Source of the DNA: an uncultured Ignavibacteria bacterium
GTDB lineage: Bacteria > Zixibacteria > MSB-5A5 > UM-FILTER-46-8
Assembly (NCBI GenBank): GCA_964563085.1
Contig: CAZLVS010000009.1
Location: forward strand, 14,400-78,399
DNA: 64,000 nt
Direction of reading: 5' to 3'
Part shown: piece by piece, positions 1-64,000 of the stretch
Layout of the letters: each line of letters starts with the position of its first letter
How positions within the stretch are numbered: the first letter of the stretch is position 1
Notes under the pieces: model-generated
Told to the model about the DNA's origin: nothing
The model's input: the letters and a program-made list of their open reading frames with translations, nothing else
Database searches by the model: none
Program-made: the position numbers and the translations under genes

Positions 1-67
1 TATTACATGCGAGAGGAAACAACAACAAACACAATGTCACAAATAATTTCTCTCCGAATTTTACCAT
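1..67 (-). CDS. 5' end of a secreted/outer-membrane protein (runs off window); candidate MtrB/PioB-like porin or cytochrome partner
   Basis: Not in ORF track. On minus strand AGGAGG RBS then ATG at 67: MVKFGEKLFVTLCLLLFPLACN, signal-peptide-like; starts 16 nt after the cytochrome stop. Product identity is inference from position only. Confidence 0.5.
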   Translation of the reverse strand, partial: MVKFGEKLFVTLCLLLFPLACN

Positions 68-82
68 CTTTCCGCCTCCTGA

Positions 83-1003
83 TTAATCATGACATTCGAC
101 ACAATCGCTGCCCAAAAACCAGTCATTGAAAAACTTTGCGTTACGATTAGAACCGTGTATATCAATATGGCATTCCAGGCAGTTCCTTTCAGCGAATATG
201 CCATCATGCGCCATTCTGTGTCCGGGAATTATGTGACATTGCCGGCAAAGCGAATAGGTAGGTTCCTTAAGCAGGTACTGAAACGGCGATCCGTGCCCAT
301 TATGACAATTTAGGCATCCACCATCCTCAAGTCCGTAGTCGCGCGCAGCTTCGTGTTCGTAGATGAATGGACCTTCCATATCCGGATGACATCCGTAACA
401 AGTCTGGTTTTCGCTATCTGATGTCGAAAAATTATTGATTGCCCCGAAATAGTTATGACAATCGCTGCAGTTTACTGCTCCGGATTGTACAGGATGGGAG
501 GCAATTAGCGAAAAAGAACTCATCTCAAGGGCATGACATTCCAGGCAGGTATTGTTGATATTACCGCCGGTTAACTGCCCCGGTCTCCTCGTTCGCTTGT
601 GGATAACATGGCATCCCGTACAACTTACATTCGCCTGCAGGTGTTCGCCGGCATGAGCGAAATTAGCTTCGGAATTCCCAAAATGACAATTGCTGCAGAC
701 ATCAAATTGGTCATAGGGACTCTGATTGGCGAAATCATTGATAGTCTCCGCAGATGGATCGTCAAGATGGTTTTCCCAGTCCCTGTGACAGTCAACACAA
801 AACACCTGATGTGGACTTTCGGCCGTCACCATTGAATGCGGAGTGCCCATAAAACTTGATGCGGCGTCTTCATGGCATTCTACACAAAAAGTGCTGACCT
901 CGCCGTAATCCGTGTCCCCCGAGACAATGCTGGTTAGAAAGAAAAGGGTTATGATTGAGATTAGGAAACCGGAATTGCTGATATTCGTAAATCTGTGCTT
1001 CAT
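83..1003 (-). CDS. MtrA/DmsE-family periplasmic multiheme cytochrome c (11 CxxCH motifs)
   Basis: Signal peptide; CVECH, CVDCH, CSNCH, CTGCH, CLECH, CSDCH, CYGCH, CLNCH, CRQCH, CLECH, CVECH; family hallmarks GPFIYEH and CHxxIHGSN. Confidence 0.9.
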   Translation of the reverse strand: MKHRFTNISNSGFLISIITLFFLTSIVSGDTDYGEVSTFCVECHEDAASSFMGTPHSMVTAESPHQVFCVDCHRDWENHLDDPSAETINDFANQSPYDQFDVCSNCHFGNSEANFAHAGEHLQANVSCTGCHVIHKRTRRPGQLTGGNINNTCLECHALEMSSFSLIASHPVQSGAVNCSDCHNYFGAINNFSTSDSENQTCYGCHPDMEGPFIYEHEAARDYGLEDGGCLNCHNGHGSPFQYLLKEPTYSLCRQCHIIPGHRMAHDGIFAERNCLECHIDIHGSNRNAKFFNDWFLGSDCVECHD

Positions 1004-1393
1004 AGTAGAGTATTTATATATTAATTTAATTTCTGTAACTCTTTATCGAATAGCATCCTGCATGATTTATATACCGAATATAGAGAAAATATTTTAAGAA
1101 ATTTAGAGTGATCAGGTTAAGTCTTGCACTTAAATTGCTGCAATTTAATATACTCTTGTTACGGTGTCAACTATCAAATAATAATTCTTTTCAATAACAA
1201 ATATCCTGGTGAATACATGATATTAGCAATTGTCTATAATTAACATAATCCATTACTATAACAATGATAGTACATTCGGTTAATAGCTATTTTGGCGCAT
1301 TGTTTATCTTGGTCAAGTAAGGGCTATTTTTGCCGAATTAATAAGCTAAACTGATCATTTTTGTAATTTGTAATAAGAGTAATGGGAGGAAAC

Positions 1394-2842
1394 ATGTTAA
1401 AAAAATATACTCTGGAATCAACTATATTATGCGCTTTAATCGTAACGGCTTTTCTTTTATTATCCTGTTCTGAAAAGGTTACAGATCCAGGGGAAGATCA
1501 CAACGGAGGCAATGGAGAGACCATAACAATCAGCGGCAATCTTCAAGGCAGCGCCGGATTCTTCGGTAAACCGCAGGGAACTCATTCTCTGCCGGATTTC
1601 AAGATTATCTGCCAGGCCGCAACCAGCAAAAGAATCTACGTGGTTACTACCGAATCCGACGGCGGCTTTGGGTTCACCGTTCCCGGGGGTGATTCTTATA
1701 CCTTCCATATTCTGGATGAAAACTACTTTTACGTTGCTCCGATCGTACTGGCCGAATACGATCAGTCAGCATCCGAAGTGCCGGAGGGAATGGAGGTCGA
1801 TGACGAGGATATTGATATCGGCGATGTGATATTGAATGAATCGGATTATGTCGCTGTGTTATCCGAGGGAGATGTCGTCACTATCGACTCTTCGATGTTT
1901 GCCGCCGCCATCGCCGGTATACCCGCCGGAGCAGAAAGCCAGGGAGAGGACGCGGCGAATTACACCGGACACCCGCTCGATTTGGATGGAGACGGTGTGA
2001 TCAATCTTATGGATTCCGATGATGACGGCGATGGAATCCTGGATGAATTCGACTCCGATTGGATTCCCGAAGCGGAATCGGAGGTGGTGAACAATATCGG
2101 GCTCTTCATCAATTTCCACAACAATCTTGATGCTAACGGTGATCCTCCTGATACACCCGAGGATCATCAATATATCATCACCGTGGAATGCGTTGTACGG
2201 AGCGGAGAAGAAGGTAAAATAGACAGTGTTTCGGTATCGGGTCCCGCCTATCTTGATATTTTCGAGATCGATGATATGGGTAACGCCGATAATTGGGAAA
2301 CATACAACGGCAAAAACCTGGTTGAGGACTACCTTTTGGGTACCTCCGACGAACGATGGGGCGCATTTATAAGAGGAATATCCTCGGCACATATCCGGGA
2401 TGCGGTGATCCCCGGAGATGTCTGGATTTTCGAAGTATCGTATACCGACGGCGCAACTTCATATACCGAATTAATGGCGAAAAAAATCAATTTTATCTTT
2501 GAAGACACGCCGCGTAATGTTACGCTCAATGATAGCTTATGGACTTCTGCTGCGATGTACAGCCTCTCGGATACGGTCGTGATAAAATGGGATATCATTA
2601 GCAGCCTTCCGGGAATGACCTATGCGGTCACCGGCTGGCCAATAGTTAATGGTAATCAATACGGACAGATGTTTGGTTACAGTGCGGGTGTTGACGGGGA
2701 CTCGCTTCTATTTGTATTTGAGGACACGGTGTCCGCCGGCGATACTATACAGGCGTATAATATCGATGTAGTCGCATCAAACTCCCACGGAGATAACGCC
2801 AAAACCGATGGAGGTTGGATTTCCAAATGGGCGGGTCCGTAA
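1394..2842 (+). CDS. Acidic lipoprotein of unknown function with TSP3-like Ca-binding loop
   Basis: GGAGG RBS before ATG 1394; lipobox LLLSC; DLDGDGVINLMDSDDDGDGILDEFDSD motif. Confidence 0.7.
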   Translation: MLKKYTLESTILCALIVTAFLLLSCSEKVTDPGEDHNGGNGETITISGNLQGSAGFFGKPQGTHSLPDFKIICQAATSKRIYVVTTESDGGFGFTVPGGDSYTFHILDENYFYVAPIVLAEYDQSASEVPEGMEVDDEDIDIGDVILNESDYVAVLSEGDVVTIDSSMFAAAIAGIPAGAESQGEDAANYTGHPLDLDGDGVINLMDSDDDGDGILDEFDSDWIPEAESEVVNNIGLFINFHNNLDANGDPPDTPEDHQYIITVECVVRSGEEGKIDSVSVSGPAYLDIFEIDDMGNADNWETYNGKNLVEDYLLGTSDERWGAFIRGISSAHIRDAVIPGDVWIFEVSYTDGATSYTELMAKKINFIFEDTPRNVTLNDSLWTSAAMYSLSDTVVIKWDIISSLPGMTYAVTGWPIVNGNQYGQMFGYSAGVDGDSLLFVFEDTVSAGDTIQAYNIDVVASNSHGDNAKTDGGWISKWAGP

Positions 2843-2960
2843 TTTGGTAAATTGGGAAATTTAGAGCTGATATCCTAATACCGATATATTTGCTTGTCTT
2901 TGATAAAAGATGAGGGAGTTCCTCTCAGCTTGAAGAACTCCTTCCTGGACCAAGCCTCGT

Positions 2961-2982
2961 CAAAATGTTATATAACATTTTG
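2961..2982. promoter_or_regulatory. Perfect 22-bp palindrome, putative operator
   Basis: CAAAATGTTATATAACATTTTG is its own reverse complement; lies 15 nt upstream of a -35 box. Confidence 0.55.
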
Positions 2983-2997
2983 TTCACATATTTCTCA

Positions 2998-3026
2998 TTG
3001 ACAAACCTGTGCTGTCTATTTAAATT
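2998..3026 (+). promoter_or_regulatory. sigma70-type promoter for the M4 peptidase gene
   Basis: TTGACA - 17 nt - TAAATT. Confidence 0.6.
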
Positions 3027-3157
3027 TATAGCGTATACGGGTAGCATTGTTTTTGAATATTATTTTCAATAAGTTAGTCATCACAGAAAAATGATTATCC
3101 CGATTTAATCCGAACTGTATTTCAAAATACGTGACTAATGTCACAAGGAGAATTGGT

Positions 3158-6100
3158 ATGAGAGTTTGTAGTATAATTGTTATAACACTCTTATTGATTT
3201 CCGTGGCTGATTCGGCGTCGGCTCATCGCATCCCGGAAATCGAGTCTAAGGAAGATTATGCTAAACAGGCGTTGTCGCCCGAATCTAAAGGTAAAAGTTT
3301 AACCGCAAAGTTAAATCTAAAGGAGTTCAAAGCAAAGTATAATAAGGATGTTATTGTCAATTCTAACGGGTCTGTGCAGAGAATCGCATTTTCGGGTATT
3401 CACCTCGCTCCTGAACTTACTCATAAAAATATTGAACGGGTCTCCACTGAGTTTATCCATGCCAATCCGTCTTTGTTCAAGGTTTCAAGCAATGATCTCA
3501 AGTTTCAAAGCGGCGGATTTTACGGAAAGATGTGGTATGTGATATTCGATAGGTATTATCGCGGATTGCCGGTTTATAGTTCCTTTCTAAGACTCGTTTA
3601 TTCTTCCGCCGGAGCTTTGGTTTCTGTCACCAACAGGTTATATCCCGAGTTGAGCGTGAACATCAATCCCTCGGTCTCAGAAAGCGATGCAATCGGCATT
3701 GCTCTTCAGAGTAACAACTGTTTTAACGGTGACTATGAGCTTCAATCGGTTGAACTTCTGATATATCCTTTGGAAAATGAAATATCCTCGCAAGCTCATC
3801 TTGCCTGGAAAGTGGCGTATCTCACTTCAGATCCGATCGGAAGATGGTATATATTCGTGGACGCTCAAACCGGAGAAATCATACAAAAGTGGAACAGCAT
3901 AAACTATGGATTTTACGGTGCGGTAAGAGGTTCTGTTCATCTTATTGATCCTCATAACCAGCCCGAGAATAAAGTATTCAAGGATTTAACGGTCACCGCC
4001 CTAAATCATGGTTCCGACGAAACCGATCAATACGGATACTATTTTGTCCCCGGTGATGGCTCGGATTGGATCAATGCCGGGTTATCCGGACCCTATGTTA
4101 AGGTAAATAATCTGTATAGCGGCAACGCTTGGTTCTCTGAGATTTCCAGCGGATACCTCAATATATTCTGGGATCCATATAGCACCGAGTCAGAACGCGA
4201 CGCCTACTACCACACCATACAGAGCCGCGATTTCATTAAAGCTTTAGACCCCCAGTTCATCGATCTGGACTGGCAGCTTGATTGCAACATTAATTTCGAT
4301 GGGGACTGCCAATCCTACTGGGACGGTGGCTCTATCAATTTCGCGCGTGCCGGAGACCTTTGCATGGATATGGCACAAATGCCTACAATAGTCATGCATG
4401 AGTATGGACATGCTATTACGGAATTGCTTTATCTGCCGGAGGAATTACCCAATTATGATGAGCCGGGCGGACTCTCGGAAGCGTGGGCTGATATCTTTGC
4501 GAATAGTATCACCGATCAGCCATTGATTGGCAGGGGAATATACGGCATAGGAACCTACATGAGAACGTCGGATAATGACGATCAATATGAAGGCAATGAC
4601 TGCAGCGGGGATCCCCATTGCATGGGTAGAATCATGTCCGGCGCACTGTGGCACATGAAGGAGAATCTCCGTGCCGAATATGGCGATGATATTAACCCTT
4701 ATGCCGATAGCCTGTGGCATTTCCCCAGATATGCCAAGCCGATGGACTTTGCCAGCTATCTCTGGGAGATACTGTTGTTCGACGATGACGATTCCAACCC
4801 GATTAACGGCACCCCTCATTACCATTTGATATGCGAGGCTTTCGCAAGACATACAATAGACTGCCCGGAAATCCATTCCGGCGTCGAAATTGAACATGAA
4901 CCTTTACCCAACACGGAATCCAATGATCCGTATCCGGTGATTGCGGGGATAACGTCAGCCGAAAGCGAAATAGACACTGCCTATGTTTACTGGTCCAATG
5001 GCGGCAATTCCAGCATCGTTCATATGGATCACATCGGTAATGACCAGTATACCGCTAACATCCCGGGACAGTCATCGGGCACCATGATTAACTACTACAT
5101 CTACGCAACCGACGAGCTTCACAATTATGCGCAGCATCCTGAGATCGGCTACCATTCCTTTTTTGTTGGACAATATGACACGGTTTATACCGATAGCATG
5201 GAATACGGCGGGGACGATTGGGTCCATTACCCGGTCACCTCGGATTACATCGACCAATGGGATATCCGCGACCATCGGAACCACAGTCCCAACGGCAGTA
5301 AAGCATGGAAATGCGGCAGTCCGCTGTCGTATGGGGACTATGCCAATAATATTGATGCCGGCTTGATAACTCCTTATATTTTTATCCCTGCGGGCGCCTT
5401 CATGTCCTTCTGGATGTGGGGCGAGATCGAAGAATCAAGCAGTGACAGGGCATGGGATGGCGCCATGGTTGAGATATCTGTCCAGGGCGAACCGTTTGTA
5501 CAGCTAACTCCCGAAGGCAGCTACACCCATACCACAATTGGCGATTACAACCACCCCTGGCCCGCCGACACGCCATGTTGGTCCGGTAATTTCGATTGGA
5601 CCAGGGTTGTTCTTGATTTGACTGATTATGGAGAGATGAACGGTTACATAAGGTTTCGAATGGGAACCGACGAGATGGAAACATACGAAGGGTGGTATAT
5701 CGATGATGTCAATCTTTGGGGATATGGCCTTAATTATTCACGTCCCTGGCAGCTAACCTTAACTCCGCATGATGCCCCTATTATAGTGCCGGTTGGCGGC
5801 GATTTCTCTTACGACATATCCGTGGTTAATAACACCGGTGAAGGAGGCATTCGGGACGCCTGGATAAATTTGCTTTTACCGAGCGGGAGTAAAGTGACCA
5901 TCGCTGCTTTTAATAACCGCTATTTTGATCCCGGCGAGAATATCTTCCCGGATCTCACTCAGTACATTCCGATCATCGCTCCACCCGGAGACTATACTTA
6001 CATCGGCTGCATCGGTGATAGACCCTCAATAATCTTTGATTCCTCTTACTTCTACTTCGAGGTGGTCAGCGGTATCGATGGCGGTTACGAAGGTAAAGAC

Positions 6101-6412
6101 TGGTTATTGGTCGGATGGGAAAGAGAGGAGTCCCGCAGGCTGCTTCCGGACAGAACCGAATTGATAGGTAATATGCCCAATCCGTTTAATCCGGTTACAA
6201 CCATTAAATATAATCTGGCTGAAGAAAGCGATGTATCTCTGGAAATCTATAACTTGTTGGGACGGAAAGTCATCTCACTGGTCGATGAACATCAGCAGGC
6301 AGGTTACAAATCAGTTCGATGGGATGCTTCGCAATACGCTTCCGGGATTTATTTCTATCGCATGCGCGTCGGTAATAAAGTGTTCACAAAACGAATGCTG
6401 CTCTTAAAATAG
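3158..6412 (+). CDS. Secreted thermolysin-like (M4/M36) metallopeptidase with propeptide, accessory beta domains and T9SS-type C-terminal domain
   Basis: AGGAG RBS; signal peptide; FTP/PepSY-like propeptide (WYIFVDAQTGEI); HEYGH plus GGLSEAWAD; CTD PNPFNPVTTIKY...SGIYFYRM...KRMLLLK. Confidence 0.88.
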   Translation: MRVCSIIVITLLLISVADSASAHRIPEIESKEDYAKQALSPESKGKSLTAKLNLKEFKAKYNKDVIVNSNGSVQRIAFSGIHLAPELTHKNIERVSTEFIHANPSLFKVSSNDLKFQSGGFYGKMWYVIFDRYYRGLPVYSSFLRLVYSSAGALVSVTNRLYPELSVNINPSVSESDAIGIALQSNNCFNGDYELQSVELLIYPLENEISSQAHLAWKVAYLTSDPIGRWYIFVDAQTGEIIQKWNSINYGFYGAVRGSVHLIDPHNQPENKVFKDLTVTALNHGSDETDQYGYYFVPGDGSDWINAGLSGPYVKVNNLYSGNAWFSEISSGYLNIFWDPYSTESERDAYYHTIQSRDFIKALDPQFIDLDWQLDCNINFDGDCQSYWDGGSINFARAGDLCMDMAQMPTIVMHEYGHAITELLYLPEELPNYDEPGGLSEAWADIFANSITDQPLIGRGIYGIGTYMRTSDNDDQYEGNDCSGDPHCMGRIMSGALWHMKENLRAEYGDDINPYADSLWHFPRYAKPMDFASYLWEILLFDDDDSNPINGTPHYHLICEAFARHTIDCPEIHSGVEIEHEPLPNTESNDPYPVIAGITSAESEIDTAYVYWSNGGNSSIVHMDHIGNDQYTANIPGQSSGTMINYYIYATDELHNYAQHPEIGYHSFFVGQYDTVYTDSMEYGGDDWVHYPVTSDYIDQWDIRDHRNHSPNGSKAWKCGSPLSYGDYANNIDAGLITPYIFIPAGAFMSFWMWGEIEESSSDRAWDGAMVEISVQGEPFVQLTPEGSYTHTTIGDYNHPWPADTPCWSGNFDWTRVVLDLTDYGEMNGYIRFRMGTDEMETYEGWYIDDVNLWGYGLNYSRPWQLTLTPHDAPIIVPVGGDFSYDISVVNNTGEGGIRDAWINLLLPSGSKVTIAAFNNRYFDPGENIFPDLTQYIPIIAPPGDYTYIGCIGDRPSIIFDSSYFYFEVVSGIDGGYEGKDWLLVGWEREESRRLLPDRTELIGNMPNPFNPVTTIKYNLAEESDVSLEIYNLLGRKVISLVDEHQQAGYKSVRWDASQYASGIYFYRMRVGNKVFTKRMLLLK

Positions 6413-6479
6413 GCTGATGTCCTGACAGGGAATCCCGATAAAACTGCGGTGCGATAGACTCAACCCGAAACGTTGCCGG

Positions 6480-6770
6480 ATGCGGCATGCTCAAGCTTGT
6501 TCGGGCGCGTTCTGATTGTGTGCATTTGTGCTGTCGGGCCGCCGCACCCGTCATTGCGAGCGAAGCGAAGCAATCCGGCTCCATGTTTGTGTGCGTCAAA
6601 CGTCCTCGTTTAACGCCTTCGGTCAGACAGGGACGTCTGACCGCACCGAAGAGTACTGTCTCCCGAAGTCATTGCGAGCGAAGCGAAGCAATCCCTTTAC
6701 ATTACAGCTGTGGTCGGCGGACGTCCCCGTCCGCCGACGGGGCGGCATACTCAAACTTGTCCGGGCATGC
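6480..6770. repeat. REP-like palindrome cassette
   Basis: Two GTCATTGCGAGCGAAGCGAAGCAATCC units, GGTCAGACAGGGACGTCTGACC and GTCGGCGGACGTCCCCGTCCGCCGAC hairpins; 6550-6647 is closely repeated at 51251-51347. Confidence 0.85.
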
Positions 6771-6847
6771 TTCATAGTTTTGGCAGGCAATCGTCGAAAT
6801 CCAGAGGTTTTTGCCTACGGCGGGAACCCGCAGTCTGTATTGCCGTA

Positions 6848-7348
6848 TTAATCCAGCTTGAAATCGCCGTGTTTTTCGATATGCGCCACCAGTCCGCCAT
6901 CGTTTAGTATCTTTATCATTGCATCCGGAAGCGGCGAAAAGGTGAGTCGATCTCCGGTTGTCAGATTGTTGACCACTCCCTCGGACAGATCGACTGTCAA
7001 CTGATCACCGGCGCTGATTCTATCAGTATCGCACACCAGGACGGGAAGGCCAACATTAATGGCGTTGCGGAAAAATATGCGCGCAAATGATTTCGCCATC
7101 ACCGCGCCGACCCCCGCCAACTTAATGATAGTCGGCGCATGTTCTCTGGATGAACCCAGCCCGAAGTTGTTCCCGCCAACCACGAAATCGCCGGGTTGAA
7201 CATTTTTAGCGAAATCCGGATCGGCATCTTCCAAAACATGTTTTGCCAATTCAGGCAGATTACTTCTGAGATGGAATAACCTTCCGGGAGCGATATGATC
7301 GGTGGAAATATCATCGCCGAATTTATGTGCTTTACCTGTTATTTGCAT
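6848..7348 (-). CDS. leuD: 3-isopropylmalate dehydratase/homoaconitase small subunit (copy 1)
   Basis: GDDISTDHIAPG, NFGLGSSREHA, AKSFARIFFRNAINVG. Confidence 0.92.
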   Translation of the reverse strand: MQITGKAHKFGDDISTDHIAPGRLFHLRSNLPELAKHVLEDADPDFAKNVQPGDFVVGGNNFGLGSSREHAPTIIKLAGVGAVMAKSFARIFFRNAINVGLPVLVCDTDRISAGDQLTVDLSEGVVNNLTTGDRLTFSPLPDAMIKILNDGGLVAHIEKHGDFKLD

Positions 7349-7370
7349 TATTTTTACTCCTGCCTTTTAT

Positions 7371-7545
7371 GGTTTCCGATGGCGTCGGGTTTCTCGCTCG
7401 TTGCACTCGCTCGGAACCCGACCTACGAATTTGTCGGGGATAAGCCCGCCGACCTGCGTTTGATTCAAGTGTCGGGTTTCTCGCTCGTTGCACTCGCTCG
7501 GAACCCGACCTACGGTTTCCAATGGCGTCGGTTTTCGTCGGTAAA
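7371..7545. repeat. Tandem GTAG-tagged REP elements between leuC and leuD
   Basis: Identical 44-bp units at 7384-7427 and 7471-7514 (GTCGGGTTTC...GGAACCCGACCTACG); related copies at 13868, 51193 and 51402. Confidence 0.85.
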
Positions 7546-7555
7546 TCCGTCGCCC

Positions 7556-9025
7556 CTACCGCTTTTTCTTAGCTGTTTTCTTCTTGGCTGCTTTTTTCTT
7601 GGCGGCCTTCTTCTTCGCCTTCTTAACCGCTTTCTTGGCGACTTTTTTCACAGCGCTTTTAGCTTTTTTCTTAGCCGCTTTTTGCTTGGTCGCCGCTGCT
7701 TTTTTGGCAGCTTTTGCTCTTGTGAGTTTCACCGGATCGGGGATCGTCCCCAACGGCTTAAGCGCCCGGCTGAACTCCCGGGGATCCGAAATATAGCCGG
7801 TCAAAGCGCTTGCCGCTACCGTAGCCGGAGATGCGAGATAGATATTCCCTTCGGGATTTCCCATACGACCCCTGAAATTACGGTTCTGAGTTGCGATTAC
7901 ATTTTCGCCATCGCCCAGGATTCCGCCATGAACTCCCACGCAGGGTCCGCATCCGGGAGGTAACATCAATGCGCCGAATTCCATCACGGTCTGCAGGTAA
8001 CCATGCTTCAATAACTCCGTTTCCACCTTTTTGGAACCGGGTACAGCTATGACTCGAACGCCAGGCGCAGGCTTTTTGCCCTTGACTATTCCCGCGAATA
8101 TCGCCCAGTCGGACAGGCGGGAGTTGGTGCAGGTGCCCAGAAAAACCTGATTAATCTTAACATTATCGGCAACCGCCTGTTCGATTTCCCGGGTATTATC
8201 CACTGTATGCGGGTAGGAAACGGTTGGTTTCAACTGGCGAACATCAATATCGATGATTTTCTCATAGTCGGCATCCGGATCGGGATAAATCTCCTGCCAC
8301 TTGCTGCCGCGTTTCCATTTCTTGAGGTAATCCCGGGTTATACTATCAGAAGCGATAAGCCCGGCTTTGGCGCCCGCTTCCACCGCCATATTCGACAGGG
8401 TGAACCGCCCTTCCATATCCATATTATCGATTGTCGGTCCGCCGAATTCCAGAGCCTTGTAGGTTGCGCCGTCCGCGCCGATCATACCGATCAAGTGCAG
8501 TATCAAATCCTTGGGATACACGCCTGTAGGGAATTTTCCGGTTACGTTTACTCGGTAAGTTTCAGGCACCCTGAGCCAGGTCTTCCCCAGCGCCATACCG
8601 ATAGCCACATCGGTGGAACCCATTCCGGTGGAAAACGCGCACAGCGCGCCTCCGGTGCAGGTATGCGAATCAGCGCCGATCAAGAGATCGCCCGGATTGA
8701 TATAATCCTCATTGATTACCGTGTGGCAGATACCGTTGCCGACATCTGAAAGATGCGCGCCGGTTTTGTCGGCGAACTGGCGTAATGTCATGTGGTCATT
8801 CGCCAGCTCCTTGCGCGATGCCGGAGCGGAATGGTCTAAAAACAGGACGGTTTTATCCGGATGAGCGACTTTCTCCAGGTTAAGTTTCTGAAGCTGTTTA
8901 ACCGCCAGCGGACCGGTGCCGTCCTGCACCAGTGCGGCGGTCACGTTAGCGATTACTATTTCGCCGGCGGATACTTCCTTACCGGCATTCATGCCAATTA
9001 TTATTTCAGCAAGGGTTTTACCCAT
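7556..9025 (-). CDS. leuC: 3-isopropylmalate dehydratase/homoaconitase large subunit (copy 1) with C-terminal histone H1-like tail
   Basis: LDH, GICH, GADSHT, LGTCTNSR and PGCGPC cluster ligands, TQNRNFRGRMG; last 53 aa are K/A-rich. Confidence 0.93.
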   Translation of the reverse strand: MGKTLAEIIIGMNAGKEVSAGEIVIANVTAALVQDGTGPLAVKQLQKLNLEKVAHPDKTVLFLDHSAPASRKELANDHMTLRQFADKTGAHLSDVGNGICHTVINEDYINPGDLLIGADSHTCTGGALCAFSTGMGSTDVAIGMALGKTWLRVPETYRVNVTGKFPTGVYPKDLILHLIGMIGADGATYKALEFGGPTIDNMDMEGRFTLSNMAVEAGAKAGLIASDSITRDYLKKWKRGSKWQEIYPDPDADYEKIIDIDVRQLKPTVSYPHTVDNTREIEQAVADNVKINQVFLGTCTNSRLSDWAIFAGIVKGKKPAPGVRVIAVPGSKKVETELLKHGYLQTVMEFGALMLPPGCGPCVGVHGGILGDGENVIATQNRNFRGRMGNPEGNIYLASPATVAASALTGYISDPREFSRALKPLGTIPDPVKLTRAKAAKKAAATKQKAAKKKAKSAVKKVAKKAVKKAKKKAAKKKAAKKKTAKKKR

Positions 9026-9312
9026 ATCGATACATCCTCCTTAGTGCATTAATTAATTGGTCAATATATATTTGAGGTTATATGCGGTCAAGAATAATTC
9101 GGTATCGGGCGGAAATAGGTAACTGCATATCGTTTTAGGGACTATTCGTTAATCGTTATAACCTTTATAAACATGGCATTTTGAACATTAGCAATATGGA
9201 ACGCCTAAAATCCTATAAGAAGTAGATAATCAATATCGGCTCTGAAAACAACGGGCTGTTCAGATGCTCAATCAGATGTAAAAAACAGTTAAATTTTTAT
9301 GCGAAAGCCGTT

Positions 9313-9330
9313 TCGTGAAAAAGTTCTCAA
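9313..9330. promoter_or_regulatory. Rex/CRP-like operator (distal)
   Basis: TCGTGAA-AAAG-TTCTCAA versus Rex consensus TTGTGAA-N4-TTCACAA (12/14). Confidence 0.5.
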
Positions 9331-9388
9331 AGTTGTTGTTTATAAAGATGATTTTTCATATATTCGAAAAGTCATTTTTTGCTTGATG

Positions 9389-9406
9389 TTGTGAAAATAT
9401 TCACTA
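9389..9406. promoter_or_regulatory. Rex/CRP-like operator (proximal) upstream of hdrC-like operon
   Basis: TTGTGAA-AATA-TTCACTA (13/14 to Rex consensus; also fits TGTGA-N6-TCACA). Confidence 0.6.
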
Positions 9407-9487
9407 CATTAGACGATGATGTAAACAGGAATTGTTCGCAATAATAGGGCCGGACATTCCTGACCAGCGAAGAAGTAGTATACATAG

Positions 9488-9617
9488 CGTCAGCCCTGGA
9501 GGGCTGACCGCCGGAATTGAAGCGGTAGGACCGGACATTCTTGTCTGACGGATAACGTATTGAAACCGCGAAGATTTTACATAAAACTACCGAAGGACAA
9601 GCCTTCGGCTGCGGATA
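9488..9617. repeat. REP-like hairpins in the leader of the hdr operon
   Basis: GTCAGCCCTGGAGGGCTGAC; GTAGGACCGGACATTCTTGTC; CCGAAGGACAAGCCTTCGG (same hairpin as 35236, 53576, 56478). Confidence 0.7.
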
Positions 9618-9654
9618 AGAAGAAATGTAACTGATATATGAAATCGAGGAAGAA

Positions 9655-10062
9655 ATGTCTCTTTTAATCGCATTACGCACTATTGATGATGAAATGCGGC
9701 GAAAAATTAAGGAGATCAGCGGTCAGGATATCTCCAAATGCTTCCAATGCGGAACATGTTCGGCATCCTGCCCCATGGAGGAACATCTCCAGGCTCCGCC
9801 TCGCCGTATCATGACTTTGATTCAATTCGGTCAATCGGAAGCTCTCGATTTACTCAACACCCCCTGGGTGTGCGCCTCCTGCCACAACTGCATGGTTCGC
9901 TGCCCCCGCGGGATCGATATCACCAAGGTGATGGAAGCTATCCGGTTGTTAAGACTCCGCCAGAATGTTAACCAGATCGAACCGTCTAACCTGCAGCCTG
10001 AGGAGGTCGTTGAACTCCCTCAGATAGCAATGGTTTCCGGTTTCCGCAAAATGACATCGTGA
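9655..10062 (+). CDS. hdrC: Heterodisulfide reductase subunit C-like 2x[4Fe-4S] protein
   Basis: CFQCGTCSASCP and CASCHNCMVRCP. Confidence 0.85.
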   Translation: MSLLIALRTIDDEMRRKIKEISGQDISKCFQCGTCSASCPMEEHLQAPPRRIMTLIQFGQSEALDLLNTPWVCASCHNCMVRCPRGIDITKVMEAIRLLRLRQNVNQIEPSNLQPEEVVELPQIAMVSGFRKMTS

Positions 10063-10069
10063 GGTGAGT

Positions 10070-10960
10070 ATGAAGTTAGGTTATTATCCGGGATGTACAT
10101 TAAAAACAAAAGCGAAAAATCTCGAGGATTCGGCATTAGCCAGCCTGGAGGTTTTAGGGATCGAGGCGACCGAACTGGAACGATGGAATTGCTGCGGCGC
10201 GGTTTATTCGCTGGCTGATGACGATTTGATCCATATCGTAGCTCCGGTTCGCGACCTTATCCGGGCGCAGCAGCAGGGGTATGACACAGTTGTCACACTT
10301 TGTTCGATGTGTTACAACACATTAGCTCGCGCCAACGAGTTGATGAAAAACGATGAGGAAAAACGCAATACTTTGAACGACTTCATGGACGAGGAACCGG
10401 ATTATTTCGGAGATGTGAAAGTGGTTCATTTCCTCAATTTCCTTGAAGACGAAGTCGGATGGGATAAGGTTAAGGAAGCGGTCAAAGTTCCTCTTAACGG
10501 ACTGAAGGTCGCTCCGTATTACGGCTGCACTTTACTGCGTCCCAAGGAGGTCGGTATCGATCATCCCGACAATCCTGTCATGTTCCATAAGTTCCTGAAT
10601 GCATTGGGCGCCGAGGCGGTCGATTTCGACAGCGCTACCGAATGCTGCAGCGCGTATCAGTCGCTGGCTCATCCTGATATCGCATTGAAAGTTTCCTACG
10701 ATATCCTTCAGGATGCAGCCGGAAAAGGCGCGGAAGCGTTGGCTTTAGCCTGCCCTCTTTGCGATTATAACCTGGGACGCAAGCAGGGGAAGGTGCTGGA
10801 GATGTTCGAAAGCGCTAACGAAGTCCCGATTTATTATTTCACGCAATTGATGGCGGTGGCGTTCGGCGTACCGATCGACAAAAACCATTTTGAATTAAAC
10901 CGGGAGAGTTCGGTAGAACTGCTTAAATCAAAAAATCTGCTGAGCGAAGTTCCCGCATAA
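10070..10960 (+). CDS. hdrB: Heterodisulfide reductase subunit B-like CCG-domain protein
   Basis: YYPGC...WNCCG...CSMC and YYGC...ECCS...CPLC; GAGGTG RBS. Confidence 0.88.
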   Translation: MKLGYYPGCTLKTKAKNLEDSALASLEVLGIEATELERWNCCGAVYSLADDDLIHIVAPVRDLIRAQQQGYDTVVTLCSMCYNTLARANELMKNDEEKRNTLNDFMDEEPDYFGDVKVVHFLNFLEDEVGWDKVKEAVKVPLNGLKVAPYYGCTLLRPKEVGIDHPDNPVMFHKFLNALGAEAVDFDSATECCSAYQSLAHPDIALKVSYDILQDAAGKGAEALALACPLCDYNLGRKQGKVLEMFESANEVPIYYFTQLMAVAFGVPIDKNHFELNRESSVELLKSKNLLSEVPA

Positions 10961-11001
10961 AGTCTGAAATATGTAATATTTGATGATAAGAAGAGGTGAA
11001 T

Positions 11002-11832
11002 ATGAGTAAGAGACCATCAGTTGGAAGCACCGGTGAGGATCGGATTTTTAGAAGATCTATCGCAGGAGGAGGAGCTGAGGGAGGAGCCGCCGAAGTGCCG
11101 GTTGAGGAAATGGAAGCCAAGATGATTCCGATTTACATCATGGGCAAACGATACGAAGTTCCGGAAACATTAACCATAATGAAGGCTATGGAATACGCCG
11201 GATTCCAGTATATCCGCGGATGCGGATGCCGCGGCGGCGTTTGCGGCGCCTGCGCAACTGTTTATCGCAAACCCGGCGATTATAAAATCTACACCGGACT
11301 CGCCTGCCAGACTGTTGTCGAGCCGGAGATGTATTTAACGCAATTACCCTTCTACCCGGCGAACCGCGCCATTTATGAATTTAACGAGTTAACCGGAAGA
11401 CCGGAAGAAGTCCATGCTCTTTATCCGGAGCTGTTCCGATGTGTCGCCTGCAACGCCTGCACCAAGGTCTGCCCGATGGATGTGGAAGTCATGGATTATA
11501 TCGCCGCGGTGAAGCGGGGCGATATGAAGGCAGCGGCGGAGATTTCTTTCGACTGTATTCAATGCGGACTCTGCGCCAGCAGATGTATGGGCGAACTCCC
11601 GCAGTATCATATCGGACAGCTTGTCCGCAGGATCAACGGAGCGTTCCTAACTCCGCGCGCCGAACATCTGGCAACCATGGTCGCCAATATCGAAGCCGGG
11701 CGTTACAAAGAATGCCTGGAAAAAGTTAAGGGGCAGGATGCCGATACGCTGAGGAATATTTATCAGGAGCGCGAACTGGAACCTGCCGTTGCGGGTGAAG
11801 ACTGGACTCCGCAGAGTAAAGAGTGTTTATAA
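11002..11832 (+). CDS. Fumarate reductase/succinate dehydrogenase-type Fe-S subunit ([2Fe-2S] + 2x[4Fe-4S])
   Basis: CRGGVCGAC...LAC, CVACNACTKVCP, CIQCGLCASRC; GAGGTG RBS. Confidence 0.82.
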   Translation: MSKRPSVGSTGEDRIFRRSIAGGGAEGGAAEVPVEEMEAKMIPIYIMGKRYEVPETLTIMKAMEYAGFQYIRGCGCRGGVCGACATVYRKPGDYKIYTGLACQTVVEPEMYLTQLPFYPANRAIYEFNELTGRPEEVHALYPELFRCVACNACTKVCPMDVEVMDYIAAVKRGDMKAAAEISFDCIQCGLCASRCMGELPQYHIGQLVRRINGAFLTPRAEHLATMVANIEAGRYKECLEKVKGQDADTLRNIYQERELEPAVAGEDWTPQSKECL

Positions 11833-11867
11833 TCTTAAAGAAAAGAAATTAGTGTGAGGTTTTATAT

Positions 11868-13538
11868 ATGCCGTACCCAGAGGAACTAAAACAGCTTATT
11901 AAGATAGTGGAAAGCACCCGCGAAGAGAGGGTTGCCCGCAAGAGAAAAAACGAGGAAGTCCCTTTCCTGAGTCTCGATGAACGGAAAGAAATGCTTGCTA
12001 ACCATCCCGATGTGAAAGAAGAGGGAAGACGGGAACTGAAGGTCGGTCCCAGCAAAGGATATCGTATCGCCCACGAGGTGTGCGACCTGCTGGAGGCGAA
12101 AAGCCGCGTGGATCCCAATGCGGTTGACCTTTCCAATCCCGATATCGAAACCGATGTGCTGATAATCGGCGGGGGCGGAGCGGGAACTGCGGCGGCGATT
12201 ATGGCTCAGGAACAAGGCGCCAAGGTCACAATCGCCACTAAGTTGCGTCACGGCGACGCCAACACCATGATGGCCGAGGGCGGAATTCAGTCCGCTACCA
12301 AGGGGCATAAGGATTCGCCGTATTACCATTACCTCGACGTGATGGGCGGCGGTCATTTCGTTAACGATCCCGACCTGGTGGAAACACTGGTAACCAAAGC
12401 TCCCAACGCCATCAAGTGGCTGGAAAGCCTGGGGTGCAATTTCTCCAAGTTCCCGGATGGGACTCTTAAGACTATCCATGGAGGCGGGACTTCCCGTAAG
12501 CGTATGCATTATGCCGCCGATATCACCGGCGCGGAAATGATGCGCACCGTCCGCGATGAAGCTCGCAACCGCGTTAAAGATATCCAGGTTGTGGAATTCT
12601 CCCCGGCGGTGGAGCTTCTGCTCAATGAACATGGCAATTCCGCCGGCGCAGTATTGTACAATCTTGACACCGAGGAATACGTGGTAGCCAAGGCGAAATC
12701 TGTAGTGATGGCTACCGGCGGCTGCGGTCGTTTGCATATCCAGGGGTTTATGACCACCAACCATTACGGCGCAACCGCTGACGGTATCGTACTCGGTTAT
12801 CGCGCCGGAGTGAAGATCTGTTTCCTGCATACCGTGCAGTATCACCCCACCGGTATCGTATTCCCGGAGCAGGCGGAAGGAATTTTGATTACCGAGAAAT
12901 TCCGCGGTTCGGGCGCTAACTTAGTCAACGTTGATGGCCAGCAGTTCGTTAACGAACGCGAACCGCGCGATGTGGAAGCCGCCGCTATCATCAAGGAATG
13001 CGTCGGGCAGGGCAAGGGAGTTCCCACTCCCACCGGTAAGCTGGGTATCTGGCTTGATTCGCCGATGATCGATATGCTGGAAGGCGAAGGAACCGTGGAA
13101 CGTGAATTCCCCGGAAAATTCATCCTGTTCAAGCGCTACGGAATCGATATCTCCAAGGAACCGATGTTGATCTATCCCACGCTGCATTATCAGAACGGCG
13201 GACTGGAATTCAAGAACACCGGCGAGACAGCGGTACCGGGTCTGTTCGCAGCCGGAGAGGTCGGCGGAGGTATCCACGGCGAAAATCGTTTGATGGGTAA
13301 TTCGCTTCTGGATATTATGGTTTTCGGAAGGATCGCGGGCGAAACCGCCGCCAGGTACGCTAAGGAAAAAGCGAACGGCAGCAAGCTCTCGCTGGAGCAT
13401 GTTGAGAAATACAACAAAGAGATAGAAGAAGCGGGAGTCGGCGACGGACGCGTAGCCCCGATGATACTCCCCAACTACACCGATGAACGTATCCGCCAAA
13501 GACAACTCACCGCCCATTACGTGGGAACCATAAGGTAG
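11868..13538 (+). CDS. FrdA/SdhA/TfrA-family flavoprotein
   Basis: GGGGAG FAD motif, MAEGG, HGGGTS, QYHPTG, ITE..RG, EPRD, HYQNGG, HGENRLMGNSL. Confidence 0.88.
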   Translation: MPYPEELKQLIKIVESTREERVARKRKNEEVPFLSLDERKEMLANHPDVKEEGRRELKVGPSKGYRIAHEVCDLLEAKSRVDPNAVDLSNPDIETDVLIIGGGGAGTAAAIMAQEQGAKVTIATKLRHGDANTMMAEGGIQSATKGHKDSPYYHYLDVMGGGHFVNDPDLVETLVTKAPNAIKWLESLGCNFSKFPDGTLKTIHGGGTSRKRMHYAADITGAEMMRTVRDEARNRVKDIQVVEFSPAVELLLNEHGNSAGAVLYNLDTEEYVVAKAKSVVMATGGCGRLHIQGFMTTNHYGATADGIVLGYRAGVKICFLHTVQYHPTGIVFPEQAEGILITEKFRGSGANLVNVDGQQFVNEREPRDVEAAAIIKECVGQGKGVPTPTGKLGIWLDSPMIDMLEGEGTVEREFPGKFILFKRYGIDISKEPMLIYPTLHYQNGGLEFKNTGETAVPGLFAAGEVGGGIHGENRLMGNSLLDIMVFGRIAGETAARYAKEKANGSKLSLEHVEKYNKEIEEAGVGDGRVAPMILPNYTDERIRQRQLTAHYVGTIR

Positions 13539-13561
13539 AATTCAATTACCTCTTTCAATAT

Positions 13562-13592
13562 AAAACCGCCGCAATGTTGCGGCGGTTTTTTT
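13562..13592 (+). terminator. Rho-independent terminator (probably bidirectional)
   Basis: AAAACCGCCGCAA-TG-TTGCGGCGGTTTT perfect stem followed by T-run, after the flavoprotein stop. Confidence 0.9.
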
Positions 13593-13607
13593 ATTATGAA
13601 TAGCGCT

Positions 13608-14054
13608 GTCGGGTCGCCGTACCCGACGGCAGTCATTGCCCGATTTCATCGGGGCGCAGCGAAGAAGCAATCTAATTCCCCTCTTAAGAGGGGTGGATTC
13701 ATCCCGCGGTATGCGGGATGAAGACGGGGTGTGTTATATTTTTTCCCGCAGGTCAGCGCTCCAGCGCTGACGGTTCTCCGCCGACAAGAATGTCGGCGCT
13801 ACCGGTAGGCAGCAGTCAACATCCGGTAGGATTGACATTCTTGTCCAGCATTAAATCTATAAAATTGTCGGGTTTCTGCGCTTCGTTCCGGAACCCGACC
13901 CGCTTCGCCGAATAGTAGGCGGGACATTCCTGTCCCGCTCATACTTGACGCCTTCTGTCAGACGGGGGCGTCTGACCGCACCAAAGAGCGCCCTCGGCAA
14001 GCTTCGGGCTCGCAATGACTTCTATTTCCGTCATTGTCCCGATTTCATCGGGGA
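13608..14054. repeat. Dense mosaic REP cassette (about ten different hairpins)
   Basis: GTCGGGTCGCCGTACCCGAC, CCCGATTTCATCGGG, CCCCTCTTAAGAGGGG, TTCATCCCGC..GCGGGATGAA, GTCAGCGCTCCAGCGCTGAC, CGCCGACAAGAATGTCGGCG, GCGGGACATTCCTGTCCCGC, GTCAGACGGGGGCGTCTGAC, ...CTCGCAATGAC. Confidence 0.85.
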
Positions 14055-14082
14055 GCTTCGGCAGGGCTTTGACCTATTTTCA

Positions 14083-15345
14083 CTAATATTCCCAGCGTTT
14101 GAATTTGCTGATTAAGTAGGATTTGGTATTCTCAAACTCCTCGGCTTGCGCTTCGATATACGCTTCGGCTTCATCCTCGGTTTTATCCTTAACCTCTTCG
14201 CAATAGGAAGCGGTATGACCGAAATAAAGCGGTGTGATAATGTCGACCAGGCGCCTGCGGTTGCGATTCCACAATTGGTAGATATAAGCGAAATCATACA
14301 GCACCTTCGCCCACAGATGAGGAGGGAAGTCCATGGATGCTCCATTTTTCATATCGACTGCGATTTTCTTAAGCTGTTCGAAAGTATCATCGCTTAGAAC
14401 TTCGCTGTAAAATGATTCGAAATGTCGAAAACCTTCGGTGAACTCCTCCACTAAACGATGCCGACTTACCGGTACCGGCAGTACTTTCGCTTCCTCGCCA
14501 TGATTGGTCATGATGTCGATAGGTTTGCTGCCTTGAGCTGCGATCCAGTTTCTTTCGTACTCCCCCATCAGATAAAAAAGCGTGCTCACTACCTGGTAAA
14601 ACATAGGTCCCAGGTCTGCTGCCGGGTCTTTGGCGTTATGAATCTTTGCGCCGAGTTCAGCTTGAACCGCAGTATAGCCTTCGTTAATCGCTGTGGTTGT
14701 CATCCAGATATCGATACCGAATTTGGCTACGTCGGTATCCCATATCTTTCTGCTGGCATAAAGGCTGGCTAATTCGCCGCAGAATCCGAAGTCTCCGCCG
14801 ATCGGTTGACGTATTCGCTGTCCGTAAAGAGCGCGTGTCATAGGGTAAATTATATGGTTAGTGATGGTGCCGTCGAATTTATGCCTGCGATAATATGGAG
14901 TTACATAACCGGCTTTTTTCTCGATAATCGGTTGGACAAGCAGTTTTACCCATTCCGGCGTAATCGAGCGGAGGTCGGAATCGAAGACCGCACAAGCTTC
15001 GGCGCCAAGTCGATGAGCGGCTTCGAAGATAGCGCGCAGTGATGTTCCCTTGCCCGGGAGACCCCGATATATAGCGACACATCGTTTTACTCCATCCGGT
15101 ATTTTGGCGTTTCGAGCGACCTCACGGGTATCATCGAGAGACCCGCCGTCGGAGATAAAAATAGCGCTCTTTTTATCGGGAAAGTGTTTTGTTAATCCTT
15201 CACCCGCAACGCTGATTACGTTTGCGATAGTATCGTCGTTGTTAAAGGTCGGGATGCCGACAAGAATACTTACATCTTTTAACTCTCCAATCCAATCTTT
15301 CACATCGTTTCTAATTGATGTATCGAACTGCTTGGTTAACGGCAT
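14083..15345 (-). CDS. Glucosylglycerate/mannosylglycerate synthase-like glycosyltransferase (Ggs-like)
   Basis: VGIPTFNN, GKGTSLRAIF, FDSDLRSITPEW, DGTITNHIIYP, IRQPIGGDFG, FGIDIWMT. Confidence 0.7.
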   Translation of the reverse strand: MPLTKQFDTSIRNDVKDWIGELKDVSILVGIPTFNNDDTIANVISVAGEGLTKHFPDKKSAIFISDGGSLDDTREVARNAKIPDGVKRCVAIYRGLPGKGTSLRAIFEAAHRLGAEACAVFDSDLRSITPEWVKLLVQPIIEKKAGYVTPYYRRHKFDGTITNHIIYPMTRALYGQRIRQPIGGDFGFCGELASLYASRKIWDTDVAKFGIDIWMTTTAINEGYTAVQAELGAKIHNAKDPAADLGPMFYQVVSTLFYLMGEYERNWIAAQGSKPIDIMTNHGEEAKVLPVPVSRHRLVEEFTEGFRHFESFYSEVLSDDTFEQLKKIAVDMKNGASMDFPPHLWAKVLYDFAYIYQLWNRNRRRLVDIITPLYFGHTASYCEEVKDKTEDEAEAYIEAQAEEFENTKSYLISKFKRWEY

Positions 15346-15444
15346 AAAACACTCTCCTCCAGATAAATCAAAAAAACCCCTCAGTTGCGAAGAAATCTCA
15401 GTGACTTTAATTTAGAAAAAAATAGCTCGATGTAAAGATATTTT

Positions 15445-17919
15445 CTAAAAATCTTGAAGCTCCACGCTCCTTAACCTCAGCGAATTGCTTACAACAAACA
15501 CTGAAGACATTGCCATAGCTAATGACGCAATCATGGGATCAAGCAAAAGACCCCAGACGGGATAAAGAGCTCCGGCAGCTATCGGTATCCCAGCGACATT
15601 ATAAGCAAAAGCCCAAAAGAGATTCCATTTAATTGTCCTTATTGTTTTCTTCGACAATTCTACGGATCGTATTACGTCAAAAAGATCGTCTTTTATAAGG
15701 GTAACATCCGATGCTTCTAAGGCTATATCGGTCCCGCTGCCGATGGCTATGCCGACATCCGCCTGAACCAAGGCAACAGCATCGTTTATTCCGTCTCCGA
15801 CCATCGCAACGGATTTACCATTAGCCTGCAATTCCTTTATAGCCTCAGCCTTCTCATCCGGTTTGACTTCCGCCAGGGAAGTATCCATACGCAGTTCTCG
15901 AGAAACCGCCTCAGCGGTGGCTTTGTTATCTCCGGTCATTAGGACCAATTCAAATCCCATTTTCTTCAGTCTTTCCATAACCGTTCCGGAATTATCTCTG
16001 ATGGTATCAGCAACCGCTATCAGACCCGCTAATTGCCCGTCGATAGATAAAAACAAAACGGTTTTGCCTTGCGAGGAAAGTTTCTCATAATTTTGCTCAA
16101 GGGATTCGAAATCAACGAAATTGGATTTCATAAAACTTGCGCTGCCCAGAGACATTTCCATATTGAAAAGAGTCCCCCTGATACCGTGCCCCGGAACCGC
16201 TTCGAATTTATCGGGTTCCACCGGATTGATATTCCTTTTGGAAGCCTCGTTTAAGATTGCAGCCGCCAATGGATGCTCAGATGCTTTTTCCAGTGATGCG
16301 GTATACAGAAGCAGATCGTTTTCGGTGAAATTACGATTGGCAGCAATATCCGTGACTTGCGGAACGCCCCTGGTTAGGGTGCCGGTTTTATCGAAAACGA
16401 TGGTGTCAACTTTGTGGAGATTCTCCAGTATCTCACCGCCTTTTATCAGGATACCGTTTTCGGCGCCTTTGCCGGTTCCGACCATGATCGCAGTGGGAGT
16501 TGCCAGACCCAATGCGCAAGGACAGGCGATAATCAAAACAGCGATAAAATTAAGCAATGCGAATCTGGATGCCGGTTGAGGTCCCCATATCATCCATATA
16601 AGCAGAGTGATCAGCGCCAGCCCCACCACAATCGGGACGAATATCGATGCGATCTTATCAGCTATCCTCTGAATCGGCGCTTTGCTCCCCTGAGCCTCCT
16701 TCACCATCTTGATAATCCTGGAGAGCGTGGTGTCCGCTCCCACCCGGGTAGCGCGATATTGAATACTGCCGTTTTTGTTTAAGGTGCCGCCGATTACCTC
16801 GCTTCCTTCGGTTTTTTCCACCGGAATACTCTCCCCGGTTATCATCGATTCATCGACTGATGAGAAACCCTTAACCACCATGCCGTCCACAGGTAATCTC
16901 TCGCCAGGGCGTATCTGTATGATATCACCCTTCTCGATTTCGGATATGTTAATTTCCTCTTCCTCCCCATTTCGTATCACTCGCGCCGTTTTAGGTTTTA
17001 AACCAATCAATTTCTTTACCGCATCGGAGGTATGACCTTTTGCCCTGGCTTCAAGCAGTCGCCCGAATAGGATCAGTGTTATGATTACCGCTGCTGTGTC
17101 ATAGTAAACATGAACTTCCTGCCCAATCGAGGTGATAAATTCAGGAAAAAAAGTAGCGAAAACGCTATAGAAATAGGCAGCGGATGTCCCCACTGCTATT
17201 AGTGTATTCATATCCGCTGAAAAGTGTTTTAATGCATTCCGGAATCCTCCGTAAAACTGTGCCCCCGCCCAGAACTGTACCGGAGTTCCCAGCGCTAATA
17301 GTATGTAAAACATGTAATTACGCGGGATACCCGAAATGATGGGGAAAAGATGGTTAAGGGAACCGATTAGAATAAGCCCGGTAAGGATTGCGGATACGGT
17401 CAGTTTGCGTTTTAAATTTCGATAGTAATCCTCACGGGCTTTCTGATGAGGATCTTCGTCTTCCTCCTCTTCCTCCGATGACTCTGCTACCCCATAACCT
17501 GCATCGGCGATGGCCTCTTTAATTGCTCCCATACCGGCTTCGGATGGAATGTACTCAACGGTAGCGGTTTCGGTTGTTAGGTTCACAGATACCGAAATCA
17601 CTCCTTTGAGCTCCGATAATGATCTCTCGACATTTTTCACGCAGCTTGCGCAAGACATACCGGAGACTGGAATATCTTTTTTTGCTGCCGGAACTTTATA
17701 TCCGGCATTCTGAATAGCTTCTTTAATTCCGCCAATATTTTGACTCGAAGGATCATATTTGACGGATGCCGTCTCCGAGGATAGATTAACCGTAACTTCC
17801 TTTACGCCGCTTAACTTCTGTATCGCAGTCTCAACGCTCTTAACGCATCCGGCGCATGACATACCATGCACCGGTAATTCTATGTTTTTCGTATTATTCT
17901 TAGTTTTCTCTGTAGCCAT
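15445..17919 (-). CDS. copA: Cu(I)-translocating P1B-type ATPase
   Basis: Two HMA domains (GMSCAGC, GMSCASC), TGES, CPC, DKTGT, HP, GDGIND, YN and MAMSS. Confidence 0.95.
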   Translation of the reverse strand: MATEKTKNNTKNIELPVHGMSCAGCVKSVETAIQKLSGVKEVTVNLSSETASVKYDPSSQNIGGIKEAIQNAGYKVPAAKKDIPVSGMSCASCVKNVERSLSELKGVISVSVNLTTETATVEYIPSEAGMGAIKEAIADAGYGVAESSEEEEEDEDPHQKAREDYYRNLKRKLTVSAILTGLILIGSLNHLFPIISGIPRNYMFYILLALGTPVQFWAGAQFYGGFRNALKHFSADMNTLIAVGTSAAYFYSVFATFFPEFITSIGQEVHVYYDTAAVIITLILFGRLLEARAKGHTSDAVKKLIGLKPKTARVIRNGEEEEINISEIEKGDIIQIRPGERLPVDGMVVKGFSSVDESMITGESIPVEKTEGSEVIGGTLNKNGSIQYRATRVGADTTLSRIIKMVKEAQGSKAPIQRIADKIASIFVPIVVGLALITLLIWMIWGPQPASRFALLNFIAVLIIACPCALGLATPTAIMVGTGKGAENGILIKGGEILENLHKVDTIVFDKTGTLTRGVPQVTDIAANRNFTENDLLLYTASLEKASEHPLAAAILNEASKRNINPVEPDKFEAVPGHGIRGTLFNMEMSLGSASFMKSNFVDFESLEQNYEKLSSQGKTVLFLSIDGQLAGLIAVADTIRDNSGTVMERLKKMGFELVLMTGDNKATAEAVSRELRMDTSLAEVKPDEKAEAIKELQANGKSVAMVGDGINDAVALVQADVGIAIGSGTDIALEASDVTLIKDDLFDVIRSVELSKKTIRTIKWNLFWAFAYNVAGIPIAAGALYPVWGLLLDPMIASLAMAMSSVFVVSNSLRLRSVELQDF

Positions 17920-18017
17920 TTTATTATTTCCATGTATATAGTCAGGTATTCTTATTAGAACGCTTTAGTTGTTATACTTGTTCCGAGATAAGACGGGAGG
18001 GGAATATACTTTACTTA

Positions 18018-18314
18018 GGTGCGGTCAGGCGTCCGCGTCTGACCGAAGGCGTCAAGCGGGGACGTTTGACGCCACGTACAAAGTCGCAGTGTCGGGTTTT
18101 TCGTGAGCTTCGCTCGCAATGACCGACGGGTGCGGCGGAAACTGTCTCATAACGTCCAAGAGATTGCTTCGTCGCTTCGCTCCGCGCCGTGTCCCGATGC
18201 AATCGGGGCAATGACGGGGATGGAAGTCATTGCGAGCCCGAGGCTTGCCGAAGGCGCGGCAATCTCCTGTTCTCATGCAATACCTCAAATTAGGATTTTG
18301 AGGCAGCCTCGCGG
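18018..18314. repeat. REP-like palindrome cassette
   Basis: 18018-18072 is the reverse complement of the 6593-6647 module; 18226-18302 matches the reverse complement of 51465-51544. Confidence 0.85.
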
Positions 18315-18552
18315 CGACCCTACGGCAGACAGGATATCTTGGGGGCAAGCACACCACGGAGGCGCCATGCCGGTTTAATTTACCATTATATCACAATTTC
18401 TGCTTTACAATCGCCCGAGTTTGGTTTAATTTATGATCCGATATTATTATAAAAGACTACAGCTTAAGGGTTGTCTTACAATGCCGAATAATAAAATAGA
18501 TGAGCTTTAATCCAAGCTGTAAATTTTTCGAAATCTTATTTAGGAGAGCGAG

Positions 18553-19254
18553 ATGAATGATATCAAAATCTCATTGGATACAATCGGGGACGATAACGAA
18601 ATAACGCTGGTGCGTGTCGACGGCGTCATCGATACCATGACCGCCACGGAGTTGGAAAAGGTCATAAGCTCTCTTTTGGAACAGAAACGATTTAATATAA
18701 TCATCGATCTTGCAGGGGTGGATTATATATCATCCGCCGGATGGGGGATATTTATCTCGAACATCCGCGAAATCAGGCAGCAGTCCGGCGATATAAAATT
18801 AGCCCGGATGATAGCGAATGTGTATGAGATATTTGAATTGCTGGAATTTGACAGCATATTAAAGGCTTTTGATAATCTTGATGATGCAAAGGCTGATTTC
18901 GCCAGTCCACCCACATTTAAAGCATCTTCCGATTCAGGCGATTCCAGCCCGAGCGATGAAGAAGGTGAATCGGATGAGAGGGACTCCGATTCGGGCGAAT
19001 CCGAGTTCAAAAGCGCTGCGGGTGCGCAGGGCTCTCAGGAGATAAGCAGCCCGATTATGGATATGAGTTTCGATGACAAGATTAAGAACATCATCAAGAA
19101 TGATCCGTTTCTCAGCATTGGTGATATCAAACACGAGTTGAACTCCGATACTTATGGTGAAGAATCCGTGGGTTGGTGGGGGGTACTCAAATGGCTATTG
19201 GAGAATAATATGACTTCTCGCAAGAGTAGATATCGCAATAGCCAGGAGTGGTAG
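18553..19254 (+). CDS. STAS-domain anti-sigma-factor antagonist with acidic linker and C-terminal helical domain
   Basis: GGAG RBS; IDLAGVDYISSAGWG STAS motif; S/D/E-rich linker. Confidence 0.85.
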   Translation: MNDIKISLDTIGDDNEITLVRVDGVIDTMTATELEKVISSLLEQKRFNIIIDLAGVDYISSAGWGIFISNIREIRQQSGDIKLARMIANVYEIFELLEFDSILKAFDNLDDAKADFASPPTFKASSDSGDSSPSDEEGESDERDSDSGESEFKSAAGAQGSQEISSPIMDMSFDDKIKNIIKNDPFLSIGDIKHELNSDTYGEESVGWWGVLKWLLENNMTSRKSRYRNSQEW

Positions 19255-19454
19255 TAGTCGATAATAGCTTGAGCGGTTCTTAAAACTCATCTAATCGAAA
19301 AGGTGAGTTATGATATTGGGAATAATTAGAATAAACTGACGGCATTCCGGCGTCCGCTGCAGCGGATCGACGCTAATGGATAAAATGCTAATTCCCCGTT
19401 AATTGTTATAGGGTGGCGGCGCTCTTGTCTGAACTCGATATTTGAAGGAATTGA

Positions 19455-21128
19455 ATGTTTTTCACGGAAGCCTCCTTTTCTCTATTGGCAGCGATGATAT
19501 TATTATTCGTTATCCTCTTGATAACCGCAATCGTCTATCAAAAAAAAAGCAGGCGGTACTATGAATTCATCAATCTGTTTGTCAACTCTGATATCTGTCT
19601 TGAGCCGCAAGAAAATTTAAGGCGCAGTTTTCAGCATCTGGGAAAAATAATAGGAGCAGATAAAGGCATTCTACTCGCCGAAGACAAAGGGGAATATGTC
19701 CCGGTTGCCTTATTCGGATTCTCTGCTTCCGCGCTGAAAACGATCTCCGCTGAAGATTTGCATCTCGAAAAATCGGGTGAGCATTCATATTCCTATGAGA
19801 AACTCAGCAGGATACTTGGATGGGAGGCGCGTTCGATTTTTCCCATAAATGCGGGAAACGGATTAAATGCGATAGCCATATTTTCCGCTAAGATAGATTA
19901 TTCAAAAGATGTGCTCAGGATCAAGAGTATTAATGCAATAAAACAACGGGTCGCTTTTGCTCTTGACCATGTTGCGCTAAAACTCAGCTGCCGTACGCTG
20001 CGCAAGAAATTCACGGCGCAGTTCAATGAGATAGTCAACTTAAAGAGGGAGATCCGGCGAAGAGTTTATGACATCAACTCCCTGTTTAAAGAGTCATCCA
20101 GCCTTTACACTATTCTCAACGAGGAAAAGCTTTTTAACTCTTTTCTTCTGATGATCGTAGGACAGCTCGGTTTGCACAGGGCAGCTATCCTCCACAAGGA
20201 GCGGGACAGCAATGAATATAATTTAAAACATCATCGCGGCTTATCTCGTAATTCAATCAGACTTATCAGGATCAGGGACGATTCGACGCTGATTGCATAT
20301 CTCAACTCGTTGGAGGGCCCGATGATCCTCGATAAAGCCTCTGAAATGATTGGCGAATATTCCGAATTAAAAAGGCTGAAGGAAACCGGATTCAAAATTA
20401 TCTACCGCTTAACTTTCAGAGGATCGACGTTCGGTTATCTTCTTACGGGCGGTAAAGTTAACGGTAATCCTTATCTGTCGTCAGATCTGAAGCTGATGAC
20501 AATTCTGGTGAATATGCTCACCTCGGCCCTTGAGAACACCGCCAATTATAACATTATCGAAGAGCTCTCATTCACCGATAGTCTGACCGGATTATATAAT
20601 TATCGTTATTTTTACAAACGATTAAACGAAGAAATATTCAGGGCGAAACGGTATTTCAGAAGCCTTGCGCTGGTGATATTCGATATCGATAATTTCAAAT
20701 TGTTCAATGACACTTATGGACATCAGGCTGGTGATGCGGTTTTACGGCAGTTGGGCGCCTTTGTGCAAAAGCTGGTCCGCAGCATCGATGTGGTCTGCAG
20801 GTATGGGGGGGAGGAGTTCTGCGTAATCATGCAGGAGACCGGCGCAAATGATGCTGTGATTTTTGTGGAACGTCTTCGTGAGAAGATTGAATCGTTCAAA
20901 TTCAGTTTCGATTTCGCCGAGGAAGCGCCGAGGATAACCGTTTCTATCGGTGTGGCGATTTATCCGCTTGATGCTCAGAATGCGGATAAGCTGATTTATT
21001 CCGCCGATATGGCTTTGCTGCAAGCCAAAGGCGATGGTAAAAACAGGTATCGTTTATATTCTGAACTTCACCAACCCGCAAAAAACGATACAAAACCCCC
21101 CTCTGTTTATAAACAACAAATAAGTTAA
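19455..21128 (+). CDS. Membrane-anchored GAF-type sensor diguanylate cyclase
   Basis: N-terminal TM helix; DSLTGLYN, DIDNFK.FNDTYGH, RSID I-site, GGEEF. Confidence 0.9.
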   Translation: MFFTEASFSLLAAMILLFVILLITAIVYQKKSRRYYEFINLFVNSDICLEPQENLRRSFQHLGKIIGADKGILLAEDKGEYVPVALFGFSASALKTISAEDLHLEKSGEHSYSYEKLSRILGWEARSIFPINAGNGLNAIAIFSAKIDYSKDVLRIKSINAIKQRVAFALDHVALKLSCRTLRKKFTAQFNEIVNLKREIRRRVYDINSLFKESSSLYTILNEEKLFNSFLLMIVGQLGLHRAAILHKERDSNEYNLKHHRGLSRNSIRLIRIRDDSTLIAYLNSLEGPMILDKASEMIGEYSELKRLKETGFKIIYRLTFRGSTFGYLLTGGKVNGNPYLSSDLKLMTILVNMLTSALENTANYNIIEELSFTDSLTGLYNYRYFYKRLNEEIFRAKRYFRSLALVIFDIDNFKLFNDTYGHQAGDAVLRQLGAFVQKLVRSIDVVCRYGGEEFCVIMQETGANDAVIFVERLREKIESFKFSFDFAEEAPRITVSIGVAIYPLDAQNADKLIYSADMALLQAKGDGKNRYRLYSELHQPAKNDTKPPSVYKQQIS

Positions 21129-21289
21129 TTAGGAAATCTGTCGATATATAGATAAAAACTCGATATTCCATTTCGCTTTGGGAATTGCAATCGATAACCG
21201 TTCGGATCATGTCTGCGATAGCCTTGAGACTCCGCAACATGAATCCGGTGTAAGAAATTAAATAAGCTGTGGATAAGTGGATAATAAGT

Positions 21290-22276
21290 ATGATAAATAT
21301 CAAACGAAAGAACTCAAGCAGCCGATTTACTTTTAAGCTATGCGTTCGGGTTTCACTTTTCATCCTATTACTTTCGCCTGTAGTTTTTGCGCAGGATTAT
21401 GAGATAGGCGCCGGTGATGTGTTGGAGGTTACCTTTTGGCAGCAGCCGGAACTCAACACTACGGTAACTGTCAGGCAGGACGGAAAGATCTCCTTGCCGG
21501 TGGTGGGCGAACTCAATGCCGAAGGGTTGACTTCCACCGAGTTATCCTCCTCTATCGTGGAAAACATATCCTATTATAATCCCAATATATCTCAGGCTAA
21601 CGTAGTGGTTAGAGAATTTAACAGCCGAAGGGTATATATTACCGGACAGGTGGTTGAGCCGGGCAGATATGCCTTTGAGGCGCTGCCCAATCTATGGGAT
21701 GCTATCAAGGAAGCCGGAGGTCCAACCGAAGCCGCCGATCTATCTCGCGTCAGGATCGTTCGAGGTCAAACCGGTGAAATCGAAACAGTCGATCTGGAGA
21801 GATATTTCAATCAAGGTAACTATCATGAGATACCCGGGGTCTCCAGCAACGACAATATCGATGTTCCGCGCCACGCATTATCGACCGAAGAGGGAATTAT
21901 CCCGCGTGATTTCGAGGGACGGCGAATATGTTATGTCTACGGCGCCGTGAGTGAACCGGGCGTTTTCAATCTCGATAAGGGGATGGATGCGCTGGATGCT
22001 ATCGTTCTCGCCGGAGGTCCTCTGCCGGAAGCCAATATGTCCAGTGTGAAAGTTATTCGGCAATTCGATAGTTACAGTCAGATTACCGATATCGATATAA
22101 AGAAGTATTCGGAGAAAGGACATCCGCCCAGATTACTGCTTAAACCGGAAGATACGGTGATGGTGCCCAGGCGCAGTTCCTTCTGGCACAGTTTCTTATC
22201 CACGTTCGGGGATTTCATGCCTGTAATTATAGCGACGACCTCGACAATTATAGCCGTAGATGCAATAAACGACTGA
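21290..22276 (+). CDS. wza: Polysaccharide export protein (Wza/Poly_export + SLBB); start uncertain
   Basis: YEIGAGDVLEV, VRQDGKISLP.VGEL.AEGLT, two SLBB repeats, C-terminal amphipathic helix. Confidence 0.85.
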   Translation: MINIKRKNSSSRFTFKLCVRVSLFILLLSPVVFAQDYEIGAGDVLEVTFWQQPELNTTVTVRQDGKISLPVVGELNAEGLTSTELSSSIVENISYYNPNISQANVVVREFNSRRVYITGQVVEPGRYAFEALPNLWDAIKEAGGPTEAADLSRVRIVRGQTGEIETVDLERYFNQGNYHEIPGVSSNDNIDVPRHALSTEEGIIPRDFEGRRICYVYGAVSEPGVFNLDKGMDALDAIVLAGGPLPEANMSSVKVIRQFDSYSQITDIDIKKYSEKGHPPRLLLKPEDTVMVPRRSSFWHSFLSTFGDFMPVIIATTSTIIAVDAIND

Positions 22277-22287
22277 AGTAATATTAT

Positions 22288-23880
22288 ATGGAATTCGATC
22301 AAAACCAACAGACTATAGAACTAAGAGACTACTGGCGCATTTTAGTAAAGAGGAAATGGTTCCTTATATTTCCTTTCGTTATCACAGCTTTGCTTGTGAC
22401 AGCGGGCAGCTACTATTTGCAGCCCGCCTATGAATCATCCACCACTATTCTGGTTGCGGAATCTCATCTTCTGTCGCCGACATTCTCCAGGATGATGCCT
22501 GAGAGCGAACCCCGCATGAGCCGTGAGCAAAGGCAGGAACGGATTAACACCATCCGTAACCGAATAGTCTCCACCGATTATTTGTCGCAGCTTATTGAAA
22601 GGTTAGACCTGCCGGTGCCGCAGTCGATCAAAGAGGCTGTTATCGAGCTTCACAATAAGTTTCCGGAAATATCCGAACTGGAATTAGCCAGAAAGATGCA
22701 GGTGGAATCACTCCGGCGTACTCTCAGCGTCAGTTTCAATGGAAGCAACCTGGTGCAGATAACGGCAACCGCATCCTCACCGCAGCTTGCGGCGGAAAAA
22801 GCGCGCACGCTGGCGGACATCTTTATAGAAAACTCATTGGCAAGCGAGTTAACCGGTGTTGAAGGCGCTTTGGTCTTTTCCGATGAGATGCTGGAGACCT
22901 ATCGCAAGCGGCTGGAGGAGTCCGAGGCAGAGCTTCGCAGGTTCGAGCAGGAAATGCTGCGAAGAAATATGGACCAGGACTCCACCATGATCAGAAATAT
23001 CGATCAGATTAATTCCGCAATCGATGCTGCTAATATCGAGATTAAATCAATTTCCAAAACTATCGGTACGTTGCGGGATGAACTCGAAAAGTACGGGATT
23101 GACCAAGCTCGAATCGAATACTCCAGTAATTTGGCTTCCCTGAAATTCGACGCCTTAGAAAGCATATCGGGATTATCCAGGCTTCTGGTCCGCTATTCAT
23201 GGCGGGATGCCCAGGTTGTGCGGATAAGCGAGCGTTCCAGGGAATATCTCCAGGAGATCGAAAACGAAATTGAAAGATTGGTGACCAAGCAGTTCCCCGA
23301 AAGGGAGCCTGTGATTCAGCAGAAGCTGATCGATTATGAGTTCCTTTCGATAAAGCTTTCTTTCCTTGAGGAGAAACGAAGAATGCTTTACGAAGCGATT
23401 AGAAATGTCCAAAGCCAGATAGCCGAGAGCCCCGCTTTGACGCAGCGACATGAGGTGTTACAGCGCAAGGTGGAGGAAAATCGCAGGATATACGAACTTT
23501 TCTCCGAGCAGTTGACCGGTTCGCAAATAAACCAAGCGGCTACCCGCGCGGAAGCGGAAACGAAATTCAAAATTATCGAGCCTGCTGCGATCCCCTTAAA
23601 GCCGGTCAGCCCTAATCGAGTGAAATTGGCGGCGGTTGGCGCCGTACTGGGATTGGCTCTGGGCCTGGGTATAATTCTGCTGTTGGAATTATGGGACAAT
23701 AGTTTCCATAAAGTGGAGGAAGTTGAATCGTATCTGGGCTTGAAAGTTGTCGGGACTGTCCCCAAGCTCAAATTACCGCTCTCTCAAAAAGGATCGGGAA
23801 GGATTTGGATTATTATGGGGATTACCGTTTCGACCGCCCTGGTCGCATTCATTATTTATTTAAGCAGAACGGTTCAATAG
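22288..23880 (+). CDS. Polysaccharide co-polymerase/chain-length regulator (Wzc N-terminal part, GumC-like)
   Basis: LRDYWRIL, TM1, coiled-coil periplasmic region, IIEPAAIPLKPVSPN, TM2. Confidence 0.87.
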   Translation: MEFDQNQQTIELRDYWRILVKRKWFLIFPFVITALLVTAGSYYLQPAYESSTTILVAESHLLSPTFSRMMPESEPRMSREQRQERINTIRNRIVSTDYLSQLIERLDLPVPQSIKEAVIELHNKFPEISELELARKMQVESLRRTLSVSFNGSNLVQITATASSPQLAAEKARTLADIFIENSLASELTGVEGALVFSDEMLETYRKRLEESEAELRRFEQEMLRRNMDQDSTMIRNIDQINSAIDAANIEIKSISKTIGTLRDELEKYGIDQARIEYSSNLASLKFDALESISGLSRLLVRYSWRDAQVVRISERSREYLQEIENEIERLVTKQFPEREPVIQQKLIDYEFLSIKLSFLEEKRRMLYEAIRNVQSQIAESPALTQRHEVLQRKVEENRRIYELFSEQLTGSQINQAATRAEAETKFKIIEPAAIPLKPVSPNRVKLAAVGAVLGLALGLGIILLLELWDNSFHKVEEVESYLGLKVVGTVPKLKLPLSQKGSGRIWIIMGITVSTALVAFIIYLSRTVQ

Positions 23881-23892
23881 GAGGAAGAGGCG

Positions 23893-25032
23893 ATGGAGTT
23901 CATCGGATTTGAAACCTGCATCAAGGCAAAAGAGAATGAATACCATTTAAAAACAGCCAGTGATATCCAGCAGAATCAGCTCAACAGCGTTATGATAAAA
24001 AACGGCATGGTTCAGACTGTTAACGAATCTATCCCTCTTGACGGCACCGTCGAGGCCGATATCAAAGGGGAGACGCGCCGAGTTCATAACGAACGAGTGG
24101 AGATCATATACTTGCTGTCGGAATTTTCCCAAAATATGCCGCTCTCTGTCGATAATGCCGTCTGGCGGGACCGTCTTGGTATGGGATTTTTCAACTCGGG
24201 TATGTATGAGGAGGCTATCGGCGAGTTTCAAAAGGCTGTTAATCGCGATCCGCTTTATTCCCAAGCCCTAAACCATCTGGGCAAATCATATTTCAATTCC
24301 GGCGATTGCCGTCGGGCTATCGAATATCTGGAATTGGCTGTGAAGCAAAAGCCGGATTTCGCTGATTTCCACCTGGATCTTGCCGAGGCTTATCTCAAAG
24401 TCGGCAGATGCGAAGATTCATTTACTTCCGCCGAGAGGGCCCTGATAATCAATTCTTTTTATGGAAGGGCATATTACCTGCGAGCATTGGCGCTTCTGAT
24501 GAAAGCAGTTTATCTGGATAATACTGAGCCGGAAGAGGGATTAACGCAGAGGATACAAAATGATATCAGCAGCGCTGTCAGTATCGATTCCTCGCTTAAA
24601 CCCGAGGAATATGAGACGGCATGGCAGCGCCTCGAAAACGGAGATTACAAAGATGCTCTGGCGATACTGGAAAGCAACGCTAAAATGCCCGGATCTCAGA
24701 AGTTCTCAACCGCCAAGTTGAAAACCTATATCAAACTGGCGATGTCTCTTGATAAGCTTAGTTATGATGAGGTTTTCGATTATATCGCGTATCTTGAGGA
24801 AAAGCTGGATAAAAATCCCCAGTTTGCCGACTTGCATTACGAACTGGGCGCAGCTCATTCCATTTTGGGCAATATATTCGCCAGCCGGGCATCGAAATAT
24901 TATAAAAGAGCGCTCGAGGTGAATCCGAATTTTTCAAAGGCGCGGAGCAGCCTGAAGATAACCGAGAATTTTGACCAAGGCACAGAAAGCCTTCTAAAGA
25001 CAATATTAAACAGCAGGGATGCGGGATGCTGA
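23893..25032 (+). CDS. Tetratricopeptide-repeat protein
   Basis: Repeated TPRs (LGMGFF..GMYEEAI.EFQKA, ALNHLG..YF, ADFHLDLA, ADLHYELG); GGAGG RBS. Confidence 0.8.
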   Translation: MEFIGFETCIKAKENEYHLKTASDIQQNQLNSVMIKNGMVQTVNESIPLDGTVEADIKGETRRVHNERVEIIYLLSEFSQNMPLSVDNAVWRDRLGMGFFNSGMYEEAIGEFQKAVNRDPLYSQALNHLGKSYFNSGDCRRAIEYLELAVKQKPDFADFHLDLAEAYLKVGRCEDSFTSAERALIINSFYGRAYYLRALALLMKAVYLDNTEPEEGLTQRIQNDISSAVSIDSSLKPEEYETAWQRLENGDYKDALAILESNAKMPGSQKFSTAKLKTYIKLAMSLDKLSYDEVFDYIAYLEEKLDKNPQFADLHYELGAAHSILGNIFASRASKYYKRALEVNPNFSKARSSLKITENFDQGTESLLKTILNSRDAGC

Positions 25033-25778
25033 AAAAGAAAAGAGCCGGATCGATAATAGAATACTTCGATCGGGAATCCCCCGAAGCTATAGAGATGCGG
25101 CGGGTGTTCAATTATTTGATATCTAAGTCCGATAAGAAAAATAACATCTTAAACAATTTTGCCATCACCAGCGCTACCCTGGGAGAGGGCAAATCGACCA
25201 TCGCCAGTCTTTTGGCAATATCCATCGCTGATCACAGCAAATCTAACGTCCTTTTGGTTGATGTCGATTTCCGCCGACCCAGACTGCACGATATATTTTC
25301 AATCAAACTCGCCGGAGGCATATCGGACATACTTTCAGGAGAAAGTATCGATAACTTCATCCTGAAAAGCGCCTCTTTTGAAAATCTAAAGATCATTACC
25401 GCGGGAAAGAGGTTGTCGAATCCGATCAGTTTACTTGATACCGGCAAATTAAAATCGTTTTTTGATAAGATGAGGTATCATTTCGACTATATTATTCTGG
25501 ATTGCCCTCCGGTAATCCCGGTATCCGACATAATGGATATCGCTCCGGAAATAGATGGGGTTTTGATGGTGGTCAAAGCGGGTCAGACACCTAAAGACGT
25601 CGCTAAGCGCGCCGTAAATTTGCTAAAGAACTACGGAATAAATATACTCGGCTGTATTCTCAACGATACCGAAAAGGTGCTGCCTTATTACTACGATTAC
25701 AGCTACTATAGATATTCCTCCCGGCAGGACAAACCATCAAGGCAAAAGTCCCCCCGAAAACAAAAAGCAACCGCCTGA
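25026..25778 (+). CDS. CpsD/CapB-type bacterial tyrosine kinase
   Basis: Walker A GEGKST, DVDFRRP, Walker B ILDCPP, C-terminal Tyr cluster YYYDYSYYRY. Confidence 0.9.
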   Translation: MLKKKRAGSIIEYFDRESPEAIEMRRVFNYLISKSDKKNNILNNFAITSATLGEGKSTIASLLAISIADHSKSNVLLVDVDFRRPRLHDIFSIKLAGGISDILSGESIDNFILKSASFENLKIITAGKRLSNPISLLDTGKLKSFFDKMRYHFDYIILDCPPVIPVSDIMDIAPEIDGVLMVVKAGQTPKDVAKRAVNLLKNYGINILGCILNDTEKVLPYYYDYSYYRYSSRQDKPSRQKSPRKQKATA

Positions 25779-25789
25779 CGGCTGCCTCC

Positions 25790-26020
25790 TCATTGCGCGG
25801 AGCGCAGCGCCGAAGCAATCCATTTACCCTAACCGCAGGTTACGGGCGTACCCCCCGCGAAATGGACTGCACAGGAATTCATCAAGCTGTTAAAATAGGC
25901 TAATGTGGTCGGCGGACGTCCCCGTCCACCGACTGAGCGGCATGCTCTGACTATATATAAGCACGCATGGCCAAGGCTGCGCCTTGACCACGCCGCCCGC
26001 GTAAAACACAATCCGACTAA
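25790..26020. repeat. REP-like palindrome cassette
   Basis: CATTGCG...GAAGCAATCC, TGGTCGGCGGACGTCCCCGTCCACCGAC, GCATGGCCAAGGCTGCGCCTTGACCACGC (cf. 6711, 51065, 51147). Confidence 0.8.
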
Positions 26021-26037
26021 CGTCTAACGACTAATGA

Positions 26038-27459
26038 CTATTTCAACAATGTCATCCGTTTGGTGAGTACATTGCCTCCGGAGGATAATCTATAGAAATA
26101 GATTCCCGAAGGATAATCAGCGGCATTCCAGGTAACAGTATAGTGCCCTGATTGCTGGTGGTTGTCCACCAATGCTGCCACCTTCTGTCCCATCAAGTTG
26201 AATACTTCAAGGTTTACATCACCAGGCTCGGATATGACATAGGCTATATTGGTGGAAGCGTTGAACGGATTCGGATAATTACTGTTTAAAGCGTATTCGC
26301 TTGGCGTTGCGTCATCTTCATAAAATCCGCCCTCAAGCAGCCATTCGGACGCGCCATCTGAATTGCGAGCGCCTGTTACGGTGAATTCGAAAAAGGCGGA
26401 GTCGCAGGCGTCAGGTTTTTCCCCCGAATATGAGATATACGTATAAGTACCGGTTGGCGCATATACAGGAACGCTTTGATTGAGATGGGCGGAAAGCGTC
26501 TGAGCCGGAGCCAGACTAATGTTGGAGAAATTCCACAATTCGTAGAAATCTCCGAGATAGATAATGCCGACCCAAACATCGGTAATCAAGGTATCATCAT
26601 TTGGATTGCCTATATGACCTGTTAAGCCGAAGGTTCCGCCTTGAGGAACCATGATCGGATCGTCATCCGGCACCATATCAACATCGCTGCACATAATCCC
26701 CTCTACTCCTGAATATCCATACCAGTTGCCGTTGTCATGATCGCCGGTAAACAGCAGGTTGTTGCAGTGCGAGAGAGTCCAACTCCAATCACCGTACGGA
26801 ACCGTGATCGTCTCCACATAGTTGCCATCGAAGTCGTAAACGGGAATGGTGGTGCTGTAAAAAGCTTCCTCGAAGAACAGGTGGATACCGTTGGTAGCGA
26901 TCGGGTAATCGTAATTATCGCCGTTAATTGTAAACTGCCCGACTTGTTCCCCGGTATCGATATCAAACATCCATACGGTTTCGGAGTAATGTTCGTAGAT
27001 TATGCCTTCCGAGAAACAAACTTCGCTATTGGTATCATTGAACATATCGGAAAACACGGTTGTGGTTGCTCCGGTCTCGGGATCGATAATGTATAAATCC
27101 GTACCGAACGGCTTAAGGTAAACATCGCCATTGTACATCCAGCAAGTACGCACCGAACTCACGCCGATCGTTACGGAGTTGACTAGGTTGCCGTTTATGT
27201 CGTAGGTTTCACAACCGGCGTTGTAGCCGATCCCGTAATACAGGTTGTTCTCCTCGTCAAAACAGATAGACTGGGCTTGACTGCTGAAGAAATGTTCAAA
27301 CTGAATCTCCAGACTTGGTGAGTATTGGGTAATCGCAGATTGCTGTTTCGGCGCATTACCGGAATTTACATCGCTGTCGTTCAAGGCGATATCCTGAAGC
27401 GCAAAGGAACTCGATGCAATAAAAGCGGTAATAAACAAAGCGAGAAGTAATTTTTTCAT
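26038..27459 (-). CDS. Secreted protein (probable beta-propeller) with Ig-like domain and T9SS-type CTD
   Basis: Signal peptide MKKLLLALF...; short beta repeats; PNPFNASTNI...SGIYFYRL...KRMTLLK. Confidence 0.75.
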   Translation of the reverse strand: MKKLLLALFITAFIASSSFALQDIALNDSDVNSGNAPKQQSAITQYSPSLEIQFEHFFSSQAQSICFDEENNLYYGIGYNAGCETYDINGNLVNSVTIGVSSVRTCWMYNGDVYLKPFGTDLYIIDPETGATTTVFSDMFNDTNSEVCFSEGIIYEHYSETVWMFDIDTGEQVGQFTINGDNYDYPIATNGIHLFFEEAFYSTTIPVYDFDGNYVETITVPYGDWSWTLSHCNNLLFTGDHDNGNWYGYSGVEGIMCSDVDMVPDDDPIMVPQGGTFGLTGHIGNPNDDTLITDVWVGIIYLGDFYELWNFSNISLAPAQTLSAHLNQSVPVYAPTGTYTYISYSGEKPDACDSAFFEFTVTGARNSDGASEWLLEGGFYEDDATPSEYALNSNYPNPFNASTNIAYVISEPGDVNLEVFNLMGQKVAALVDNHQQSGHYTVTWNAADYPSGIYFYRLSSGGNVLTKRMTLLK

Positions 27460-27852
27460 TTTGAACCTCATAAATAATTCGTTTGTAGATGGGTGAGATA
27501 GGGGCAACCGCTTGCTTATTGTCTAATACCTCCTTTCCTTGATAGGTTGATGAAACGGATTTATCGATTCACAACAAATAAAAAATCGATGTAATGAATG
27601 TTTATTCAATAATATAAGCGAGTCCGCTATTTGCATGATTAGCAGCCGATAACCGGGATGCTCGGCAGCAAGGACCGGTGACATCCATCTGGCGTAGAAA
27701 AACGGAGAAATACATTTTTATATAAACTAAATTACAAAATAAATGTTAAATCGTCAAGCAATAAATACCCGAGACTTAATAACTAACTTACTGCTTTTTT
27801 TACCAAATTTGTATTTGCTTTTAATTACTTACTCAACTTATTTTTATAGGTT

Positions 27853-28560
27853 ATGGAATTTGTGGAAAGAGAGGAAATTGAGCGCAATTACGGACAACTG
27901 AAGGATGATATCGACAGCATCTGCACTCCACTCGGGATCAACGGCGAGAATGTAGTTATTATTGCGGTGACCAAAACATTCCCGCCGGAGGTTGTACGGT
28001 CCGCATTGGAAGCGGGAATTACTCATATAGGCGAAAATCGAATACAGGAAGCCGAAAATAAGGCGGATACGGTTCGACGGCTAAATGGGAGTTTCCACAT
28101 GATAGGTCACCTTCAATCCAATAAGGCGAAAAAAGCGGTTGAGATCTTCGATATGATTCAGTCGGTGGATAGTGTGAAGATAGCCGGAAAGATATCCGAA
28201 GAAGCTCAAAAAAGGAGTAAAAGGATGGAGGTCTTGCTCCAGGTAAATTGCTCGGGTGAAAAAAGCAAATCGGGATTCGAACCATCGGTGATAACCGAAG
28301 CCGCTGATAAAATTAAAGCATTGCCCGGAGTTGAGATAAAAGGTATAATGACAATCGGTCCGTTTGTGGATGATGAGAGTATAATCAGCAGGGATTTTCG
28401 ACTTACGAAGAAACTTTATGATGACATCGGAAGTAGAAATCCCGATATTGATATGAAGTATCTGTCGATGGGAATGAGCGCCGATTATCACATCGCTTTG
28501 CGAGAAGGCGCTAATATGATTCGGGTAGGTTCGGTAATTTTCGGTTCCCGTACGGCATAA
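27853..28560 (+). CDS. yggS: PLP homeostasis protein YggS/PLPBP
   Basis: AVTKT, GENRIQE, HMIGHLQSNK, LSMGMSADY, IRVGS.IFG. Confidence 0.95.
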   Translation: MEFVEREEIERNYGQLKDDIDSICTPLGINGENVVIIAVTKTFPPEVVRSALEAGITHIGENRIQEAENKADTVRRLNGSFHMIGHLQSNKAKKAVEIFDMIQSVDSVKIAGKISEEAQKRSKRMEVLLQVNCSGEKSKSGFEPSVITEAADKIKALPGVEIKGIMTIGPFVDDESIISRDFRLTKKLYDDIGSRNPDIDMKYLSMGMSADYHIALREGANMIRVGSVIFGSRTA

Positions 28561-28611
28561 ACCGGCGCTAATTCAGGTCGAAAAATGAAATAAATTCGAA
28601 AGGTATTTATT

Positions 28612-29172
28612 GTGACGTTAAATCCAATCGATATACGGCATCAGCAATTTAAGAAATCCTTGCGGGGTTTCGATCCGGTCGAAGTCGAGCATTATCTTAA
28701 TCAAGTTGCTGATAGAATTGAGGAAATACTTCAGGAACACGAGGAGTTGAAAATATCCCAGAGGGAGATTAAAGCGAAATTATCAAGCTATACCGATACC
28801 GAATCCGCTATAAGCGAAACCATGGTAGCCGCGCAAAAAAACGCTGAAAAGACCGTGGAAAATGCCAACAAGGAAGCCGGTTTGATTATCAAGCAAGCGC
28901 GTTCGGATGCCGACCGAATAATAAAGCAGGCCTCTGATAGGGCAGTCAAAATCCGTCAGTATATACATGAACTCGAGATGGAAAAAGCCTCCTTGGTCGG
29001 AGAAATGAAATCTATTATAAAAGCTCATACGCAGTTAATTGAACAGATTGTACGCGAGAGTGATAAGGAGGTGCCGGAGATAACTCCGAAATCGCAACTT
29101 AGCGATGATGATATCGATAGAATAGCCGAAGAATACGAAATACGCTCGGGAGCGGATAACCAGCAAGAATAA
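28612..29172 (+). CDS. divIVA: DivIVA-domain protein
   Basis: LNPIDIRHQQFKKSLRGFDPVEV followed by coiled coil. Confidence 0.88.
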   Translation: MTLNPIDIRHQQFKKSLRGFDPVEVEHYLNQVADRIEEILQEHEELKISQREIKAKLSSYTDTESAISETMVAAQKNAEKTVENANKEAGLIIKQARSDADRIIKQASDRAVKIRQYIHELEMEKASLVGEMKSIIKAHTQLIEQIVRESDKEVPEITPKSQLSDDDIDRIAEEYEIRSGADNQQE

Positions 29173-29195
29173 GACAATCATCGAAGAGGTATATT

Positions 29196-30023
29196 TTGGA
29201 CGGAATTTACGAACAAACTCAGGAAGCAGTCGAATTCATTAAAACGAAAACCGGGTTTGATCCCGATGTCGGTATTATCTTGGGTACCGGATTGGGGGCG
29301 GTTGCCGAAGCGATTGATAGGGAAGCGGTTATAGATTACGAGAATATTCCCAATTTTCCGGTTTCAACGGTTGAAAGCCATTCCGGGAGGCTTATTCTCG
29401 GTACTTTATCCGGAAAAAACGTGATTGCTATGCAGGGAAGATTTCATCTTTACGAAGGTTATTCGGCGCAGCAAGTGACTTTTCCGGTGAGGGTGATGAA
29501 AGCGTTGGGGATCAAGCTGCTTTTTGTTTCCAACGCCTGCGGCGGACTAAATCCGCAATTTAAAACCGGCGATATAATGATTATAACCGATCATATCAAT
29601 TTTCAGGGCAAAAATCCCCTGGTGGGCGTAAATGACGACAGATTGGGTCCTCGTTTTCCCGACATGTACAATGTTTACGATAAAGACCTGGTTAACTTAA
29701 TGTATGATACCGCCATTGAAAACGGCATAGGAGTTCAAAAGGGAGTATACCTGTCCGTGTTGGGTCCGAATTTGGAAACGGCGGCGGAGTTCCGGGCGCT
29801 TCGTACACTCGGCGCCGATGTCGTTGGTATGTCCACGATTCCGGAGGTGATTGCTGCCAGACACTCCGGCTTGAAAGTGATGGGATTATCCATCATAACC
29901 GACATGGGTCTTCCCGACGCTATGGAGCCGATCTCGTTGGAATCAGTACTGGCTGCCGCTAAGGAAACGGAGCCGATGATGAAACTTTTAGTTACGAAAA
30001 CATTTGAAAAGCTTGAGATATAA
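29196..30023 (+). CDS. punA: Purine-nucleoside phosphorylase (trimeric type)
   Basis: ILGTGLG, MQGRFHLYEGY, GPNLETAAE, VGMSTIPEV. Confidence 0.93.
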   Translation: MDGIYEQTQEAVEFIKTKTGFDPDVGIILGTGLGAVAEAIDREAVIDYENIPNFPVSTVESHSGRLILGTLSGKNVIAMQGRFHLYEGYSAQQVTFPVRVMKALGIKLLFVSNACGGLNPQFKTGDIMIITDHINFQGKNPLVGVNDDRLGPRFPDMYNVYDKDLVNLMYDTAIENGIGVQKGVYLSVLGPNLETAAEFRALRTLGADVVGMSTIPEVIAARHSGLKVMGLSIITDMGLPDAMEPISLESVLAAAKETEPMMKLLVTKTFEKLEI

Positions 30024-30032
30024 ATCGCTATT

Positions 30033-33000
30033 ATGTTTAGAGAAATAAGCTCAGAATTTAATTATCCGGAAGCCGAACAAAAGGTAAACGAATATTGGGA
30101 TAAATATAATGTGTTTAATGAATCTCTCGATCGCCGTCGGGGCTGTCCCGAATTCGTATTTTACGAAGGACCGCCGACAGCTAACGGACTACCGGGGATC
30201 CATCATGCCATGGCTCGCATCGTAAAGGATACCATTTGCCGTTACAAGACCATGAAGGGCTTTCGCGTGGAAAGAAAGGCGGGCTGGGATACTCAGGGGC
30301 TTCCGGTTGAACTGGAAGTGGAAAAACGGCTTGGAATTTCCATCAAAGAAAACATTGAAGAGTTCGGGATTGAGAATTTCAACAAAGAATGCCGCGAGTC
30401 TGTTTTTAGATATAAGAAGGAATGGGATGAATTCACGCGCAGGATCGGATTCTGGCTCGATCTCGATGATGCTTACGTAACCTACACCAACGAATACATA
30501 GAATCGGTATGGTGGGCGTTAGCTCGTTTTCACCGCGAAGGTTATCTCTATCAGGGTCACAAGATACTCCCCTGGTGTCCCCGATGCGGCACGGCGCTTT
30601 CTTCGCATGAAGTAGCGCTGGGATATGAGACAGTCGAGGACCCATCGGTTTTTGTTCTCATGGAAATAATTGACAAGCCGGGTGTTTTTTTCCTGGTCTG
30701 GACAACGACTCCCTGGACATTGATATCAAACGTAGCCTTAGCGGTGCATCCCGACTACAAATATGTGGAGGTGGAATCGCGGGGAAATCATTTCATTCTG
30801 GAGCGCACAAGGGCTCACTCAATATTCGGCAGTGACATCAATATCGTAACGGAGTATACCGGCGCCGAGTTGATGGGACTTCATTACAAGCCGTTGTTCG
30901 AATTCATTAAATCCGACAGGAAATCTCATTATGTGGTTACCGCCGATTTCGTCACCACCGAAGAAGGTACCGGAATTGTGCATATTGCACCGGCATTCGG
31001 CGCCGATGACTACGAGCTTTCGGTAAAATACGACCTTCCGGTAGTACAGGCTGTCGACGAAAAGGGTAAGTTTATCCCCGAGGTGACGTCCTGGGCGGGC
31101 AGATTCGTTAAGGACGCCGATCCCGAAATAGTCGAAGACATCAGGAAGCGCAGTCTGCTGTTCAGATCGGAGACCTATTCTCATACCTATCCCTTCTGCT
31201 GGCGATGCGATACACCTTTGTTATATTATGCGAGGCGAAGCTGGTTTATACGCACCACCGGTTTTAAGGATAAGATGATTGAAAACAACAAACAGATAAA
31301 CTGGCAGCCTCCGGAGCTAAGGGATGGACGGTTCGGGGAATGGTTGGAGAATAATATAGATTGGGCTCTGTCCCGTGAACGTTTCTGGGGAACCCCTTTG
31401 CCGATCTGGGTATGTAAAAACTGCGGTAAGGAGCAATCAGTAGGGAGTATCGAGGAACTCAAGGAGCTGGGCGAAAACGTACCCGATGATATCGAGTTAC
31501 ATCGTCCTTATGTAGATCGTGTCGTTATCACCTGTCCCGAATGCGGCGGCGATATGCGCCGCACCCATGAAGTTATCGACGCCTGGTTCGATTCCGGTTC
31601 CATGCCGTTTGCCCAGTATCATTATCCATTCGAGAATAAGGAGAAGTTCGAAAGCAGGTTTCCGGCTGATTTTATCGCCGAGGGGATCGATCAAACCCGC
31701 GGTTGGTTTTATACATTACTGGCAATATCGACTTTCCTGTTTGGCAAATCATCCTATAAGAATATCGTGGTAAACGAGTTGATACTTGACAAGGACGGTC
31801 ATAAGATGAGCAAGTCCAGGGGAAATGTAGTTGATCCCCGTCGGGTTTTATCGGAGATGGGCGCCGATGCCACCCGTTGGTATATGGTGACCACCTCGCA
31901 GGTTTGGCTGCCGACCAAATTCGATATCAATGGCGTCGGAGAGGTTGCTAAGAAGTTTCTCTCAACTCTTAAAAACAGCTATTCATTTTTTGCGCTGTAT
32001 GCAAGTATCGATAAGTTTAATCCTTCCGATGTTAAAGAATCGGAATTGGAACCCACAGTTATCGATAAATGGCTGAAATCGAGACTGATGACGCTGGTTC
32101 GCCAGGTTGACAATCATTATGACAGGTTTGAGATAACCAGAGCTGCCAGATTGATTCAGAATTTCGTTATAGAGGATTTATCCAACTGGTATATCCGTCG
32201 TTGTCGACGAAGATATTGGGGATCGGAACCGACCAAAGATAAAACCACCGCTTATTATTATCTCTGGGACGCTCTGCTGACCACGTGCAAGTTAGCCGCT
32301 CCGGCAGCGCCATTTCTGACCGAGCAAATTTTCTTGAATCTGGTTGAGCCCCTCAAGGACAATAGCAAGATATCGATTCATTTGGAGGATTTCCCGGAAT
32401 CGGATAGTTCGAAGATTGATGCCAAGCTGGAATCGCTGATGGAGAAGGTCAAGGATATTGTCAGTTTAGGTCTTGCGGCGCGTAAGAAAAGCAAAATCAA
32501 AGTGCGGCAGCCCCTATCAAGAATTTTGGTGAAACTCTCCAATACGAAGGGAGACGAGGATTTTTCGCCTCTGCTCAGCCAGATAAAAGAGGAATTGAAT
32601 ATTAAGCAGGTGGAATTCACGGATAACTTCGATTCACTTTCTATATTCGAAGTTAAGCCGAATTTCAGGAGTTTAGGTCCCAAGTTCGGGAGGAAAGTTA
32701 ACCAGGTTTCCCGGGTACTGCAGGATTTATCACCGCAGCAAGCTGCACAATTCAAAGCCGAAGGGTCGGTAAACATCGATCTTGACGGGAAGGAGGTTAC
32801 CGTTAGCGCGGAGGATGTTGATTTTCTAACCAGATACTCCGGCGAATATGAAGTACTGCAGGAAGGTGAGACCGCAATCGCGCTTGAAACCGTCGTAACC
32901 GACGAATTGCGCGACGAAGGTTTTGCCCGGGAAATAGTGAACAAAGTGCAGAACATGCGTAAGACAGCGGATTATAATGTTACTGATAAAATAAGGATTC

Positions 33001-33173
33001 GTTTTTCCGGAAGTGATTTGATAACAGATGCGGTAGAGAAATATAAAAGTTATATTAGTGAAGAGACGCTCGCCGAAGAGATTATTTCAAGTGATGGAAA
33101 GGGTGATTTGGAGAAATCCTGGAATATAAACGGTGAGGATACTGTAATTTCTGTCGAAAAAATTAGTAGTTAG
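30033..33173 (+). CDS. ileS: Isoleucine--tRNA ligase, type II
   Basis: EGPPTANGLPGIHH, GWDTQGLPVE, KMSKS; no C-terminal Zn finger. Confidence 0.97.
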   Translation: MFREISSEFNYPEAEQKVNEYWDKYNVFNESLDRRRGCPEFVFYEGPPTANGLPGIHHAMARIVKDTICRYKTMKGFRVERKAGWDTQGLPVELEVEKRLGISIKENIEEFGIENFNKECRESVFRYKKEWDEFTRRIGFWLDLDDAYVTYTNEYIESVWWALARFHREGYLYQGHKILPWCPRCGTALSSHEVALGYETVEDPSVFVLMEIIDKPGVFFLVWTTTPWTLISNVALAVHPDYKYVEVESRGNHFILERTRAHSIFGSDINIVTEYTGAELMGLHYKPLFEFIKSDRKSHYVVTADFVTTEEGTGIVHIAPAFGADDYELSVKYDLPVVQAVDEKGKFIPEVTSWAGRFVKDADPEIVEDIRKRSLLFRSETYSHTYPFCWRCDTPLLYYARRSWFIRTTGFKDKMIENNKQINWQPPELRDGRFGEWLENNIDWALSRERFWGTPLPIWVCKNCGKEQSVGSIEELKELGENVPDDIELHRPYVDRVVITCPECGGDMRRTHEVIDAWFDSGSMPFAQYHYPFENKEKFESRFPADFIAEGIDQTRGWFYTLLAISTFLFGKSSYKNIVVNELILDKDGHKMSKSRGNVVDPRRVLSEMGADATRWYMVTTSQVWLPTKFDINGVGEVAKKFLSTLKNSYSFFALYASIDKFNPSDVKESELEPTVIDKWLKSRLMTLVRQVDNHYDRFEITRAARLIQNFVIEDLSNWYIRRCRRRYWGSEPTKDKTTAYYYLWDALLTTCKLAAPAAPFLTEQIFLNLVEPLKDNSKISIHLEDFPESDSSKIDAKLESLMEKVKDIVSLGLAARKKSKIKVRQPLSRILVKLSNTKGDEDFSPLLSQIKEELNIKQVEFTDNFDSLSIFEVKPNFRSLGPKFGRKVNQVSRVLQDLSPQQAAQFKAEGSVNIDLDGKEVTVSAEDVDFLTRYSGEYEVLQEGETAIALETVVTDELRDEGFAREIVNKVQNMRKTADYNVTDKIRIRFSGSDLITDAVEKYKSYISEETLAEEIISSDGKGDLEKSWNINGEDTVISVEKISS

Positions 33174-33187
33174 TACGGAGTTGCTAA

Positions 33188-33562
33188 ATGAACAAACGCG
33201 ATTTGGAGAAGTTTGAGAAACTGCTTTTAGAAAAGCGGAAACAGCTTCTCAAGGAGCTGGGATTGCTCAAGGAGTTTTCTTCCGATACTCAGAAAGATAG
33301 CTCGGGCGATCTCTCAAGCCATGCTTATCACATGGCTGATCTGGGAACTGATGCTCAGGAACGGGAAAAGTCTTTCTTGCTCGCTTCCAAATCGGGGCGG
33401 CTGTTGTATCACATTGATGAAGCGCTAAGGAGAATTAGAGACAACGTATATGGAAAGTGCGTGGCTTGCGGAGAAGAGATAGCTCACGCCCGCCTTGAGG
33501 TGGTTCCTCATGCCAGAATGTGTATTAAATGCAAGGAAAAGGAAGAACAGACCAAGAGCTGA
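33188..33562 (+). CDS. dksA: TraR/DksA C4 zinc-finger protein
   Basis: HMADLGTD, YGKCVACGEEI..ARL...PHARMCIKC. Confidence 0.88.
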   Translation: MNKRDLEKFEKLLLEKRKQLLKELGLLKEFSSDTQKDSSGDLSSHAYHMADLGTDAQEREKSFLLASKSGRLLYHIDEALRRIRDNVYGKCVACGEEIAHARLEVVPHARMCIKCKEKEEQTKS

Positions 33563-34167
33563 ACGCCCGGCGTGCCAATAGGATATACATATTAACCGGT
33601 TTGCTTGTTATCCTTTTAGACCAGCTATCAAAGTGGTTGGTCTATTTTTTCATGCAGGAAGGGGAATCGATATCGGTCTTAGGTGATTTCATTTTCCTGA
33701 CCTTTATCTACAATCCCAAGGGCGCTTTTGGCTTCGGATCGGGCGCCGGATCGCTATATATCTTCCTCTCTATTATCGCTATTTTAGTGATTGTTTACTA
33801 TTTCCAGAAAAGTCATCAGATTGAAAGATTCCTCAGGTTTAATCTTTCCCTGATACTGGGCGGCGCATTGGGGAATGTAATAGATAGGGTAGCGCATGGT
33901 AAAGTAATAGATTTCGTAGATGTCGATTTCTTTGATATCAATATAGAACCGTTTTCACTACTCGGTATACAATTCTCGGGCTATCAAATAGACCGCTGGC
34001 CGATATTTAATGTCGCCGACTGCGCGGTTACGATCGGTACAATCGGAGTAATCCTCTACATCATTACACACCCTAATTTTCCGCATCGGCGCGAGGAGTT
34101 AGAAAAATCGGAGTCGGACAGCGATCTTTCGCAGCGGTATTCAGAGGATGAGCAGGAAAATATCTAA
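33529..34167 (+). CDS. lspA: Lipoprotein signal peptidase II (start uncertain)
   Basis: DQLSKW, NPKGAFG, GALGNVIDR..GKVIDF, FNVAD. Confidence 0.93.
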   Translation: MQGKGRTDQELNARRANRIYILTGLLVILLDQLSKWLVYFFMQEGESISVLGDFIFLTFIYNPKGAFGFGSGAGSLYIFLSIIAILVIVYYFQKSHQIERFLRFNLSLILGGALGNVIDRVAHGKVIDFVDVDFFDINIEPFSLLGIQFSGYQIDRWPIFNVADCAVTIGTIGVILYIITHPNFPHRREELEKSESDSDLSQRYSEDEQENI

Positions 34168-35125
34168 AAAGATCGATACCAGGGCAGCAGGTCAGCGTCT
34201 TGACCTTTACTGCACGCAGCTGATAAATGATATCTCACGAAGCAGAATAAAGAACCTGATTGATCATGGAAAGATACTGATTAATGGACAACCGGTGAAA
34301 GCGGGCTATATTCTTAAGGGGAGTGATATACTGGATCTGACAATCCCGCCTCCCGCCGAATCCGAGATCAAACCGGAGAACATTCCGTTAAACATCGTTT
34401 TTCAGGACAGGGATATGCTGGTGGTGGATAAACCTGCGGGTATGGTAGTACATCCGGCTGCGGGCAATTATACGGGTACCCTGGTCAATGCCTTATTATA
34501 TCACATTAGAGATTTATCGGGCATCGGAGGCGAAATTAAGCCGGGGATAGTTCACAGGCTGGACAAGGATACATCCGGATTGTTACTGATAGCCAAAACC
34601 GACCAGGCGCATGCGCAGCTTTCCGAACAGATCAAGAATAAAACAGTCAAGAGGTTGTACAAAACGATAGTGATCGGCGACCTGCCGCAAGACGAGGGCG
34701 ATCTGCGATTTCCTATCGGCAGAAGTAGCAGTGATCGCACCAAAATGGCCGTTACGCATAAAGGAAGCCGTGATGCTCATACTCAGTATAATGTAATCGA
34801 GCGATTCGGCAGATATACATTTACGGAAATGCGTTTGCAAACCGGTCGTACACACCAGATAAGGGTGCATCTTTCCCATAGCGGTTACCCGGTATTAGGC
34901 GATCCGGACTACGGCGGAAGAGAACAGCCTCAGGGTATTCTGGATAAACGGGAGCTTGATCTATGGCGTAAACTGATGAAGACTCTAAAGCGGCAGGCTT
35001 TGCATGCATACCATCTTACATTCGAACATCCTAAAAACGGCGAAGGCACAACTTTCGAATCCTCGCTTCCGGACGACTTTCAGGAAGCAATAAACACAAT
35101 CCGCAAGTTTTACATCTCCCGATAG
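34148..35125 (+). CDS. rluD: RluA/RluD-family pseudouridine synthase
   Basis: S4 domain, KPAGMVVHP, HRLDKDTSG, TGRTHQIRVH. Confidence 0.92.
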   Translation: MSRKISKKIDTRAAGQRLDLYCTQLINDISRSRIKNLIDHGKILINGQPVKAGYILKGSDILDLTIPPPAESEIKPENIPLNIVFQDRDMLVVDKPAGMVVHPAAGNYTGTLVNALLYHIRDLSGIGGEIKPGIVHRLDKDTSGLLLIAKTDQAHAQLSEQIKNKTVKRLYKTIVIGDLPQDEGDLRFPIGRSSSDRTKMAVTHKGSRDAHTQYNVIERFGRYTFTEMRLQTGRTHQIRVHLSHSGYPVLGDPDYGGREQPQGILDKRELDLWRKLMKTLKRQALHAYHLTFEHPKNGEGTTFESSLPDDFQEAINTIRKFYISR

Positions 35126-35203
35126 GTCAAGTTGCTTGTAGTCTTGACATCTCGAAGCGGTGCGGCGGGTTAAATAATGCAGATGGATACAAAATATGTT
35201 TAT

Positions 35204-35262
35204 CCCGGATAATTCGTGAGAAGAATTTAATCGTAGCCGAAGGCTTGCCCTTCGGGAGTTTA
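35204..35262. repeat. Half copy of MITE/PATE-like element between convergent genes
   Basis: CCCGGATAATTC...GTAGCCGAAGGCTTGCCCTTCGGGAG. Confidence 0.7.
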
Positions 35263-37404
35263 ATCCGGACGCACTACACGGAGTAATTCCTCTACCGAGG
35301 TTATCCCGTTTCTCACCTTCAGTGCTCCGTCCTCAAACAGAGTTTTCATTCCATCCTTGCGCGCTTGAATGCGCAGTTCGTCGGAGGATGCCTTTCTATC
35401 GATAAGCGGTTTTATTTCCTCGGACAATATCAGAAGCTCGTGCACTCCCATCCGTCCTTTATAGCCGGTGTCGTTACATAAAGGGCAGCCGCGCTTTCTG
35501 AACAAAGTAATTCCGGATTCTTCAATCCCGAGTAAATTCAGTTCTTCTTCGGAGGGTTCATATTCTTCTTTGCATTTACACAATTTTCGCGCCAACCGTT
35601 GGGATACGACCATTAAGAGTGAAGAAGAAATCAGAAACGGCTGAATTCCCATGTCGATGAAGCGGGTTACCGTTCCCGGCGCGTCATTGGTATGCAATGT
35701 GGAAAACATCAGGTGACCTGTCAGAGCGGCTTCGATAGCGATCTCCGCGGTCTCCAGATCACGAATCTCCCCAACCATAATAATGTCGGGGTCCTGCCTT
35801 AGATAACACCGGAGGGCTCTGGCGAAGGTCAGTCCGATCTCAGGGAGCATCTGCATCTGATTGATTCCAACAAGCATATACTCTACCGGGTCTTCTGCGG
35901 TTTGTATATTAACCTCCGGTTCGTTTATATGGTTAAGGGCGGCATATAATGCAGTGGTCTTGCCCGAACCGGTAGGACCGCAGTGCAATATCATCCCGTA
36001 AGGTTTTTTTATCAGATCACGATATATCTTGAGATTGTACTCCGAATAGCCCATCTGTTCCAGTGCGACCATGGCGGCTGATTTGTCTAATATTCTCATC
36101 ACAACCTTCTCGCCGAATGCCATGGGACCGGTAGCGACTCTGAGATCGATATCGATATCTTTGGAGTTATAGTTTTTGAATTTTATTCTTCCGTCCTGGG
36201 GCAGCCGTCTTTCGGAGATATCGAGGCTGGACATGATCTTAAGACGGGAGATAAGGGCGTTAATAGTCTTCGGCGGCAGGGAAAATGTCTCGTGGAGGAC
36301 GCCGTCTATCCTGTAGCGAACCTTGACCTCCTTTTCAAACGGCTCGATATGGATATCGGAGGCTCCTTTATCATAAGCATCCTCGATAATTCGCGACGCT
36401 AATTGAACGATCGGGGCTGATGATTCGGTTACTTCTTCCTGAATATCTATCGATTCGGCGTTGGAATCGTATTCCTTGCCGACCTCGGCAACCGTCTCGG
36501 ATATCTGCGCATCCATTTTAAATGCGGATTTAATTGCCCTGGCAATCGATTTCTCCGTTGAGACCAGGACTTTTCCGATCTTAAGCTTGGTGGCGAATTT
36601 GAATTTATCCATAAGCGCATAATCGAGAGGATCGGAAACCGCGATAGCAACCCTTCCTGTATCATCCCTTTCGACCGGATAAATATTGAGCCTTTTGAGG
36701 GTTTTCTCGCCGATGGATTCAAGCAGCTCGGGGTCGCTTGCCACGTGATGCTCCAGATCGATATATTCGGTATTCGCAAGTTGCGCCAGATACTGACCGG
36801 CTTCGGTATCGGTTATGGTTTCATGTTCGCTGAAAGCCGTCTTCATTATGCGCGCGGCATAATCCGCTACTTGCTGCAGCAGCTTGAGATCAGTTTCATT
36901 AAATTGGTCTCTGCCGGAGTCGGGAATTCTATTCACAACCTGAACCGCGCCTATGACATTTCCGCTCTTTAACGGAGCGGTTATCATGGTGTAGGTTTTA
37001 AATCCGGTTTCATGGTCGACTTCCGGATTGAAATCAGGATCATTCTGGGCGTCAACGGTGAGTATCGGTTCTCCGGTTTCGATTACCCTGCCTACCACGC
37101 CTCTACCCTTTTCGAGCGGAAGCGATTTTAGCTTCCCTGCTGTCTTTTTAGCTATCGCTTTGTAGCTCTCCCCACATTTTTCCATCTCTGGTGTGTAATA
37201 AACATAATTGAACCGGATATGATTGGTTTCATCCAGCAAATAGATAGTGATCGCCACTCCGTGTACCGCCGCCAGCGCTTTCTTGCAGGTCACTTCCAGC
37301 ACGGAATCGAGCTCCTGCGGAGATAGCTGTCGATTGGATAGCAAAGCTCTAAGCAGCGAGCTTAATACCGATGATGATTTTGCATCCTTTATTGCTTGAA
37401 CCAT
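35260..37404 (-). CDS. GAF-domain-fused PilB/GspE-family secretion ATPase
   Basis: N-terminal GAF (GRGVVGRVIETGEP...DPDFNPEVD..TGFKT.TMITAPL); GASDIHIEP, GPTGSGKTT, AEDPVEY, LRQDPD, GEIRD, STLHTN, Cys tetrad. Confidence 0.9.
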   Translation of the reverse strand: MVQAIKDAKSSSVLSSLLRALLSNRQLSPQELDSVLEVTCKKALAAVHGVAITIYLLDETNHIRFNYVYYTPEMEKCGESYKAIAKKTAGKLKSLPLEKGRGVVGRVIETGEPILTVDAQNDPDFNPEVDHETGFKTYTMITAPLKSGNVIGAVQVVNRIPDSGRDQFNETDLKLLQQVADYAARIMKTAFSEHETITDTEAGQYLAQLANTEYIDLEHHVASDPELLESIGEKTLKRLNIYPVERDDTGRVAIAVSDPLDYALMDKFKFATKLKIGKVLVSTEKSIARAIKSAFKMDAQISETVAEVGKEYDSNAESIDIQEEVTESSAPIVQLASRIIEDAYDKGASDIHIEPFEKEVKVRYRIDGVLHETFSLPPKTINALISRLKIMSSLDISERRLPQDGRIKFKNYNSKDIDIDLRVATGPMAFGEKVVMRILDKSAAMVALEQMGYSEYNLKIYRDLIKKPYGMILHCGPTGSGKTTALYAALNHINEPEVNIQTAEDPVEYMLVGINQMQMLPEIGLTFARALRCYLRQDPDIIMVGEIRDLETAEIAIEAALTGHLMFSTLHTNDAPGTVTRFIDMGIQPFLISSSLLMVVSQRLARKLCKCKEEYEPSEEELNLLGIEESGITLFRKRGCPLCNDTGYKGRMGVHELLILSEEIKPLIDRKASSDELRIQARKDGMKTLFEDGALKVRNGITSVEELLRVVRPD

Positions 37405-37465
37405 GAATACCCCGCCCTTATTTACAATATTGATATTTGATAGTCGAAATCACGAGGATTCCGAC

Positions 37466-38224
37466 TTATTGCTCCTTAGTTGCCCAATACATTAACACTG
37501 CGCCTGCCGCTGCGACATTAAGAGAATCTACGTCACCGGCAATCGGAATCTTAACTTTGATATCCGCTATTCGGTTTACATCGTACCTCACGCCGCGCGG
37601 TTCATTGCCGAGAATAAGCACAGATTTCTCCGGACACTTGTATTCATTTATAGGGAACCCACCCTGCAAATCGGTCGATATCAAGCTGAACCCGAGGTTC
37701 TGGAGTTTCTCAAGCTGTTTGATATCAACACCTTGAGCGACTTTGGTTTGAAAAGCATAGCCTGCGGTAGATCGAAGCAGTTTTGGATTGTACAGCTCGC
37801 AGCTATCAGGGGAAAACAACACCCCTCCCATACCGAACGCGCAGGCGTTTCGGATCAATGTTCCGGCATTGCCCGGATCGGAAACATCATCCAGATATAA
37901 TAGCTTGTCGGATGAGCTGATTTCGTCGAAAGGTGAATCCAGCAGCGACATCAAACCGATTATTCCCGGCGGCGTGGTTACATCGGATAGTTTCCTCATT
38001 TGAGGGGCTGTTAAAAATGTTGTTTTTATATCTATATTGTTAACCAATGCGTCCAAATTCCTGGTTCCGAAATCCACAGAATAAAACAGTTCTTTTGGAA
38101 TGCACCGATTCTCGATAGCCGCTCGTATCAGATTAACGCCCTCGATGAGAAACTGTCCCTCTTTCTGACGATATTTCTTTTGCTTCAATGAAGTCAGGTA
38201 TTTTAATCTCGCGTTACTAATCAT
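37466..38224 (-). CDS. TrmH/SpoU-family RNA methyltransferase
   Basis: FLIEG, DPGNAGTLIR, LGNEPRG, SLNVAAA. Confidence 0.92.
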   Translation of the reverse strand: MISNARLKYLTSLKQKKYRQKEGQFLIEGVNLIRAAIENRCIPKELFYSVDFGTRNLDALVNNIDIKTTFLTAPQMRKLSDVTTPPGIIGLMSLLDSPFDEISSSDKLLYLDDVSDPGNAGTLIRNACAFGMGGVLFSPDSCELYNPKLLRSTAGYAFQTKVAQGVDIKQLEKLQNLGFSLISTDLQGGFPINEYKCPEKSVLILGNEPRGVRYDVNRIADIKVKIPIAGDVDSLNVAAAGAVLMYWATKEQ

Positions 38225-38288
38225 ATAAATAATCTCGGCAAATTATCGATTGATTTTTACTACCGAAAGAGCTTAATTTATTCCAACT

Positions 38289-40946
38289 ATGAGAAGAAAG
38301 CAATTGTTTCGGTTAATACGGAAATGTTTTAAATATATTAATTTTCTTGTCCTTTGCGGTGTTTTTATTCTTCTTTTCTATGGCACTGTAATCTGCGGTG
38401 AGATTGAGAATCCCGATTTTGGCGATAATCCGGCTATTGATTTAATTCCGATTATCTACCCAAAACCGAGCGGAATGGGACTGGCGCTTTCCGGCGGAGG
38501 GGCTCAGGGATTTGCCCAGATCGGCGTATTGAAAGCGCTTGAAGAGAATAATATCCCGATCTCACACATAGCAGGAACCAGTATCGGAGCTGTTATAGGC
38601 GGATTGTACGCTTCGGGTTATTCCGCTGTTGACCTGCAGAGGATGGCTGAAGCGACTGACTGGCAGAGTCTTTTTTCCAATAATCCAAACAGGTTAAAGC
38701 TCTTTCTTACTCAAAGGCAGGCTCGGGAGAAACATCTACTGGAAATCAGATTCGACGGCTTAACGCCCTATATCCCTCAGGCATTTACCAGCGGACAGCG
38801 GATGACGAGCTTTTTATATGATATTACCGTGAATTCCCGCTACGGAGCCGGGGCGGATTTCGACCAATTGCGAATCCCTTTCCGGGCTGTTGCAACCGAT
38901 TTAGTTACCGGAGAGACGATTATACTGTCCTCCGGAGATCTCGCCGAAGCTATGCGGGCGTCGGTCTCCGTACCGTTGGCATTCAGTCCGGTCGAGTATG
39001 ATCATACGCTATTAGTTGATGGGGGATTAACGGAGCCTATACCGGTTAACGTAGTGAGGGGGATGGGGGCTGCTGCGGTGATTGCGGTGAATACCGTTTC
39101 GCAGCTTAACCCTAAGGATAAACTGAATTCGCCATTCGATATTGCCAATCAGGCGACAAGTATTATGGTTAAGGAGAAAACCGCGGAGCTGCTGGAGCAA
39201 GCTGACCTTGTAATAAACCCTGACCTTTCCAACTTCGCTAATACTGAGTTTACCGATGTCCCTGCAATAATTGAAGCCGGGGAAAAGGCTGCTTATGCCA
39301 AACTGCCCGAGATCAGGAATCTTCTTGGGGATAATCAAGCTCAAGACAGCGAGCCCCTTTTTGTCAGCAATATCAATATCTCGTTGGGCGATAATGCAAA
39401 CTTACCGGAACATATCAGCGCCATAACCGAAAAGTATCAACACCGCGATATAACGTTTGGCTCACTAACTGCATTAAAGGAAGAAATCTGGGGCTGTGGC
39501 GATTATATATCGGTGGATGCTCGAATTGAAACATTAGCGGGTAACGCGGCAGTTGAATTGGTTTTAATTCTCTCTCCAATAATTAGCGAGGTGCGAATTT
39601 TAGGGAATACCGTATTCTCGTCGGATATTTTAAGGAAGTACCTTCAAGTTGATGAAGACAATAAGCTGGATGTATCCGAGTTGCGGCGCGGATTGCTGAA
39701 TATTGAGAATCTTTATCGTAATTCACATTACCCGTTGATTAAGTTCAATCGAATCGGAGTCAACACGAAATCGGGTATTCTTACCATCGAAATTGATGAG
39801 GGATTGATATCGGATTTAGAAATAATAGGCTCCGGTATTACCCGATCCTGGTTGATTCACAGGGATTTCCCTGATGTGGTCGGCAGACCGTATAATTCCA
39901 AGGATATCGATGCAGGAGTGGAAAAGCTATATAGCACCGGTTTATTTGACTACGTAAGCACCAATATCGCCAGCCATTTCAATGGGTACTATACTCTAAG
40001 ATTGAAAATCCGTGAAAAGCATCCGGTTGCGGCCAGATTCGGCGCAAGATATGATAATGAGTATAACTTGCAGGGACTGATGGAGTTAGGTAATTACAAT
40101 ATCGCCGGGACCGGTAAGGAGGTTATCGTGCGCGGTATAATAGGCGATAGAGAACAAAAACTCCGTTCCGAGTTCCGCGCCGACAGATTCTTTAAAACCA
40201 TGATCACGTTCTCTATTTTCGCTGAGTTCGGCAGTAAAGAAATGGATCTGTATTTCGATCATCGACCGAGAGAGCAATACACAAAGGATAACATTGCGGC
40301 GGGTTTTAGGATAGGTCAGCAGATTTCGCGACTGGGTACAGCTTCTCTGGAAGTCCGCGCGGAGGATATCACCGAGGAGTTCCCCGACAATAATGAATTG
40401 AATAGCGATATACGCAGTATAATCCTTCGCTCTATTGTTGATACTAAGAACAAGAATGTACTGCCTGAAACCGGCAAATACCATCATTCTTACCTGGAAA
40501 TTGCCAATGACGTCCTGGGCGGTCAAGAGGTTTACAGCAAATTTTATATCTCTTTGGAATCTTATTATCCGTTTCCCTGGGGATTTATTTTTCATCCTCA
40601 CGGCGCCCTTGGAATCTCAATAAACGGTCTACCTCATCCGGAGAAATTCCGTTTGGGGGAACCCGATGGATTTGCCGGATATTACAGCAATGAAGTTCTT
40701 GGCGATAACATGTTTTTCTACTTTTTAAAAATCCGTAAATCTCTGTATCGCAATTACTATTTGTATTTCAGATATGATACCGGCGATGTTTTCGATAATC
40801 GCAAGGAAGTGAAACTAACCCAGCTTCGGCATGGATTTATGATCGGATTGGTGGTCAACACCTTCCTCGGTCCCCTTGATATCAACTACGGCATTCACGA
40901 AGAGGATATCGATAGGTTTTCTCTATCCTGGGGATATGAGTTTTAG
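38289..40946 (+). CDS. Patatin-like phospholipase-POTRA-Omp85 barrel fusion (PlpD/type Vd-like)
   Basis: GGGAQG, GTSIG, DGG; POTRA-like segments; barrel ending LSWGYEF. Confidence 0.88.
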   Translation: MRRKQLFRLIRKCFKYINFLVLCGVFILLFYGTVICGEIENPDFGDNPAIDLIPIIYPKPSGMGLALSGGGAQGFAQIGVLKALEENNIPISHIAGTSIGAVIGGLYASGYSAVDLQRMAEATDWQSLFSNNPNRLKLFLTQRQAREKHLLEIRFDGLTPYIPQAFTSGQRMTSFLYDITVNSRYGAGADFDQLRIPFRAVATDLVTGETIILSSGDLAEAMRASVSVPLAFSPVEYDHTLLVDGGLTEPIPVNVVRGMGAAAVIAVNTVSQLNPKDKLNSPFDIANQATSIMVKEKTAELLEQADLVINPDLSNFANTEFTDVPAIIEAGEKAAYAKLPEIRNLLGDNQAQDSEPLFVSNINISLGDNANLPEHISAITEKYQHRDITFGSLTALKEEIWGCGDYISVDARIETLAGNAAVELVLILSPIISEVRILGNTVFSSDILRKYLQVDEDNKLDVSELRRGLLNIENLYRNSHYPLIKFNRIGVNTKSGILTIEIDEGLISDLEIIGSGITRSWLIHRDFPDVVGRPYNSKDIDAGVEKLYSTGLFDYVSTNIASHFNGYYTLRLKIREKHPVAARFGARYDNEYNLQGLMELGNYNIAGTGKEVIVRGIIGDREQKLRSEFRADRFFKTMITFSIFAEFGSKEMDLYFDHRPREQYTKDNIAAGFRIGQQISRLGTASLEVRAEDITEEFPDNNELNSDIRSIILRSIVDTKNKNVLPETGKYHHSYLEIANDVLGGQEVYSKFYISLESYYPFPWGFIFHPHGALGISINGLPHPEKFRLGEPDGFAGYYSNEVLGDNMFFYFLKIRKSLYRNYYLYFRYDTGDVFDNRKEVKLTQLRHGFMIGLVVNTFLGPLDINYGIHEEDIDRFSLSWGYEF

Positions 40947-40949
40947 CTG

Positions 40950-40975
40950 GAGGGATGCGCTCTGTCGCATTCCTC
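40950..40975. terminator. Hairpin between convergent genes
   Basis: GAGGGATGCG-CTCTGT-CGCATTCCTC; no clear U-tract. Confidence 0.45.
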
Positions 40976-40977
40976 GG

Positions 40978-43900
40978 TCACTTAACCAGCGCCATCTTGC
41001 GAGTAATTTTCTTATCACCTGCCGCTAATCTATAGAAATACAATCCGGATGAATATTCGGATGCATTCCAACTCACGGATCTGAAACCCGCCTTCTGAGG
41101 CGAATCAACTAATGTTGCTACCTTCTGTCCCATCAGATTGTAAACGGAGAGATTTACTTCGCAATTTTCCGGAAGCGTATATTCGATTGTTGTTATCGGA
41201 TTAAAGGGATTGGGGTAGTTCTGATTCAGGGAATAAGTCGAAGGTAATTCAGCCGATTCCTCATCGGCATCGAGGTAATAGTCATAATAAAGGTGTCTGC
41301 GATCCATATCATGGCCATACATCCTCCAATCCAGCCCATAGACCGCCGAATTCGCTTTGTAATCGTACACAGCAAGATTATTGGCAGCCTGCCTGAATCC
41401 AACCACGATTTCCAGGTCGCCGTCGCCGTCGATATCATCTACCGCGGGGGAGGAGGAAGTTATGGTGCCGTATGTAGGCAATGGGAAGTTCCTGACAGCG
41501 GAGCCATCGATGTTAAACGCATATATCGAACCATCGATACTGGCAACGATAATCTCCTTGGATCCATCGCCGTCTATATCCACGATAACCGGCGAAGCGC
41601 TCAATGATGATCCTACTGACACAGGCCAGTTTTCGATGTCTTCACCCTCGGAAGTTATACCGTACAATAATGCGCCGTTGGTCCCTACGAATATCTCAGG
41701 GACACCGTCAGCATCGATATCTGCCAATGCGGCATCAGCTTTGATTGCGGCGCCTAAATCCCTGGGAAAACCGTTCATAATGGAACCGTCGTGTTTGATT
41801 GCATAAAATTGATTGGATTGTGTGCCTACCATTATCTCGTCGCGATTGTCTTCGTCCAAATCGCCCATCGCCGGAGCTGCCCAGATAATATCGCCCAGAG
41901 CTGCGGGGAAACCATCAACCGCGGAACCATCGCGATTCCAGGCATGAAGATTACTATCCAGCCCCCCCGCCGCAATCTCCAGATCGTCATCGGCATCGAG
42001 ATTTCCCGCCGAAGCGCCTCCGTAAATCTTGCTTCCGGTCTCCACGGGAAAGCCGGATACTGCTGTTCCATCGACATTATAAGCGTAAACTCTGCCATCG
42101 CCGAACGCGGCAAAAACAACTTCGCTGAAATCATCGTCATCAAGGTCAACCAGCATCGGCGTGCTGTAATACTGCTGACCTTCCTGTTTCGGGAATCCCG
42201 GCATATCATTACCGTCCGTATCCTTGACATACAGGTGCCCGTTTTTAGTGCAGAATGTAGCTTGGTAACCCGCATTTCCATCCATCTGACCGATCGCCAT
42301 GCCGCCGACTATATCACCGGCGACTTCTACGGGATACCCGGGAACCGAACTTCCATCATGGTTAAGGGCGAAAATACTATCGCCGGCAGTGCCGAATACT
42401 ATTTCATTAGCATAATCACCGTCAACATCGAATAATCCGATACATCCCTCGATATTTCCGCTGGCGGTAACCGGGAAATTCTTTTGATTCAATGAAACAT
42501 CGATATAAAACGTATCGGTTACGCTATAACCGCCGTCAGCGGTAATGGTTATTTCAACCGGAATGGCATGAACCAAAGCGTCCTGTGATATATTCATGGT
42601 GAATGGATCTGAGGAATTCTCCCCCTCGCTGTCGGAGCCTATATCGCCGTAATCCGCTTCGCCGTCAATAATGGTCAAATCGGCGTCATCGGTGGAAACC
42701 GAACCATGCACGTTGGCAGCTTCCGCCCAGAAATTCCTGATAGTCACTATAACTTCCAGAGCCTCCCCCGGATTGGGAATTCCGTCCCCGTCGTCATTGG
42801 TGATAGTCTGCTCGGATGATATCGCCCTGAGGTTCGGATAAAGCTGATAAGCCAAGCCGCCGAAAGCATCCACCCTTCCGGCGCCGAGCAGTCCCACCCA
42901 ATTCGGGTTGCGCGAATAGAGAGCCACGCTATCGGCTGATTGGGTGATTATATCCCAAATATCTTGAGTGGTTCTGTTGATATCCTGAGCCTTGACCAAA
43001 GCAGCCGCTCCGGCGCAGACCGGCGATGCCATGGAAGTGCCCTGCAGGAAACTGTAGGAATCATGCGCCCAGGTGCTGTATATGTTTACGCCGGGCGAGC
43101 TTATATCTATCCAGTCACCGTAATTGGTGAAACCTGCTCGCACATCGCCATTGGCAGTTGCGGCGACACATAAGGACTTCTCATAACCGGCAGGATAATG
43201 TTCGACATCGGTATTATCATTACCGGCGGCAGCGACTACCAAACATCCATCTTCAAAGGCGCTTTCGATAATCTGTCTTTCCGCATTACTGTATATGTAG
43301 TTTCCATAACTGCAATCCACGAAATGAGCCCCTACATCCACGCAATATATAATGCAAACATTAGTAGCTATCAGTGAACCGCCGGTGCCGGCAGCTTTGG
43401 CAGCGATTATCTTGGCTGAAAATGCAGGACCCGCCCCTCCAATTTCATTGTCGGTAGCCTCGGAGGCGCATCCGGCGACATGCGTACCATGATCCGGATA
43501 TTCCTCAGCCGGATCGGCATCCCGGGCGCCCATGTCGATACCGCATACGTCATCCTCATAGCCGTTGTCATCATCATCCAACCAGTTTAAGTCTCCGCCT
43601 TCATTTTCCGGGAAATTGTCGAATATACCGTTGTTGTTCAGATCCTCGGGCGGATTGATCCACATATTCGGCTCCAGGTCGGGATGGTCATAATATACTC
43701 CGGTATCCACGATCCCGATAATAACCGTGTCCGTTTCCTCGCCCCTGACGATATCCCAGGCTTCATAAGCGCGTATATTCCCTAAGAACCATTGATTGCC
43801 GATTGATGGATCGTTCGGTTCATAGCAGGGCTGGGGAACATAATGCACTTCGGCGTATTGCAGATAGGGTTCGCCTGAAATCACGGCTGCCGCCTCCCAT

Positions 43901-44241
43901 ACATCCGAGCGGCCATCGGTGGCCAAGGAGTACATTCTATCAACAGATTCCTTCATGTGACTCGGCTTGAGTTTGCCTTTATAATATTTTTCGACCTTGA
44001 CAACTCCATACTGTTCACACAGCCGGTCTAATGAACCGTAACCGGCGCTGAATCCCGGCGTATCGAATTCCCCCGTATTCAACGGCTTTGAATCAGGCAT
44101 TATTCCTATTACGATTTTATCGGAGAGGTATTGAATACCATCCGAGGTGGTCAAAATTGTGTAGTCAGCGGCGATACCGTTATTCGCAGCCGTCATAACG
44201 GTCAAAAACGCAGCAACCATAAAAACTCTATAATTTCCCAT
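40978..44241 (-). CDS. Secreted S8 subtilisin-like peptidase with FG-GAP/VCBS repeats and T9SS-type CTD
   Basis: Catalytic VDTG, HGTHVAG, AAAGN, GTSMAS; repeated DxDGD...EI motifs; PNPFNPITTI...KMALVK. Confidence 0.92.
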   Translation of the reverse strand: MGNYRVFMVAAFLTVMTAANNGIAADYTILTTSDGIQYLSDKIVIGIMPDSKPLNTGEFDTPGFSAGYGSLDRLCEQYGVVKVEKYYKGKLKPSHMKESVDRMYSLATDGRSDVWEAAAVISGEPYLQYAEVHYVPQPCYEPNDPSIGNQWFLGNIRAYEAWDIVRGEETDTVIIGIVDTGVYYDHPDLEPNMWINPPEDLNNNGIFDNFPENEGGDLNWLDDDDNGYEDDVCGIDMGARDADPAEEYPDHGTHVAGCASEATDNEIGGAGPAFSAKIIAAKAAGTGGSLIATNVCIIYCVDVGAHFVDCSYGNYIYSNAERQIIESAFEDGCLVVAAAGNDNTDVEHYPAGYEKSLCVAATANGDVRAGFTNYGDWIDISSPGVNIYSTWAHDSYSFLQGTSMASPVCAGAAALVKAQDINRTTQDIWDIITQSADSVALYSRNPNWVGLLGAGRVDAFGGLAYQLYPNLRAISSEQTITNDDGDGIPNPGEALEVIVTIRNFWAEAANVHGSVSTDDADLTIIDGEADYGDIGSDSEGENSSDPFTMNISQDALVHAIPVEITITADGGYSVTDTFYIDVSLNQKNFPVTASGNIEGCIGLFDVDGDYANEIVFGTAGDSIFALNHDGSSVPGYPVEVAGDIVGGMAIGQMDGNAGYQATFCTKNGHLYVKDTDGNDMPGFPKQEGQQYYSTPMLVDLDDDDFSEVVFAAFGDGRVYAYNVDGTAVSGFPVETGSKIYGGASAGNLDADDDLEIAAGGLDSNLHAWNRDGSAVDGFPAALGDIIWAAPAMGDLDEDNRDEIMVGTQSNQFYAIKHDGSIMNGFPRDLGAAIKADAALADIDADGVPEIFVGTNGALLYGITSEGEDIENWPVSVGSSLSASPVIVDIDGDGSKEIIVASIDGSIYAFNIDGSAVRNFPLPTYGTITSSSPAVDDIDGDGDLEIVVGFRQAANNLAVYDYKANSAVYGLDWRMYGHDMDRRHLYYDYYLDADEESAELPSTYSLNQNYPNPFNPITTIEYTLPENCEVNLSVYNLMGQKVATLVDSPQKAGFRSVSWNASEYSSGLYFYRLAAGDKKITRKMALVK

Positions 44242-44459
44242 TACTTTCTCCTAACTAAAGCTGCAGATAGGCGAGAACTGCAAACCTGTTCAAAATTTTA
44301 CTAATTTAGTGAAATATAATAAAATAACCGGTTTAGTCAAGGGAGTAGTTCCCTCTTCTACTGGTTAGTTTGCAGTATTACAGCGGTATGCAAAAAGTTA
44401 TTTTTTCTCAGGTAAATTGACCTTATACTTAAAGGATAGATAATTATTGAGGAGTACTT

Positions 44460-45809
44460 ATGTCAGAAGGTGAAATAGTCAAAATTCTCTCGTCTAAGTT
44501 ATTAAACGGCGAAATCCCGCCGTGGAAAGTTGAATCCCTTATATCAGAGGAACATGGAATAAATGCCCCCGAAAACTTTATCCTTGCTGCTAAAGCGCGA
44601 AGAGATTTCCTCGAGAAGAGGACCGGTTTAAAGTTCGAATATCTCTCATTACCGGACAAACCGTATCTGATAAATTATGCCTGTCGAAAATGCAATATAG
44701 ATTATCAACTCGCCGCTTACGATGAGAAGACTATCTGCTCGCTATGCGGCGATATGCCGGCGGTAAAGAAACCGGAGAAAATGTTTCCGTTTACAGCTAA
44801 CTATATCGGCGGTATCGATGATTATTTCTCCTATTGCGGGATGTTCGATGTGCATGGTGATATTGAGAAGCAATTCACCGGTATTCTTCAGTACGGCACC
44901 GGATTGGGTCCGATCGGCGTAACCCGCGGCGCATTTTTTATCAATCGTTCCGGCGGCGCGGAAGTGACCGTTTCCGAGTCCGCCCGAGCCTGCCGTAATC
45001 TCGGCTACATTTTCGCTGATGAAAGTGCCAGGAAGAATGCGATGCGGATCGTGGAGGAATTTCTACCTTATGTTCGTAAGGAGATGAACGGAGTTTTGCA
45101 GAAATGGGGAGGAGAGGTTTCGTTTGTCGAATTACTTCCGGTGGAGGATATGGGCAAACTCTATTTGTTCATCGATTTTACCGCTGAGTTCAAACTCTTC
45201 CGAGGGCATGGCGCTATCAGCAAAGCGACCGGTTTTGCCAAAAAGCTCATCGATGATAAATTCCACTCTGAAGGTTTTGAGTACCAGCTCAGCGGAATTA
45301 CACAGGGCTACGATGGAGATCTCAAACCTTCACTTAGGAATAAACGCGGTCGGTACGGTTTAGCCAGAGTTTCCGTGCCCAAAAACGAAATTGAGAAACT
45401 CACCGGTAAACCGGCTCAGCATTTGATTGATTTCGTGCAGATGGATGCCAAAGGCGCCGAAAAACTGGGGTGGTTTCATCATACCGGAATGGGCGGCGAA
45501 ATAATCGCCGGTTTTTATAAAGCAACCAAAGTTAATCCTCATGCCCCGCTTGTCTCGTCAACCCAGGAGATTTTCTGCCTCCATGAAGGGAAAAACATCG
45601 TTTATGGAGTGGAGCTTCCCAACGTAGAAGTCGGAACGATATCCTCTGCAGAAGGAGCAATCCCGCCGCTGGGCAGAGAAATGATGAGGTTTATGGGGAT
45701 AACAAATGCGCGTGAATACGCCGCCTGTTTATCTGCAATCGTACTTGCGGGGGAATTCAATCTTTCGGTGGAAATAGTACGGGAAAATCTCTATAAACCT
45801 TCCCCTTAA
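44460..45809 (+). CDS. Divergent class I HMG-CoA reductase homologue lacking catalytic motifs, with Zn-ribbon insertion
   Basis: Collinear with archaeal HMGR from the N-terminus (KLLNGEI, ARRDFLEKRTG) to AVLAGE-like end (IVLAGEFNL); canonical motifs substituted; CRKC-x14-CSLC insert. Confidence 0.75.
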   Translation: MSEGEIVKILSSKLLNGEIPPWKVESLISEEHGINAPENFILAAKARRDFLEKRTGLKFEYLSLPDKPYLINYACRKCNIDYQLAAYDEKTICSLCGDMPAVKKPEKMFPFTANYIGGIDDYFSYCGMFDVHGDIEKQFTGILQYGTGLGPIGVTRGAFFINRSGGAEVTVSESARACRNLGYIFADESARKNAMRIVEEFLPYVRKEMNGVLQKWGGEVSFVELLPVEDMGKLYLFIDFTAEFKLFRGHGAISKATGFAKKLIDDKFHSEGFEYQLSGITQGYDGDLKPSLRNKRGRYGLARVSVPKNEIEKLTGKPAQHLIDFVQMDAKGAEKLGWFHHTGMGGEIIAGFYKATKVNPHAPLVSSTQEIFCLHEGKNIVYGVELPNVEVGTISSAEGAIPPLGREMMRFMGITNAREYAACLSAIVLAGEFNLSVEIVRENLYKPSP

Positions 45810-45975
45810 CAAACCGTCTTTTAAGACCGATAGAGGATTACTGCGTCGCTTTCCCGACATGAGCGGTGGAATGACTTTCAATTCCCGTGGATACTGAAGG
45901 GAGTCCTTGCGTTTAAGGCCGGGAGGATCACTTTTCTAATAACGGCGGATTTTACCCCGTCCCGCATAAATCAGA

Positions 45976-46001
45976 ACGGGCTGCCTTTTCAGACAGCCCG
46001 T
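45976..46001. terminator. Hairpin between convergent genes
   Basis: ACGGGCTG...CAGCCCGT. Confidence 0.45.
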
Positions 46002-46076
46002 CCAATTACCTGCTATTCGGCTGCAGATTATCAGTCTGTATGAATTATCCGAGTTAGACAGCTCCTATTATAGATC

Positions 46077-46796
46077 CTACGCTCCGTACTGAAGCCGCAT
46101 TGCCAGATAGTCGGGAAGTCCCGCATCATGGATTTTCTTAACAGCAGCTGCTATATCATATTCTAACCTTACATTCTCGAGCGCTCGTTCTTCAGGATAA
46201 AAAATGGAAAATGCCAATTGCGGATTTCCATCCCGAGGTTGTCCGATACTCCCCGCATTTACGATGCTCTTCGAATTATCGGGTAGGATTATCTTACCAT
46301 CACTCAGGCTTTTTTCCCCTTCGGAATAAACTCCCTGAACATGCGAATGCCCCACAAACGCTATACTTTTCTTCATTAAAGGGAAAATCCGTATTGCATC
46401 AATCCGGTTAAATATATAATCCCAACTCTCGGGAACCACGGGGGTTGCATGGCAATATACTGCGTCAAGAGTTTCAATTGTATATGGGAGTTGTCCAAGC
46501 CAGTCTTTTTGCTCTTGAGCAAGGCTGCTGCGGGAGTATTGCACGCCCGCCACAGCGTACACATTCATAAACGCTTCCTCTTGCGAATTTATCACAGAGT
46601 AATCATGATTTCCCAGACAGATCTCATCGGTTGAAGAACGTATCAGGTTCAAGCAATCTGATGGATCAGCGCCATATCCAACTATATCCCCCAGGCAAAC
46701 CAATTTCTTTTCCCCATCAGTTTGATCGTAATATCCGAGTGCGGTCTCCAGAGCTTCCAGATTCGAATGTATGTCTGAAATTACGAAAATCTTCAT
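46077..46796 (-). CDS. Calcineurin-like metallophosphoesterase (YfcE/MJ0912-like)
   Basis: SDIHSN, GDIVGYG, GNHD, HAT, GHSH, NAGSIGQPRDG. Confidence 0.9.
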   Translation of the reverse strand: MKIFVISDIHSNLEALETALGYYDQTDGEKKLVCLGDIVGYGADPSDCLNLIRSSTDEICLGNHDYSVINSQEEAFMNVYAVAGVQYSRSSLAQEQKDWLGQLPYTIETLDAVYCHATPVVPESWDYIFNRIDAIRIFPLMKKSIAFVGHSHVQGVYSEGEKSLSDGKIILPDNSKSIVNAGSIGQPRDGNPQLAFSIFYPEERALENVRLEYDIAAAVKKIHDAGLPDYLAMRLQYGA

Positions 46797-47042
46797 TTCA
46801 ACATCCTGTTTTTATAATCTACCTATTATACTTACATTATCAGAAAAACGCACTAAAAAATAGTTGTATAATCTATAAATTTATGCAATATTATATTAAC
46901 TGCAGGGCGGAATGTCACTATTGTGAGTAGTCGGAACTGCCGTGAAGTTCTTTGAAAAACTGGAGTATAGTGTTGGATACACCTTTAATGGGGTATCTTC
47001 AATCGTAATGTTAATCTCATACAAAATTAAGCGGAGGTAATC

Positions 47043-48677
47043 ATGAAGGCGGTACACAGTTATTCAATCTGTCTATTACTTTTGGGCTTAGCTGTTCTCC
47101 TGACTGGCTGCAGCGAGGATGAAATCCTAAATGGTAATGGTGATATTGATGAGGAAGCTGCACAGGAAAAAGTTGACCAGGCGGATGAGCTTCTGGGGAG
47201 CACTATGTTTACGTTAATCAACAGCGACATCGAGCAGCCGGGTGATATCGATCTTACCCAACCGTACAATCTCTATCTTGAGGCTCTGGAATTGGATCCA
47301 ACCCACTCCGGGGCTAATTTCGGCGCCGGTATGTTGGAGGTTCTTATGGTCAACCAGGATGATGAAATACAACAGGCTTTCGATGATTGGAAGAGTTTCA
47401 TTGATGCGGATGATTACTTCGTGGTGGGAGGTCCGATGACCGGTCCGCTGGAAACCGAAAAGCCGGCATTAAGAATCGATCAGGCGGTAATTCCGTTGGG
47501 AATGCCTATGCAAATTACACGAAATCTATGCCGTATGCCGAATCAGGATGAACCCACAGTAGCTGAACTGCAATCGATATTCATATCTGTTGTTAAACCC
47601 CGTATTAATAGCGCTATCACTTATCTGAGCAATGCAGCGGAAGATGAAGAATTCGTATTCACGGTAACCGGCGAGATGCAGGGGGATTATAATGAAGACC
47701 CGGTAGAGTTAGATTTAACCGAAGTGTATGCTGCGTTATCCGGTTTGAATTGCCTGAAGGCGTTACTTTACCATTTCTGCGCTTATAATCTTTCCCTCGA
47801 AGGTTACACGGATACCGATATGATACAAGCGCTATCACAGGGTTCGAATTTTGCGGCGCTCCAGGATGGTGGTCAGTCGCGCATGTCCGAAGCGTTAGCA
47901 GCCTGGAAGTCCGCGGCTTCGTACTTGAATTCCGGCATAACTTTCCTGGAAAACGAGAGCGATTATCAGGGAGATGATTTCATTAAGATTGAACCTAACG
48001 ACGGCATTACTCAGCAGGATCTGGATTCATTGAAACATTATATCCCCTTGGTGCAAAATGCGCTGAATTCATCGGAGACATTTACATTCGAGATCAATGG
48101 AGAAAATGAAGATATTCAAATCTCCTTAGCATCCTTTTTCGAATCACCTATCACGGATTTAAAGGAGCTCTTCCCTGACTACAGCGTGTCGGTGGATACC
48201 CAGATGGTCGATTGGACTGGCCATGCCAGCGGCGGGATGATCGAAGCCGATGTCGAAGTATATAGCGAAGATGTCTACTATTGGTATCGTTATGCAGTAT
48301 ATGAATATGATGGTATATGCGATACTATGATTGAATCTTCTAACATTGACGTTCCCGAGTTCGAAGAACGCTGGAATAGTATGGTGGAGTCTGTGGAGGA
48401 TGATTATTTCAATGTGCGTCTCTCTATAAACTTCATCGACACACTGTCAATCGGTACACATGTGATCTCGGCGGCTACTTCATTCTCTTATTCGACAGCG
48501 ATTATAAGCCGGTACGTACCGGTTATCACCTGGGATGCGGATAGTTTCGAGGAATGGATTTTACCGGATCCCACATTCGGAGGATTATTGCCCGGGATGA
48601 CCGATGCGAGGTTTAAGGAACTTAACGATATGTCCGCAGACAACTGGGAGAAAACACAAACCTGGCGGCTGTGGTAA
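47043..48677 (+). CDS. Acidic lipoprotein of unknown function
   Basis: GGAGGT RBS; lipobox LLTGC. Confidence 0.7.
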   Translation: MKAVHSYSICLLLLGLAVLLTGCSEDEILNGNGDIDEEAAQEKVDQADELLGSTMFTLINSDIEQPGDIDLTQPYNLYLEALELDPTHSGANFGAGMLEVLMVNQDDEIQQAFDDWKSFIDADDYFVVGGPMTGPLETEKPALRIDQAVIPLGMPMQITRNLCRMPNQDEPTVAELQSIFISVVKPRINSAITYLSNAAEDEEFVFTVTGEMQGDYNEDPVELDLTEVYAALSGLNCLKALLYHFCAYNLSLEGYTDTDMIQALSQGSNFAALQDGGQSRMSEALAAWKSAASYLNSGITFLENESDYQGDDFIKIEPNDGITQQDLDSLKHYIPLVQNALNSSETFTFEINGENEDIQISLASFFESPITDLKELFPDYSVSVDTQMVDWTGHASGGMIEADVEVYSEDVYYWYRYAVYEYDGICDTMIESSNIDVPEFEERWNSMVESVEDDYFNVRLSINFIDTLSIGTHVISAATSFSYSTAIISRYVPVITWDADSFEEWILPDPTFGGLLPGMTDARFKELNDMSADNWEKTQTWRLW

Positions 48678-48678
48678 G

Positions 48679-50142
48679 TTGTTTAAATCACTTTTTTTCT
48701 TATTGTCAATATCCTTATGTGTATTCTTGAGCGCGACGGTAGACGCTCAATGTTATGATCCCATAATGGGTTACTTATTATCTGCGGATAACGAAAGCTG
48801 GGATATCGGAGGCGATTTATCCTCGGTTGGCACAAGTAAGATGATGAGATTAGGTTCCGAGGATGCTCTCTCGGATAAATATATCTCTGCACTTGGATAT
48901 TACTCGGATTATTACCGAACGGGAGCGTTGGAGAGATCCGACGCTTCCTTTCATCGCAATTTCGAGGGGGAGATATACCTCTCCAATACCTCGCCGGTGG
49001 AATGGGAGTTTTTGCTCAGGAACAACAACGGTCATTGTCAAATCAATTTCTTAAACCACGATGACCAAATTCTTTCATTCCATGACGATAGGAAGGAAAC
49101 CGATTTCGATATCCGATTCAAACCGAGCGCATTTGTACTGGGCGCCGGGTTCACGGCCGGAAATAATCTTTCTACCGGTTTTTATTTCTCCGGCGTATGG
49201 GAACCGAGGAATTATGGGACAATTGGCGCTCTATGGCAAAGGAGATATTCCCGCCCGGATTTATCTGCCTACTGGCATGATGAACATGCGGAAATTCGTT
49301 TAATTGGTGTATCGGAAGAATCAAAGCTTTATCTTAAAACGCCTGATTTAGGTCCTTTTCACTCCCAACTGATGCTCAACCGGACGAAATGGATTCGCAA
49401 TCAGGAGAATAGAATCAATCCATCCATGGAGCCGTGGGGCGGTGGGGATCAATACCATTGGGTGCTAACATACGATAACGATATCAGCAGAATAAGTCTG
49501 GGCGCTCGTGGATTGCATATCGATTTGATGGCTTACGGGATCAAATTACCGTATCCTTTTTCCAAGATAACAGCGTTCAATGTTGACATAGACGGGCTAT
49601 TCGTATCCGGCGATTTTGACATAAGCAACAATCGATTCAAAGCGGAGTTGGAACATTTACATTGGAACGGCATGAGCCGAGGACACCTTGAATTCTGGCC
49701 ATTCACATCCGGCTTCGAAGAATTACTTGGGCTCAGGCGATATTATCATGCCGAGACAGACGGTGAGTTGTGGAGATTACATCTGGGTATAAGGCGCGCA
49801 TTTGGCAGCAGATGGAATGGCGCTTTGGGTGTTAACATTGTAGATGTTTATCCTGTGGCGCGGGTAGAGCACTGGATGCCTGAGTTTTTGCTATTCGGAA
49901 AAGCGGATGAGCAAACTCATGCTTTAAACATCCGTCGCCTATTGGCAGGTATGCTTCACCTATCTGCGAAATATCGATGGCACAACCGGGAAATTAAATA
50001 CACTTTTTCACAAGCGGTTCCGATTAAATCGTGGAAGCGCTCCGATGAAACGGTTGAAACCGTTCCGTCAGAATCGAGCGCTGCGCAAACCAGACCTTAC
50101 GGTGGGGGATTTCATAAGATAGAAATGCGTCTTTTCTTCTGA
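48679..50142 (+). CDS. Putative outer-membrane beta-barrel protein (start uncertain; ORF open from 48604)
   Basis: Signal peptide LFFLLSISLCVFLSATVDA; alternating hydrophobic strands rich in aromatic residues; C-terminal Phe. Confidence 0.6.
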   Translation: MFKSLFFLLSISLCVFLSATVDAQCYDPIMGYLLSADNESWDIGGDLSSVGTSKMMRLGSEDALSDKYISALGYYSDYYRTGALERSDASFHRNFEGEIYLSNTSPVEWEFLLRNNNGHCQINFLNHDDQILSFHDDRKETDFDIRFKPSAFVLGAGFTAGNNLSTGFYFSGVWEPRNYGTIGALWQRRYSRPDLSAYWHDEHAEIRLIGVSEESKLYLKTPDLGPFHSQLMLNRTKWIRNQENRINPSMEPWGGGDQYHWVLTYDNDISRISLGARGLHIDLMAYGIKLPYPFSKITAFNVDIDGLFVSGDFDISNNRFKAELEHLHWNGMSRGHLEFWPFTSGFEELLGLRRYYHAETDGELWRLHLGIRRAFGSRWNGALGVNIVDVYPVARVEHWMPEFLLFGKADEQTHALNIRRLLAGMLHLSAKYRWHNREIKYTFSQAVPIKSWKRSDETVETVPSESSAAQTRPYGGGFHKIEMRLFF

Positions 50143-50156
50143 TGCGTTATAAAAAA

Positions 50157-50654
50157 CTACTCTATCCCCAATCGTTTGCGCGTATATGGAATCAGTCCGC
50201 CGGCTTCGATTATACCCTGTGCCGATTCCGGCAGCGGCGGTATGGTAAACTCGCCTTTGGAAGTTGTTATAATGCCGTTAGCAAGATCAATCTTGATCTC
50301 GTCGCCGCTTTCCACAGCGTCTACCGCTTCTGCCGACGTAATTGGCGGTAATCCGAAATTCAGGCAGTTACGGAAGTAAAGCCGAGAAAATGATTTTGCG
50401 ATGATAGCTCCTACTCCGGCGTATTTCAGGCACGATGCCGCCTGCTCCCGGGATGAACCGCAGCCGAAATTCTTACCGCCGACCACCACATCGCCTTTGC
50501 TAACTTTACTTGAGAACTCAGGATCGAGATCCTCCATTGCATGTTTGGCGATCTCTTCGGGGTCGCTGACTGTGTAAGTATATTTTCCCGGGAAGATCAC
50601 ATCGGTGTTAATATCATCGCCGTATTTGAAAACTTTACCTTCTATTTTTGACAT
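50157..50654 (-). CDS. leuD: 3-isopropylmalate dehydratase/homoaconitase small subunit (copy 2)
   Basis: AAGGAG RBS; GDDINTDVIFPGKY, NFGCGSSREQA, AKSFSRLYFRN. Confidence 0.9.
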   Translation of the reverse strand: MSKIEGKVFKYGDDINTDVIFPGKYTYTVSDPEEIAKHAMEDLDPEFSSKVSKGDVVVGGKNFGCGSSREQAASCLKYAGVGAIIAKSFSRLYFRNCLNFGLPPITSAEAVDAVESGDEIKIDLANGIITTSKGEFTIPPLPESAQGIIEAGGLIPYTRKRLGIE

Positions 50655-50778
50655 TTTGGCTCCTTGGTCCGTTACATTTCGAAAGTTATCTTCACCAGTC
50701 ATTGCCCCGACTTCATTGGAAAATCGAAGCAATCCATATTCACATCGTAGATACTATGGTATAAAAGAGTAAAAAAGA

Positions 50779-50989
50779 GAAGGCTGCCATTTTAAATTAA
50801 GGAAAAAAATATTAACCACGTGGTCGCGATAGCGCCACAAATTTAATGGAGGCAGCCTTCATGAGAAAGATACAGGGTTACATACAGAAAGGCAAGCGGA
50901 TTTTTATCGGATTGGAAGCAGCCAAGCGGAATTGGAAACTATGCGTGCGCAGCGGCAAAATGACGGTGCATGAGGCAACATTGCCGGCC
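50779..50989 (+). mobile_element. IS110-family remnant: structured non-coding end plus first 43 codons of transposase
   Basis: ATG 50861 gives MRKIQGYIQKGKRIFIGLEAAKRNWKLCVRSGKMTVHEATLPA, resembling the RuvC-like N-terminus of IS110 transposases (recalled pattern); truncated by a REP cassette. Confidence 0.65.
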
Positions 50990-50990
50990 A

Positions 50991-51544
50991 GAGGGTTTAT
51001 TCCCCTGACACGGATTCTTCATCCCGCGGAATGCGGGATGAAGACGGCGCGTGTTATGTCATTGTGGTCGGTGAACGCCCCCGTCCGCCGACTGCATGGC
51101 ATGCTCAAATTTATTTGGGCATGTTTTGATTATATATGGTTACACATTGCTAGGGCTTCGCCTTGACCATGCCACCCTCCCGCATTTCATCCGTAGGTCG
51201 GGTTCCGAGCGAACGAAGTGATTGAGAAACCCGACACGCTTGCTGCACTGGTCATTGCGAGCGAAGCGAAGCAATCCGGCTCCATGTTTGTGCGTGACGG
51301 ACATCCCCGTTTGACGCCTTCGGTCAGACGGGGGCGTCTGCCCGCACCTGAATGTGCCTTCCCCCGATTTCATCAGGGTCACCCGCATATAATATTCGGA
51401 GCAGGTCGGGTTCCGAGCGAACGAAGTGATGGAGAAGCCCGGCACCAGTAAGCGCTCACGAGATTGTTTCAAAATCCAAATTTAAGGCATTGCTTGAGTA
51501 CAGGAGATTGCCGCGCCCTCGGAAAACCTCGGCCTCGCAATGAC
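50991..51544. repeat. Large mosaic REP cassette between leuC and leuD (copy 2)
   Basis: Contains modules shared with 6480-6770, 7371-7545, 13608-14054, 18018-18314 and 25790-26020. Confidence 0.87.
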
Positions 51545-51546
51545 CC

Positions 51547-52800
51547 TTATAAATACTCCCTCGGATCGGTGATCTCGCCTTTGAGAGCCGATGCCGCAAC
51601 CGATGCCGGTGATGCCAGATATATCTCAGCTTCCCGGCTGCCCATTCTGCCTTTGAAATTCCGATTAGCGGTTGAAATGACCACCTCATCCGGCGCGGGC
51701 ACACCCTGATGAGCGCCCAGACATGGTCCGCATCCGGAGTTGGTTATTATTCCCCCGGCTTCCATTATAGTCTGAGCGTACCCTGCTTTCATAGCGTCCA
51801 TATAGACTTTCCTGGATGCGGGTATGCAGATCATGCGGCAATCGGGATGTATTTTCCGTCCTTTCAAGATGGACGCAACCACCTGCCAATCCGACAGCCG
51901 CGAACCGTTACAAGTTCCCAAAAACGCCTGCTGAACTTTGGCGCCTACAACTTCACTTATCGGTTTGACGTTGTCAACCGTATGGGGACATGCAACTTGG
52001 GGTTCAAGCTCGGTTAGATCTATCTCGATATCTTTAGCATACTCGGCGTCGCTGTCAGGAAATACCGGCTGATAAGTCTGATTGCCCCGCAATGCCAGAT
52101 ACGAGAACGTTTTCTCATCAGGTTTCATATAACCGTTTTTAGCGCCCATCTCCACCGCAAGATTGGTAAACACCACACGATAATCCATAGAGAGTGAATC
52201 AAGATAAGGTCCTGAAAACTCTATCGAACGATAGATCCCCCCGTCAGCGCCAATCCTGCCTACTACGTGAAGCGCAACGTCTTTGGCAAATATTCCCTTG
52301 GGCGGCATTCCCAAAAGCAGCGCCCGCATCGATTCCGGGACACGGAACCATATCTTGCCCGTAGCCATTATCACAGCCATCTCCGAACGGCCGATTCCGG
52401 TGGCAAAGGCTCCGAAAGCCCCGTGATGGGTGGTATGCGAATCGCTGCCAACCACAACCATACCGGGCAGAACCATTCCCTCCTCAACCATCACCTGGTG
52501 GCAGATTCCGGCATTAACATCATAAAACTTTGTTATTCCCTGGTTTTTAGCAAATATCCTCACCGTCTTATGATTTTGCGCAAACTTCTCGTTGGCGGCA
52601 GGGGTGCAGTGATCCAGTATTATGACATGCAGATTCGGATCATAAACCTTGTCGACACCAATATCGTAAAAAGTTTTCGATATCGCGGCGGTGTTATCGT
52701 GCGACATGGCGAGGTCAGGCGTAATTTCTACGATCTCACCCGGCGCCACATCCTTGCCGACCCTCTTTGATAATATTTTCTCAGCAAAAGTAAGTCCCAT
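51547..52800 (-). CDS. leuC: 3-isopropylmalate dehydratase/homoaconitase large subunit (copy 2)
   Basis: SHDN, LDH, GICHQ, GSDSHT, LGTCNGSR, SGCGPC, TANRNFKGRMG; ends DPREYL without a tail. Confidence 0.92.
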   Translation of the reverse strand: MGLTFAEKILSKRVGKDVAPGEIVEITPDLAMSHDNTAAISKTFYDIGVDKVYDPNLHVIILDHCTPAANEKFAQNHKTVRIFAKNQGITKFYDVNAGICHQVMVEEGMVLPGMVVVGSDSHTTHHGAFGAFATGIGRSEMAVIMATGKIWFRVPESMRALLLGMPPKGIFAKDVALHVVGRIGADGGIYRSIEFSGPYLDSLSMDYRVVFTNLAVEMGAKNGYMKPDEKTFSYLALRGNQTYQPVFPDSDAEYAKDIEIDLTELEPQVACPHTVDNVKPISEVVGAKVQQAFLGTCNGSRLSDWQVVASILKGRKIHPDCRMICIPASRKVYMDAMKAGYAQTIMEAGGIITNSGCGPCLGAHQGVPAPDEVVISTANRNFKGRMGSREAEIYLASPASVAASALKGEITDPREYL

Positions 52801-53175
52801 GTTCGCCTCTATTTTTGTTTCAAATTTGTCAAGTAATCAAAATAAAGAAATCGTGTTAAGTGTCAACTATTAAAATTGAAACAATGACAGGAATCAAATT
52901 TCAATGCTATTTGCGATTAATGTTTAGCAATACTGTATATTATCTCAGAATCTTTGTAAAATTTGTTGACATGGACCAGTATGGAAATTAAACTACAAAA
53001 ATCAAAATAATTCAGGAAGTGATAACCCTAACTATGGGAGCTGGAATAGTCTTTGAATAGAAGTTACCTACGGTGATTAAATTCGCAGTGCGGTAACATT
53101 TCAGGCTTCCTGCTAAATGAGGGATAAAAATAGCGCCTGGCAAAGGGAAACTATTTCATTTCTGTGGAGGTAAAC

Positions 53176-53544
53176 ATGTATTCAAAAATAACCAGAATGA
53201 TACCGGGTATTTTAATCTGTGCGTTGTTTATTCACGGCGCGGCAGCTTTCGCCTGGGTAGGCGTGAAGGGAAAGGTAATCTATGCAAATTGCCAGTATAC
53301 GCCCCGTGATATGGTATCATTGTATTCCGGCGATAAGAAAACCTTAATCGCCTCAGGTCTTGTAGGTGGTTCTCTACCTCATACATACAATTTAATGTGC
53401 AGCCGGGACGGCGGCTGGTACTGGATTGAGTTCCGATCTCACGGTCGCGGAAGGGCAATATGGACGCATGTGTATTTGGATAATAATACTTTCGCCACCC
53501 AAAATATACATGTTGCGCACCATAATAAATCCGGAAAGAGATAA
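53176..53544 (+). CDS. Small secreted protein of unknown function
   Basis: GGAGGT RBS; signal peptide ending AAAFA; 122 aa. Confidence 0.65.
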   Translation: MYSKITRMIPGILICALFIHGAAAFAWVGVKGKVIYANCQYTPRDMVSLYSGDKKTLIASGLVGGSLPHTYNLMCSRDGGWYWIEFRSHGRGRAIWTHVYLDNNTFATQNIHVAHHNKSGKR

Positions 53545-53545
53545 T

Positions 53546-53610
53546 CCGGATAATTCATAAACAGCGTTAGTTGGTAGCCGAAGGCTTGTCCTTCGGGATT
53601 CATGAATAAT
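53546..53610. repeat. Short copy of MITE/PATE-like element
   Basis: CCGGATAATTCATA...GTAGCCGAAGGCTTGTCCTTCGGGA...ATGAATAAT. Confidence 0.72.
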
Positions 53611-53747
53611 CAAGGTTAGTAATGACGGGTATTAATCCGCCCTACTTCTCTGCCGTATATTGTGTTGCGAGGATTACAGTTCGGGGTCTTTAATTTCATT
53701 CCGCTTTTTGGTCAATCTGCTATCAGTTATGGTATTTAATGGATTAA

Positions 53748-55316
53748 CTATAACCGGGGGGCTTTTATGCAGCCGCCGAGCGCGGTCGCGGCTGCGACCT
53801 GATGATTGGCAAGGTAAACCCGATGAGGATAATCATCGGGGAATATGGTCAAAGCCGATGGATCGGTCACCATCACCCTCCCCATGTTACTATCTGTTTG
53901 AGGAAACACGAAATCTGTAAAATCGGGCGCCGGTGGTAAAAAGGAGCAGCCGGCGACCACCAATTTCCTGAATGTCCCTTCCTCTTCCAGTCGAAGCAGT
54001 ACATCCTTGGTTGCGGGACGGATCAGGACACGGATCCTGGGGGGGAGGTTTTGCTTTTTCAGGATATTGTCAACTTCCAAAATGTCATCATACATCCCTC
54101 CCGAATAATACCCGATTATTATAGTATCCACCCTCTCGTCTTCGTTGTCATTGAGCGATTCGATCGCTATTTTACCATCACGCTGAATTCCCAGCAAAGG
54201 ATCAATCTCCAAAACCGATTGGCTTATTGAATATGAATACACACAACCGACATCGGATTTCAAGGTATTAAATTTCATTACCGCCTTTTTTCTAAGCATT
54301 TTCGCTGTTTTTTTATCGCACTCCATGCAGACCGAAACGCAATCGAATAACCTGGCGAGGTAACATAGCACGAACCGTTTATCAAGAGGCAGGCTTTCAA
54401 CTGTATCGCCGCTTATTTCGATACTATGCGAACTGAAATCTTTCATTCTGGTTTTACCTTTGAGGAACAAAACGATATCGAGCGGCTGGATTCCTCTTAA
54501 CGGCGTATCCATCAGCACTATTCTGGATACATTGAACCTGGGAATTTTCACCTGGTCATTGCTGACGGAATCAATCAAACCGGTACCGTCCACGCGCAAT
54601 CCCAATGCCCCTACAGCCCCCGCGCTTATAACCGCCGGATCGCTGCCGAGTATCAGCTCGCCCGGTAGTATATAACCATTGTGTACCGCATCCAGTATCT
54701 GTCCGCCCTGCGAAGGATTGGATATATTCCACTTTTCACATAGCGAAGCCAGCTTTTCCTTATACTCTTCATTTATGGAATTGCCCGGATACAGCGCATA
54801 TATTTCGTTTGTATTTTTCTGTTTCGTGACCGATTTCGATTTGGAAAGCTCCAGAAAGCCGGAATCGAGATTGCTTATGAATATGCGATCCGGTTTTAAC
54901 GCCAACCGGTTTTCGCTTGAGTCATCGGCTGCCTTGTTCTGTAGAATCTTATCGATAATATTGCGACGCGTATCTTTCCCCATGAACTCCTTGATGCCGG
55001 GAAGCGGAAGCTGCATCTGTTCCAGTTTCAACCTCTCCGGTTTCTCGGCTATCCCATACTTCTTACGCCAATAACGGAATGCATTGCCGCTAATCCCCAG
55101 CGCCTCGCCGCCTAATTTATCATTACCGAAACGTTCCCACACCTCGGTGATTTGTGATTGGCTGTATTTCGGTTCGGAATAAGCGGGAATGCCCTTTTTA
55201 CGCCTCCAATAAGCGATAAGGTATGGTTCCACCCCTCCTAATACTTCCCCTATTTTCTTATCAGTCTTATATCGTCTCTGAAGTTCTAACAGCTCTTTTT
55301 TGGATGGCATCTTCAT
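53748..55316 (-). CDS. Tandem-HTH protein fused to a catalytically dead LeuC/aconitase large-subunit fold
   Basis: Two ~40-aa HTH-like repeats ending YWRRKKGI and YWRKKYGI; C-terminal part collinear with LeuC but DSHT>DPAV, GTC>GYY, GCGPC>APDF. Confidence 0.8.
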   Translation of the reverse strand: MKMPSKKELLELQRRYKTDKKIGEVLGGVEPYLIAYWRRKKGIPAYSEPKYSQSQITEVWERFGNDKLGGEALGISGNAFRYWRKKYGIAEKPERLKLEQMQLPLPGIKEFMGKDTRRNIIDKILQNKAADDSSENRLALKPDRIFISNLDSGFLELSKSKSVTKQKNTNEIYALYPGNSINEEYKEKLASLCEKWNISNPSQGGQILDAVHNGYILPGELILGSDPAVISAGAVGALGLRVDGTGLIDSVSNDQVKIPRFNVSRIVLMDTPLRGIQPLDIVLFLKGKTRMKDFSSHSIEISGDTVESLPLDKRFVLCYLARLFDCVSVCMECDKKTAKMLRKKAVMKFNTLKSDVGCVYSYSISQSVLEIDPLLGIQRDGKIAIESLNDNEDERVDTIIIGYYSGGMYDDILEVDNILKKQNLPPRIRVLIRPATKDVLLRLEEEGTFRKLVVAGCSFLPPAPDFTDFVFPQTDSNMGRVMVTDPSALTIFPDDYPHRVYLANHQVAAATALGGCIKAPRL

Positions 55317-55825
55317 CTGGAATTTGCCCTGTTTTTTTCCTTCTTGTAACGGTCAAACTCCGGCTTTAATCTTTCGTATATTATATTCAGGCCAACGGAT
55401 TGAAGCTTGGTTTTTCCCACAACCGGCAAAAAATTCGTATCTCCGTTGAAACGGGGTACTATATGATAATGAAGGTGATACTCTATACCGGCGCCCGCCA
55501 CCGCACCGATATTCATCCCGATATTTAATCCGTGAGGTTTAAACTTCTTTTTCAGCAGCTTTACCGACAGCACCACCAACTCTATCATCTCGGCATGTTC
55601 ATCCTCGGTCAGGCTTTCTATATGTTTCAAATGCCGATAAGGCACCACCAAAAGATGACCGGGATTATAAGGATAGAGATTAATTATAACAAATGAATAC
55701 TCTCCATTGTAGAGAATCAAATTCTGCTGCTGCTTTTTCTGCCTCCCCTTTTTACAAAATACGCAGTATTCTTCCTTCTTGCCAAGCACGAAATCACTGC
55801 GCCATTCTGCCCATAGGTCTTCCAT
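55313..55825 (-). CDS. HIT-family hydrolase (Ap4A phosphorylase/Rv2613c-like)
   Basis: LWAEWR, CVFC, NLYPYNPGHLLVVP, HLHYHIVPR. Confidence 0.9.
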   Translation of the reverse strand: MEDLWAEWRSDFVLGKKEEYCVFCKKGRQKKQQQNLILYNGEYSFVIINLYPYNPGHLLVVPYRHLKHIESLTEDEHAEMIELVVLSVKLLKKKFKPHGLNIGMNIGAVAGAGIEYHLHYHIVPRFNGDTNFLPVVGKTKLQSVGLNIIYERLKPEFDRYKKEKNRANSR

Positions 55826-55989
55826 ATCTTACCTCGGTTGCTATAATAATTATTCGCATTCGGATATGCAAATATAAATATTGCAATGTATAATCCCAAT
55901 ACCTGTACTTTTCTCACCAATTCTCTTGATTCCCGATTAACTTAACAGTATTTTTTCTTCAACCGAACTCGAAAATAAGGAATAATCTG

Positions 55990-56439
55990 ATGTTCAACAA
56001 AATATTGTTTGCCACCGATCTGTCTGATCGATCTCTCAAAGCCTTGCGTTATGCAGTCGACCTGGCAAAATCCTACGATGCCGAAATTACGATGCTGCAT
56101 GTTGTTTCCGAGTTTATGAACAAAGATGAGATGGTAATGCTGCGAGTGAGTCCACAGCATTTTCAGAAAGCCCAAAAGCAGATCGCTATTTCCGCCAAGG
56201 AGATAATGGAGGAAGAGCTTAAGCGAATCGGCGCAGCCCATGTCAAGCACAATTTGGTTTTGCGCGAAGGCAAACCATCGCGGGAGATTATCAATACCGC
56301 CAGGGAACTTGAGATGGACCTGGTGGTGATTACCACGCTTGGCAGAACCAGTATTGACGAGAAACTGGTGGGCTCAACCGCCGAACATATCGTCAGATAT
56401 TGCAAAACTCCGGTGTTGACCGTCCCCTGTAAAGAATGA
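55990..56439 (+). CDS. uspA: Universal stress protein
   Basis: KILFATDLS, GKPSREI, GR...LVGSTAEHIVR...PVLTV. Confidence 0.92.
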   Translation: MFNKILFATDLSDRSLKALRYAVDLAKSYDAEITMLHVVSEFMNKDEMVMLRVSPQHFQKAQKQIAISAKEIMEEELKRIGAAHVKHNLVLREGKPSREIINTARELEMDLVVITTLGRTSIDEKLVGSTAEHIVRYCKTPVLTVPCKE

Positions 56440-56446
56440 GCTCTAT

Positions 56447-56600
56447 CCCGGATAATTCATAAAACCGATTTATCCGCAGCCGAAGGCTTGTCCTTCGGGA
56501 GCTTAATAAAAGTAGATCGTTTACAGATTGAAATTGAGTATTTCAAAGAAACGCCGGAAGCGCAAGGCTTCCGCTGCCGATAACTAAATCTGTGAATAAT
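56447..56600. mobile_element. ~155-bp MITE/PATE-like element
   Basis: Ends GGATAATTCATA ... TGTGAATAAT (imperfect inverted repeats) enclosing two hairpins; reverse-oriented relative at 61191-61348. Confidence 0.6.
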
Positions 56601-56605
56601 ACAGG

Positions 56606-58549
56606 CTATTTGATCAGAATAAGTTTTTTCTGCGCGGAATATCCGCTCGTTTCCAAACGGTAGAAATACATACCTGATGCTGCTTCTTTACCGTCATTGT
56701 TTGTTCCATCCCATACAACTTGATTTGTTTTATCGAGATTAAATAGTCTGACCAGCTTACCGTTTAAATCGAATATACTCAGAGTAGCCCGTTTGTTTGC
56801 TGCAAATGGGATTATTGTGCGCCTGTTAAAGGGGTTCGGGTAATTCTGATAAAGGATAACTCTATCCGGTTTAATCGACTCCTCTTCGATGCCGGTCGGC
56901 GCTGCCTCCCTCGCCAGCGCTGTCAAATTGGGATTAAACGCGATTTGATCGGGATTAAACGGAATCTCAACTACCGATTCCTGGTTCCTCTCGTTAACGA
57001 AAATCCTCACGTTTTGTTCAGCATCATCGTGATAGACAGCAAAATCAAGGAACATCTCGTAATCGATCTCCTGCTGATGCTGAGTCGATGTTATAAGCAG
57101 TTCGAAACCTGCGTGACTGGCATAAACTTCATAATCGAAGCTGAACTTAGGATATCCGGCGGTATAAACCCATTGCTGGAAAAACTGGCTCAAATCCTGG
57201 CCGGTTTCCCTCTCCCATATCTCCTGAAAGTCATCGGTTGACGCGTTTCCATAGGCGAACTCCTCGGCATATAACCTCATAATCCGGAAGAACTCATCCT
57301 CTCCGAACCAGCTCTGAAGCATCCTCAGGACAAAAGCGCCCTTCCAGTAGCAGGCCGCGCCGAAAACATACGGAGGATCATAGATAGGGTAGGTGTAAAC
57401 GCTGTCGTTCTCGTAGAAGAACGCATTCATAATTCCGTTTAGTTTCTGCTGAAACATCTCCTCGCCATAGAAATCACCGAACCATAAGATACTGGAGAAA
57501 GTTGCGAATCCCTCATTCAGCCATATATTGCGAAAATCGGCTAAGGTGACATAATCTCCCCACCATTGATGCGCCAATTCATGCACAATTCCCCCTTCCA
57601 CACCTCGGTCGCCCCGCACCCAATCCCGGTGAATAGTGCTGATGGATTGATGCTCCATCCCGCCATACCGGAAGTTGGAAGCCTGCACCATACCGTATTT
57701 ATCGAAAGGATAATCGGCGAATTTTTCTATGAAGAAGCTGATCATGGAAGGAACATTAGCGAAATCATAAACAGAGTTAGCGGAGTCCTCGGGATATACA
57801 TAATAGTATAGGGGAATGGAATCGCCGTATCCATTGGAAGCGTAATCCATCCAGAGTATATATTCGCCAACCGTTATCGCCATCAGATAAGTAGCGATCG
57901 GATTCTCCTCTTTCCAATGGTATGTGACAGAATTCTGTTGGGGATTCTCATAAATACCTATAAGCATACCGTTGGAAACCGCTGTAAGAGTATCCGGTAT
58001 GGTTACTTGCGCTTCGAATTCAACCTTATCCCGGGGCTCATCGAAACATGGAATCCAGTAACGGGCATCGTACGGTTCGCTCATGGTGTATGCGCAGCTG
58101 TCGAAAAAGTAGAAACCGAGCTGATCCTCGCCTCCACTCTGACCGCTGTAATGAATGTCGAACCAAAACGTATCCCCCGGTTCGAAATATTGACCTATAT
58201 CCACAATTACCGTTGAATCGCCGATTTCGAAGTCAAGGTTTTCATCGACCATTTTGACCGAATCGATATCCAATTCACGACTATGCAGCTCAATTTGGGA
58301 TGTATTTTCCTCGACGACGCTGCCGGTCACCCGATTGAAGCCTGAAAAATTAGCCTCATCCGGATTAACCTCGAGATGCAATTCGTAGCTTATAGCATCG
58401 TATGAATGGGTTGAATCCGAAGCGGGCGAAGGGTAAAACAAACTTTGGCCGCTGCGTTTTAACTGCGGATAATCCGGAGTGTGCCCCTGCCCGATTACTG
58501 AAGTTGTCAGAAGGACAATTGGAAGGAGTATTTTAATCAATTGCTGCAT
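56606..58549 (-). CDS. Secreted M1-family aminopeptidase with CTD
   Basis: GGMEH, HELAHQWWG, WLNEGFA, YWKGA; PNPFN...ASGMYFYRL...KKLILIK. Confidence 0.92.
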   Translation of the reverse strand: MQQLIKILLPIVLLTTSVIGQGHTPDYPQLKRSGQSLFYPSPASDSTHSYDAISYELHLEVNPDEANFSGFNRVTGSVVEENTSQIELHSRELDIDSVKMVDENLDFEIGDSTVIVDIGQYFEPGDTFWFDIHYSGQSGGEDQLGFYFFDSCAYTMSEPYDARYWIPCFDEPRDKVEFEAQVTIPDTLTAVSNGMLIGIYENPQQNSVTYHWKEENPIATYLMAITVGEYILWMDYASNGYGDSIPLYYYVYPEDSANSVYDFANVPSMISFFIEKFADYPFDKYGMVQASNFRYGGMEHQSISTIHRDWVRGDRGVEGGIVHELAHQWWGDYVTLADFRNIWLNEGFATFSSILWFGDFYGEEMFQQKLNGIMNAFFYENDSVYTYPIYDPPYVFGAACYWKGAFVLRMLQSWFGEDEFFRIMRLYAEEFAYGNASTDDFQEIWERETGQDLSQFFQQWVYTAGYPKFSFDYEVYASHAGFELLITSTQHQQEIDYEMFLDFAVYHDDAEQNVRIFVNERNQESVVEIPFNPDQIAFNPNLTALAREAAPTGIEEESIKPDRVILYQNYPNPFNRRTIIPFAANKRATLSIFDLNGKLVRLFNLDKTNQVVWDGTNNDGKEAASGMYFYRLETSGYSAQKKLILIK

Positions 58550-58620
58550 AGTGTAATATAACAGGAAACTACGTTTATTACAAACAAATAAGCACTATAT
58601 AAGGTTCCGGCATGTCTCTT

Positions 58621-58690
58621 GTGTCGTTGGGCGCCCGACGGCACGAGGTTGCGGATTGCTTCGCTTTACTGGCAATGACAGGCAGCTGTC
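58621..58690. repeat. Degenerate REP cassette
   Basis: GGATTGCTTCGCTTTACTGGCAATGAC is a reverse-complement variant of the GTCATTGCGAG...GCAATCC unit. Confidence 0.7.
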
Positions 58691-58731
58691 AGGTGCGGCG
58701 ATGTGACGGCACTATTGAATGCATCATTGAA

Positions 58732-61044
58732 TTAATCACCAATCTGCTGGTTTTCCATCAGTCCTTTCAGCAGCTTAAGCTTCTCGGCTGCCGGGTAAAA
58801 TGTGGAATCCACTTGAAGCGCCTTCGCAAAATATCGTTCCGCCGCCTCAAACCGATTGTTTTTGGCATAAATCAGACCCAGATTATAGAATATTGCAGGA
58901 TTATCCGGTGAGAGTTCGGCGGCGCGTTTCAGATAATGTTGGGCGGTAGTATAATCCCGCTTGTAATCATAAATCAATCCGGCGTTTATCCATGCCTGAA
59001 CGAAAAGAGAATCGGATTCGATGATACTCTCCAACCGCCGGAGAGCGGAATCGAGATTACCCTCTCTTATCTCTATTGTGGCGATATTGTAATTCGCCCT
59101 CTTGCGTATACCTGTTAGATTAGCGGAAAACGGTAAATCACGCGAGTAGATTTCACCGAGGTTGTATTCGGAAACCAGCGATGTTTCCTCTGATATCTCC
59201 ATTATACGGCGATAATGCATCTCCGCCGAATCGAGCTGATTTCTCTGCAGGTAAATTGAGCCCAATGCCAGAAGCAAACGAGGAGCTTCCTCGATATTAT
59301 GTATATAATTTCGGGCGGTCTTAACCGCCGAAGTTGTATCGCCGGCAAATAGCTTCGCCTGAACTAAGTTAGCCGCCGCGCCGGCTTCATTCGGTTTGTA
59401 GGAGAGCGCATCATTCGCGGCGATTATCGCATCGCGATAATTGCCCTTTAGCAGGTTTATTGTTGAGAGATTTAGATATGCGCGGCTCTCTGCCGGATGA
59501 TATCTCAGCTCCTGCCGGTAATAATACTCAGCGCTGTCAAGTTGATCGGTGTAAAAGAAAATATTCCCGATGTTCAGCCGCGCCAATGAAACGTTTGGAT
59601 TGCTTTCTAACGCCTGCTTATATTGCTCCTTAGCTTGCTGCCATTCTCCGTTTCTTAAATATATATTTCCGAGATTGTAGTGTGCCCGGGAAAAGTCGTA
59701 CTTATCGATATTCGTGAAGTTAGAAAGCGAAACAGCGGCTGCAATTATTCCAAAGATCAAAGGAGCCAGCATTTTCCTGATGCCAAGTTTTCCGTTGAAA
59801 GCAGCATAAATGCCGTAAGCTCCGTATCCTGCAAAAAGACTGAGATAAGGAATCAGCGGCAGCCTGAACCGGGAGGTAACAAAGAAAAGAATCATGGTGA
59901 TCCATATCGACACCAATAAAAGCCGCATCAGAAGGGATTCCCGACCTCGCAATCCCGAAACAGTCTTGCCGATAACCGCCAGGGCTAATATCAAGGCAAA
60001 AGGCATTATCAGCAAACCGGTTGCCGAGGCATATCTTTTGGTGAAGTATAGATTCTGATTGTTGGAGATTTCGTAGTTGTTTAAAGATAAGTAAATCTTT
60101 TTCAGGAAAAGGGTTACAGCGGAGAAAGGATTCTCTATAATAAAATCGAATCCCTTGAAATAGTAATATTGGGACACCTCCGACGGTTTCATCGATTCCT
60201 CGCCGGTTTCCTTTTCCGCATAGTATTTACAGTCCTCATACTGCCAGGTTACTCCGGTCTCGGGGAAGCGCGCTGTCATTCCGTCGGCTTCCGGATTATT
60301 GCCTATGTAAAAATTTATTCCGCCCTGGGATGCAATCAAAACAGCATCATCCCCCATGGTGAGGTTAACTACAGTCACGGGAATAATGGGGATAATCGAA
60401 GCTATTATATAAGCAGCGATAAGCTTGCTTTTCCGCTGTTTTATCAATAACCAGACTATAGCCGGTATATAAAAAATCAGAATATTGGCTCTGGTTACGG
60501 CAGCCATTCCCAGCAGTAATCCCGATACAAACAGATAAAGCCGGCTGCCGTCATCCTCCTGTCCCCGGAGGAAGAAGTAAAAAGAGACAATGGTTAAGGC
60601 TGAAAACAAAGTATCAACCAGAAGCTGCCCTTCGAAATACAGCGCGGGGAAGTAGAGGATGTAAATTAATGAGGCGATCACAGCGGTAGCGGTATTGAAG
60701 TAACGTTCACCGATTAAAAATATAAAAAATATTGTGACCACTCCTAAAAAATGACCGGCAAATGATGCGATGAAAATGTTGACTCCGAATATCAGGTACA
60801 ACACTCCCAGAAAAAGCGGATAAAGCGGTGCGCGGAAAAAGGGTCCGTTAATCTGCAGCTCTCCATTGGCAAAATCGATTGCCATCAGATGATGATACAG
60901 TGCGTCGATGCTGGGATTGTAGAAAAAAGGGCTGTTTTGTGATGATTGATAAAGATAAACAATCCTGATCGCTAATGCGACCGCGAGTATCAATATCAAC
61001 CGGACCTTGCTGCCGGAAAGTGCTTTGCTAAAACTCTTATCCAT
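58732..61044 (-). CDS. ArnT/PMT-like (GT-C fold) membrane glycosyltransferase fused to C-terminal TPR array
   Basis: Multiple TM helices, IDALYH, FFRAPLYP.FL, SQGGINFYIGNN, RFRLP; about eight TPRs (AHYNLG, ARLNIG, AWINAG, IFYNLG). Confidence 0.82.
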   Translation of the reverse strand: MDKSFSKALSGSKVRLILILAVALAIRIVYLYQSSQNSPFFYNPSIDALYHHLMAIDFANGELQINGPFFRAPLYPLFLGVLYLIFGVNIFIASFAGHFLGVVTIFFIFLIGERYFNTATAVIASLIYILYFPALYFEGQLLVDTLFSALTIVSFYFFLRGQEDDGSRLYLFVSGLLLGMAAVTRANILIFYIPAIVWLLIKQRKSKLIAAYIIASIIPIIPVTVVNLTMGDDAVLIASQGGINFYIGNNPEADGMTARFPETGVTWQYEDCKYYAEKETGEESMKPSEVSQYYYFKGFDFIIENPFSAVTLFLKKIYLSLNNYEISNNQNLYFTKRYASATGLLIMPFALILALAVIGKTVSGLRGRESLLMRLLLVSIWITMILFFVTSRFRLPLIPYLSLFAGYGAYGIYAAFNGKLGIRKMLAPLIFGIIAAAVSLSNFTNIDKYDFSRAHYNLGNIYLRNGEWQQAKEQYKQALESNPNVSLARLNIGNIFFYTDQLDSAEYYYRQELRYHPAESRAYLNLSTINLLKGNYRDAIIAANDALSYKPNEAGAAANLVQAKLFAGDTTSAVKTARNYIHNIEEAPRLLLALGSIYLQRNQLDSAEMHYRRIMEISEETSLVSEYNLGEIYSRDLPFSANLTGIRKRANYNIATIEIREGNLDSALRRLESIIESDSLFVQAWINAGLIYDYKRDYTTAQHYLKRAAELSPDNPAIFYNLGLIYAKNNRFEAAERYFAKALQVDSTFYPAAEKLKLLKGLMENQQIGD

Positions 61045-61190
61045 TCATAGAATATATTTAATCTGCGAATTCATTGTCAACATGAGCTTGATATTCTTTG
61101 TAATAATTGTGAAATCGGCTGCAGCATATATAATTACTTAAAGCGGATTTATTTGGTTTCACAGTTGGAGCAGATAAACATCTTGGCTAA

Positions 61191-61348
61191 CCGGGATTAT
61201 TCATAAATTTCGGCGCCGGTAGAGGAAGCCTGGCGCTTCCGGTGTTTTCCAAAGTCCTTAAATTCAGCCCTTCCATGACCCGCTGGCTGTAAGCTCCCGA
61301 AGGACGAGCTTTCGGCCGCCATATCCGCATTTTCGTGAATAATTCGGG
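61191..61348. mobile_element. ~158-bp MITE/PATE-like element (inverted relative to 56447-56600)
   Basis: GGGATTATTCATA ... CGTGAATAATTCGGG with the same two hairpins in reverse order. Confidence 0.6.
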
Positions 61349-61482
61349 CTGCAATTATTAATAAAAAGGGATTTGAAGTGAATAACATGGAGTCAACCTG
61401 AGGCAGACTGTATATCACTTATTTGCTATTCAGGCATTTGTTTTGCGGATACAGTATTTGGAAAGCAATTGGCAAATAAGCC

Positions 61483-61510
61483 TTGACAATTCTGACATTC
61501 TGGTTATTTT
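61483..61510 (+). promoter_or_regulatory. Putative sigma70 promoter
   Basis: TTGACA - 16 nt - TATTTT. Confidence 0.45.
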
Positions 61511-61688
61511 TCAGTAATGGAGCGGTGACTTAGCGGTTGATTGACGGGAATTTAAGTCACCTTCAAAGGAAAACTGAGGTTCTATCTACTTTAGTTTTTT
61601 TGGGGTATTTTGGTTCCAGCTGAAAATTAATAACCCATTTGGAATTAAGAACTTAGTTACTAATAACAACCGGCAAAGGAGTATTTTT

Positions 61689-64000
61689 ATGTTGCTTTCT
61701 TCGAAGAAGGTTCTCTGCTTTCTTTTACTCGCATCTCTCTTTATCCCTCTAACCGCGCAGGCGGAAATTCTCTACAGTGAGGATGGCTATAGATATTTAT
61801 CTGATCAAATGATAATCGGAATAGATAAAGATTGTCCCGGATTAAATCTGGGCGATTTCTCTACCGCGGGATTCAGTACGGGTATTGAATCACTGGATTT
61901 ACTCTGCTCGCAATACGGTGTGGTTTCAATCCAGCCCTGGTACGAAGGAAAGATACCGGATAGCAAGCCCCATCTCAAGGATGTTGTGGAGAGAATGTAT
62001 ATCGCGCATACTAATGAAAATAACGATATTAGAACGGTAATATCGGCTTTTTCCAAAGACAGTCATCTGGAATATGCCGAATTGTATGATATACCAATTC
62101 CCTATTATGAGCCGAATGATCCTTCCATTAACAGCCAATGGTTTTTGGGAACTGTAAACGCTTATGAAGCCTGGGATATAATCAGGGGTGATGATACCGA
62201 CACCGCTATCGTTGGAATAAGCGATACCGGAGTGTATTGGGAACATCCCGACCTGTATCCCAACCTCTGGATTAACGAGGCGGAGGATATTAATAACAAT
62301 GGTCAGTTCGATAATTACCCCGTCAACCAAGGCGGCGATTTGGACGGGTGGGATGAAGATGATAACGGATACATAGACGACGTAATCGGATTCGATCTGA
62401 TGTATCACGACGCCGACCCGTCCGAACCTTCTCCGATTCACGGCACTCATGTTGCCGGTTGCGCATCGGAAGCCACCGATAATGGAATAGGCGGAGCCGG
62501 AGTCGGATTCTCGGCTCGAATTATGTCCGCCAAGGGCGGCGACAACAATGGAAACCTTTACGCAGTGTATCAGGCGATCACATACTGCGCCGCTTCCGGA
62601 GCTCATTTCTGCAACTGCAGTTGGGGAAGCTCCTATTACAATCAGAATAATCAAAATGTTTGTACCGCCGCATTCAACGAGGGGTGTTTGGTTATTGCGG
62701 CGGCAGGCAACGAATCGACCAGTTCTCCGCACTACCCTTCCGCTTACGATAATGTTCTGGCGGTTGCGGCAACTTCTCAAAATAATGCAAAAGCTTCCTT
62801 TAGCAACTATGGAGATTGGATTGATATTTCAGCTCCGGGCGTGTCGATATACAGCACCTGGGGACCGACCGGCTATACATCCTTAGGCGGAACTTCCATG
62901 GCGAGCCCTATCACTGCCGGAGCCGCCGCGCTGGTTCAGGCACAGCAGCCGAGTCGTGAGCCGCAGGATATTATCGATATCTTAATGGCGACCGCTGACA
63001 GCGCAACTTTGTATACCGCAAATCCCAGCTATGAAGGCGAACTCGGCGCGGGATTGGTCGATGCTTACGCCGCTCTGGCAGCTTCTTCCGAACCGAACAT
63101 ACAGCTTGTCTTAACCGATATCAACATCGTCGATGACGACGGCGATGGAATCGCCAATCCAGGCGAGAGTATTGAACTGACGGTGATGCTTACTAATCTC
63201 TGGGCGGACGCATTGAATGTCGAAGCGACTTTAGATGACCACGACGCGATAACAATAGAGGACGGGTTTTCGCAATACGGCGACATAGCCAGCGGCGAGG
63301 AGGTCGATAATTCCGGGGATCCGTTTAAGTTCACCATAAATGAAGATGCTCCTTTGCAGTTGGCGGAGTTACTTTTGGATATCACCGCTGATGGCAACTA
63401 TAACACGCAGGTTTTAGTACCGTTCAACATTTCGCTGAATATGTCCAATTTCCCGTTAACCGCGGATGGTAATATCGAAGGGCACATGGCTTTTGCTAAT
63501 TTCAATCCGGATCCCGGCAAGGAGCTGATTTTCGGAAGCCATGGCGGATATGTATATGTGGTGCATTCTGACGGTACCATTGCCGACAATTTCCCGGTAG
63601 CGGTTGATGGCGATATCGTGAGTGGAATCGCAATAGGAAACGTCGCCGGCGACTGGCGTTTGGACTTAGTCGCTACTACAAAAACCGGACATGTTTATGC
63701 AATCGACCACGAGGGGCAAGTATTCGACGGTTTCCCGGTCGCTCCCGAAGGAGGCAGTTATTATGCAACGCCTTCGATTGCTGATATAGATCACGACGGC
63801 TTGCTGGAAATATTCTGTCCGAATTTCGGCGCCAGCCTGCTTTATGCTTATGACGACGACGGCAGCGAGCTGCCCGGATTCCCGGTATCCGCAAACGACG
63901 GCAGGTTTTATGGAAGCTGTGCAATAGGCGATATCGACGATGACAACGAACTGGAGATCATCGCCGGTAATCTCGAGGGAGATTTGTTTGCCTGGAATCA
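61689..64000 (+). CDS. Secreted S8 subtilisin-like peptidase with FG-GAP repeats (partial; paralogue of 40978-44241)
   Basis: Missing from ORF track because it runs off the window. AAGGAG RBS, MLLSSKKVLCFLLLASLF signal, ISDTG, HGTHVAGCASEATDN, AAAGN, GTSMAS, DIDHDG/DIDDD repeats. Confidence 0.92.
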   Translation, partial: MLLSSKKVLCFLLLASLFIPLTAQAEILYSEDGYRYLSDQMIIGIDKDCPGLNLGDFSTAGFSTGIESLDLLCSQYGVVSIQPWYEGKIPDSKPHLKDVVERMYIAHTNENNDIRTVISAFSKDSHLEYAELYDIPIPYYEPNDPSINSQWFLGTVNAYEAWDIIRGDDTDTAIVGISDTGVYWEHPDLYPNLWINEAEDINNNGQFDNYPVNQGGDLDGWDEDDNGYIDDVIGFDLMYHDADPSEPSPIHGTHVAGCASEATDNGIGGAGVGFSARIMSAKGGDNNGNLYAVYQAITYCAASGAHFCNCSWGSSYYNQNNQNVCTAAFNEGCLVIAAAGNESTSSPHYPSAYDNVLAVAATSQNNAKASFSNYGDWIDISAPGVSIYSTWGPTGYTSLGGTSMASPITAGAAALVQAQQPSREPQDIIDILMATADSATLYTANPSYEGELGAGLVDAYAALAASSEPNIQLVLTDINIVDDDGDGIANPGESIELTVMLTNLWADALNVEATLDDHDAITIEDGFSQYGDIASGEEVDNSGDPFKFTINEDAPLQLAELLLDITADGNYNTQVLVPFNISLNMSNFPLTADGNIEGHMAFANFNPDPGKELIFGSHGGYVYVVHSDGTIADNFPVAVDGDIVSGIAIGNVAGDWRLDLVATTKTGHVYAIDHEGQVFDGFPVAPEGGSYYATPSIADIDHDGLLEIFCPNFGASLLYAYDDDGSELPGFPVSANDGRFYGSCAIGDIDDDNELEIIAGNLEGDLFAWN

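What the first reader, a model, noticed from the sequence alone, without database searches (positions are those of the whole stretch)
7556..7717. Histone H1-like Lys/Ala tail fused to an intact LeuC aconitase-family enzyme
The last 53 residues (AKAAKKAAATKQKAAKKKAKSAVKKVAKKAVKKAKKKAAKKKAAKKKTAKKKR) contain 27 Lys, 18 Ala and 1 Arg, in frame after the normal DPRE end. The paralogue at 51547 stops at DPREYL, giving an internal control. Such tails bind or condense DNA in HupB, Hc2 and mycobacterial Ku/TopA, and aconitases are known nucleic-acid-binding moonlighters (IRP1, yeast Aco1). Inference: a metabolic Fe-S enzyme tethered to the nucleoid or RNA.
Basis: partly seen in the sequence, partly recalled or inferred. 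Interest (0 to 1): 0.75.

Follow-up and report, generated by a model that had tools for sequence, protein, structure and literature searches.

The report
Lysine-rich tail on a TCA-type aconitase
A Zixibacteria-like bacterium carries a real, evolutionarily conserved, strongly positively charged disordered tail on an iron-sulfur enzyme that is probably its citric-acid-cycle aconitase rather than LeuC, and related genomes put a similar tail on a second cycle enzyme, which suggests these enzymes are tethered to a negatively charged cell component.

Summary
ORF 7556-9025(-) encodes an intact aconitase-family large subunit, then a 19-aa linker, then a 53-aa tract with 27 Lys, 18 Ala and 1 Arg (net +30). 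The paralogue at 51547 ends at DPREYL.

The tail is not an artefact. The identical protein was assembled in four independent runs, and basic tails occur in more than 100 orthologue clusters, in nested clades: none, then short, then the window type, then a helical module plus a Lys-rich end.

The "LeuC" label is probably wrong. Scores fall below the LeuC cut-offs. The partner small subunit has an invariant Arg-containing substrate loop. In relatives the gene pair sits between citrate synthase and NADP-isocitrate dehydrogenase, so it is probably a two-subunit TCA aconitase.

One finding is new. Succinyl-CoA synthetase alpha (SucD), encoded in the same gene cluster in related Zixibacteria, also ends in a 30-75-aa Lys-rich tail. 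No other long Lys-rich tract was found on any other reading frame in about 240 kb of the window and related loci.

The most likely function is a non-specific tether to a polyanion: nucleic acid first, with polyphosphate or acidic membrane as rivals. This is inferred, not shown. No report of such tails on TCA enzymes was found. I class it as a new variant of the known histone-H1-like bacterial tails.

The parts
7556..9025 (-). Whole CDS (489 aa plus stop): large, Fe-S-bearing subunit of a two-subunit aconitase-family hydro-lyase with a C-terminal extension
7775..9025 (-). Catalytic core, residues 1-417, ending ...YISDPRE. It contains the D119-S120-H121 motif and cluster ligands C299, C359, C362
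   Evidence: PF00330 matches residues 26-410 and NF001614 matches 3-416. It aligns over residues 1-417 with PDB 4nqy/4kp1. AF2 pTM is 0.72.
7718..7774 (-). Linker, residues 418-436, FSRALKPLGTIPDPVKLTR. The sequence is conserved in the closest orthologues (P0002-P0004: S/T-R-x-L-K/R-P-LGT-I/V-PD)
   Evidence: pLDDT is below 50 at residues 421-431.
7559..7717 (-). Polycationic Lys/Ala tract, residues 437-489: 27 K, 18 A, 1 R, no acidic residue
   Evidence: Modelled as a single low-confidence helix. The coding DNA holds a 15-nt tandem repeat of 3.7 copies at 7561-7615.
6848..7348 (-). Cognate small (swivel-domain) subunit, 166 aa, with substrate-recognition loop PGRLFHLRSNLP and the GSSRE motif
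   Evidence: It is 75% identical to the small subunit in the TCA cluster of L006.
7349..7555 (.). 207-bp spacer between the large- and small-subunit genes. It holds two exact copies of a 44-nt palindromic element (7384-7427, 7471-7514)
   Evidence: The spacer is only 12-85 bp in relatives.
9655..13538 (+). Divergently transcribed neighbours: Fer4 protein, CCG (HdrB/SdhE-like) protein, SdhB-like Fe-S protein and a fumarate reductase/succinate dehydrogenase-type flavoprotein. These give TCA-type context in the window itself
51547..52800 (-). Tail-less paralogue (417 aa, ends DPREYL), the internal control. It is 47% identical to the tailed protein
50157..50732 (-). Small subunit of the paralogue. 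Its loop FPGKYTYTVSD has no Arg and is LeuD-like

Best explanation
The gene encodes the catalytic large subunit of a two-subunit aconitase-family enzyme. It is most likely the citrate/isocitrate aconitase of the TCA cycle of a Zixibacteria-like bacterium, not LeuC. A lineage-specific, intrinsically disordered polycationic extension (19-aa linker plus 53-aa Lys/Ala tract, net +30) has been added to its C-terminus. Selection maintains the tail for composition and charge rather than for sequence. It grew partly by slippage of short repeats. In the best-supported reading it acts as a non-specific electrostatic tether, holding the otherwise slightly acidic enzyme (core -4, small subunit -5) on a cellular polyanion. 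Nucleic acid (nucleoid DNA or RNA) is the most probable target. In related genomes SucD of the same gene cluster carries an analogous tail, so the tails may bring the two TCA enzymes to the same place.

Shown here: the tail exists, the core is intact, the tail is conserved across orthologues in nested clades, it is restricted to these two enzymes in the sequence examined, and the gene sits in TCA context.

Inferred: aconitase activity, disorder in vivo, polyanion binding, and the identity of the polyanion.
For: Reality and conservation.
- The identical protein appears in four independent assemblies.
- 114 of the 120 best-scoring orthologue clusters have extensions of more than 6 residues. Mean net charge is +10 (short tails), +35 (window type) and +30 (long tails).
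- In the scan of GTDB (Genome Taxonomy Database) species genomes, which is not biased by the tail, the four closest tailed loci are L008, L009, L011 and L012. More distant members of the family (Melainabacteria, Methanosarcinales, Elusimicrobia and others) end at DPREVL or similar.
- Tail types form nested clades on a tree of the core domain.

Specificity.
- In the window plus loci L005-L012, L015, L017, L020, L088 and L089 (about 240 kb), long Lys-rich tracts occur only on this large subunit and on SucD.
- SucD ends in such a tail in 117 of 120 close clusters, many of them named Zixibacteria. Its core ends at about residue 288 when compared with solved structures.
- Both tailed genes lie in one cluster in the complete genome CP070742.1 and in L089.
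- An outgroup, L016, has both proteins tail-less.

Aconitase assignment.
- Scores are below the LeuC and HacA equivalog cut-offs.
- The small-subunit loop PGR[LY]FHLR[STN][ND]L, with the Arg kept throughout, is conserved in all 44 loci examined, across bacteria and archaea. Its Leu-Arg aligns with that of HacB.
- Neighbours in relatives pass equivalog cut-offs for citrate synthase, NADP-IDH and MDH.
- Across 80 loci the neighbours include 37 small subunits, 20 Iso_dh genes and 9 citrate synthases.

Precedent for the mechanism.
- KPAA/PAKKA-type Lys/Ala tails bind DNA and polyphosphate granules (AlgP, PMC9239181), RNA (PhaF, PMC12818456) and DNA (Ku, PMC3553676).
- Aconitase associates with nucleoids in yeast (PMC6124551) and with the RNA degradosome in Caulobacter (PMC3045602).
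Against: - No binding, localisation or activity data exist.
- The window itself has no citrate synthase or IDH gene. The TCA assignment therefore rests on orthologues that are 64-65% identical, plus the adjacent fumarate-reductase-like genes.
- Both protein searches that gave the high tail frequencies used queries containing a tail, which favours tailed hits.
- The tail has no proline and no KPAA/PAKKA motif, and it matches no Pfam family. The resemblance to H1-like tails is therefore compositional only.
- AF2 gives low confidence for the tail, which fits disorder but proves nothing.
- A tail of this kind would bind any polyanion in vitro, so the physiological partner is open.
- Only about 240 kb was scanned, not a whole proteome.
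Confidence: 0.5

Rival explanations
1. The tail binds polyphosphate rather than nucleic acid. It places the enzyme on polyphosphate granules, or makes it a polyphosphate-dependent substrate of Lon-type proteolysis during starvation.
For: The H1-like Lys/Ala tail of AlgP localises to polyphosphate granules and needs the polyphosphate kinases to do so (PMC9239181). A review in the held library (PMC11894788) appeared in the search and treats polyphosphate as part of bacterial chromatin. The window tail is acid-free with a net charge of +30. From my own knowledge, not checked here: polyphosphate-Lon degrades Lys-rich ribosomal proteins in E. coli.
Against: No polyphosphate kinase or granule gene was seen near the locus or its relatives. 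Nothing distinguishes polyphosphate from DNA or RNA on sequence grounds.
Confidence: 0.15
2. The tail anchors the enzyme to the anionic inner face of the cytoplasmic membrane or to a lipid or granule surface, close to the membrane-associated succinate dehydrogenase/fumarate reductase.
For: In the long-tail relatives a strongly amphipathic helical module (hydrophobic moment z = 5.9 against shuffles) precedes the Lys-rich end. LiaF-like membrane proteins are conserved between the small-subunit gene and icd. In the window the gene is next to SDH/FRD-like genes.
Against: The window's own tail lacks the helical module and is only weakly amphipathic (z = 2.0). It has no hydrophobic face or aromatic anchor residues. 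Short-tail relatives have only about 20 basic residues.
Confidence: 0.1
3. The tail acts in cis with no macromolecular partner. It could be an electrostatic funnel that concentrates polyanionic substrates (citrate, isocitrate; CoA esters for SucD), a solubility or 'entropic bristle' element, or a sink for non-enzymatic lysine acylation.
For: Both tailed enzymes handle multiply charged anions, and SucD handles succinyl-CoA. The tail emerges at the large-subunit C-terminus, which is where the linker to the swivel domain lies in single-chain relatives. The match to the PRK07229 model runs on to residue 472 of the query.
Against: Citrate synthase, IDH, MDH, SucC and the oxoglutarate oxidoreductase subunits in the same clusters handle similar anions and have no tail. 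Tail length varies from 15 to 270 residues, which is hard to reconcile with a geometric role at the active site.
Confidence: 0.1
4. The tail is a selectively neutral low-complexity expansion produced by replication slippage and has no function.
For: The coding DNA contains a 15-nt tandem repeat and other short direct repeats. Tail sequences do not align between clades and their lengths vary widely.
Against: Basic, acid-poor character is kept across more than 100 clusters whose cores have diverged to about 60% identity. The tail is in nested clades, always in frame and always at the same position. It is confined to two enzymes among all reading frames scanned in about 240 kb. The linker motif is conserved in close relatives.
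Confidence: 0.08
5. The tail is an artefact: a misassembly, a frameshift, or a missed stop codon.
For: None found. The only oddity is that contigs tend to break just downstream of the gene.
Against: Four independent assemblies give the identical 489-aa product. The breaks fall in the 44-nt repeat, 71 bp past the stop codon and outside the gene. Orthologues from NCBI, JGI, ENA and Logan all read through into basic tails.
Confidence: 0.01

Closest known systems
AlgP and PhaF of Pseudomonas (histone-H1-like KPAA-repeat C-terminal domains)
   Same: A long, disordered, Lys/Ala-rich, acid-poor C-terminal tract attached to a folded domain. Experiments show these tracts bind DNA and polyphosphate granules (AlgP, PMC9239181) and RNA (PhaF, PMC12818456).
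   Different: Those tails are proline-containing KPAA repeats on proteins whose main job is binding or regulation. Here the tract has no proline, matches no family profile, and sits on a central-metabolism Fe-S enzyme.
Lys-rich tails of actinobacterial DNA proteins (Ku PAKKA repeats, PMC3553676; HupB and topoisomerase I from my own knowledge) and chlamydial Hc1/Hc2 (own knowledge)
   Same: Low-complexity Lys/Ala tails that add non-specific polyanion affinity. They are lineage-specific and variable in length.
   Different: The host proteins already act on DNA. No metabolic enzyme is involved.
Valine-tRNA ligase family NF011492 (PRK14900), whose model has a Lys/Ala-rich C-terminal region
   Same: A housekeeping enzyme with an appended Lys/Ala tail. 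The window tail (residues 435-487) matches model positions 967-1019 of 1044 at E = 8e-6.
   Different: A tRNA ligase has an obvious nucleic-acid substrate and an aconitase does not. The match is compositional. The window's own class I tRNA ligase (30033-33173) has no such tail.
Moonlighting aconitases: IRP1, yeast Aco1 on mitochondrial nucleoids (PMC6124551), and aconitase in the Caulobacter RNA degradosome (PMC3045602)
   Same: A TCA-cycle aconitase physically associated with nucleic acid or a nucleic-acid machine.
   Different: Those are single-chain AcnA/mitochondrial-type enzymes that use the enzyme body or a partner's docking site. Here the enzyme has two subunits and a dedicated added tail. 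Matches to IRP1 structures are weak (52 bits).
Methanocaldococcus jannaschii isopropylmalate/citramalate isomerase LeuCD (4kp1/4nqy, 3vba) and homoaconitase HacAB (4kp2, 2pkp)
   Same: These are the closest solved structures: 367 and 352 bits for the large subunit, 162 and 130 bits for the small subunit. The two-subunit architecture is the same.
   Different: They have no tail. The substrate loops differ: YLVYT and YLRTT against the invariant PGRLFHLRSN here. The gene context here is TCA, not leucine or coenzyme B biosynthesis.

Membership tests
Aconitase superfamily, archaeal-type large subunit (PF00330; NF001614 aconitase/3-isopropylmalate dehydratase large subunit family) | Profile match above the curated cut-off | tested here: met
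   PF00330 scores 332.7 against 28.7. NF001614 scores 545.8 against 385.
Aconitase superfamily, archaeal-type large subunit (PF00330; NF001614 aconitase/3-isopropylmalate dehydratase large subunit family) | Three cysteine ligands of the [4Fe-4S] cluster and the catalytic Asp-Ser-His motif | tested here: met
   C299, C359, C362 and D119-S120-H121 are invariant columns in alignment A1.
Aconitase superfamily, archaeal-type large subunit (PF00330; NF001614 aconitase/3-isopropylmalate dehydratase large subunit family) | Separate swivel-domain small subunit with the GSSRE motif, encoded next to the large subunit | tested here: met
   6848-7348(-) matches Aconitase_C and LEUD_arch at 190 bits against 109.
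LeuC, 3-isopropylmalate dehydratase large subunit | Score above the equivalog cut-off (TIGR02083 LEU2; TIGR00170 leuC) | tested here: not met
   460.4 against 610.65, and 233.7 against 560.25. The paralogue also stays below these cut-offs.
LeuC, 3-isopropylmalate dehydratase large subunit | Partner small subunit with a hydrophobic LeuD-type substrate-recognition loop (YLVYT in MJ1277) | tested here: not met
   The loop is PGRLFHLRSN, and its Leu-Arg aligns with that of HacB YLRTT. Its core PGR[LY]FHLR is conserved in all 44 orthologous loci examined. PMC7308503 establishes that this loop sets substrate specificity.
LeuC, 3-isopropylmalate dehydratase large subunit | Leucine-operon context (leuA, leuB) | tested here: not met
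   The neighbours are fumarate-reductase-like genes in the window. In relatives they are citrate synthase, NADP-IDH, MDH, SucCD and oxoglutarate oxidoreductase.
TCA-cycle aconitase (by function) | Gene neighbourhood with citrate synthase and isocitrate dehydrogenase | tested here: met
   Met in orthologues, not in the window itself. L006 has CS, large, small, IDH in that order, with equivalog-level scores. See also L005, L088, L089 and 80 GTDB loci. The window has none of these genes.
TCA-cycle aconitase (by function) | Membership of the characterised AcnA or AcnB families | tested here: not met
   AcnA 95.5 against 945. AcnB 121.5 against 1287.
TCA-cycle aconitase (by function) | Citrate/cis-aconitate/isocitrate interconversion | not testable with these tools
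   This needs an enzyme assay with both subunits under anoxic conditions.
Histone-H1-like Lys/Ala(/Pro) bacterial tails (AlgP, PhaF, HupB, Ku, Hc1/Hc2) | Low-complexity tract dominated by Lys and Ala, acid-poor, with a high net positive charge | tested here: met
   45 of 53 residues are K or A, none is D or E, and the net charge is +30.
Histone-H1-like Lys/Ala(/Pro) bacterial tails (AlgP, PhaF, HupB, Ku, Hc1/Hc2) | KPAA/PAKKA-type proline-containing repeat motif | tested here: not met
   There is no proline in the 53-residue tract. There is only a 5-residue (15-nt) Lys/Ala periodicity.
Histone-H1-like Lys/Ala(/Pro) bacterial tails (AlgP, PhaF, HupB, Ku, Hc1/Hc2) | Detectable sequence homology to a described tail or histone family | tested here: not met
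   Pfam finds no family for the window tail even at E <= 1. The only hit is a compositional match to the tail of a ValRS model.
Histone-H1-like Lys/Ala(/Pro) bacterial tails (AlgP, PhaF, HupB, Ku, Hc1/Hc2) | Binding of DNA, RNA or polyphosphate | not testable with these tools
   This needs EMSA or co-sedimentation and localisation experiments.
IRP1/Aco1-type moonlighting aconitase | Single-chain four-domain AcnA or mitochondrial architecture | tested here: not met
   The enzyme has two subunits. IRP1 structures match at only 46-52 bits over a part of the core.

The most novel reading that the evidence does not exclude
In Zixibacteria two soluble TCA-cycle enzymes encoded in one gene cluster, the aconitase large subunit and succinyl-CoA synthetase alpha, have each acquired and kept a polycationic disordered tail. 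The tails bring the two enzymes together on a shared cellular polyanion (nucleoid, RNA or polyphosphate). This would give either an electrostatically scaffolded piece of the TCA cycle or a bacterial counterpart of nucleoid-bound mitochondrial aconitase that couples central metabolism to the chromosome or to RNA.
Probability: 0.3. Interest if true: 0.8.

Novelty: new variant of a known kind. Interest (0 to 1): 0.66.

Why it matters
Polycationic histone-H1-like tails are known in bacteria on proteins that already handle DNA or RNA. Here one sits on a core metabolic Fe-S enzyme. It is conserved and elaborated across a candidate phylum, and it is paired with an analogous tail on a second enzyme of the same pathway.

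If the tails tether these enzymes to the nucleoid, to RNA or to polyphosphate, this would be a natural, genetically simple example of localising central metabolism by charge alone. It would also be an independent parallel to aconitase on mitochondrial nucleoids and in the Caulobacter degradosome.

There is a practical consequence too. A widespread group of genes annotated as LeuC/LeuD (in Zixibacteria, WOR-3, Melainabacteria, Methanosarcinales and others) is probably a two-subunit TCA aconitase, which affects metabolic reconstructions from metagenomes.

Tried and rejected
- **Pfam on five tails at E <= 1.** Nothing meaningful was found, and no phasin, histone or Hc family.
- **Helical module of the long-tail relatives, word-indexed search.** It returned only two fragments of the same aconitase tails.
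- **Helical module, exhaustive HMMER search of 1.84 billion representatives.** All 8 hits below 1e-10 were C-terminal ends or fragments of these large subunits. Most weaker hits matched only the 30 core residues of the query. I therefore rejected the idea that a stand-alone PhaF-like or phasin-like protein was fused on.
- **Assembly or frameshift artefact.** Rejected.
- **A proteome-wide habit of Lys-rich tails.** Rejected for the roughly 240 kb examined. It was not tested on a whole genome.
- **The listing of cluster members for taxonomy.** It gave almost no names. Taxonomy came from GTDB record titles and source names instead.
- **Fold search.** Not run, because both AF2 models have tails at pLDDT 25-62 and any matches would be meaningless.
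- **Promoter and terminator scans around the gene.** They gave counts no higher than shuffled sequence.
- **Literature.** Searches for Zixibacteria plus aconitase, and for Lys-rich tails on aconitase or metabolic enzymes, found no prior description. A search for yeast Lsc1 as a nucleoid protein did not confirm my recollection, so I do not rely on it.
- **Type IX secretion signal.** I considered and dropped this reading. Such domains in this window are Por_Secre_tail folds on secreted proteases, not Lys-rich tracts.
Full report
**1. The observation**

The window holds a single 489-aa ORF at 7556..9025 on the minus strand. Translating 7556-7774(-) gives the linker FSRALKPLGTIPDPVKLTR, then the tract AKAAKKAAATKQKAAKKKAKSAVKKVAKKAVKKAKKKAAKKKAAKKKTAKKKR, then a stop.

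The counts of 27 Lys, 18 Ala and 1 Arg are exact, and the tract has no acidic residue. Lys makes up 4.8% of 16 long ORFs of the window, so 27 or more Lys in 53 residues has a binomial probability of about 5e-22. No other reading frame anywhere in the 64 kb contains a comparable Lys-rich stretch.

The enzyme part is intact:
- Pfam Aconitase scores 333 bits and NF001614 scores 546 bits.
- The Asp-Ser-His motif and the three cluster cysteines are invariant in an alignment with 19 relatives.
- The core aligns end to end with the solved M. jannaschii large subunits.
- A cognate small subunit lies 207 bp downstream at 6848..7348(-).

**2. The tail is not an artefact**

The identical 489-aa product is encoded on contigs assembled independently from four sequencing runs. 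Three of those contigs stop 71 bp after the stop codon. That position falls inside the second of two exact 44-nt palindromic repeats in the spacer (7384-7427 and 7471-7514). The assembly breaks are therefore explained by a repeat outside the gene.

**3. Conservation**

All of the 120 best-scoring protein clusters are aconitase-family large subunits, and 114 carry an extension of more than 6 residues after the conserved DPR motif. There are three architectures:
- **Short tails** of about 15-29 basic residues (for example DPREFLAKRKTKTKAKTVKKKKKR). Mean net charge is +10.
- **The window type**, a linker plus 70-110 residues rich in K, A, R, V and T (P0002-P0008). Mean net charge is +35. In the closest relatives the linker motif LKPLGT(I/V)PD is conserved.
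- **Long tails** of about 130-270 residues. One to five copies of a roughly 37-residue helical unit (GPKAKEAS.KVE..AKKA..EYGPKA.KAA.D) are followed by a Lys-rich end. Mean net charge is +30.

This list is biased, because the query contained the tail. The scan of GTDB species genomes used only core motifs, so it is an independent check:
- Of the five closest loci (65-72% identity), four end in basic extensions. They are L008 (Zixibacteria, about 90 residues), L009 (22 residues), L011 (Zixibacteria, 21 residues) and L012 (12 residues, weakly basic). L010 has none.
- Two more distant loci have short basic tails: L015 (WOR-3) and L020.
- The remaining roughly 70 loci end at DPREVL or similar. They come from Melainabacteria, Methanosarcinales, Elusimicrobia, Aminicenantia, Chloroflexi and others.

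On a neighbour-joining tree of the core domain the states appear as nested groups in the order none, short, window type, helical plus Lys-rich. This is a rough tree without support values.

The tail sequences do not align between groups, while charge and acid depletion are kept. The tail DNA in the window contains a 15-nt tandem repeat of 3.7 copies. This pattern fits growth by slippage under selection for composition.

**4. What the enzyme is**

The protein reaches only subfamily-level models. It is below the equivalog cut-offs for LeuC (460 against 611; 234 against 560) and for methanogen homoaconitase (428 against 550).

In this family the small subunit's flexible loop sets the substrate (PMC7308503, citing Jeyakanthan 2010). 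The loops compare as follows:

| Small subunit | Loop |
|---|---|
| Partner of the tailed protein | PGRLFHLRSNLP (its Leu-Arg aligns with that of HacB) |
| Homoaconitase HacB | YLRTT |
| LeuD (MJ1277) | YLVYT |
| Partner of the paralogue | YTYTVSD |

The core of the loop, PGR[LY]FHLR, is conserved in all 44 orthologous loci examined, from Zixibacteria to Methanosarcinales; the few variants lie elsewhere in the loop. This points to one conserved substrate that carries an extra carboxylate.

Gene context agrees:
- L006 has the order 2-oxoacid oxidoreductase, ndk, citrate synthase, large subunit, small subunit, isocitrate dehydrogenase.
- L005, L088 (complete genome CP070742.1) and L089 have sucC, sucD, ferredoxin, oxidoreductase subunits, ndk, larA, mdh, large, small, liaF-like, icd.
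- The neighbours pass NCBIfam equivalog cut-offs: citrate (Si)-synthase 701 against 620, NADP-IDH 679 and 666 against 567, MDH 414 against 352.
- Across the 80 GTDB loci, tblastn finds a small subunit in 37, an Iso_dh-family gene in 20 (six at 60% identity or more to NADP-IDH), and citrate synthase in 9.

The window itself has none of these genes. Its tailed gene is divergent from a fumarate reductase/succinate dehydrogenase-like cluster at 9655-13538. Its small subunit is 75% identical to the one in the TCA cluster of L006, against 48% for the paralogue's small subunit.

I conclude, at about 0.7-0.75 probability, that this is a two-subunit TCA aconitase and that the paralogue pair is the better LeuCD candidate. 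The activity itself is inferred.

**5. A second tailed enzyme**

While scanning relatives for other Lys-rich tracts I found that SucD in L005 ends ...VLLKDLMSGKKKKAPKTAPKKTAAKKTAPKKKATSKSSISKKGGSSKAKPKIKKRSR.

- A search with this protein returned 120 clusters, many named Zixibacteria. They are 320-363 residues long where about 290 is normal, and 117 have at least 12 Lys/Arg in the last 40 residues. The query contained a tail, so the same bias caveat applies.
- Compared with solved SucD structures, the core of P0280 ends at about residue 288 and the remaining roughly 70 residues are tail.
- In L088 and L089 both tailed genes lie in one co-directional cluster, and no other reading frame in those loci has a long Lys-rich tract.
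- At least 14 tailed SucD clusters share their longest-contig length with long-tail aconitase clusters.
- In the Aminicenantia outgroup L016 both proteins are tail-less.
- Citrate synthase, IDH, MDH, SucC, the oxidoreductase subunits and NDK in the same loci have no tail.

I could not establish whether SucD is also tailed in the window's own sub-clade.

**6. Structure**

AF2 models the window core with pTM 0.72. The linker scores below pLDDT 50, and the Lys/Ala tract is modelled as one long helix at pLDDT 45-62.

In the long-tail relative P0033 the module forms two long helices at pLDDT about 40, and the Lys-rich end is coil at about 27. The module is strongly amphipathic (z = 5.9 against shuffles), whereas the window tail is only weakly so (z = 2.0).

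An exhaustive profile search found the module nowhere except on these large subunits. It is therefore an innovation of this lineage and not a borrowed domain.

**7. Mechanism**

An acid-free tract with a net charge of +30 on a flexible linker will bind polyanions. The core (-4) and the small subunit (-5) are slightly acidic.

Experimentally studied Lys/Ala tails in bacteria bind DNA and polyphosphate granules (AlgP, PMC9239181), specific mRNAs (PhaF, PMC12818456) and DNA (Ku, PMC3553676). Aconitase is also found on yeast mitochondrial nucleoids (PMC6124551) and in the Caulobacter RNA degradosome (PMC3045602).

My leading explanation is a non-specific electrostatic tether to nucleic acid, possibly shared with SucD. 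The rivals are polyphosphate binding, membrane or granule anchoring (favoured somewhat by the amphipathic module and the LiaF-like membrane genes in relatives), a role in cis, and neutral expansion. None of these can be separated by sequence analysis.

**8. Comparison with known systems, and novelty**

The tail resembles H1-like bacterial tails in composition only. It has no proline motif and no profile match. The nearest enzyme-plus-tail precedent seen here is a valine-tRNA ligase model whose C-terminal region matches the tail at E = 8e-6. That enzyme has a nucleic-acid substrate.

The IRP1/Aco1 analogy does not carry over mechanistically. No paper in the held library describes such tails on TCA enzymes or in Zixibacteria.

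I class this as a new variant of a known kind. It is real, conserved and unusual in where it sits, and its function is open.

Noticed in passing
L005:1796-2419; L088:10001-11077; L089:3198-4289: Succinyl-CoA synthetase alpha (SucD) of related Zixibacteria ends in a 30-75-residue Lys-rich tail after a normal core of about 288 residues. 117 of 120 close clusters show it. It lies in the same TCA gene cluster as the tailed aconitase large subunit.
   Followed up: yes
window 7384-7427 and 7471-7514: Two exact copies of a 44-nt palindromic element (GTCGGGTT...AACCCGAC stem) fill the spacer between the large- and small-subunit genes. The spacer is unusually long at 207 bp. Three independent assemblies break inside the second copy. 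Relatives have spacers of only 12-85 bp here.
   Followed up: partly
window 6550-6576, 6668-6694, 51251-51277, 58653-58679: A 27-nt intergenic repeat, GTCATTGCGAGCGAAGCGAAGCAATCC, is present as three exact copies plus one with 3 mismatches. None is expected by chance. One copy lies in the 814-bp gap between the paralogue's large- and small-subunit genes, so both aconitase-family gene pairs are split by repeat-bearing spacers.
   Followed up: partly
window 53748-55316 (-): A third aconitase-family ORF of 522 aa is very divergent: 121 bits to NF001614 against a cut-off of 385. The Asp-Ser-His motif is replaced (GSDPAVISAG), the first cluster cysteine position reads IGYYSGG, and there is an N-terminal extension of about 120 residues. 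It looks like a non-catalytic relative. It sits next to a HIT-family gene.
   Followed up: partly
relatives P0009-P0110 (for example P0110 residues about 430-620; L088:16668-18374): Long-tail orthologues carry one to five tandem copies of a roughly 37-residue amphipathic helical unit (GPKAKEAS.KVE..AKKA..EYGPKA.KAA.D) between the enzyme and the Lys-rich end. An exhaustive search of 1.84 billion representatives found the unit only on these proteins.
   Followed up: yes
L005:10153-10934; L088:18904-19694; L089:12294-12488: Small LiaI/LiaF-like membrane proteins are conserved between the aconitase small-subunit gene and icd in Zixibacteria TCA clusters. One also lies a few kb away in the P0079 locus. 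Their role is unknown, and they might be relevant to a membrane-anchoring reading.
   Followed up: no
loci L005-L090 and window 6848-7348: The small-subunit loop PGR[LY]FHLR[STN][ND]L is conserved, Arg included, in all 44 loci examined, from bacteria of many phyla to Methanosarcinales archaea. The gene pair is often followed by an Iso_dh gene or preceded by citrate synthase. Genes widely annotated as LeuC/LeuD therefore look like a distinct two-subunit aconitase group.
   Followed up: partly
L005:1402-2419: In this assembly sucD is split into two overlapping ORFs (1402-1833 and 1796-2419) by an apparent frameshift. Orthologues are single genes of 320-363 aa. This is probably a sequencing or assembly error in that record.
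   Followed up: no
window 26038-27507, 40978-44241, 56606-58549: Several large secreted proteins, including an S8 subtilase and an M1 peptidase, carry type IX secretion C-terminal sorting domains. This fits an organism of the Fibrobacterota-Chlorobiota-Bacteroidota group such as Zixibacteria.
   Followed up: no

What the first reader, a model, noticed from the sequence alone, without database searches (positions are those of the whole stretch)
7556..55316. Recurrent coupling of the LeuC/aconitase scaffold to nucleic-acid-binding appendages
Of three LeuC-family genes in the window, one is plain, one is active with an H1-like tail, and one is inactive with tandem HTHs. Two independent nucleic-acid-binding additions to the same scaffold suggest this lineage uses the aconitase fold to relay metabolic or Fe-S status to the chromosome. 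Together with the dead HMGR this hints at wider enzyme repurposing.
Basis: inference. Interest (0 to 1): 0.65.

Follow-up and report, generated by a model that had tools for sequence, protein, structure and literature searches.

The report
Aconitase-fold proteins with DNA-binding-type add-ons
A Zixibacteria genome carries three aconitase-family genes: an ordinary leucine enzyme, a citric-acid-cycle aconitase with a lysine-rich tail, and a catalytically dead copy fused to a double helix-turn-helix module; both add-ons are conserved far beyond this strain, but they look like two unrelated stories, not one shared "relay to the chromosome".

Summary
The window comes from a Zixibacteria genome in a microbial mat. 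It encodes three aconitase-superfamily large subunits.

(1) 7556-9025: all cluster ligands intact, plus a 70-aa K/A tail.
(2) 51547-52800: plain.
(3) 53748-55316: none of the 3 Cys ligands and 1 of 16 catalytic/cluster residues kept, with an N-terminal tandem HTH.

Neither appendage is strain-specific or an artefact.

Gene 1 is not LeuC. It is the large subunit of a two-subunit TCA-cycle aconitase; in relatives it sits between citrate synthase and isocitrate dehydrogenase. Basic tails occur in 111/120 homologue clusters of this clade and in 0/119 of the plain clade. Succinyl-CoA synthetase alpha carries a similar tail in two relatives, so the tail tracks the pathway, not the fold.

Gene 3 belongs to a family found in 218 species genomes, mostly Zixibacteria. 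An Ap4A-phosphorylase-like HIT gene lies directly upstream in 83/83 loci. Thirteen of 81 members are intact enzymes, followed by LeuD wherever enough downstream sequence exists. The rest are degenerate, yet the HTH is nearly invariant (dN/dS 0.012; body 0.13).

Most likely gene 3 is an enzyme-derived DNA-binding regulator. DNA binding by the tail is unproven. Fe-S sensing is excluded for the window's copy.

The parts
7772..9025 (-). Catalytic body (aa 1-418) of the 'LeuC1' large subunit. It is aconitase/homoaconitase-type, with all three Fe-S cysteines intact and Gln at the aconitase Gln72-equivalent position.
   Evidence: Pfam PF00330 at 332.7 bits. NCBIfam subfamily models pass, but the LeuC equivalogs do not (TIGR02083 460 < 610.65; TIGR00170 234 < 560). 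15/16 key residues are kept. Q occurs in 120/120 of this clade against H in 120/120 of the LeuC2 clade. Relatives lie between citrate synthase and isocitrate dehydrogenase.
7556..7771 (-). Polycationic low-complexity C-terminal tail (aa 419-489 plus stop): a short linker, then K/A-rich 'AKKKAAKK' runs.
   Evidence: Translation. 45% K+R and 26% A. Imperfect 15-nt periodicity, 3.7 copies at 80%. Identical in 4 metagenome runs. Basic tails in 111/120 homologue clusters, 14-261 aa long.
6848..7348 (-). LeuD1: the small subunit partnering LeuC1. Its substrate-recognition loop GRLFHLRSN carries an Arg.
   Evidence: Pfam Aconitase_C; best NCBIfam model HacB2_Meth at 191 bits. The loop GR(Y/L)FHLRSN is conserved in relatives inside TCA clusters.
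7384..7509 (-). Two copies of a 39-nt REP-like hairpin element in the LeuC1-LeuD1 spacer.
   Evidence: Exact copies at 7384-7422 and 7471-7509, with 0 expected by chance. Logan contigs break here.
9655..13538 (+). Divergent neighbours of LeuC1: a Fer4 protein, a CCG (HdrB/SdhE-like) protein, a 2Fe-2S/4Fe-4S protein and a fumarate reductase/succinate dehydrogenase flavoprotein. This is TCA-type context.
   Evidence: Pfam and NCBIfam. The same CCG plus Fer4_8 pair flanks the TCA clusters in L085 and L088.
51547..52800 (-). LeuC2: an ordinary isopropylmalate-isomerase-type large subunit with no appendage.
   Evidence: Pfam 326 bits and 16/16 key residues. The nearest 119 homologue clusters are plain 416-445 aa proteins and none has a basic tail.
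50157..50654 (-). LeuD2 small subunit. The probable start is MSKIEG at 50654; the ORF is open to 50732. It has a hydrophobic loop GKYTYTVS and sits about 890 bp from LeuC2, separated by repeat/IS debris.
55002..55316 (-). Tandem helix-turn-helix module of LeuC3 (aa 1-105): two three-helix bundles whose recognition helices end in YWRRKKGI and YWRKKYGI.
   Evidence: AF2 helices 6-16/19-25/31-41 and 53-63/66-73/77-86, pLDDT about 88-95. 26 columns are invariant across 12 diverse N-terminal sequences, 17 of them across 42 full-length members. The profile finds proteins built of HTH_23 arrays. dN/dS 0.012 against the L004 ortholog.
53748..54959 (-). Catalytically dead aconitase-fold body of LeuC3 (aa 120-522).
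   Evidence: Pfam PF00330 at 69.2 bits. Foldseek best hit is the MJ0499 IPM isomerase large subunit 4kp1, E 2e-33, TM 0.86. 1/16 catalytic/cluster residues kept and no Cys ligand. dN/dS 0.13.
55313..55825 (-). HIT-family gene, Ap4A-phosphorylase-like, with an intact HxHxHxx motif. Its stop overlaps the LeuC3 start (ATGA).
   Evidence: Pfam HIT. PDB 3ano Ap4A phosphorylase at E 9e-33; NCBIfam ATP adenylyltransferase 134.7 bits, below the cutoff of 290. A HIT gene lies directly upstream of the HTH-LeuC gene in 83/83 loci.
55826..55989 (.). Divergent intergenic region between the HIT operon and a universal-stress-protein gene, with sigma-70-like hexamers. This is the candidate control region.
   Evidence: Promoter-like sites at 55899-55871 and 55872-55843 on the minus strand. 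No operator motif is conserved across the phylum.
44460..45809 (+). Highly divergent HMG-CoA-reductase-like protein with an N-terminal CxxC...CxxC segment. This is the side claim of the finding.

Best explanation
The window holds three functionally different aconitase-superfamily systems.

(A) LeuC2/LeuD2 is the ordinary isopropylmalate isomerase.

(B) 'LeuC1'/LeuD1 is a two-subunit TCA-cycle aconitase that converts citrate to isocitrate. Its large subunit carries a disordered polycationic tail as a clade-wide trait. The tail most likely tethers the enzyme non-specifically to a cellular polyanion: nucleoid DNA or RNA first, polyphosphate or acidic membrane as alternatives. In some Zixibacteria succinyl-CoA synthetase carries a similar tail, so the tail is best read as a localisation or co-assembly device for TCA enzymes, not a sequence-specific signal to the chromosome.

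(C) LeuC3 belongs to a Zixibacteria-wide family that arose once, when a bipartite HTH_23-type DNA-binding module was fused to the N-terminus of an isopropylmalate-isomerase-type large subunit. The gene is always co-transcribed with, and usually translationally coupled to, an upstream Ap4A-phosphorylase-like HIT gene. In a minority clade the protein is still a complete Fe-S enzyme with its own LeuD, a 'trigger-enzyme' state. In most lineages, including the window's, the catalytic and cluster residues are gone while the HTH stays almost invariant and the body stays under purifying selection. The window's LeuC3 is therefore most likely a DNA-binding regulator. Its pseudo-aconitase body would serve as a ligand- or partner-binding (sensor) domain, possibly acting together with the HIT protein.

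Shown: architecture, conservation, synteny, loss of catalytic residues, purifying selection.
Inferred: DNA binding, the regulatory role, the HIT partnership, and what the tail binds.
For: Identity and fold:
- Pfam and NCBIfam hits.
- AF2 model pLDDT 86; Foldseek to the MJ0499 IPM isomerase large subunit at E 2e-33.

HTH module:
- Two three-helix bundles.
- Sub-threshold HTH_23/HTH_Tnp_1 hits.
- A profile of the module retrieves 397 representative proteins, among them multi-HTH_23 array proteins that pass Pfam thresholds.

Family-wide conservation:
- 44 clusters; 218 GTDB species genomes, the best 80 mostly labelled Zixibacteria.
- HIT directly upstream in 83/83 loci.
- LeuD, with GSSRE intact, downstream of the intact-enzyme members; degenerate LeuDs next to some degenerate members.

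Degeneration:
- 13/81 members keep 16/16 residues and 67 keep 9 or fewer.
- Mean pairwise identity is 0.75 for the HTH against 0.40 for the body in degenerate members.
- The NJ tree shows a single fusion clade, sister to plain LeuC2-type, with the intact members basal and short-branched.
- dN/dS is 0.012 for the HTH, 0.13 for the body and 0.085 for HIT.

Aconitase assignment of LeuC1:
- Gene order CS-AcnL-AcnS-IDH, or MDH-AcnL-AcnS-...-IDH, with Kor, SucCD and NDK.
- Q against H at the Gln72-equivalent position, 120/120 each.
- An Arg-containing small-subunit loop.

Tail:
- 111/120 against 0/119 clusters.
- A tail also on SucD.
- Reproduced in 4 runs.

Precedents:
- H1-like tails bind DNA and polyP granules (PMC9239181).
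- The HIT protein HINT1 controls the transcription factor MITF through Ap4A (PMC7705103).
Against: - No experimental or expression data exist; no RNA runs were found.
- No operator motif upstream of the HIT operon is conserved across the family.
- The window protein itself does not reach any Pfam HTH threshold.
- Foldseek matches of the isolated module to DNA-binding domains (Mos1 transposase, Fis, NtrC) are not significant; the best is E 0.07.
- Former active-site positions are not more conserved than the rest of the body in the window's subclade (p = 0.13), so there is no positive evidence for a ligand pocket.
- The aconitase assignment of LeuC1 rests on synteny in relatives. In the window itself, and in its closest relative L087, citrate synthase and IDH are not adjacent.
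- The tail could bind membranes: many relatives have amphipathic 33-aa helical repeats before the K-rich end.
- The NJ tree may group the degenerate members partly through long-branch attraction.
Confidence: 0.55

Rival explanations
1. One reading: both appendages bind nucleic acid, and the lineage uses the aconitase fold itself, through its Fe-S cluster or substrate state, to relay metabolic or iron-sulfur status to the chromosome.
For: Both appendages are conserved and of DNA-binding type. Seven degenerate family members still keep all three cluster cysteines while lacking catalytic residues (L011, L019, L030, L036, L051, L062, L079), which would suit a cluster-sensing role in those lineages. 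Aconitases moonlight as RNA- or DNA-associated proteins (IRP1, bacterial AcnA/B, yeast Aco1; own knowledge. IRP1-RNA structures appear among the Foldseek hits).
Against: The window's LeuC3 and most family members have no cluster ligands. The K tail is also on succinyl-CoA synthetase, a non-aconitase fold, and never on the IPMI-type paralog. The two additions sit in different clades with different partners and contexts.
Confidence: 0.12
2. The K-rich tail has nothing to do with nucleic acids. It would anchor or cluster TCA enzymes on the acidic inner membrane or on polyphosphate granules, or act electrostatically to concentrate polyanionic substrates such as citrate, succinate and nucleotides, or to build a TCA metabolon.
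For: The tail is specific to the TCA aconitase and is shared with SucD in relatives. Long versions contain amphipathic apolipoprotein-like helical repeats. The H1-like AlgP tail localises to polyP granules (PMC9239181). A membrane-associated Sdh/Frd-type complex is encoded next door.
Against: The window's own tail lacks the helical repeat part and is pure K/A low complexity, the composition of known DNA-binding H1-like tails. Only two relatives show the SucD tail. No direct data exist either way.
Confidence: 0.3
3. The HTH-LeuC protein is not a transcription factor. It would be a DNA- or RNA-tethered partner or regulator of the HIT (Ap4A phosphorylase-like) enzyme, or a substrate-presenting scaffold for it, with the pseudo-aconitase body replacing LeuD contacts by HIT contacts.
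For: HIT-HTH-LeuC adjacency is invariant, usually with overlapping stop and start codons, whatever the catalytic state and whether or not LeuD is present. HIT is under similar purifying selection. The HINT1-MITF precedent applies (PMC7705103).
Against: No interaction evidence exists. Operon membership alone is weak. Intact-type members clearly pair with LeuD.
Confidence: 0.2
4. LeuC3 is a decaying relic (pseudogene in progress) of a duplicated leuC, and the N-terminal extension is annotation noise.
For: All catalytic residues are lost. It lies next to a functional LeuC2.
Against: The 522-aa ORF is intact. The ortholog is 90% identical with dN/dS 0.13 for the body and 0.012 for the HTH. The family is present in 218 species genomes with near-invariant N-terminal residues. 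AF2 gives a confident fold. LeuC2 is not its recent duplicate: 20% identity, a different clade.
Confidence: 0.02

Closest known systems
Trigger enzymes / bifunctional enzyme-repressors (PutA, BirA, NadR; concept of Commichau & Stuelke; own knowledge)
   Same: A metabolic enzyme and a DNA-binding domain sit in one polypeptide. The intact-type family members (13/81) keep every catalytic residue and have a LeuD partner.
   Different: The enzyme is an Fe-S (de)hydratase large subunit, and the DNA-binding part is a tandem HTH_23-type module. Most members, including the window's, have become pseudoenzymes. The gene is always paired with a HIT gene. No target genes are known.
IRP1 / aconitase moonlighting (cytosolic aconitase-IRP1, bacterial AcnA/AcnB/CitB RNA binding, yeast Aco1 in mtDNA nucleoids; own knowledge; IRP1 structures 3snp and 2b3x among the fold hits)
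   Same: Aconitase-superfamily proteins that associate with nucleic acids and link metabolism or iron to gene expression.
   Different: In IRP1 the nucleic acid is bound by the opened catalytic cleft after cluster loss, with no appended domain. Here binding would come from appended modules: an HTH, or a K-rich tail. LeuC3 has no cluster ligands at all.
Bacterial histone-H1-like K/A/P-rich domains: AlgP (PMC9239181), Chlamydia Hc2 (PMC2848022), Streptomyces DdbA (PMC3643593), Anaeromyxobacter CarD (own knowledge)
   Same: Low-complexity lysine/alanine-rich segments of variable length, appended to another functional domain. The repeat-driven length variation matches the 14-261 aa range seen here.
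   Different: Here the carrier is a central-metabolism enzyme (TCA aconitase, and SucD in relatives), not a nucleoid protein or transcription factor. There is no sequence homology, only shared composition. The binding partner is untested.
Methanocaldococcus jannaschii IPM isomerase / homoaconitase large subunits MJ0499 and MJ1003 (PDB 4kp1, 4kp2)
   Same: Best structural matches of the LeuC3 body (E 2e-33 and 7e-30; TM 0.86 and 0.83). The same two-subunit organisation applies to LeuC1/D1 and LeuC2/D2.
   Different: LeuC3 lacks the cluster and the catalytic residues and carries the HTH extension. LeuC1 carries the basic tail and sits in TCA context in relatives.
HINT1-MITF-Ap4A switch (PMC7705103)
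   Same: A HIT-family nucleotide-binding protein functionally coupled to a DNA-binding transcription factor.
   Different: The known case is eukaryotic and the proteins are unrelated to HTH-LeuC. Here the only evidence is invariant operon pairing.
Bipartite (paired-like) HTH DNA-binding domains of Tc1/mariner transposases (Mos1, PDB 5hoo)
   Same: Two consecutive three-helix HTH units joined by a short linker. This is the top, though non-significant, Foldseek match of the isolated module (E 0.07, prob 0.9).
   Different: No transposase domain is present. The similarity is weak, and the relative orientation of the two units is not comparable.

Membership tests
Aconitase superfamily, large subunit (Pfam PF00330) | Significant match to the family profile and the three-domain alpha/beta fold | tested here: met
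   LeuC1 332.7, LeuC2 326 and LeuC3 69.2 bits against a cutoff of 28.7. The LeuC3 model matches 4kp1 at TM 0.86.
Aconitase superfamily, large subunit (catalytically competent) | Three Cys ligands of the [4Fe-4S] cluster plus the Asp/His/Ser/Asn/Arg catalytic and substrate residues | tested here: not met
   This verdict is for LeuC3: 1/16 positions kept and no Cys. LeuC1 (15/16; the one difference is Gln for His at the Gln72-equivalent) and LeuC2 (16/16) meet the feature.
3-isopropylmalate dehydratase large subunit LeuC (NCBIfam equivalogs TIGR02083 / TIGR00170) | Score above the equivalog cutoff | tested here: not met
   LeuC1 scores 460 against 610.65 and 234 against 560.25. LeuC2 scores 462 against 610.65. 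Both pass only subfamily-level models (NF001614, TIGR01343, TIGR02086).
TCA-cycle aconitase (functional assignment of LeuC1/LeuD1) | Genomic embedding between citrate synthase and isocitrate dehydrogenase, with tricarboxylate-type specificity residues | tested here: inconclusive
   Met in relatives L084, L085, L086 and L088. Gln at the Gln72-equivalent in 120/120, and Arg in the small-subunit loop. Not met in the window itself or in L087, where only Sdh/Frd-type genes are adjacent. The NCBIfam aconitate hydratase equivalog NF005558 scores 373 against a cutoff of 612.
Helix-turn-helix, HTH_23/HTH_28 (homeodomain-like) DNA-binding domains | Profile match above the Pfam gathering score | tested here: inconclusive
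   In the window protein only HTH_Tnp_1 is found, at 15.5 against 24.1. Relatives score HTH_23 at 21.6 and 20.9 against 24.6. One relative (P0013) carries a precomputed PF13384 hit. The module profile retrieves proteins whose repeats pass HTH_23 thresholds.
Helix-turn-helix DNA-binding domains | Tri-helical bundle with a helix-turn-helix and a basic recognition helix | tested here: met
   AF2 gives two bundles, H6-16/H19-25/H31-41 and H53-63/H66-73/H77-86, with pLDDT mostly above 88. The third helices contain the invariant W-R-R-K and W-R-x-x-Y.
Helix-turn-helix DNA-binding domains | Demonstrated DNA binding or an identifiable operator | not testable with these tools
   No conserved motif was found upstream of the HIT operon. 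No experimental data exist.
Histone H1-like / AlgP-type polycationic tails | Low-complexity Lys/Ala(/Pro)-rich composition with a strong net positive charge | tested here: met
   45% K+R and 26% A over 74 residues, with a weak 15-nt periodicity.
Histone H1-like / AlgP-type polycationic tails | Binding to DNA (or polyP) and nucleoid association | not testable with these tools
   This is only an analogy with AlgP (PMC9239181) and other H1-like domains.
Trigger enzymes (enzyme that also regulates transcription) | Catalytic activity retained together with a DNA-binding domain | tested here: not met
   The window's LeuC3 is catalytically dead. The feature is met at sequence level in 13/81 family members that also have an intact LeuD.
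IRP1-type aconitase / RNA-binding switch | A cluster-ligand cysteines present, so that cluster loss can gate nucleic-acid binding | tested here: not met
   LeuC3 has Y, P and T at the three Cys positions.
HMG-CoA reductase (side claim, 44460-45809) | Equivalog-level match and the catalytic Glu/Lys/Asp/His set | tested here: inconclusive
   Pfam 43.6 bits (above 27), but NCBIfam TIGR00533 scores 47.7 against 441.8. Lys (ISK) and Asp (D-L-K-P) align. The C-terminal His and GTVGGGT are absent. Glu is ambiguous by one position (the reference sequence was recalled from memory).
Anti-phage defence systems (PADLOC) | Match of the HIT/HTH-LeuC pair to a known defence system | tested here: not met
   Only a generic HIT-family hit (ThsC, 44.5 bits) for the HIT protein, and nothing for LeuC3.

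The most novel reading that the evidence does not exclude
Two linked readings remain possible. First, Zixibacteria may possess an undescribed signalling module: an Ap4A-metabolising HIT enzyme paired with a tandem-HTH pseudo-aconitase, descended from a still-extant bifunctional Fe-S enzyme/regulator, that couples branched-chain amino-acid, Fe-S or alarmone status to transcription. Second, and separately, polycationic tails may physically organise TCA-cycle enzymes (aconitase, succinyl-CoA synthetase) on the nucleoid or on polyphosphate. That would be a prokaryotic counterpart of aconitase residing in mitochondrial nucleoids.
Probability: 0.15. Interest if true: 0.8.

Novelty: new variant of a known kind. 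Interest (0 to 1): 0.6.

Why it matters
If the HTH-aconitase-fold family binds DNA, it would be a rare natural series. Within one phylum it would capture every stage from a working Fe-S enzyme with a DNA-binding domain, through forms that keep only the cluster ligands, to a pure pseudoenzyme regulator. That makes it a direct test bed for how enzymes turn into transcription factors.

The invariant pairing with an Ap4A-phosphorylase-like HIT gene offers a testable link between dinucleotide alarmones and transcription in bacteria.

The lysine-rich tails on TCA enzymes raise a separate, experimentally simple question: are central-metabolism enzymes positioned on the nucleoid, on polyphosphate or on the membrane in this uncultured group?

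On the practical side, 'LeuC' annotations in these genomes are misleading. One copy is the TCA aconitase and one is not an enzyme at all.

Tried and rejected
1. Operator search. I ran k-mer enrichment and visual alignment of 200 nt upstream of the HIT gene in 80 loci, and an inverted-repeat scan of window 55800-56010. Only promoter-like A/T hexamers and a weak palindrome appeared; no conserved motif.
2. New ligand site. Former catalytic positions in the window's subclade are not significantly more conserved than other body columns (mean 3.94 against 3.45 of 6; permutation p = 0.13).
3. Foldseek of the isolated HTH module against the PDB. No match reached E <= 0.001. The top hits are DNA-binding HTH proteins (Mos1, Fis, NtrC), but they are not significant.
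4. Expression evidence. No RNA runs contain the locus; the only DNA runs listed were four from one microbial-mat study.
5. Defence-system hypothesis. PADLOC gives only a generic HIT hit.
6. 'LeuC3 is a recent duplicate of the adjacent LeuC2'. Rejected: 20% identity and different clades, and LeuC2's nearest relatives are all plain.
7. 'K tails are a proteome-wide habit'. Rejected for the sampled 1.14 Mb.
8. dN/dS on the tail against L087. Synonymous sites are saturated (dS 2.6, or undefined), so the result is uninformative.
9. Literature. Searches for HTH-aconitase/LeuC fusions, Zixibacteria aconitase and heterodimeric aconitase found nothing relevant. The library is limited, so absence is weak evidence.
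10. Taxon names for short-tailed homologues through cluster look-up. No names were returned.

Full report
**What is in the window.** The window is from a Zixibacteria genome. Best hits are named Zixibacteria/Zixiibacteriota, and a 90%-identical ortholog lies in MAG WJIR01. The reads come from microbial-mat metagenomes.

- LeuC1 (7556-9025, 489 aa) and LeuC2 (51547-52800, 417 aa) match Pfam Aconitase at 333 and 326 bits.
- LeuC3 (53748-55316, 522 aa) matches at 69 bits.
- At 16 catalytic and cluster-ligand positions, LeuC2 has 16/16, LeuC1 15/16 and LeuC3 1/16. All three cysteines in LeuC3 are replaced.
- LeuC1 ends in a 70-residue tail, 45% K+R and 26% A.
- LeuC3 begins with about 105 residues made of two similar units ending in YWRRKKGI and YWRKKYGI.

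**Are the appendages artefacts or strain-specific?** No. The LeuC1 ORF, tail included, is reproduced without a single difference in contigs from four independent sequencing runs.

Among the 120 best homologue clusters of LeuC1, 111 carry a net-basic C-terminal extension. Lengths run from 14 to 261 aa, median 130. None of 119 homologue clusters of LeuC2 does. The tails differ in form: 18-25 residue K/R stubs; pure K/A tails of 70-110 residues in the closest relatives; and 130-265 residue versions in many Zixibacteria, where 33-residue helical repeats precede the K-rich end.

The HTH-bearing form is a family of 44 clusters in the protein collection. It is encoded in 218 species-representative genomes of GTDB. 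Of the best 80, 49 are labelled Zixibacteria, 19 Ignavibacteria(les), 2 Calditrichota and the rest unclassified. The labels of near-identical sequences disagree with one another, so they probably reflect MAG naming, not real phylum spread.

**What LeuC1 really is.** It fails the LeuC equivalog thresholds. In relatives it sits in textbook TCA clusters.

- L085 and L088: 2-oxoglutarate:ferredoxin oxidoreductase, NDK, citrate synthase, large subunit, small subunit, isocitrate dehydrogenase.
- L084 and L086: succinyl-CoA synthetase, Kor, NDK, LarA-family gene, malate dehydrogenase, large subunit, small subunit, two LiaF-like genes, isocitrate dehydrogenase.

All 120 members of this clade have Gln where all 120 LeuC2-type proteins have His. 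From my own knowledge of pig aconitase, this is the Gln72 position that contacts the substrate's extra carboxylate. The partner small subunit carries a conserved Arg-containing recognition loop, GR(Y/L)FHLRSN. LeuD2, and the LeuDs that follow intact HTH-LeuC genes, have hydrophobic loops instead. That this loop sets specificity is stated in PMC7308503, citing Jeyakanthan 2010.

In the window the pair lies next to fumarate-reductase/succinate-dehydrogenase-type genes, but not next to citrate synthase or IDH. The same holds for its closest relative L087. I therefore read LeuC1/LeuD1 as the two-subunit TCA aconitase, with moderate confidence.

**What the tail implies.** In the window LeuC1 is the only real gene with such a segment. 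In 1.14 Mb of related loci (about 1,480 long ORFs), at least 12 Lys in 30 residues occurs only in three kinds of protein:

- this aconitase;
- the C-terminus of succinyl-CoA synthetase alpha in two Zixibacteria (L084, L086);
- one small Cys-rich protein.

The tail is thus a trait of TCA enzymes, not of the aconitase fold. Its composition matches bacterial H1-like domains that bind DNA. The best-studied one, AlgP, also localises to polyphosphate granules (PMC9239181). The helical repeats in long versions would also suit a membrane or scaffold role. I commit to non-specific tethering to a cellular polyanion, nucleic acid being the most likely. A sequence-specific 'relay to the chromosome' is not indicated.

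**What LeuC3 really is.** AF2 (pLDDT 86) predicts two three-helix bundles, a short helix, a disordered linker (residues 102-113) and a confident aconitase-type body. The best structural match of that body is the M. jannaschii IPM isomerase large subunit (4kp1, E 2e-33, TM 0.86).

The window's N-terminal module does not itself reach a Pfam threshold. A profile built from the family's modules finds 397 representative proteins. The strongest are LeuC fusions and fragments. The next tier consists of proteins made of 2-8 HTH_23 repeats that pass Pfam thresholds. Foldseek of the isolated module gives only non-significant hits, all to DNA-binding HTH proteins. The tandem-HTH reading is therefore well supported. 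DNA binding itself is an inference.

**Family anatomy and history.** Across 42 members the N-terminal module is the most conserved part, with 17 invariant columns. A census of 83 loci gave four results.

- A HIT-family gene lies immediately upstream in every locus, usually with overlapping stop and start codons. It is closest to Ap4A phosphorylase (PDB 3ano, E 9e-33).
- 13 of 81 full-length members keep all 16 catalytic/cluster residues. In all ten of these with enough downstream sequence, a LeuD with an intact GSSRE motif follows.
- 67 members keep 9 or fewer of the 16 positions, in many different patterns. Seven of the members that have lost some of the 16 residues still keep the three cysteines.
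- Some degenerate members are followed by a LeuD that has itself lost GSSRE.

Mean pairwise identity in degenerate members is 0.75 for the HTH module and 0.40 for the body.

A neighbour-joining tree places all HTH-bearing proteins in one clade, sister to the plain LeuC2 type. The intact members form a short-branched basal group, and the window's subclade sits on the longest branch.

Between the window and its 90%-identical ortholog, dN/dS is 0.012 for the HTH, 0.13 for the dead body and 0.085 for HIT. The body is thus maintained by selection, not decaying.

LeuC2 is only 20% identical to LeuC3 and belongs to the plain clade. It is not a recent duplicate. It also has its own promoter-like site.

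**Mechanism proposed.** One ancestral fusion created an IPM-isomerase large subunit with a bipartite HTH, co-expressed with a HIT enzyme. This is a 'trigger enzyme' state, still present in one clade. In most Zixibacteria catalysis was lost and the protein persists as a DNA-binding factor. Its aconitase-fold body would provide ligand or partner binding: to (pseudo)LeuD, to the HIT protein, or to a metabolite.

The HINT1-MITF-Ap4A switch is a precedent for a HIT protein gating a transcription factor (PMC7705103), but that is an analogy only. I found no conserved operator and no sign of a newly conserved pocket. The target and the signal remain unknown.

**The side claim.** The HMGR-like protein (44460-45809) is a very divergent homologue. 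In an alignment to a human HMGCR sequence recalled from memory, it keeps the Lys and Asp motifs but lacks the C-terminal His and the glycine-rich motif. 'Dead' is plausible but not shown. It adds little to a 'wider repurposing' argument.

**Verdict.** The two appendages are real, ancient and independent, but they belong to different systems:

- a tailed TCA aconitase, whose tail is shared with another TCA enzyme;
- an HTH-fused pseudo-isopropylmalate-isomerase locked to a HIT gene.

Fe-S sensing is excluded for the window's copy. I found no description of either feature in the searchable literature. I classify the finding as a new variant of known kinds: enzyme-derived regulators and pseudoenzymes, and H1-like polycationic tails. 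It is of moderate to good interest.

Noticed in passing
window 7384-7422 and 7471-7509; also 50733-51546: REP-like hairpin elements. Two exact 39-nt copies, GTCGGGTTCCGAGCGAGTGCAACGAGCGAGAAACCCGAC, separate LeuC1 from LeuD1. Related elements and what looks by eye like an IS110-type transposase N-terminal fragment (50846-51166, +) fill the roughly 890-bp gap between LeuC2 and LeuD2. Public contigs break exactly at these repeats.
   Followed up: partly
L084 814-1419; L086 367-1398: In two Zixibacteria relatives the succinyl-CoA synthetase alpha subunit ends in a K-rich tail of about 55 aa, like the aconitase tail. It lies in the same TCA gene cluster.
   Followed up: partly
L086 14123-14566: A 147-aa protein with a K-rich N-terminus (MPVKKKAKKPARKKAVKK...) and a Cys-rich C-terminus. 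It may be a small nucleoid- or zinc-binding protein.
   Followed up: no
Homologues P0053-P0154 of LeuC1 (e.g. P0119, P0154; L086 7001-9016): Many Zixibacteria aconitase large subunits carry 1-6 copies of a 33-aa helical repeat (GPKAKEAS.KVERMAKKA.AEYGPKARKAAKDTAAVI) between the enzyme and the K-rich end. The only Pfam resemblance is a weak one to apolipoprotein (E 0.024).
   Followed up: partly
L009 9470-10075, L012 2855-3361, L055 9723-10223, L062 4624-5190, L037 9709-10122: Degenerate LeuD-like small subunits with the GSSRE motif lost persist directly downstream of degenerate HTH-LeuC genes. This suggests that a non-catalytic heterodimer is retained.
   Followed up: partly
Proteins P0292, P0312, P0316, P0318, P0343, P0379: Proteins of 270-1070 aa built from 4-8 matched copies of the same HTH_23-type unit as the LeuC3 module. 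One (P0318) also has TFIIB repeats and a TFIIB zinc ribbon.
   Followed up: no
window 44460-45809: The HMGR-like protein has an N-terminal CxxC...CxxC (zinc-ribbon-like) segment not found in canonical HMG-CoA reductases. A calcineurin-like phosphoesterase gene lies downstream on the opposite strand.
   Followed up: partly
window 53164-53544 (+): A small ORF of 126 aa with a signal-peptide-like N-terminus and no Pfam match lies on the opposite strand between LeuC3 and LeuC2.
   Followed up: no
window 3131-6412, 26038-27507, 40978-44241, 56606-58549: Several large secreted proteins and proteases end in the same C-terminal motif (...NYPNPFNP...SGIYFYRL...K). By eye this resembles a type IX secretion sorting domain, consistent with an FCB-group organism. 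I did not run these window ORFs against Pfam; the Por_Secre_tail hits I saw were on neighbouring genes in related loci.
   Followed up: no
window 7572-7603 versus other contigs of runs X1, X2, X4: Short 26-nt matches to the tail-coding DNA occur in unrelated contigs of the same metagenomes, including a 42-kb contig at 70x depth. Other mat organisms therefore also encode similar K-rich repeats.
   Followed up: no
window 9655-13538: A four-gene cluster: Fer4, CCG/HdrB-like, 2Fe-2S + 4Fe-4S, and an FAD flavoprotein. It resembles thiol:fumarate reductase or the CCG-anchored (SdhE-type) fumarate reductases more than a classical SdhABCD.
   Followed up: partly

Follow-up and report, generated by a model that had tools for sequence, protein, structure and literature searches.

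An anchor-less FrdABEF-type fumarate reductase cassette of sulfate-reducing bacteria and DsrC as its possible electron donor

The electron donor of the anchor-less fumarate reductase FrdABEF has been a question since the genome work on Syntrophobacter fumaroxidans. An operon of this kind lies in the 64,000-nucleotide stretch of DNA from an uncultured Ignavibacteria bacterium that was analysed here (the window). Four ORFs on the forward strand follow one another in the order hdrC-hdrB-FeS-flavoprotein without an anchor gene (Table 1). The first-pass annotation, which proposed a thiol:fumarate reductase or a type-E-like SQR, had described the operon as anchor-less, and indeed neither a transmembrane segment (maximum 19-residue hydropathy 1.34) nor a Tat motif was found in its products. 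The accompanying claim that HdrA, MvhD and an anchor are missing holds for the operon and fails for the genome, since contig C26 carries a HdrA-MvhD cluster that includes HdrCB and HdrD of its own, and contig C68 a separate membrane SdhCAB. The host furthermore encodes a true NadB (contig C27), a two-Cys DsrC, DsrABDL, DsrMKJOP, and aspartase and fumarase homologues. A pairing of the cassette with the C68 anchor was rejected because this anchor has its own SdhAB.

Table 1. Features of the FrdABEF-type operon and its flanking regions in the window
Feature	Position	Strand	Characteristics
Rex-type operator, distal (putative)	9313..9330	.	2 mismatches to TTGTGAA-N4-TTCACAA
Rex-type operator, proximal (putative)	9389..9406	.	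1 mismatch to TTGTGAA-N4-TTCACAA
HdrC-like 2x[4Fe-4S] subunit	9655..10062	+	135 aa, two CxxCxxCxxxC; 56% identical to S. fumaroxidans FrdF
HdrB-like subunit	10070..10960 (alternative start 10064)	+	296-298 aa, two CCG domains; 62% identical to FrdE
Iron-sulfur subunit	11002..11832 (alternative start 10996)	+	[2Fe-2S] + 2x[4Fe-4S]; 66% identical to FrdB
Flavoprotein, fumarate reductase superfamily	11868..13538	+	556 aa, FAD_binding_2; 58% identical to FrdA of S. fumaroxidans
Intrinsic terminator	13562..13599	+	hairpin 13562-13589 + T run; z = -4.2, 0/200 shuffles

All ten cysteine ligands for two non-cubane [4Fe-4S] clusters are kept in the HdrB-like subunit. The iron-sulfur subunit combines a [2Fe-2S] motif with two 4-Cys motifs (residues 149-159 and 187-197), in agreement with the two 4-Cys clusters recognised earlier; it is a short ferredoxin-type dicluster protein of a fold and spacing unlike SdhB with a variable N-terminus of about 35 aa, and its model retrieved only partial ferredoxin-domain matches in a fold search. 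The complex prediction for the iron-sulfur subunit with HdrC returned a score of 0.00, which weighs neither way. In the flavoprotein the motif ANTMMAEGG places Asn at the position of the FAD-binding His of FrdA/SdhA, and six residues (His326, Thr342, Glu343, Arg367, His440, Arg474) align with the dicarboxylate site of FrdA, so that the intact site and the missing covalent-FAD His were both verified. Glu is present at the FrdA Glu49 position, and the substrate loop holds Gly as opposed to Phe in FrdA and in the S. fumaroxidans orthologue. Two features had been overlooked at first reading, namely an N-terminal extension of about 90 residues and the absence of the C-terminal helical domain (no match to PF02910). 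The flavoprotein model matches the cores of FrdA/SdhA with a TM of about 0.6, leaving the N-terminal extension unexplained.

Judged by its sequence, the flavoprotein is probably not an orthologue of TfrA, nor is it one of SdhA or NadB. It scored 340 bits against the TfrA model (cut-off 718; a Methanospirillum TfrA reaches 763), 259 and 238 bits against the SdhA-type models of type E SQR and MFR (cut-offs 826 and 1100), and 274 against 453 bits for NadB, below all NadB cut-offs. In a phylogeny with FrdA, SdhA, TfrA and NadB, an analysis that had been recommended, the family formed its own clade (SH-aLRT 99) outside TfrA and was not grouped with SdhA/FrdA, while a sister relation to TfrA was not rejected (p-AU 0.07-0.08).

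The four-gene system is already known, having been published as FrdABEF, and sequence comparison identifies the cassette as the orthologue of FrdABEF of S. fumaroxidans MPOB (Sfum_4092-4095; records A0LQQ6-A0LQQ8, CP000478.1 near 4.98 Mb, with locus tags assigned by position, product names and lengths). Both loci consist of the same genes in the same order without an anchor, the FrdABEF lengths of 135/296/264/555 aa match, all four subunits are 56-66% identical over their full length, and the cysteine sets and the ANTMMAEGG motif are identical; both hosts possess Dsr and a separate membrane Sdh (SdhABC in S. fumaroxidans). The clades joining the two have supports of 97/98 for the flavoprotein and 95/95 for HdrB, and some HdrA-clustered relatives fall inside both. 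In contrast to the window, no Rex box was found upstream of FrdABEF, and the substrate loops differ as described above. A partnership of FrdABEF with DsrC has once been speculated upon in published work. To our knowledge FrdABEF has never been purified. In the literature it is classed as "type E" and menaquinone-linked (PMC3570798). Its abundance in S. fumaroxidans is raised on fumarate (PMC5947623, PMC8691401); it is also present on sulfate, where succinate does not accumulate and reversibility has been considered, and in coculture with methanogens, where succinate oxidation is essential, it was undetected save for a few subunits.

Among other systems, methanogen TfrAB is the best NCBIfam match and resembles the cassette in being soluble, with non-covalent FAD and with CCG domains, an Fe-S wire and a fumarate-reducing flavoprotein. 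However, the flavoprotein scores under the cut-off and forms its own clade, its termini differ and the C-terminal helical domain is missing; TfrB fuses SdhB-type Fe-S domains to two CCG domains, whereas the window has separate genes and an additional HdrC, and the iron-sulfur subunit is only weakly similar to TfrB (31 against 385 bits). CoM/CoB is also an unlikely donor in the system of the window, whose host is a bacterial sulfate reducer. The proposal of a thiol:fumarate reductase survives as the best reading, though not as an orthologue of Tfr.

The bacterial "tfrAB" genes in korABCD-flx-hdrABC clusters (Rubin-Blum et al. 2019, PMC6315080), likened here by their description, and the aspA-hdrBCA-flx-FeS-Fp operon of Ilyobacter polytropus (56% identical), as well as locus L109, show the same FeS-then-flavoprotein module beside hdrC/hdrB. 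The kor-flx-hdr and Ilyobacter clusters contain HdrA and Flx/MvhD, whereas the cassette lacks both and is tied to Dsr. In the synteny survey that had been suggested, HdrCB adjoined the genes for the FeS protein and flavoprotein in 52 of 80 loci, which speaks against an anchor encoded elsewhere and independent of HdrBC. Neighbours of the relatives include aspartase (Ilyobacter), sucCD, a fumarase subunit (locus L033) and mdh/kor. Elsewhere the module is accompanied by NuoF-like, Flx-HdrA or Kor-HdrA inputs. The labels "type E" and "Tfr" seem to hide a separate, very conserved and widespread family with exchangeable electron inputs.

In the host phylum, which alone provided the dsrA-negative control (a search of a second phylum covered 5 genomes), 251 genomes were compared; the flavoprotein was detected in 57 of 91 with dsrA and in none of the 160 without, although 96 of the latter encode another HdrB. 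The 57 genomes belong to 8 families, and within-genus contrasts were seen. The complete four-gene cassette is accompanied by dsrA in 35 of 38 genomes (22/24 outside the host phylum), the counted genomes being kin and mostly MAGs; each of the remaining three encodes a two-Cys dsrC, mostly adjoining dsrT or dsrM. By comparison, dsrA is present in only 2 of 12 HdrA-clustered relatives, and DsrC was not found in the other 10. This distribution among bacteria with the sulfate-reduction machinery suggests that the electrons come from the sulfur carrier DsrC. Since QmoA (53 of the 57 cassette genomes of the host phylum) is nearly as tightly linked as dsrA, the distribution names this machinery and not DsrC itself. 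In genome G201 a single gene lies between the cassette and the qmo-sat-apr-dsr cluster; mere linkage to the dsr cluster was rejected as an explanation given the large distance between the two where the genome is a single contig (e.g. G084, G150). The co-occurrence with Dsr, the HdrA-clustered relatives mostly devoid of dsrA/DsrC and the Rex-type boxes in 23 loci are new here.

We favour the interpretation, with a probability of roughly 0.55, that the cassette encodes a soluble DsrC-dithiol:fumarate reductase acting as an electron sink of sulfate reducers, which gives the thiol substrate, first listed as unknown, a clear candidate on account of the Dsr co-occurrence. By analogy, fumarate is very probably the substrate and is reduced, as argued by the intact catalytic residues, the Glu at the Glu49 position, the missing covalent His, the fumarate-responsive FrdABEF and the gene neighbours. 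A thiol site is indicated by the ten HdrB cysteines. DsrC as the partner is supported by the dsrA distribution, the contrast with the HdrA-clustered relatives, the general lack of a non-Qmo HdrA, the presence of QmoC, the G201 locus and the Dsr set of the host. While genes, motifs, FrdABEF orthology, distribution and operator conservation are direct observations, it is from co-occurrence that DsrC may be regarded as the donor and the four proteins as one complex. In Desulfovibrio, Flx-HdrABC is stated to interact with DsrC (Ferreira 2023, as cited in PMC10920352).

The predicted four-subunit cytoplasmic enzyme would do in bacteria what Tfr does in methanogens, a protein dithiol replacing CoM/CoB. 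Reduced DsrC would pass two electrons to the two non-cubane HdrB clusters and leave as disulfide; the electrons would proceed via the HdrC clusters, the 2x[4Fe-4S] and [2Fe-2S] clusters of the iron-sulfur subunit and the non-covalent FAD, where fumarate would be reduced to succinate. As indicated by the Rex boxes, the enzyme may serve as a sink in the over-reduced cell, with fumarate supplied from the environment, by aspartase or by fumarase, and HdrA/Flx-type complexes or the DsrMK module presumably returning DsrC to the reduced state.

Several observations count against the DsrC reading. Ten-Cys CCG proteins also occur in quinone-linked enzymes such as SdhE (PMC2754724, PMC2680327), the HdrA-clustered relatives without DsrC need another feed for the same module, and no redox potential of DsrC has been reported (PMC10861901). 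The presence of FrdABEF on sulfate without succinate build-up, the Gly in the substrate loop and the co-occurrence of QmoA point the same way.

Alternatively, an HdrA-type flavoprotein (QmoA/QmoB or the C26 HdrA) might serve HdrC as docking partner in trans, the cassette then forming the high-potential arm of a bifurcating complex without any free thiol. This would agree with the frequency of QmoA, the proximity to qmoAB in G201, the location of closely related HdrC/HdrB beside HdrA (Ilyobacter, L109, Dehalococcoidia), the direct wiring proposed for the tubeworm-symbiont cluster (PMC6315080) and the QmoAB-HdrBC complexes that have been described (PMC10504309). Nevertheless it seems unlikely, as QmoC in 56 of the 57 genomes means that QmoAB is already partnered, the HdrA on C26 is clustered with HdrCB and HdrD of its own, nothing but QmoA matched HdrA in 8 of 10 good-quality cassette genomes, and the ten conserved HdrB cysteines would be superfluous in a pure wire. 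On these grounds HdrBC as a stand-in for QmoC and an obligatory HdrA in trans were both rejected.

An improbable alternative is a type-E-like (methyl)menaquinol:fumarate reductase in which HdrB would be an SdhE-like monotopic anchor oxidising quinol. The published label of FrdABEF, the quinone-linked complexes of the host and several traits shared with type E SQR (SdhABEF, Sulfolobales) and MFR (SdhABE, Wolinella/Campylobacter) are in line with it: a ten-Cys CCG subunit, the lack of a transmembrane anchor, and a [2Fe-2S] cluster with 2x[4Fe-4S], the second [4Fe-4S] replacing [3Fe-4S]. In the MFR of W. succinogenes the FAD is likewise non-covalent and SdhE has the ten Cys. The Sulfolobales enzyme, however, carries the covalent His and MFR a Tat signal, both absent in the window; the flavoprotein belongs to another clade, HdrC, which MFR does not have, is present, and the iron-sulfur subunit is not SdhB-like. 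The 152 bits of HdrB against the SdhE model of MFR are far under its cut-off of 500, and in a tree without SdhE sequences HdrB groups with HdrB of HdrA-Flx clusters. Moreover, a quinol enzyme would not be expected to be confined to Dsr genomes, with a membrane SdhCAB already there. The type-E-like SQR of the first-pass annotation is hence disfavoured.

Similarly doubtful is a reductase using another small thiol or dithiol protein or a different enoate/dicarboxylate substrate. The HdrA-clustered relatives retain HdrB despite lacking DsrC, and the loop Gly would fit a changed substrate, but the 57/57 co-occurrence with Dsr would be left unexplained, and in S. fumaroxidans the orthologue has retained Phe and is fumarate-responsive.

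The oxidative direction, from succinate to DsrC (disulfide or trisulfide) or into the Qmo/Apr branch during sulfate respiration, has little to recommend it. It would account for the confinement to sulfate reducers and for FrdABEF on sulfate, but succinate oxidation is not catalysed by enzymes that lack covalent FAD (PMC2680327), moving electrons from +30 mV to the potential of a disulfide (-143 mV for CoM-S-S-CoB) would be uphill in an operon without membrane or bifurcating flavin, and FrdABEF is induced by fumarate and mostly undetected in the methanogen coculture. An L-aspartate oxidase/dehydrogenase can practically be dismissed, although one tree placed the family as sister to NadB (SH-aLRT 96), as the NadB-specific Glu of REGGH is absent (HGGGT in its place), NadB exists separately, its cut-offs are missed, and nadA/nadC are not among the recurring neighbours of the related loci.

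The list of DsrC-using enzymes is still mostly conjecture, and the distribution leads to a specific prediction testable in two cultured organisms. If the DsrC-dithiol:fumarate reductase exists, it would be a second sink for DsrC electrons in many uncultured sulfate reducers and bear on growth without sulfate. We see an even chance that it is the first enzyme in which oxidation of the DsrC dithiol is coupled to an organic acceptor, that in at least seven phyla it enables sulfate reducers to run fumarate reduction via their carrier for sulfite reduction, with menaquinol and DsrMKJOP perhaps acting upstream, and that it arose by loss of HdrA from a modular soluble fumarate reductase.

Concerning regulation, the host genome contains a rex gene with a perfect box. 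In 23 of 45 related loci hdrC is preceded, at a distance of at most 400 bp, by a Rex-type box (0.05 expected), and several loci share a second box spaced about 76 bp from it. As the proximal box of the window is one of 7 sites with at most one mismatch in the genome and about 6 are expected by chance, the evidence lies in the conservation across loci. A scan for sigma-70 promoters gave nothing above chance. Downstream of the flavoprotein gene, the strong terminator said to close the operon was borne out (Table 1).

The hdrC-hdrB-FeS-flavoprotein cassette is a genuine operon that occurs widely, and its orthologue, FrdABEF of Syntrophobacter fumaroxidans, is a complex that has been named but not characterised. 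A search that started from HdrB arrived first at Desulfoferrobacter suflitae and next at S. fumaroxidans MPOB, where the same cassette lies close to the chromosome end and all four proteins are 56-66% identical to those of the host. It was identified by position, names and lengths as FrdABEF (Sfum_4092-4095), which has been placed in type E (PMC3570798). FrdABEF reaches higher levels on fumarate, also occurs on sulfate and is mostly undetected in cocultures with methanogens; it has never been purified, and DsrC, the sulfur-carrier protein of sulfate reducers, has been raised as a possible link (PMC5947623, PMC8691401). The cassette thus already has a name, but no established mechanism. The strict tie to Dsr, the contrast between HdrA and DsrC and the Rex boxes described here add to this knowledge and make its electron donor directly testable.

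Re-examination of the window bore out the four open reading frames, motifs and terminator of the first-pass annotation. In HdrB none of the ten cysteines for the two non-cubane clusters is missing, and their positions nearly match those in methanogen HdrB; the FeS subunit, which resembles SdhB/FrdB only faintly, combines a [2Fe-2S] motif with two closely spaced 4-Cys motifs. The flavoprotein carries the dicarboxylate residues of FrdA, Asn at the covalent-FAD His position, Glu at that of FrdA Glu49 and a conserved N-terminal extension of about 90 residues; a C-terminal helical domain was not found in it. We infer that the four proteins assemble into one complex.

Among the matches listed, more than 500 genome loci carry a relative. 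Of the best 80 of these (73-86% identity), 52 loci hold the complete cassette, 3 further loci end inside it, 9 are truncated, 15 belong to HdrA clusters (Syntrophales-like with sucCD; Dehalococcoidia) and one adjoins a fumarase subunit gene. A single clade (SH-aLRT 99) unites the flavoproteins, apart from NadB, SdhA/FrdA and TfrA of the methanogen thiol:fumarate reductase; its deep placement is uncertain, and tree tests did not reject TfrA as its sister.

Among 251 genomes of the host phylum (mostly MAGs and, as in the other distribution counts, kin and hence non-independent), the orthologue of the flavoprotein, on which alone this survey is based, was detected in 57; 91 genomes have dsrA. Each of the 57 flavoprotein-bearing genomes encodes dsrA and none of the 160 dsrA-negative genomes encodes the orthologue, a pattern that covers 8 families, some genera showing both states. 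Since another HdrB occurs in 96 dsrA-negative genomes, this is not a general signal of anaerobes. In the wider search 35 of 38 cassette genomes contain dsrA (22 of 24 outside the host phylum), and the remaining three all have a two-Cys dsrC. Dsr is probably a minority trait in the groups to which the cassette genomes from other phyla belong. The HdrA-clustered relatives differ: dsrA is present in just 2 of 12, and no DsrC was detected in the other ten.

DsrC appears the best candidate for the electron donor (probability about 0.55). Its dithiol would reduce the non-cubane clusters of HdrB, from which electrons would pass via HdrC to the FeS subunit and via FAD to fumarate. QmoA, present in 53 of the 57 flavoprotein genomes and following nearly the same pattern as dsrA, makes Qmo a genuine rival to DsrC; feeding of the cassette in trans by Qmo/HdrA nevertheless seems rather unlikely, given that QmoC occurs in 56 of these 57 genomes and that 8 of 10 good genomes lack HdrA matches besides QmoA. 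Neither membrane helix nor Tat signal was found in any of the four subunits, and quinol is a doubtful donor. Equally doubtful is another thiol or another substrate. Operation in the oxidative direction is slightly less probable still, as the non-covalent FAD (PMC2680327), the fumarate induction of the S. fumaroxidans orthologue and the potentials (+30 mV, set against values from about -140 mV downwards for disulfides such as CoM-S-S-CoB) argue for the reductive one. That the flavoprotein is a NadB is very improbable.

The host genome is 96% complete, its genes being named by sequence motifs and BLAST, and its phylum is inferred from its closest relatives, which are Zixibacteria records. It encodes Sat, AprBA, QmoAB and QmoC, DsrABDNL, a two-Cys DsrC, DsrT and DsrMKJOP, an HdrA-MvhD-HdrD cluster that has HdrCB genes to itself, and homologues of aspartase, fumarase and FlxAB. 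A separate NadB and a separate membrane SdhCAB are also encoded, which rules out the flavoprotein as the cell's NadB or complex II. The NCBI titles of L001, L002, L003 and L012, loci labelled Ignavibacteria, are probably misassigned; their gene coordinates are identical to those of genomes of the host's GTDB phylum (L001 to genome G138). In many genomes of this phylum qmoC is separated from qmoAB.

Rex-type boxes, resembling the consensus TTGTGAA-W4-TTCACAA (PMC2883068), were predicted upstream of hdrC at 23 of 45 loci (0.05 expected). These loci stem chiefly from the host phylum, and the gene divergent from hdrC differs among them. The rex gene of the host genome has a perfect box, and a further Rex-type box stands before qmoC. 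Rex releases its targets at high NADH, and the predicted boxes would thus fit a role as electron sink.

In remoter relatives the same FeS-flavoprotein pair lies alongside aspartase-HdrBCA-Flx (Ilyobacter polytropus), korDABC-hdrA-mvhD-hdrCB or a NuoF-like gene. The family looks like a modular, soluble fumarate reductase whose electron inputs are interchangeable. With the I. polytropus operon, a putative bifurcation of NADH electrons to ferredoxin and fumarate could be tested in a cultured organism, and the NuoF-like, FeS and flavoprotein subunits are a candidate three-subunit NADH:fumarate reductase. Among the hosts of the latter module are cultured bacteria, namely Pseudoroseomonas and, judged from its ORF layout, Cupriavidus metallidurans CH34.

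Coordinates of predicted sites, flanking elements and related gene clusters (G000, host genome; C, its contigs; L, loci with related clusters)
Feature	Location	Strand	Remarks
Rex-type box	window 9313		predicted, match to Rex consensus
Rex-type box	window 9389		predicted, match to Rex consensus
LeuC/LeuD-type dehydratase pair	window 6848-9025	-	divergent; large subunit with long Lys/Ala-rich, histone-like C-terminal tail
Short palindromic, repeat-like elements	window 9430-9620, 13600-14060		intergenic, on both sides of the operon
aspA-hdrBCA-flxDCBA-FeS-flavoprotein	L189 2873-13614		I. polytropus plasmid operon
FeS-flavoprotein module with NuoF-like gene	L110 9366-12891; L190 5255-8858; L191 5240-8806		in many Proteobacteria
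Flavoprotein-FeS pair	L113 10001-12357		divergent; no electron-input gene adjoining; its cluster includes a Prochlorococcus protein
Second paralogue (53% identical)	L100 107-6191		genome G300; within MvhD-MvhG-MvhA hydrogenase cluster
korDABC-hdrA-mvhD-hdrD-hdrA'	L081, G000:C26:23606-35625		hdrCB divergent; sucCD and mdh nearby; both hdrA genes broken by in-frame TGA, probably selenocysteine; like tubeworm-symbiont Kor-Hdr cluster, but without FeS-flavoprotein pair
qmoAB in sat-apr-dsr cluster	G000:C19:8550-31101
qmoC	G000:C5:111622-112323		Rex-type box before gene
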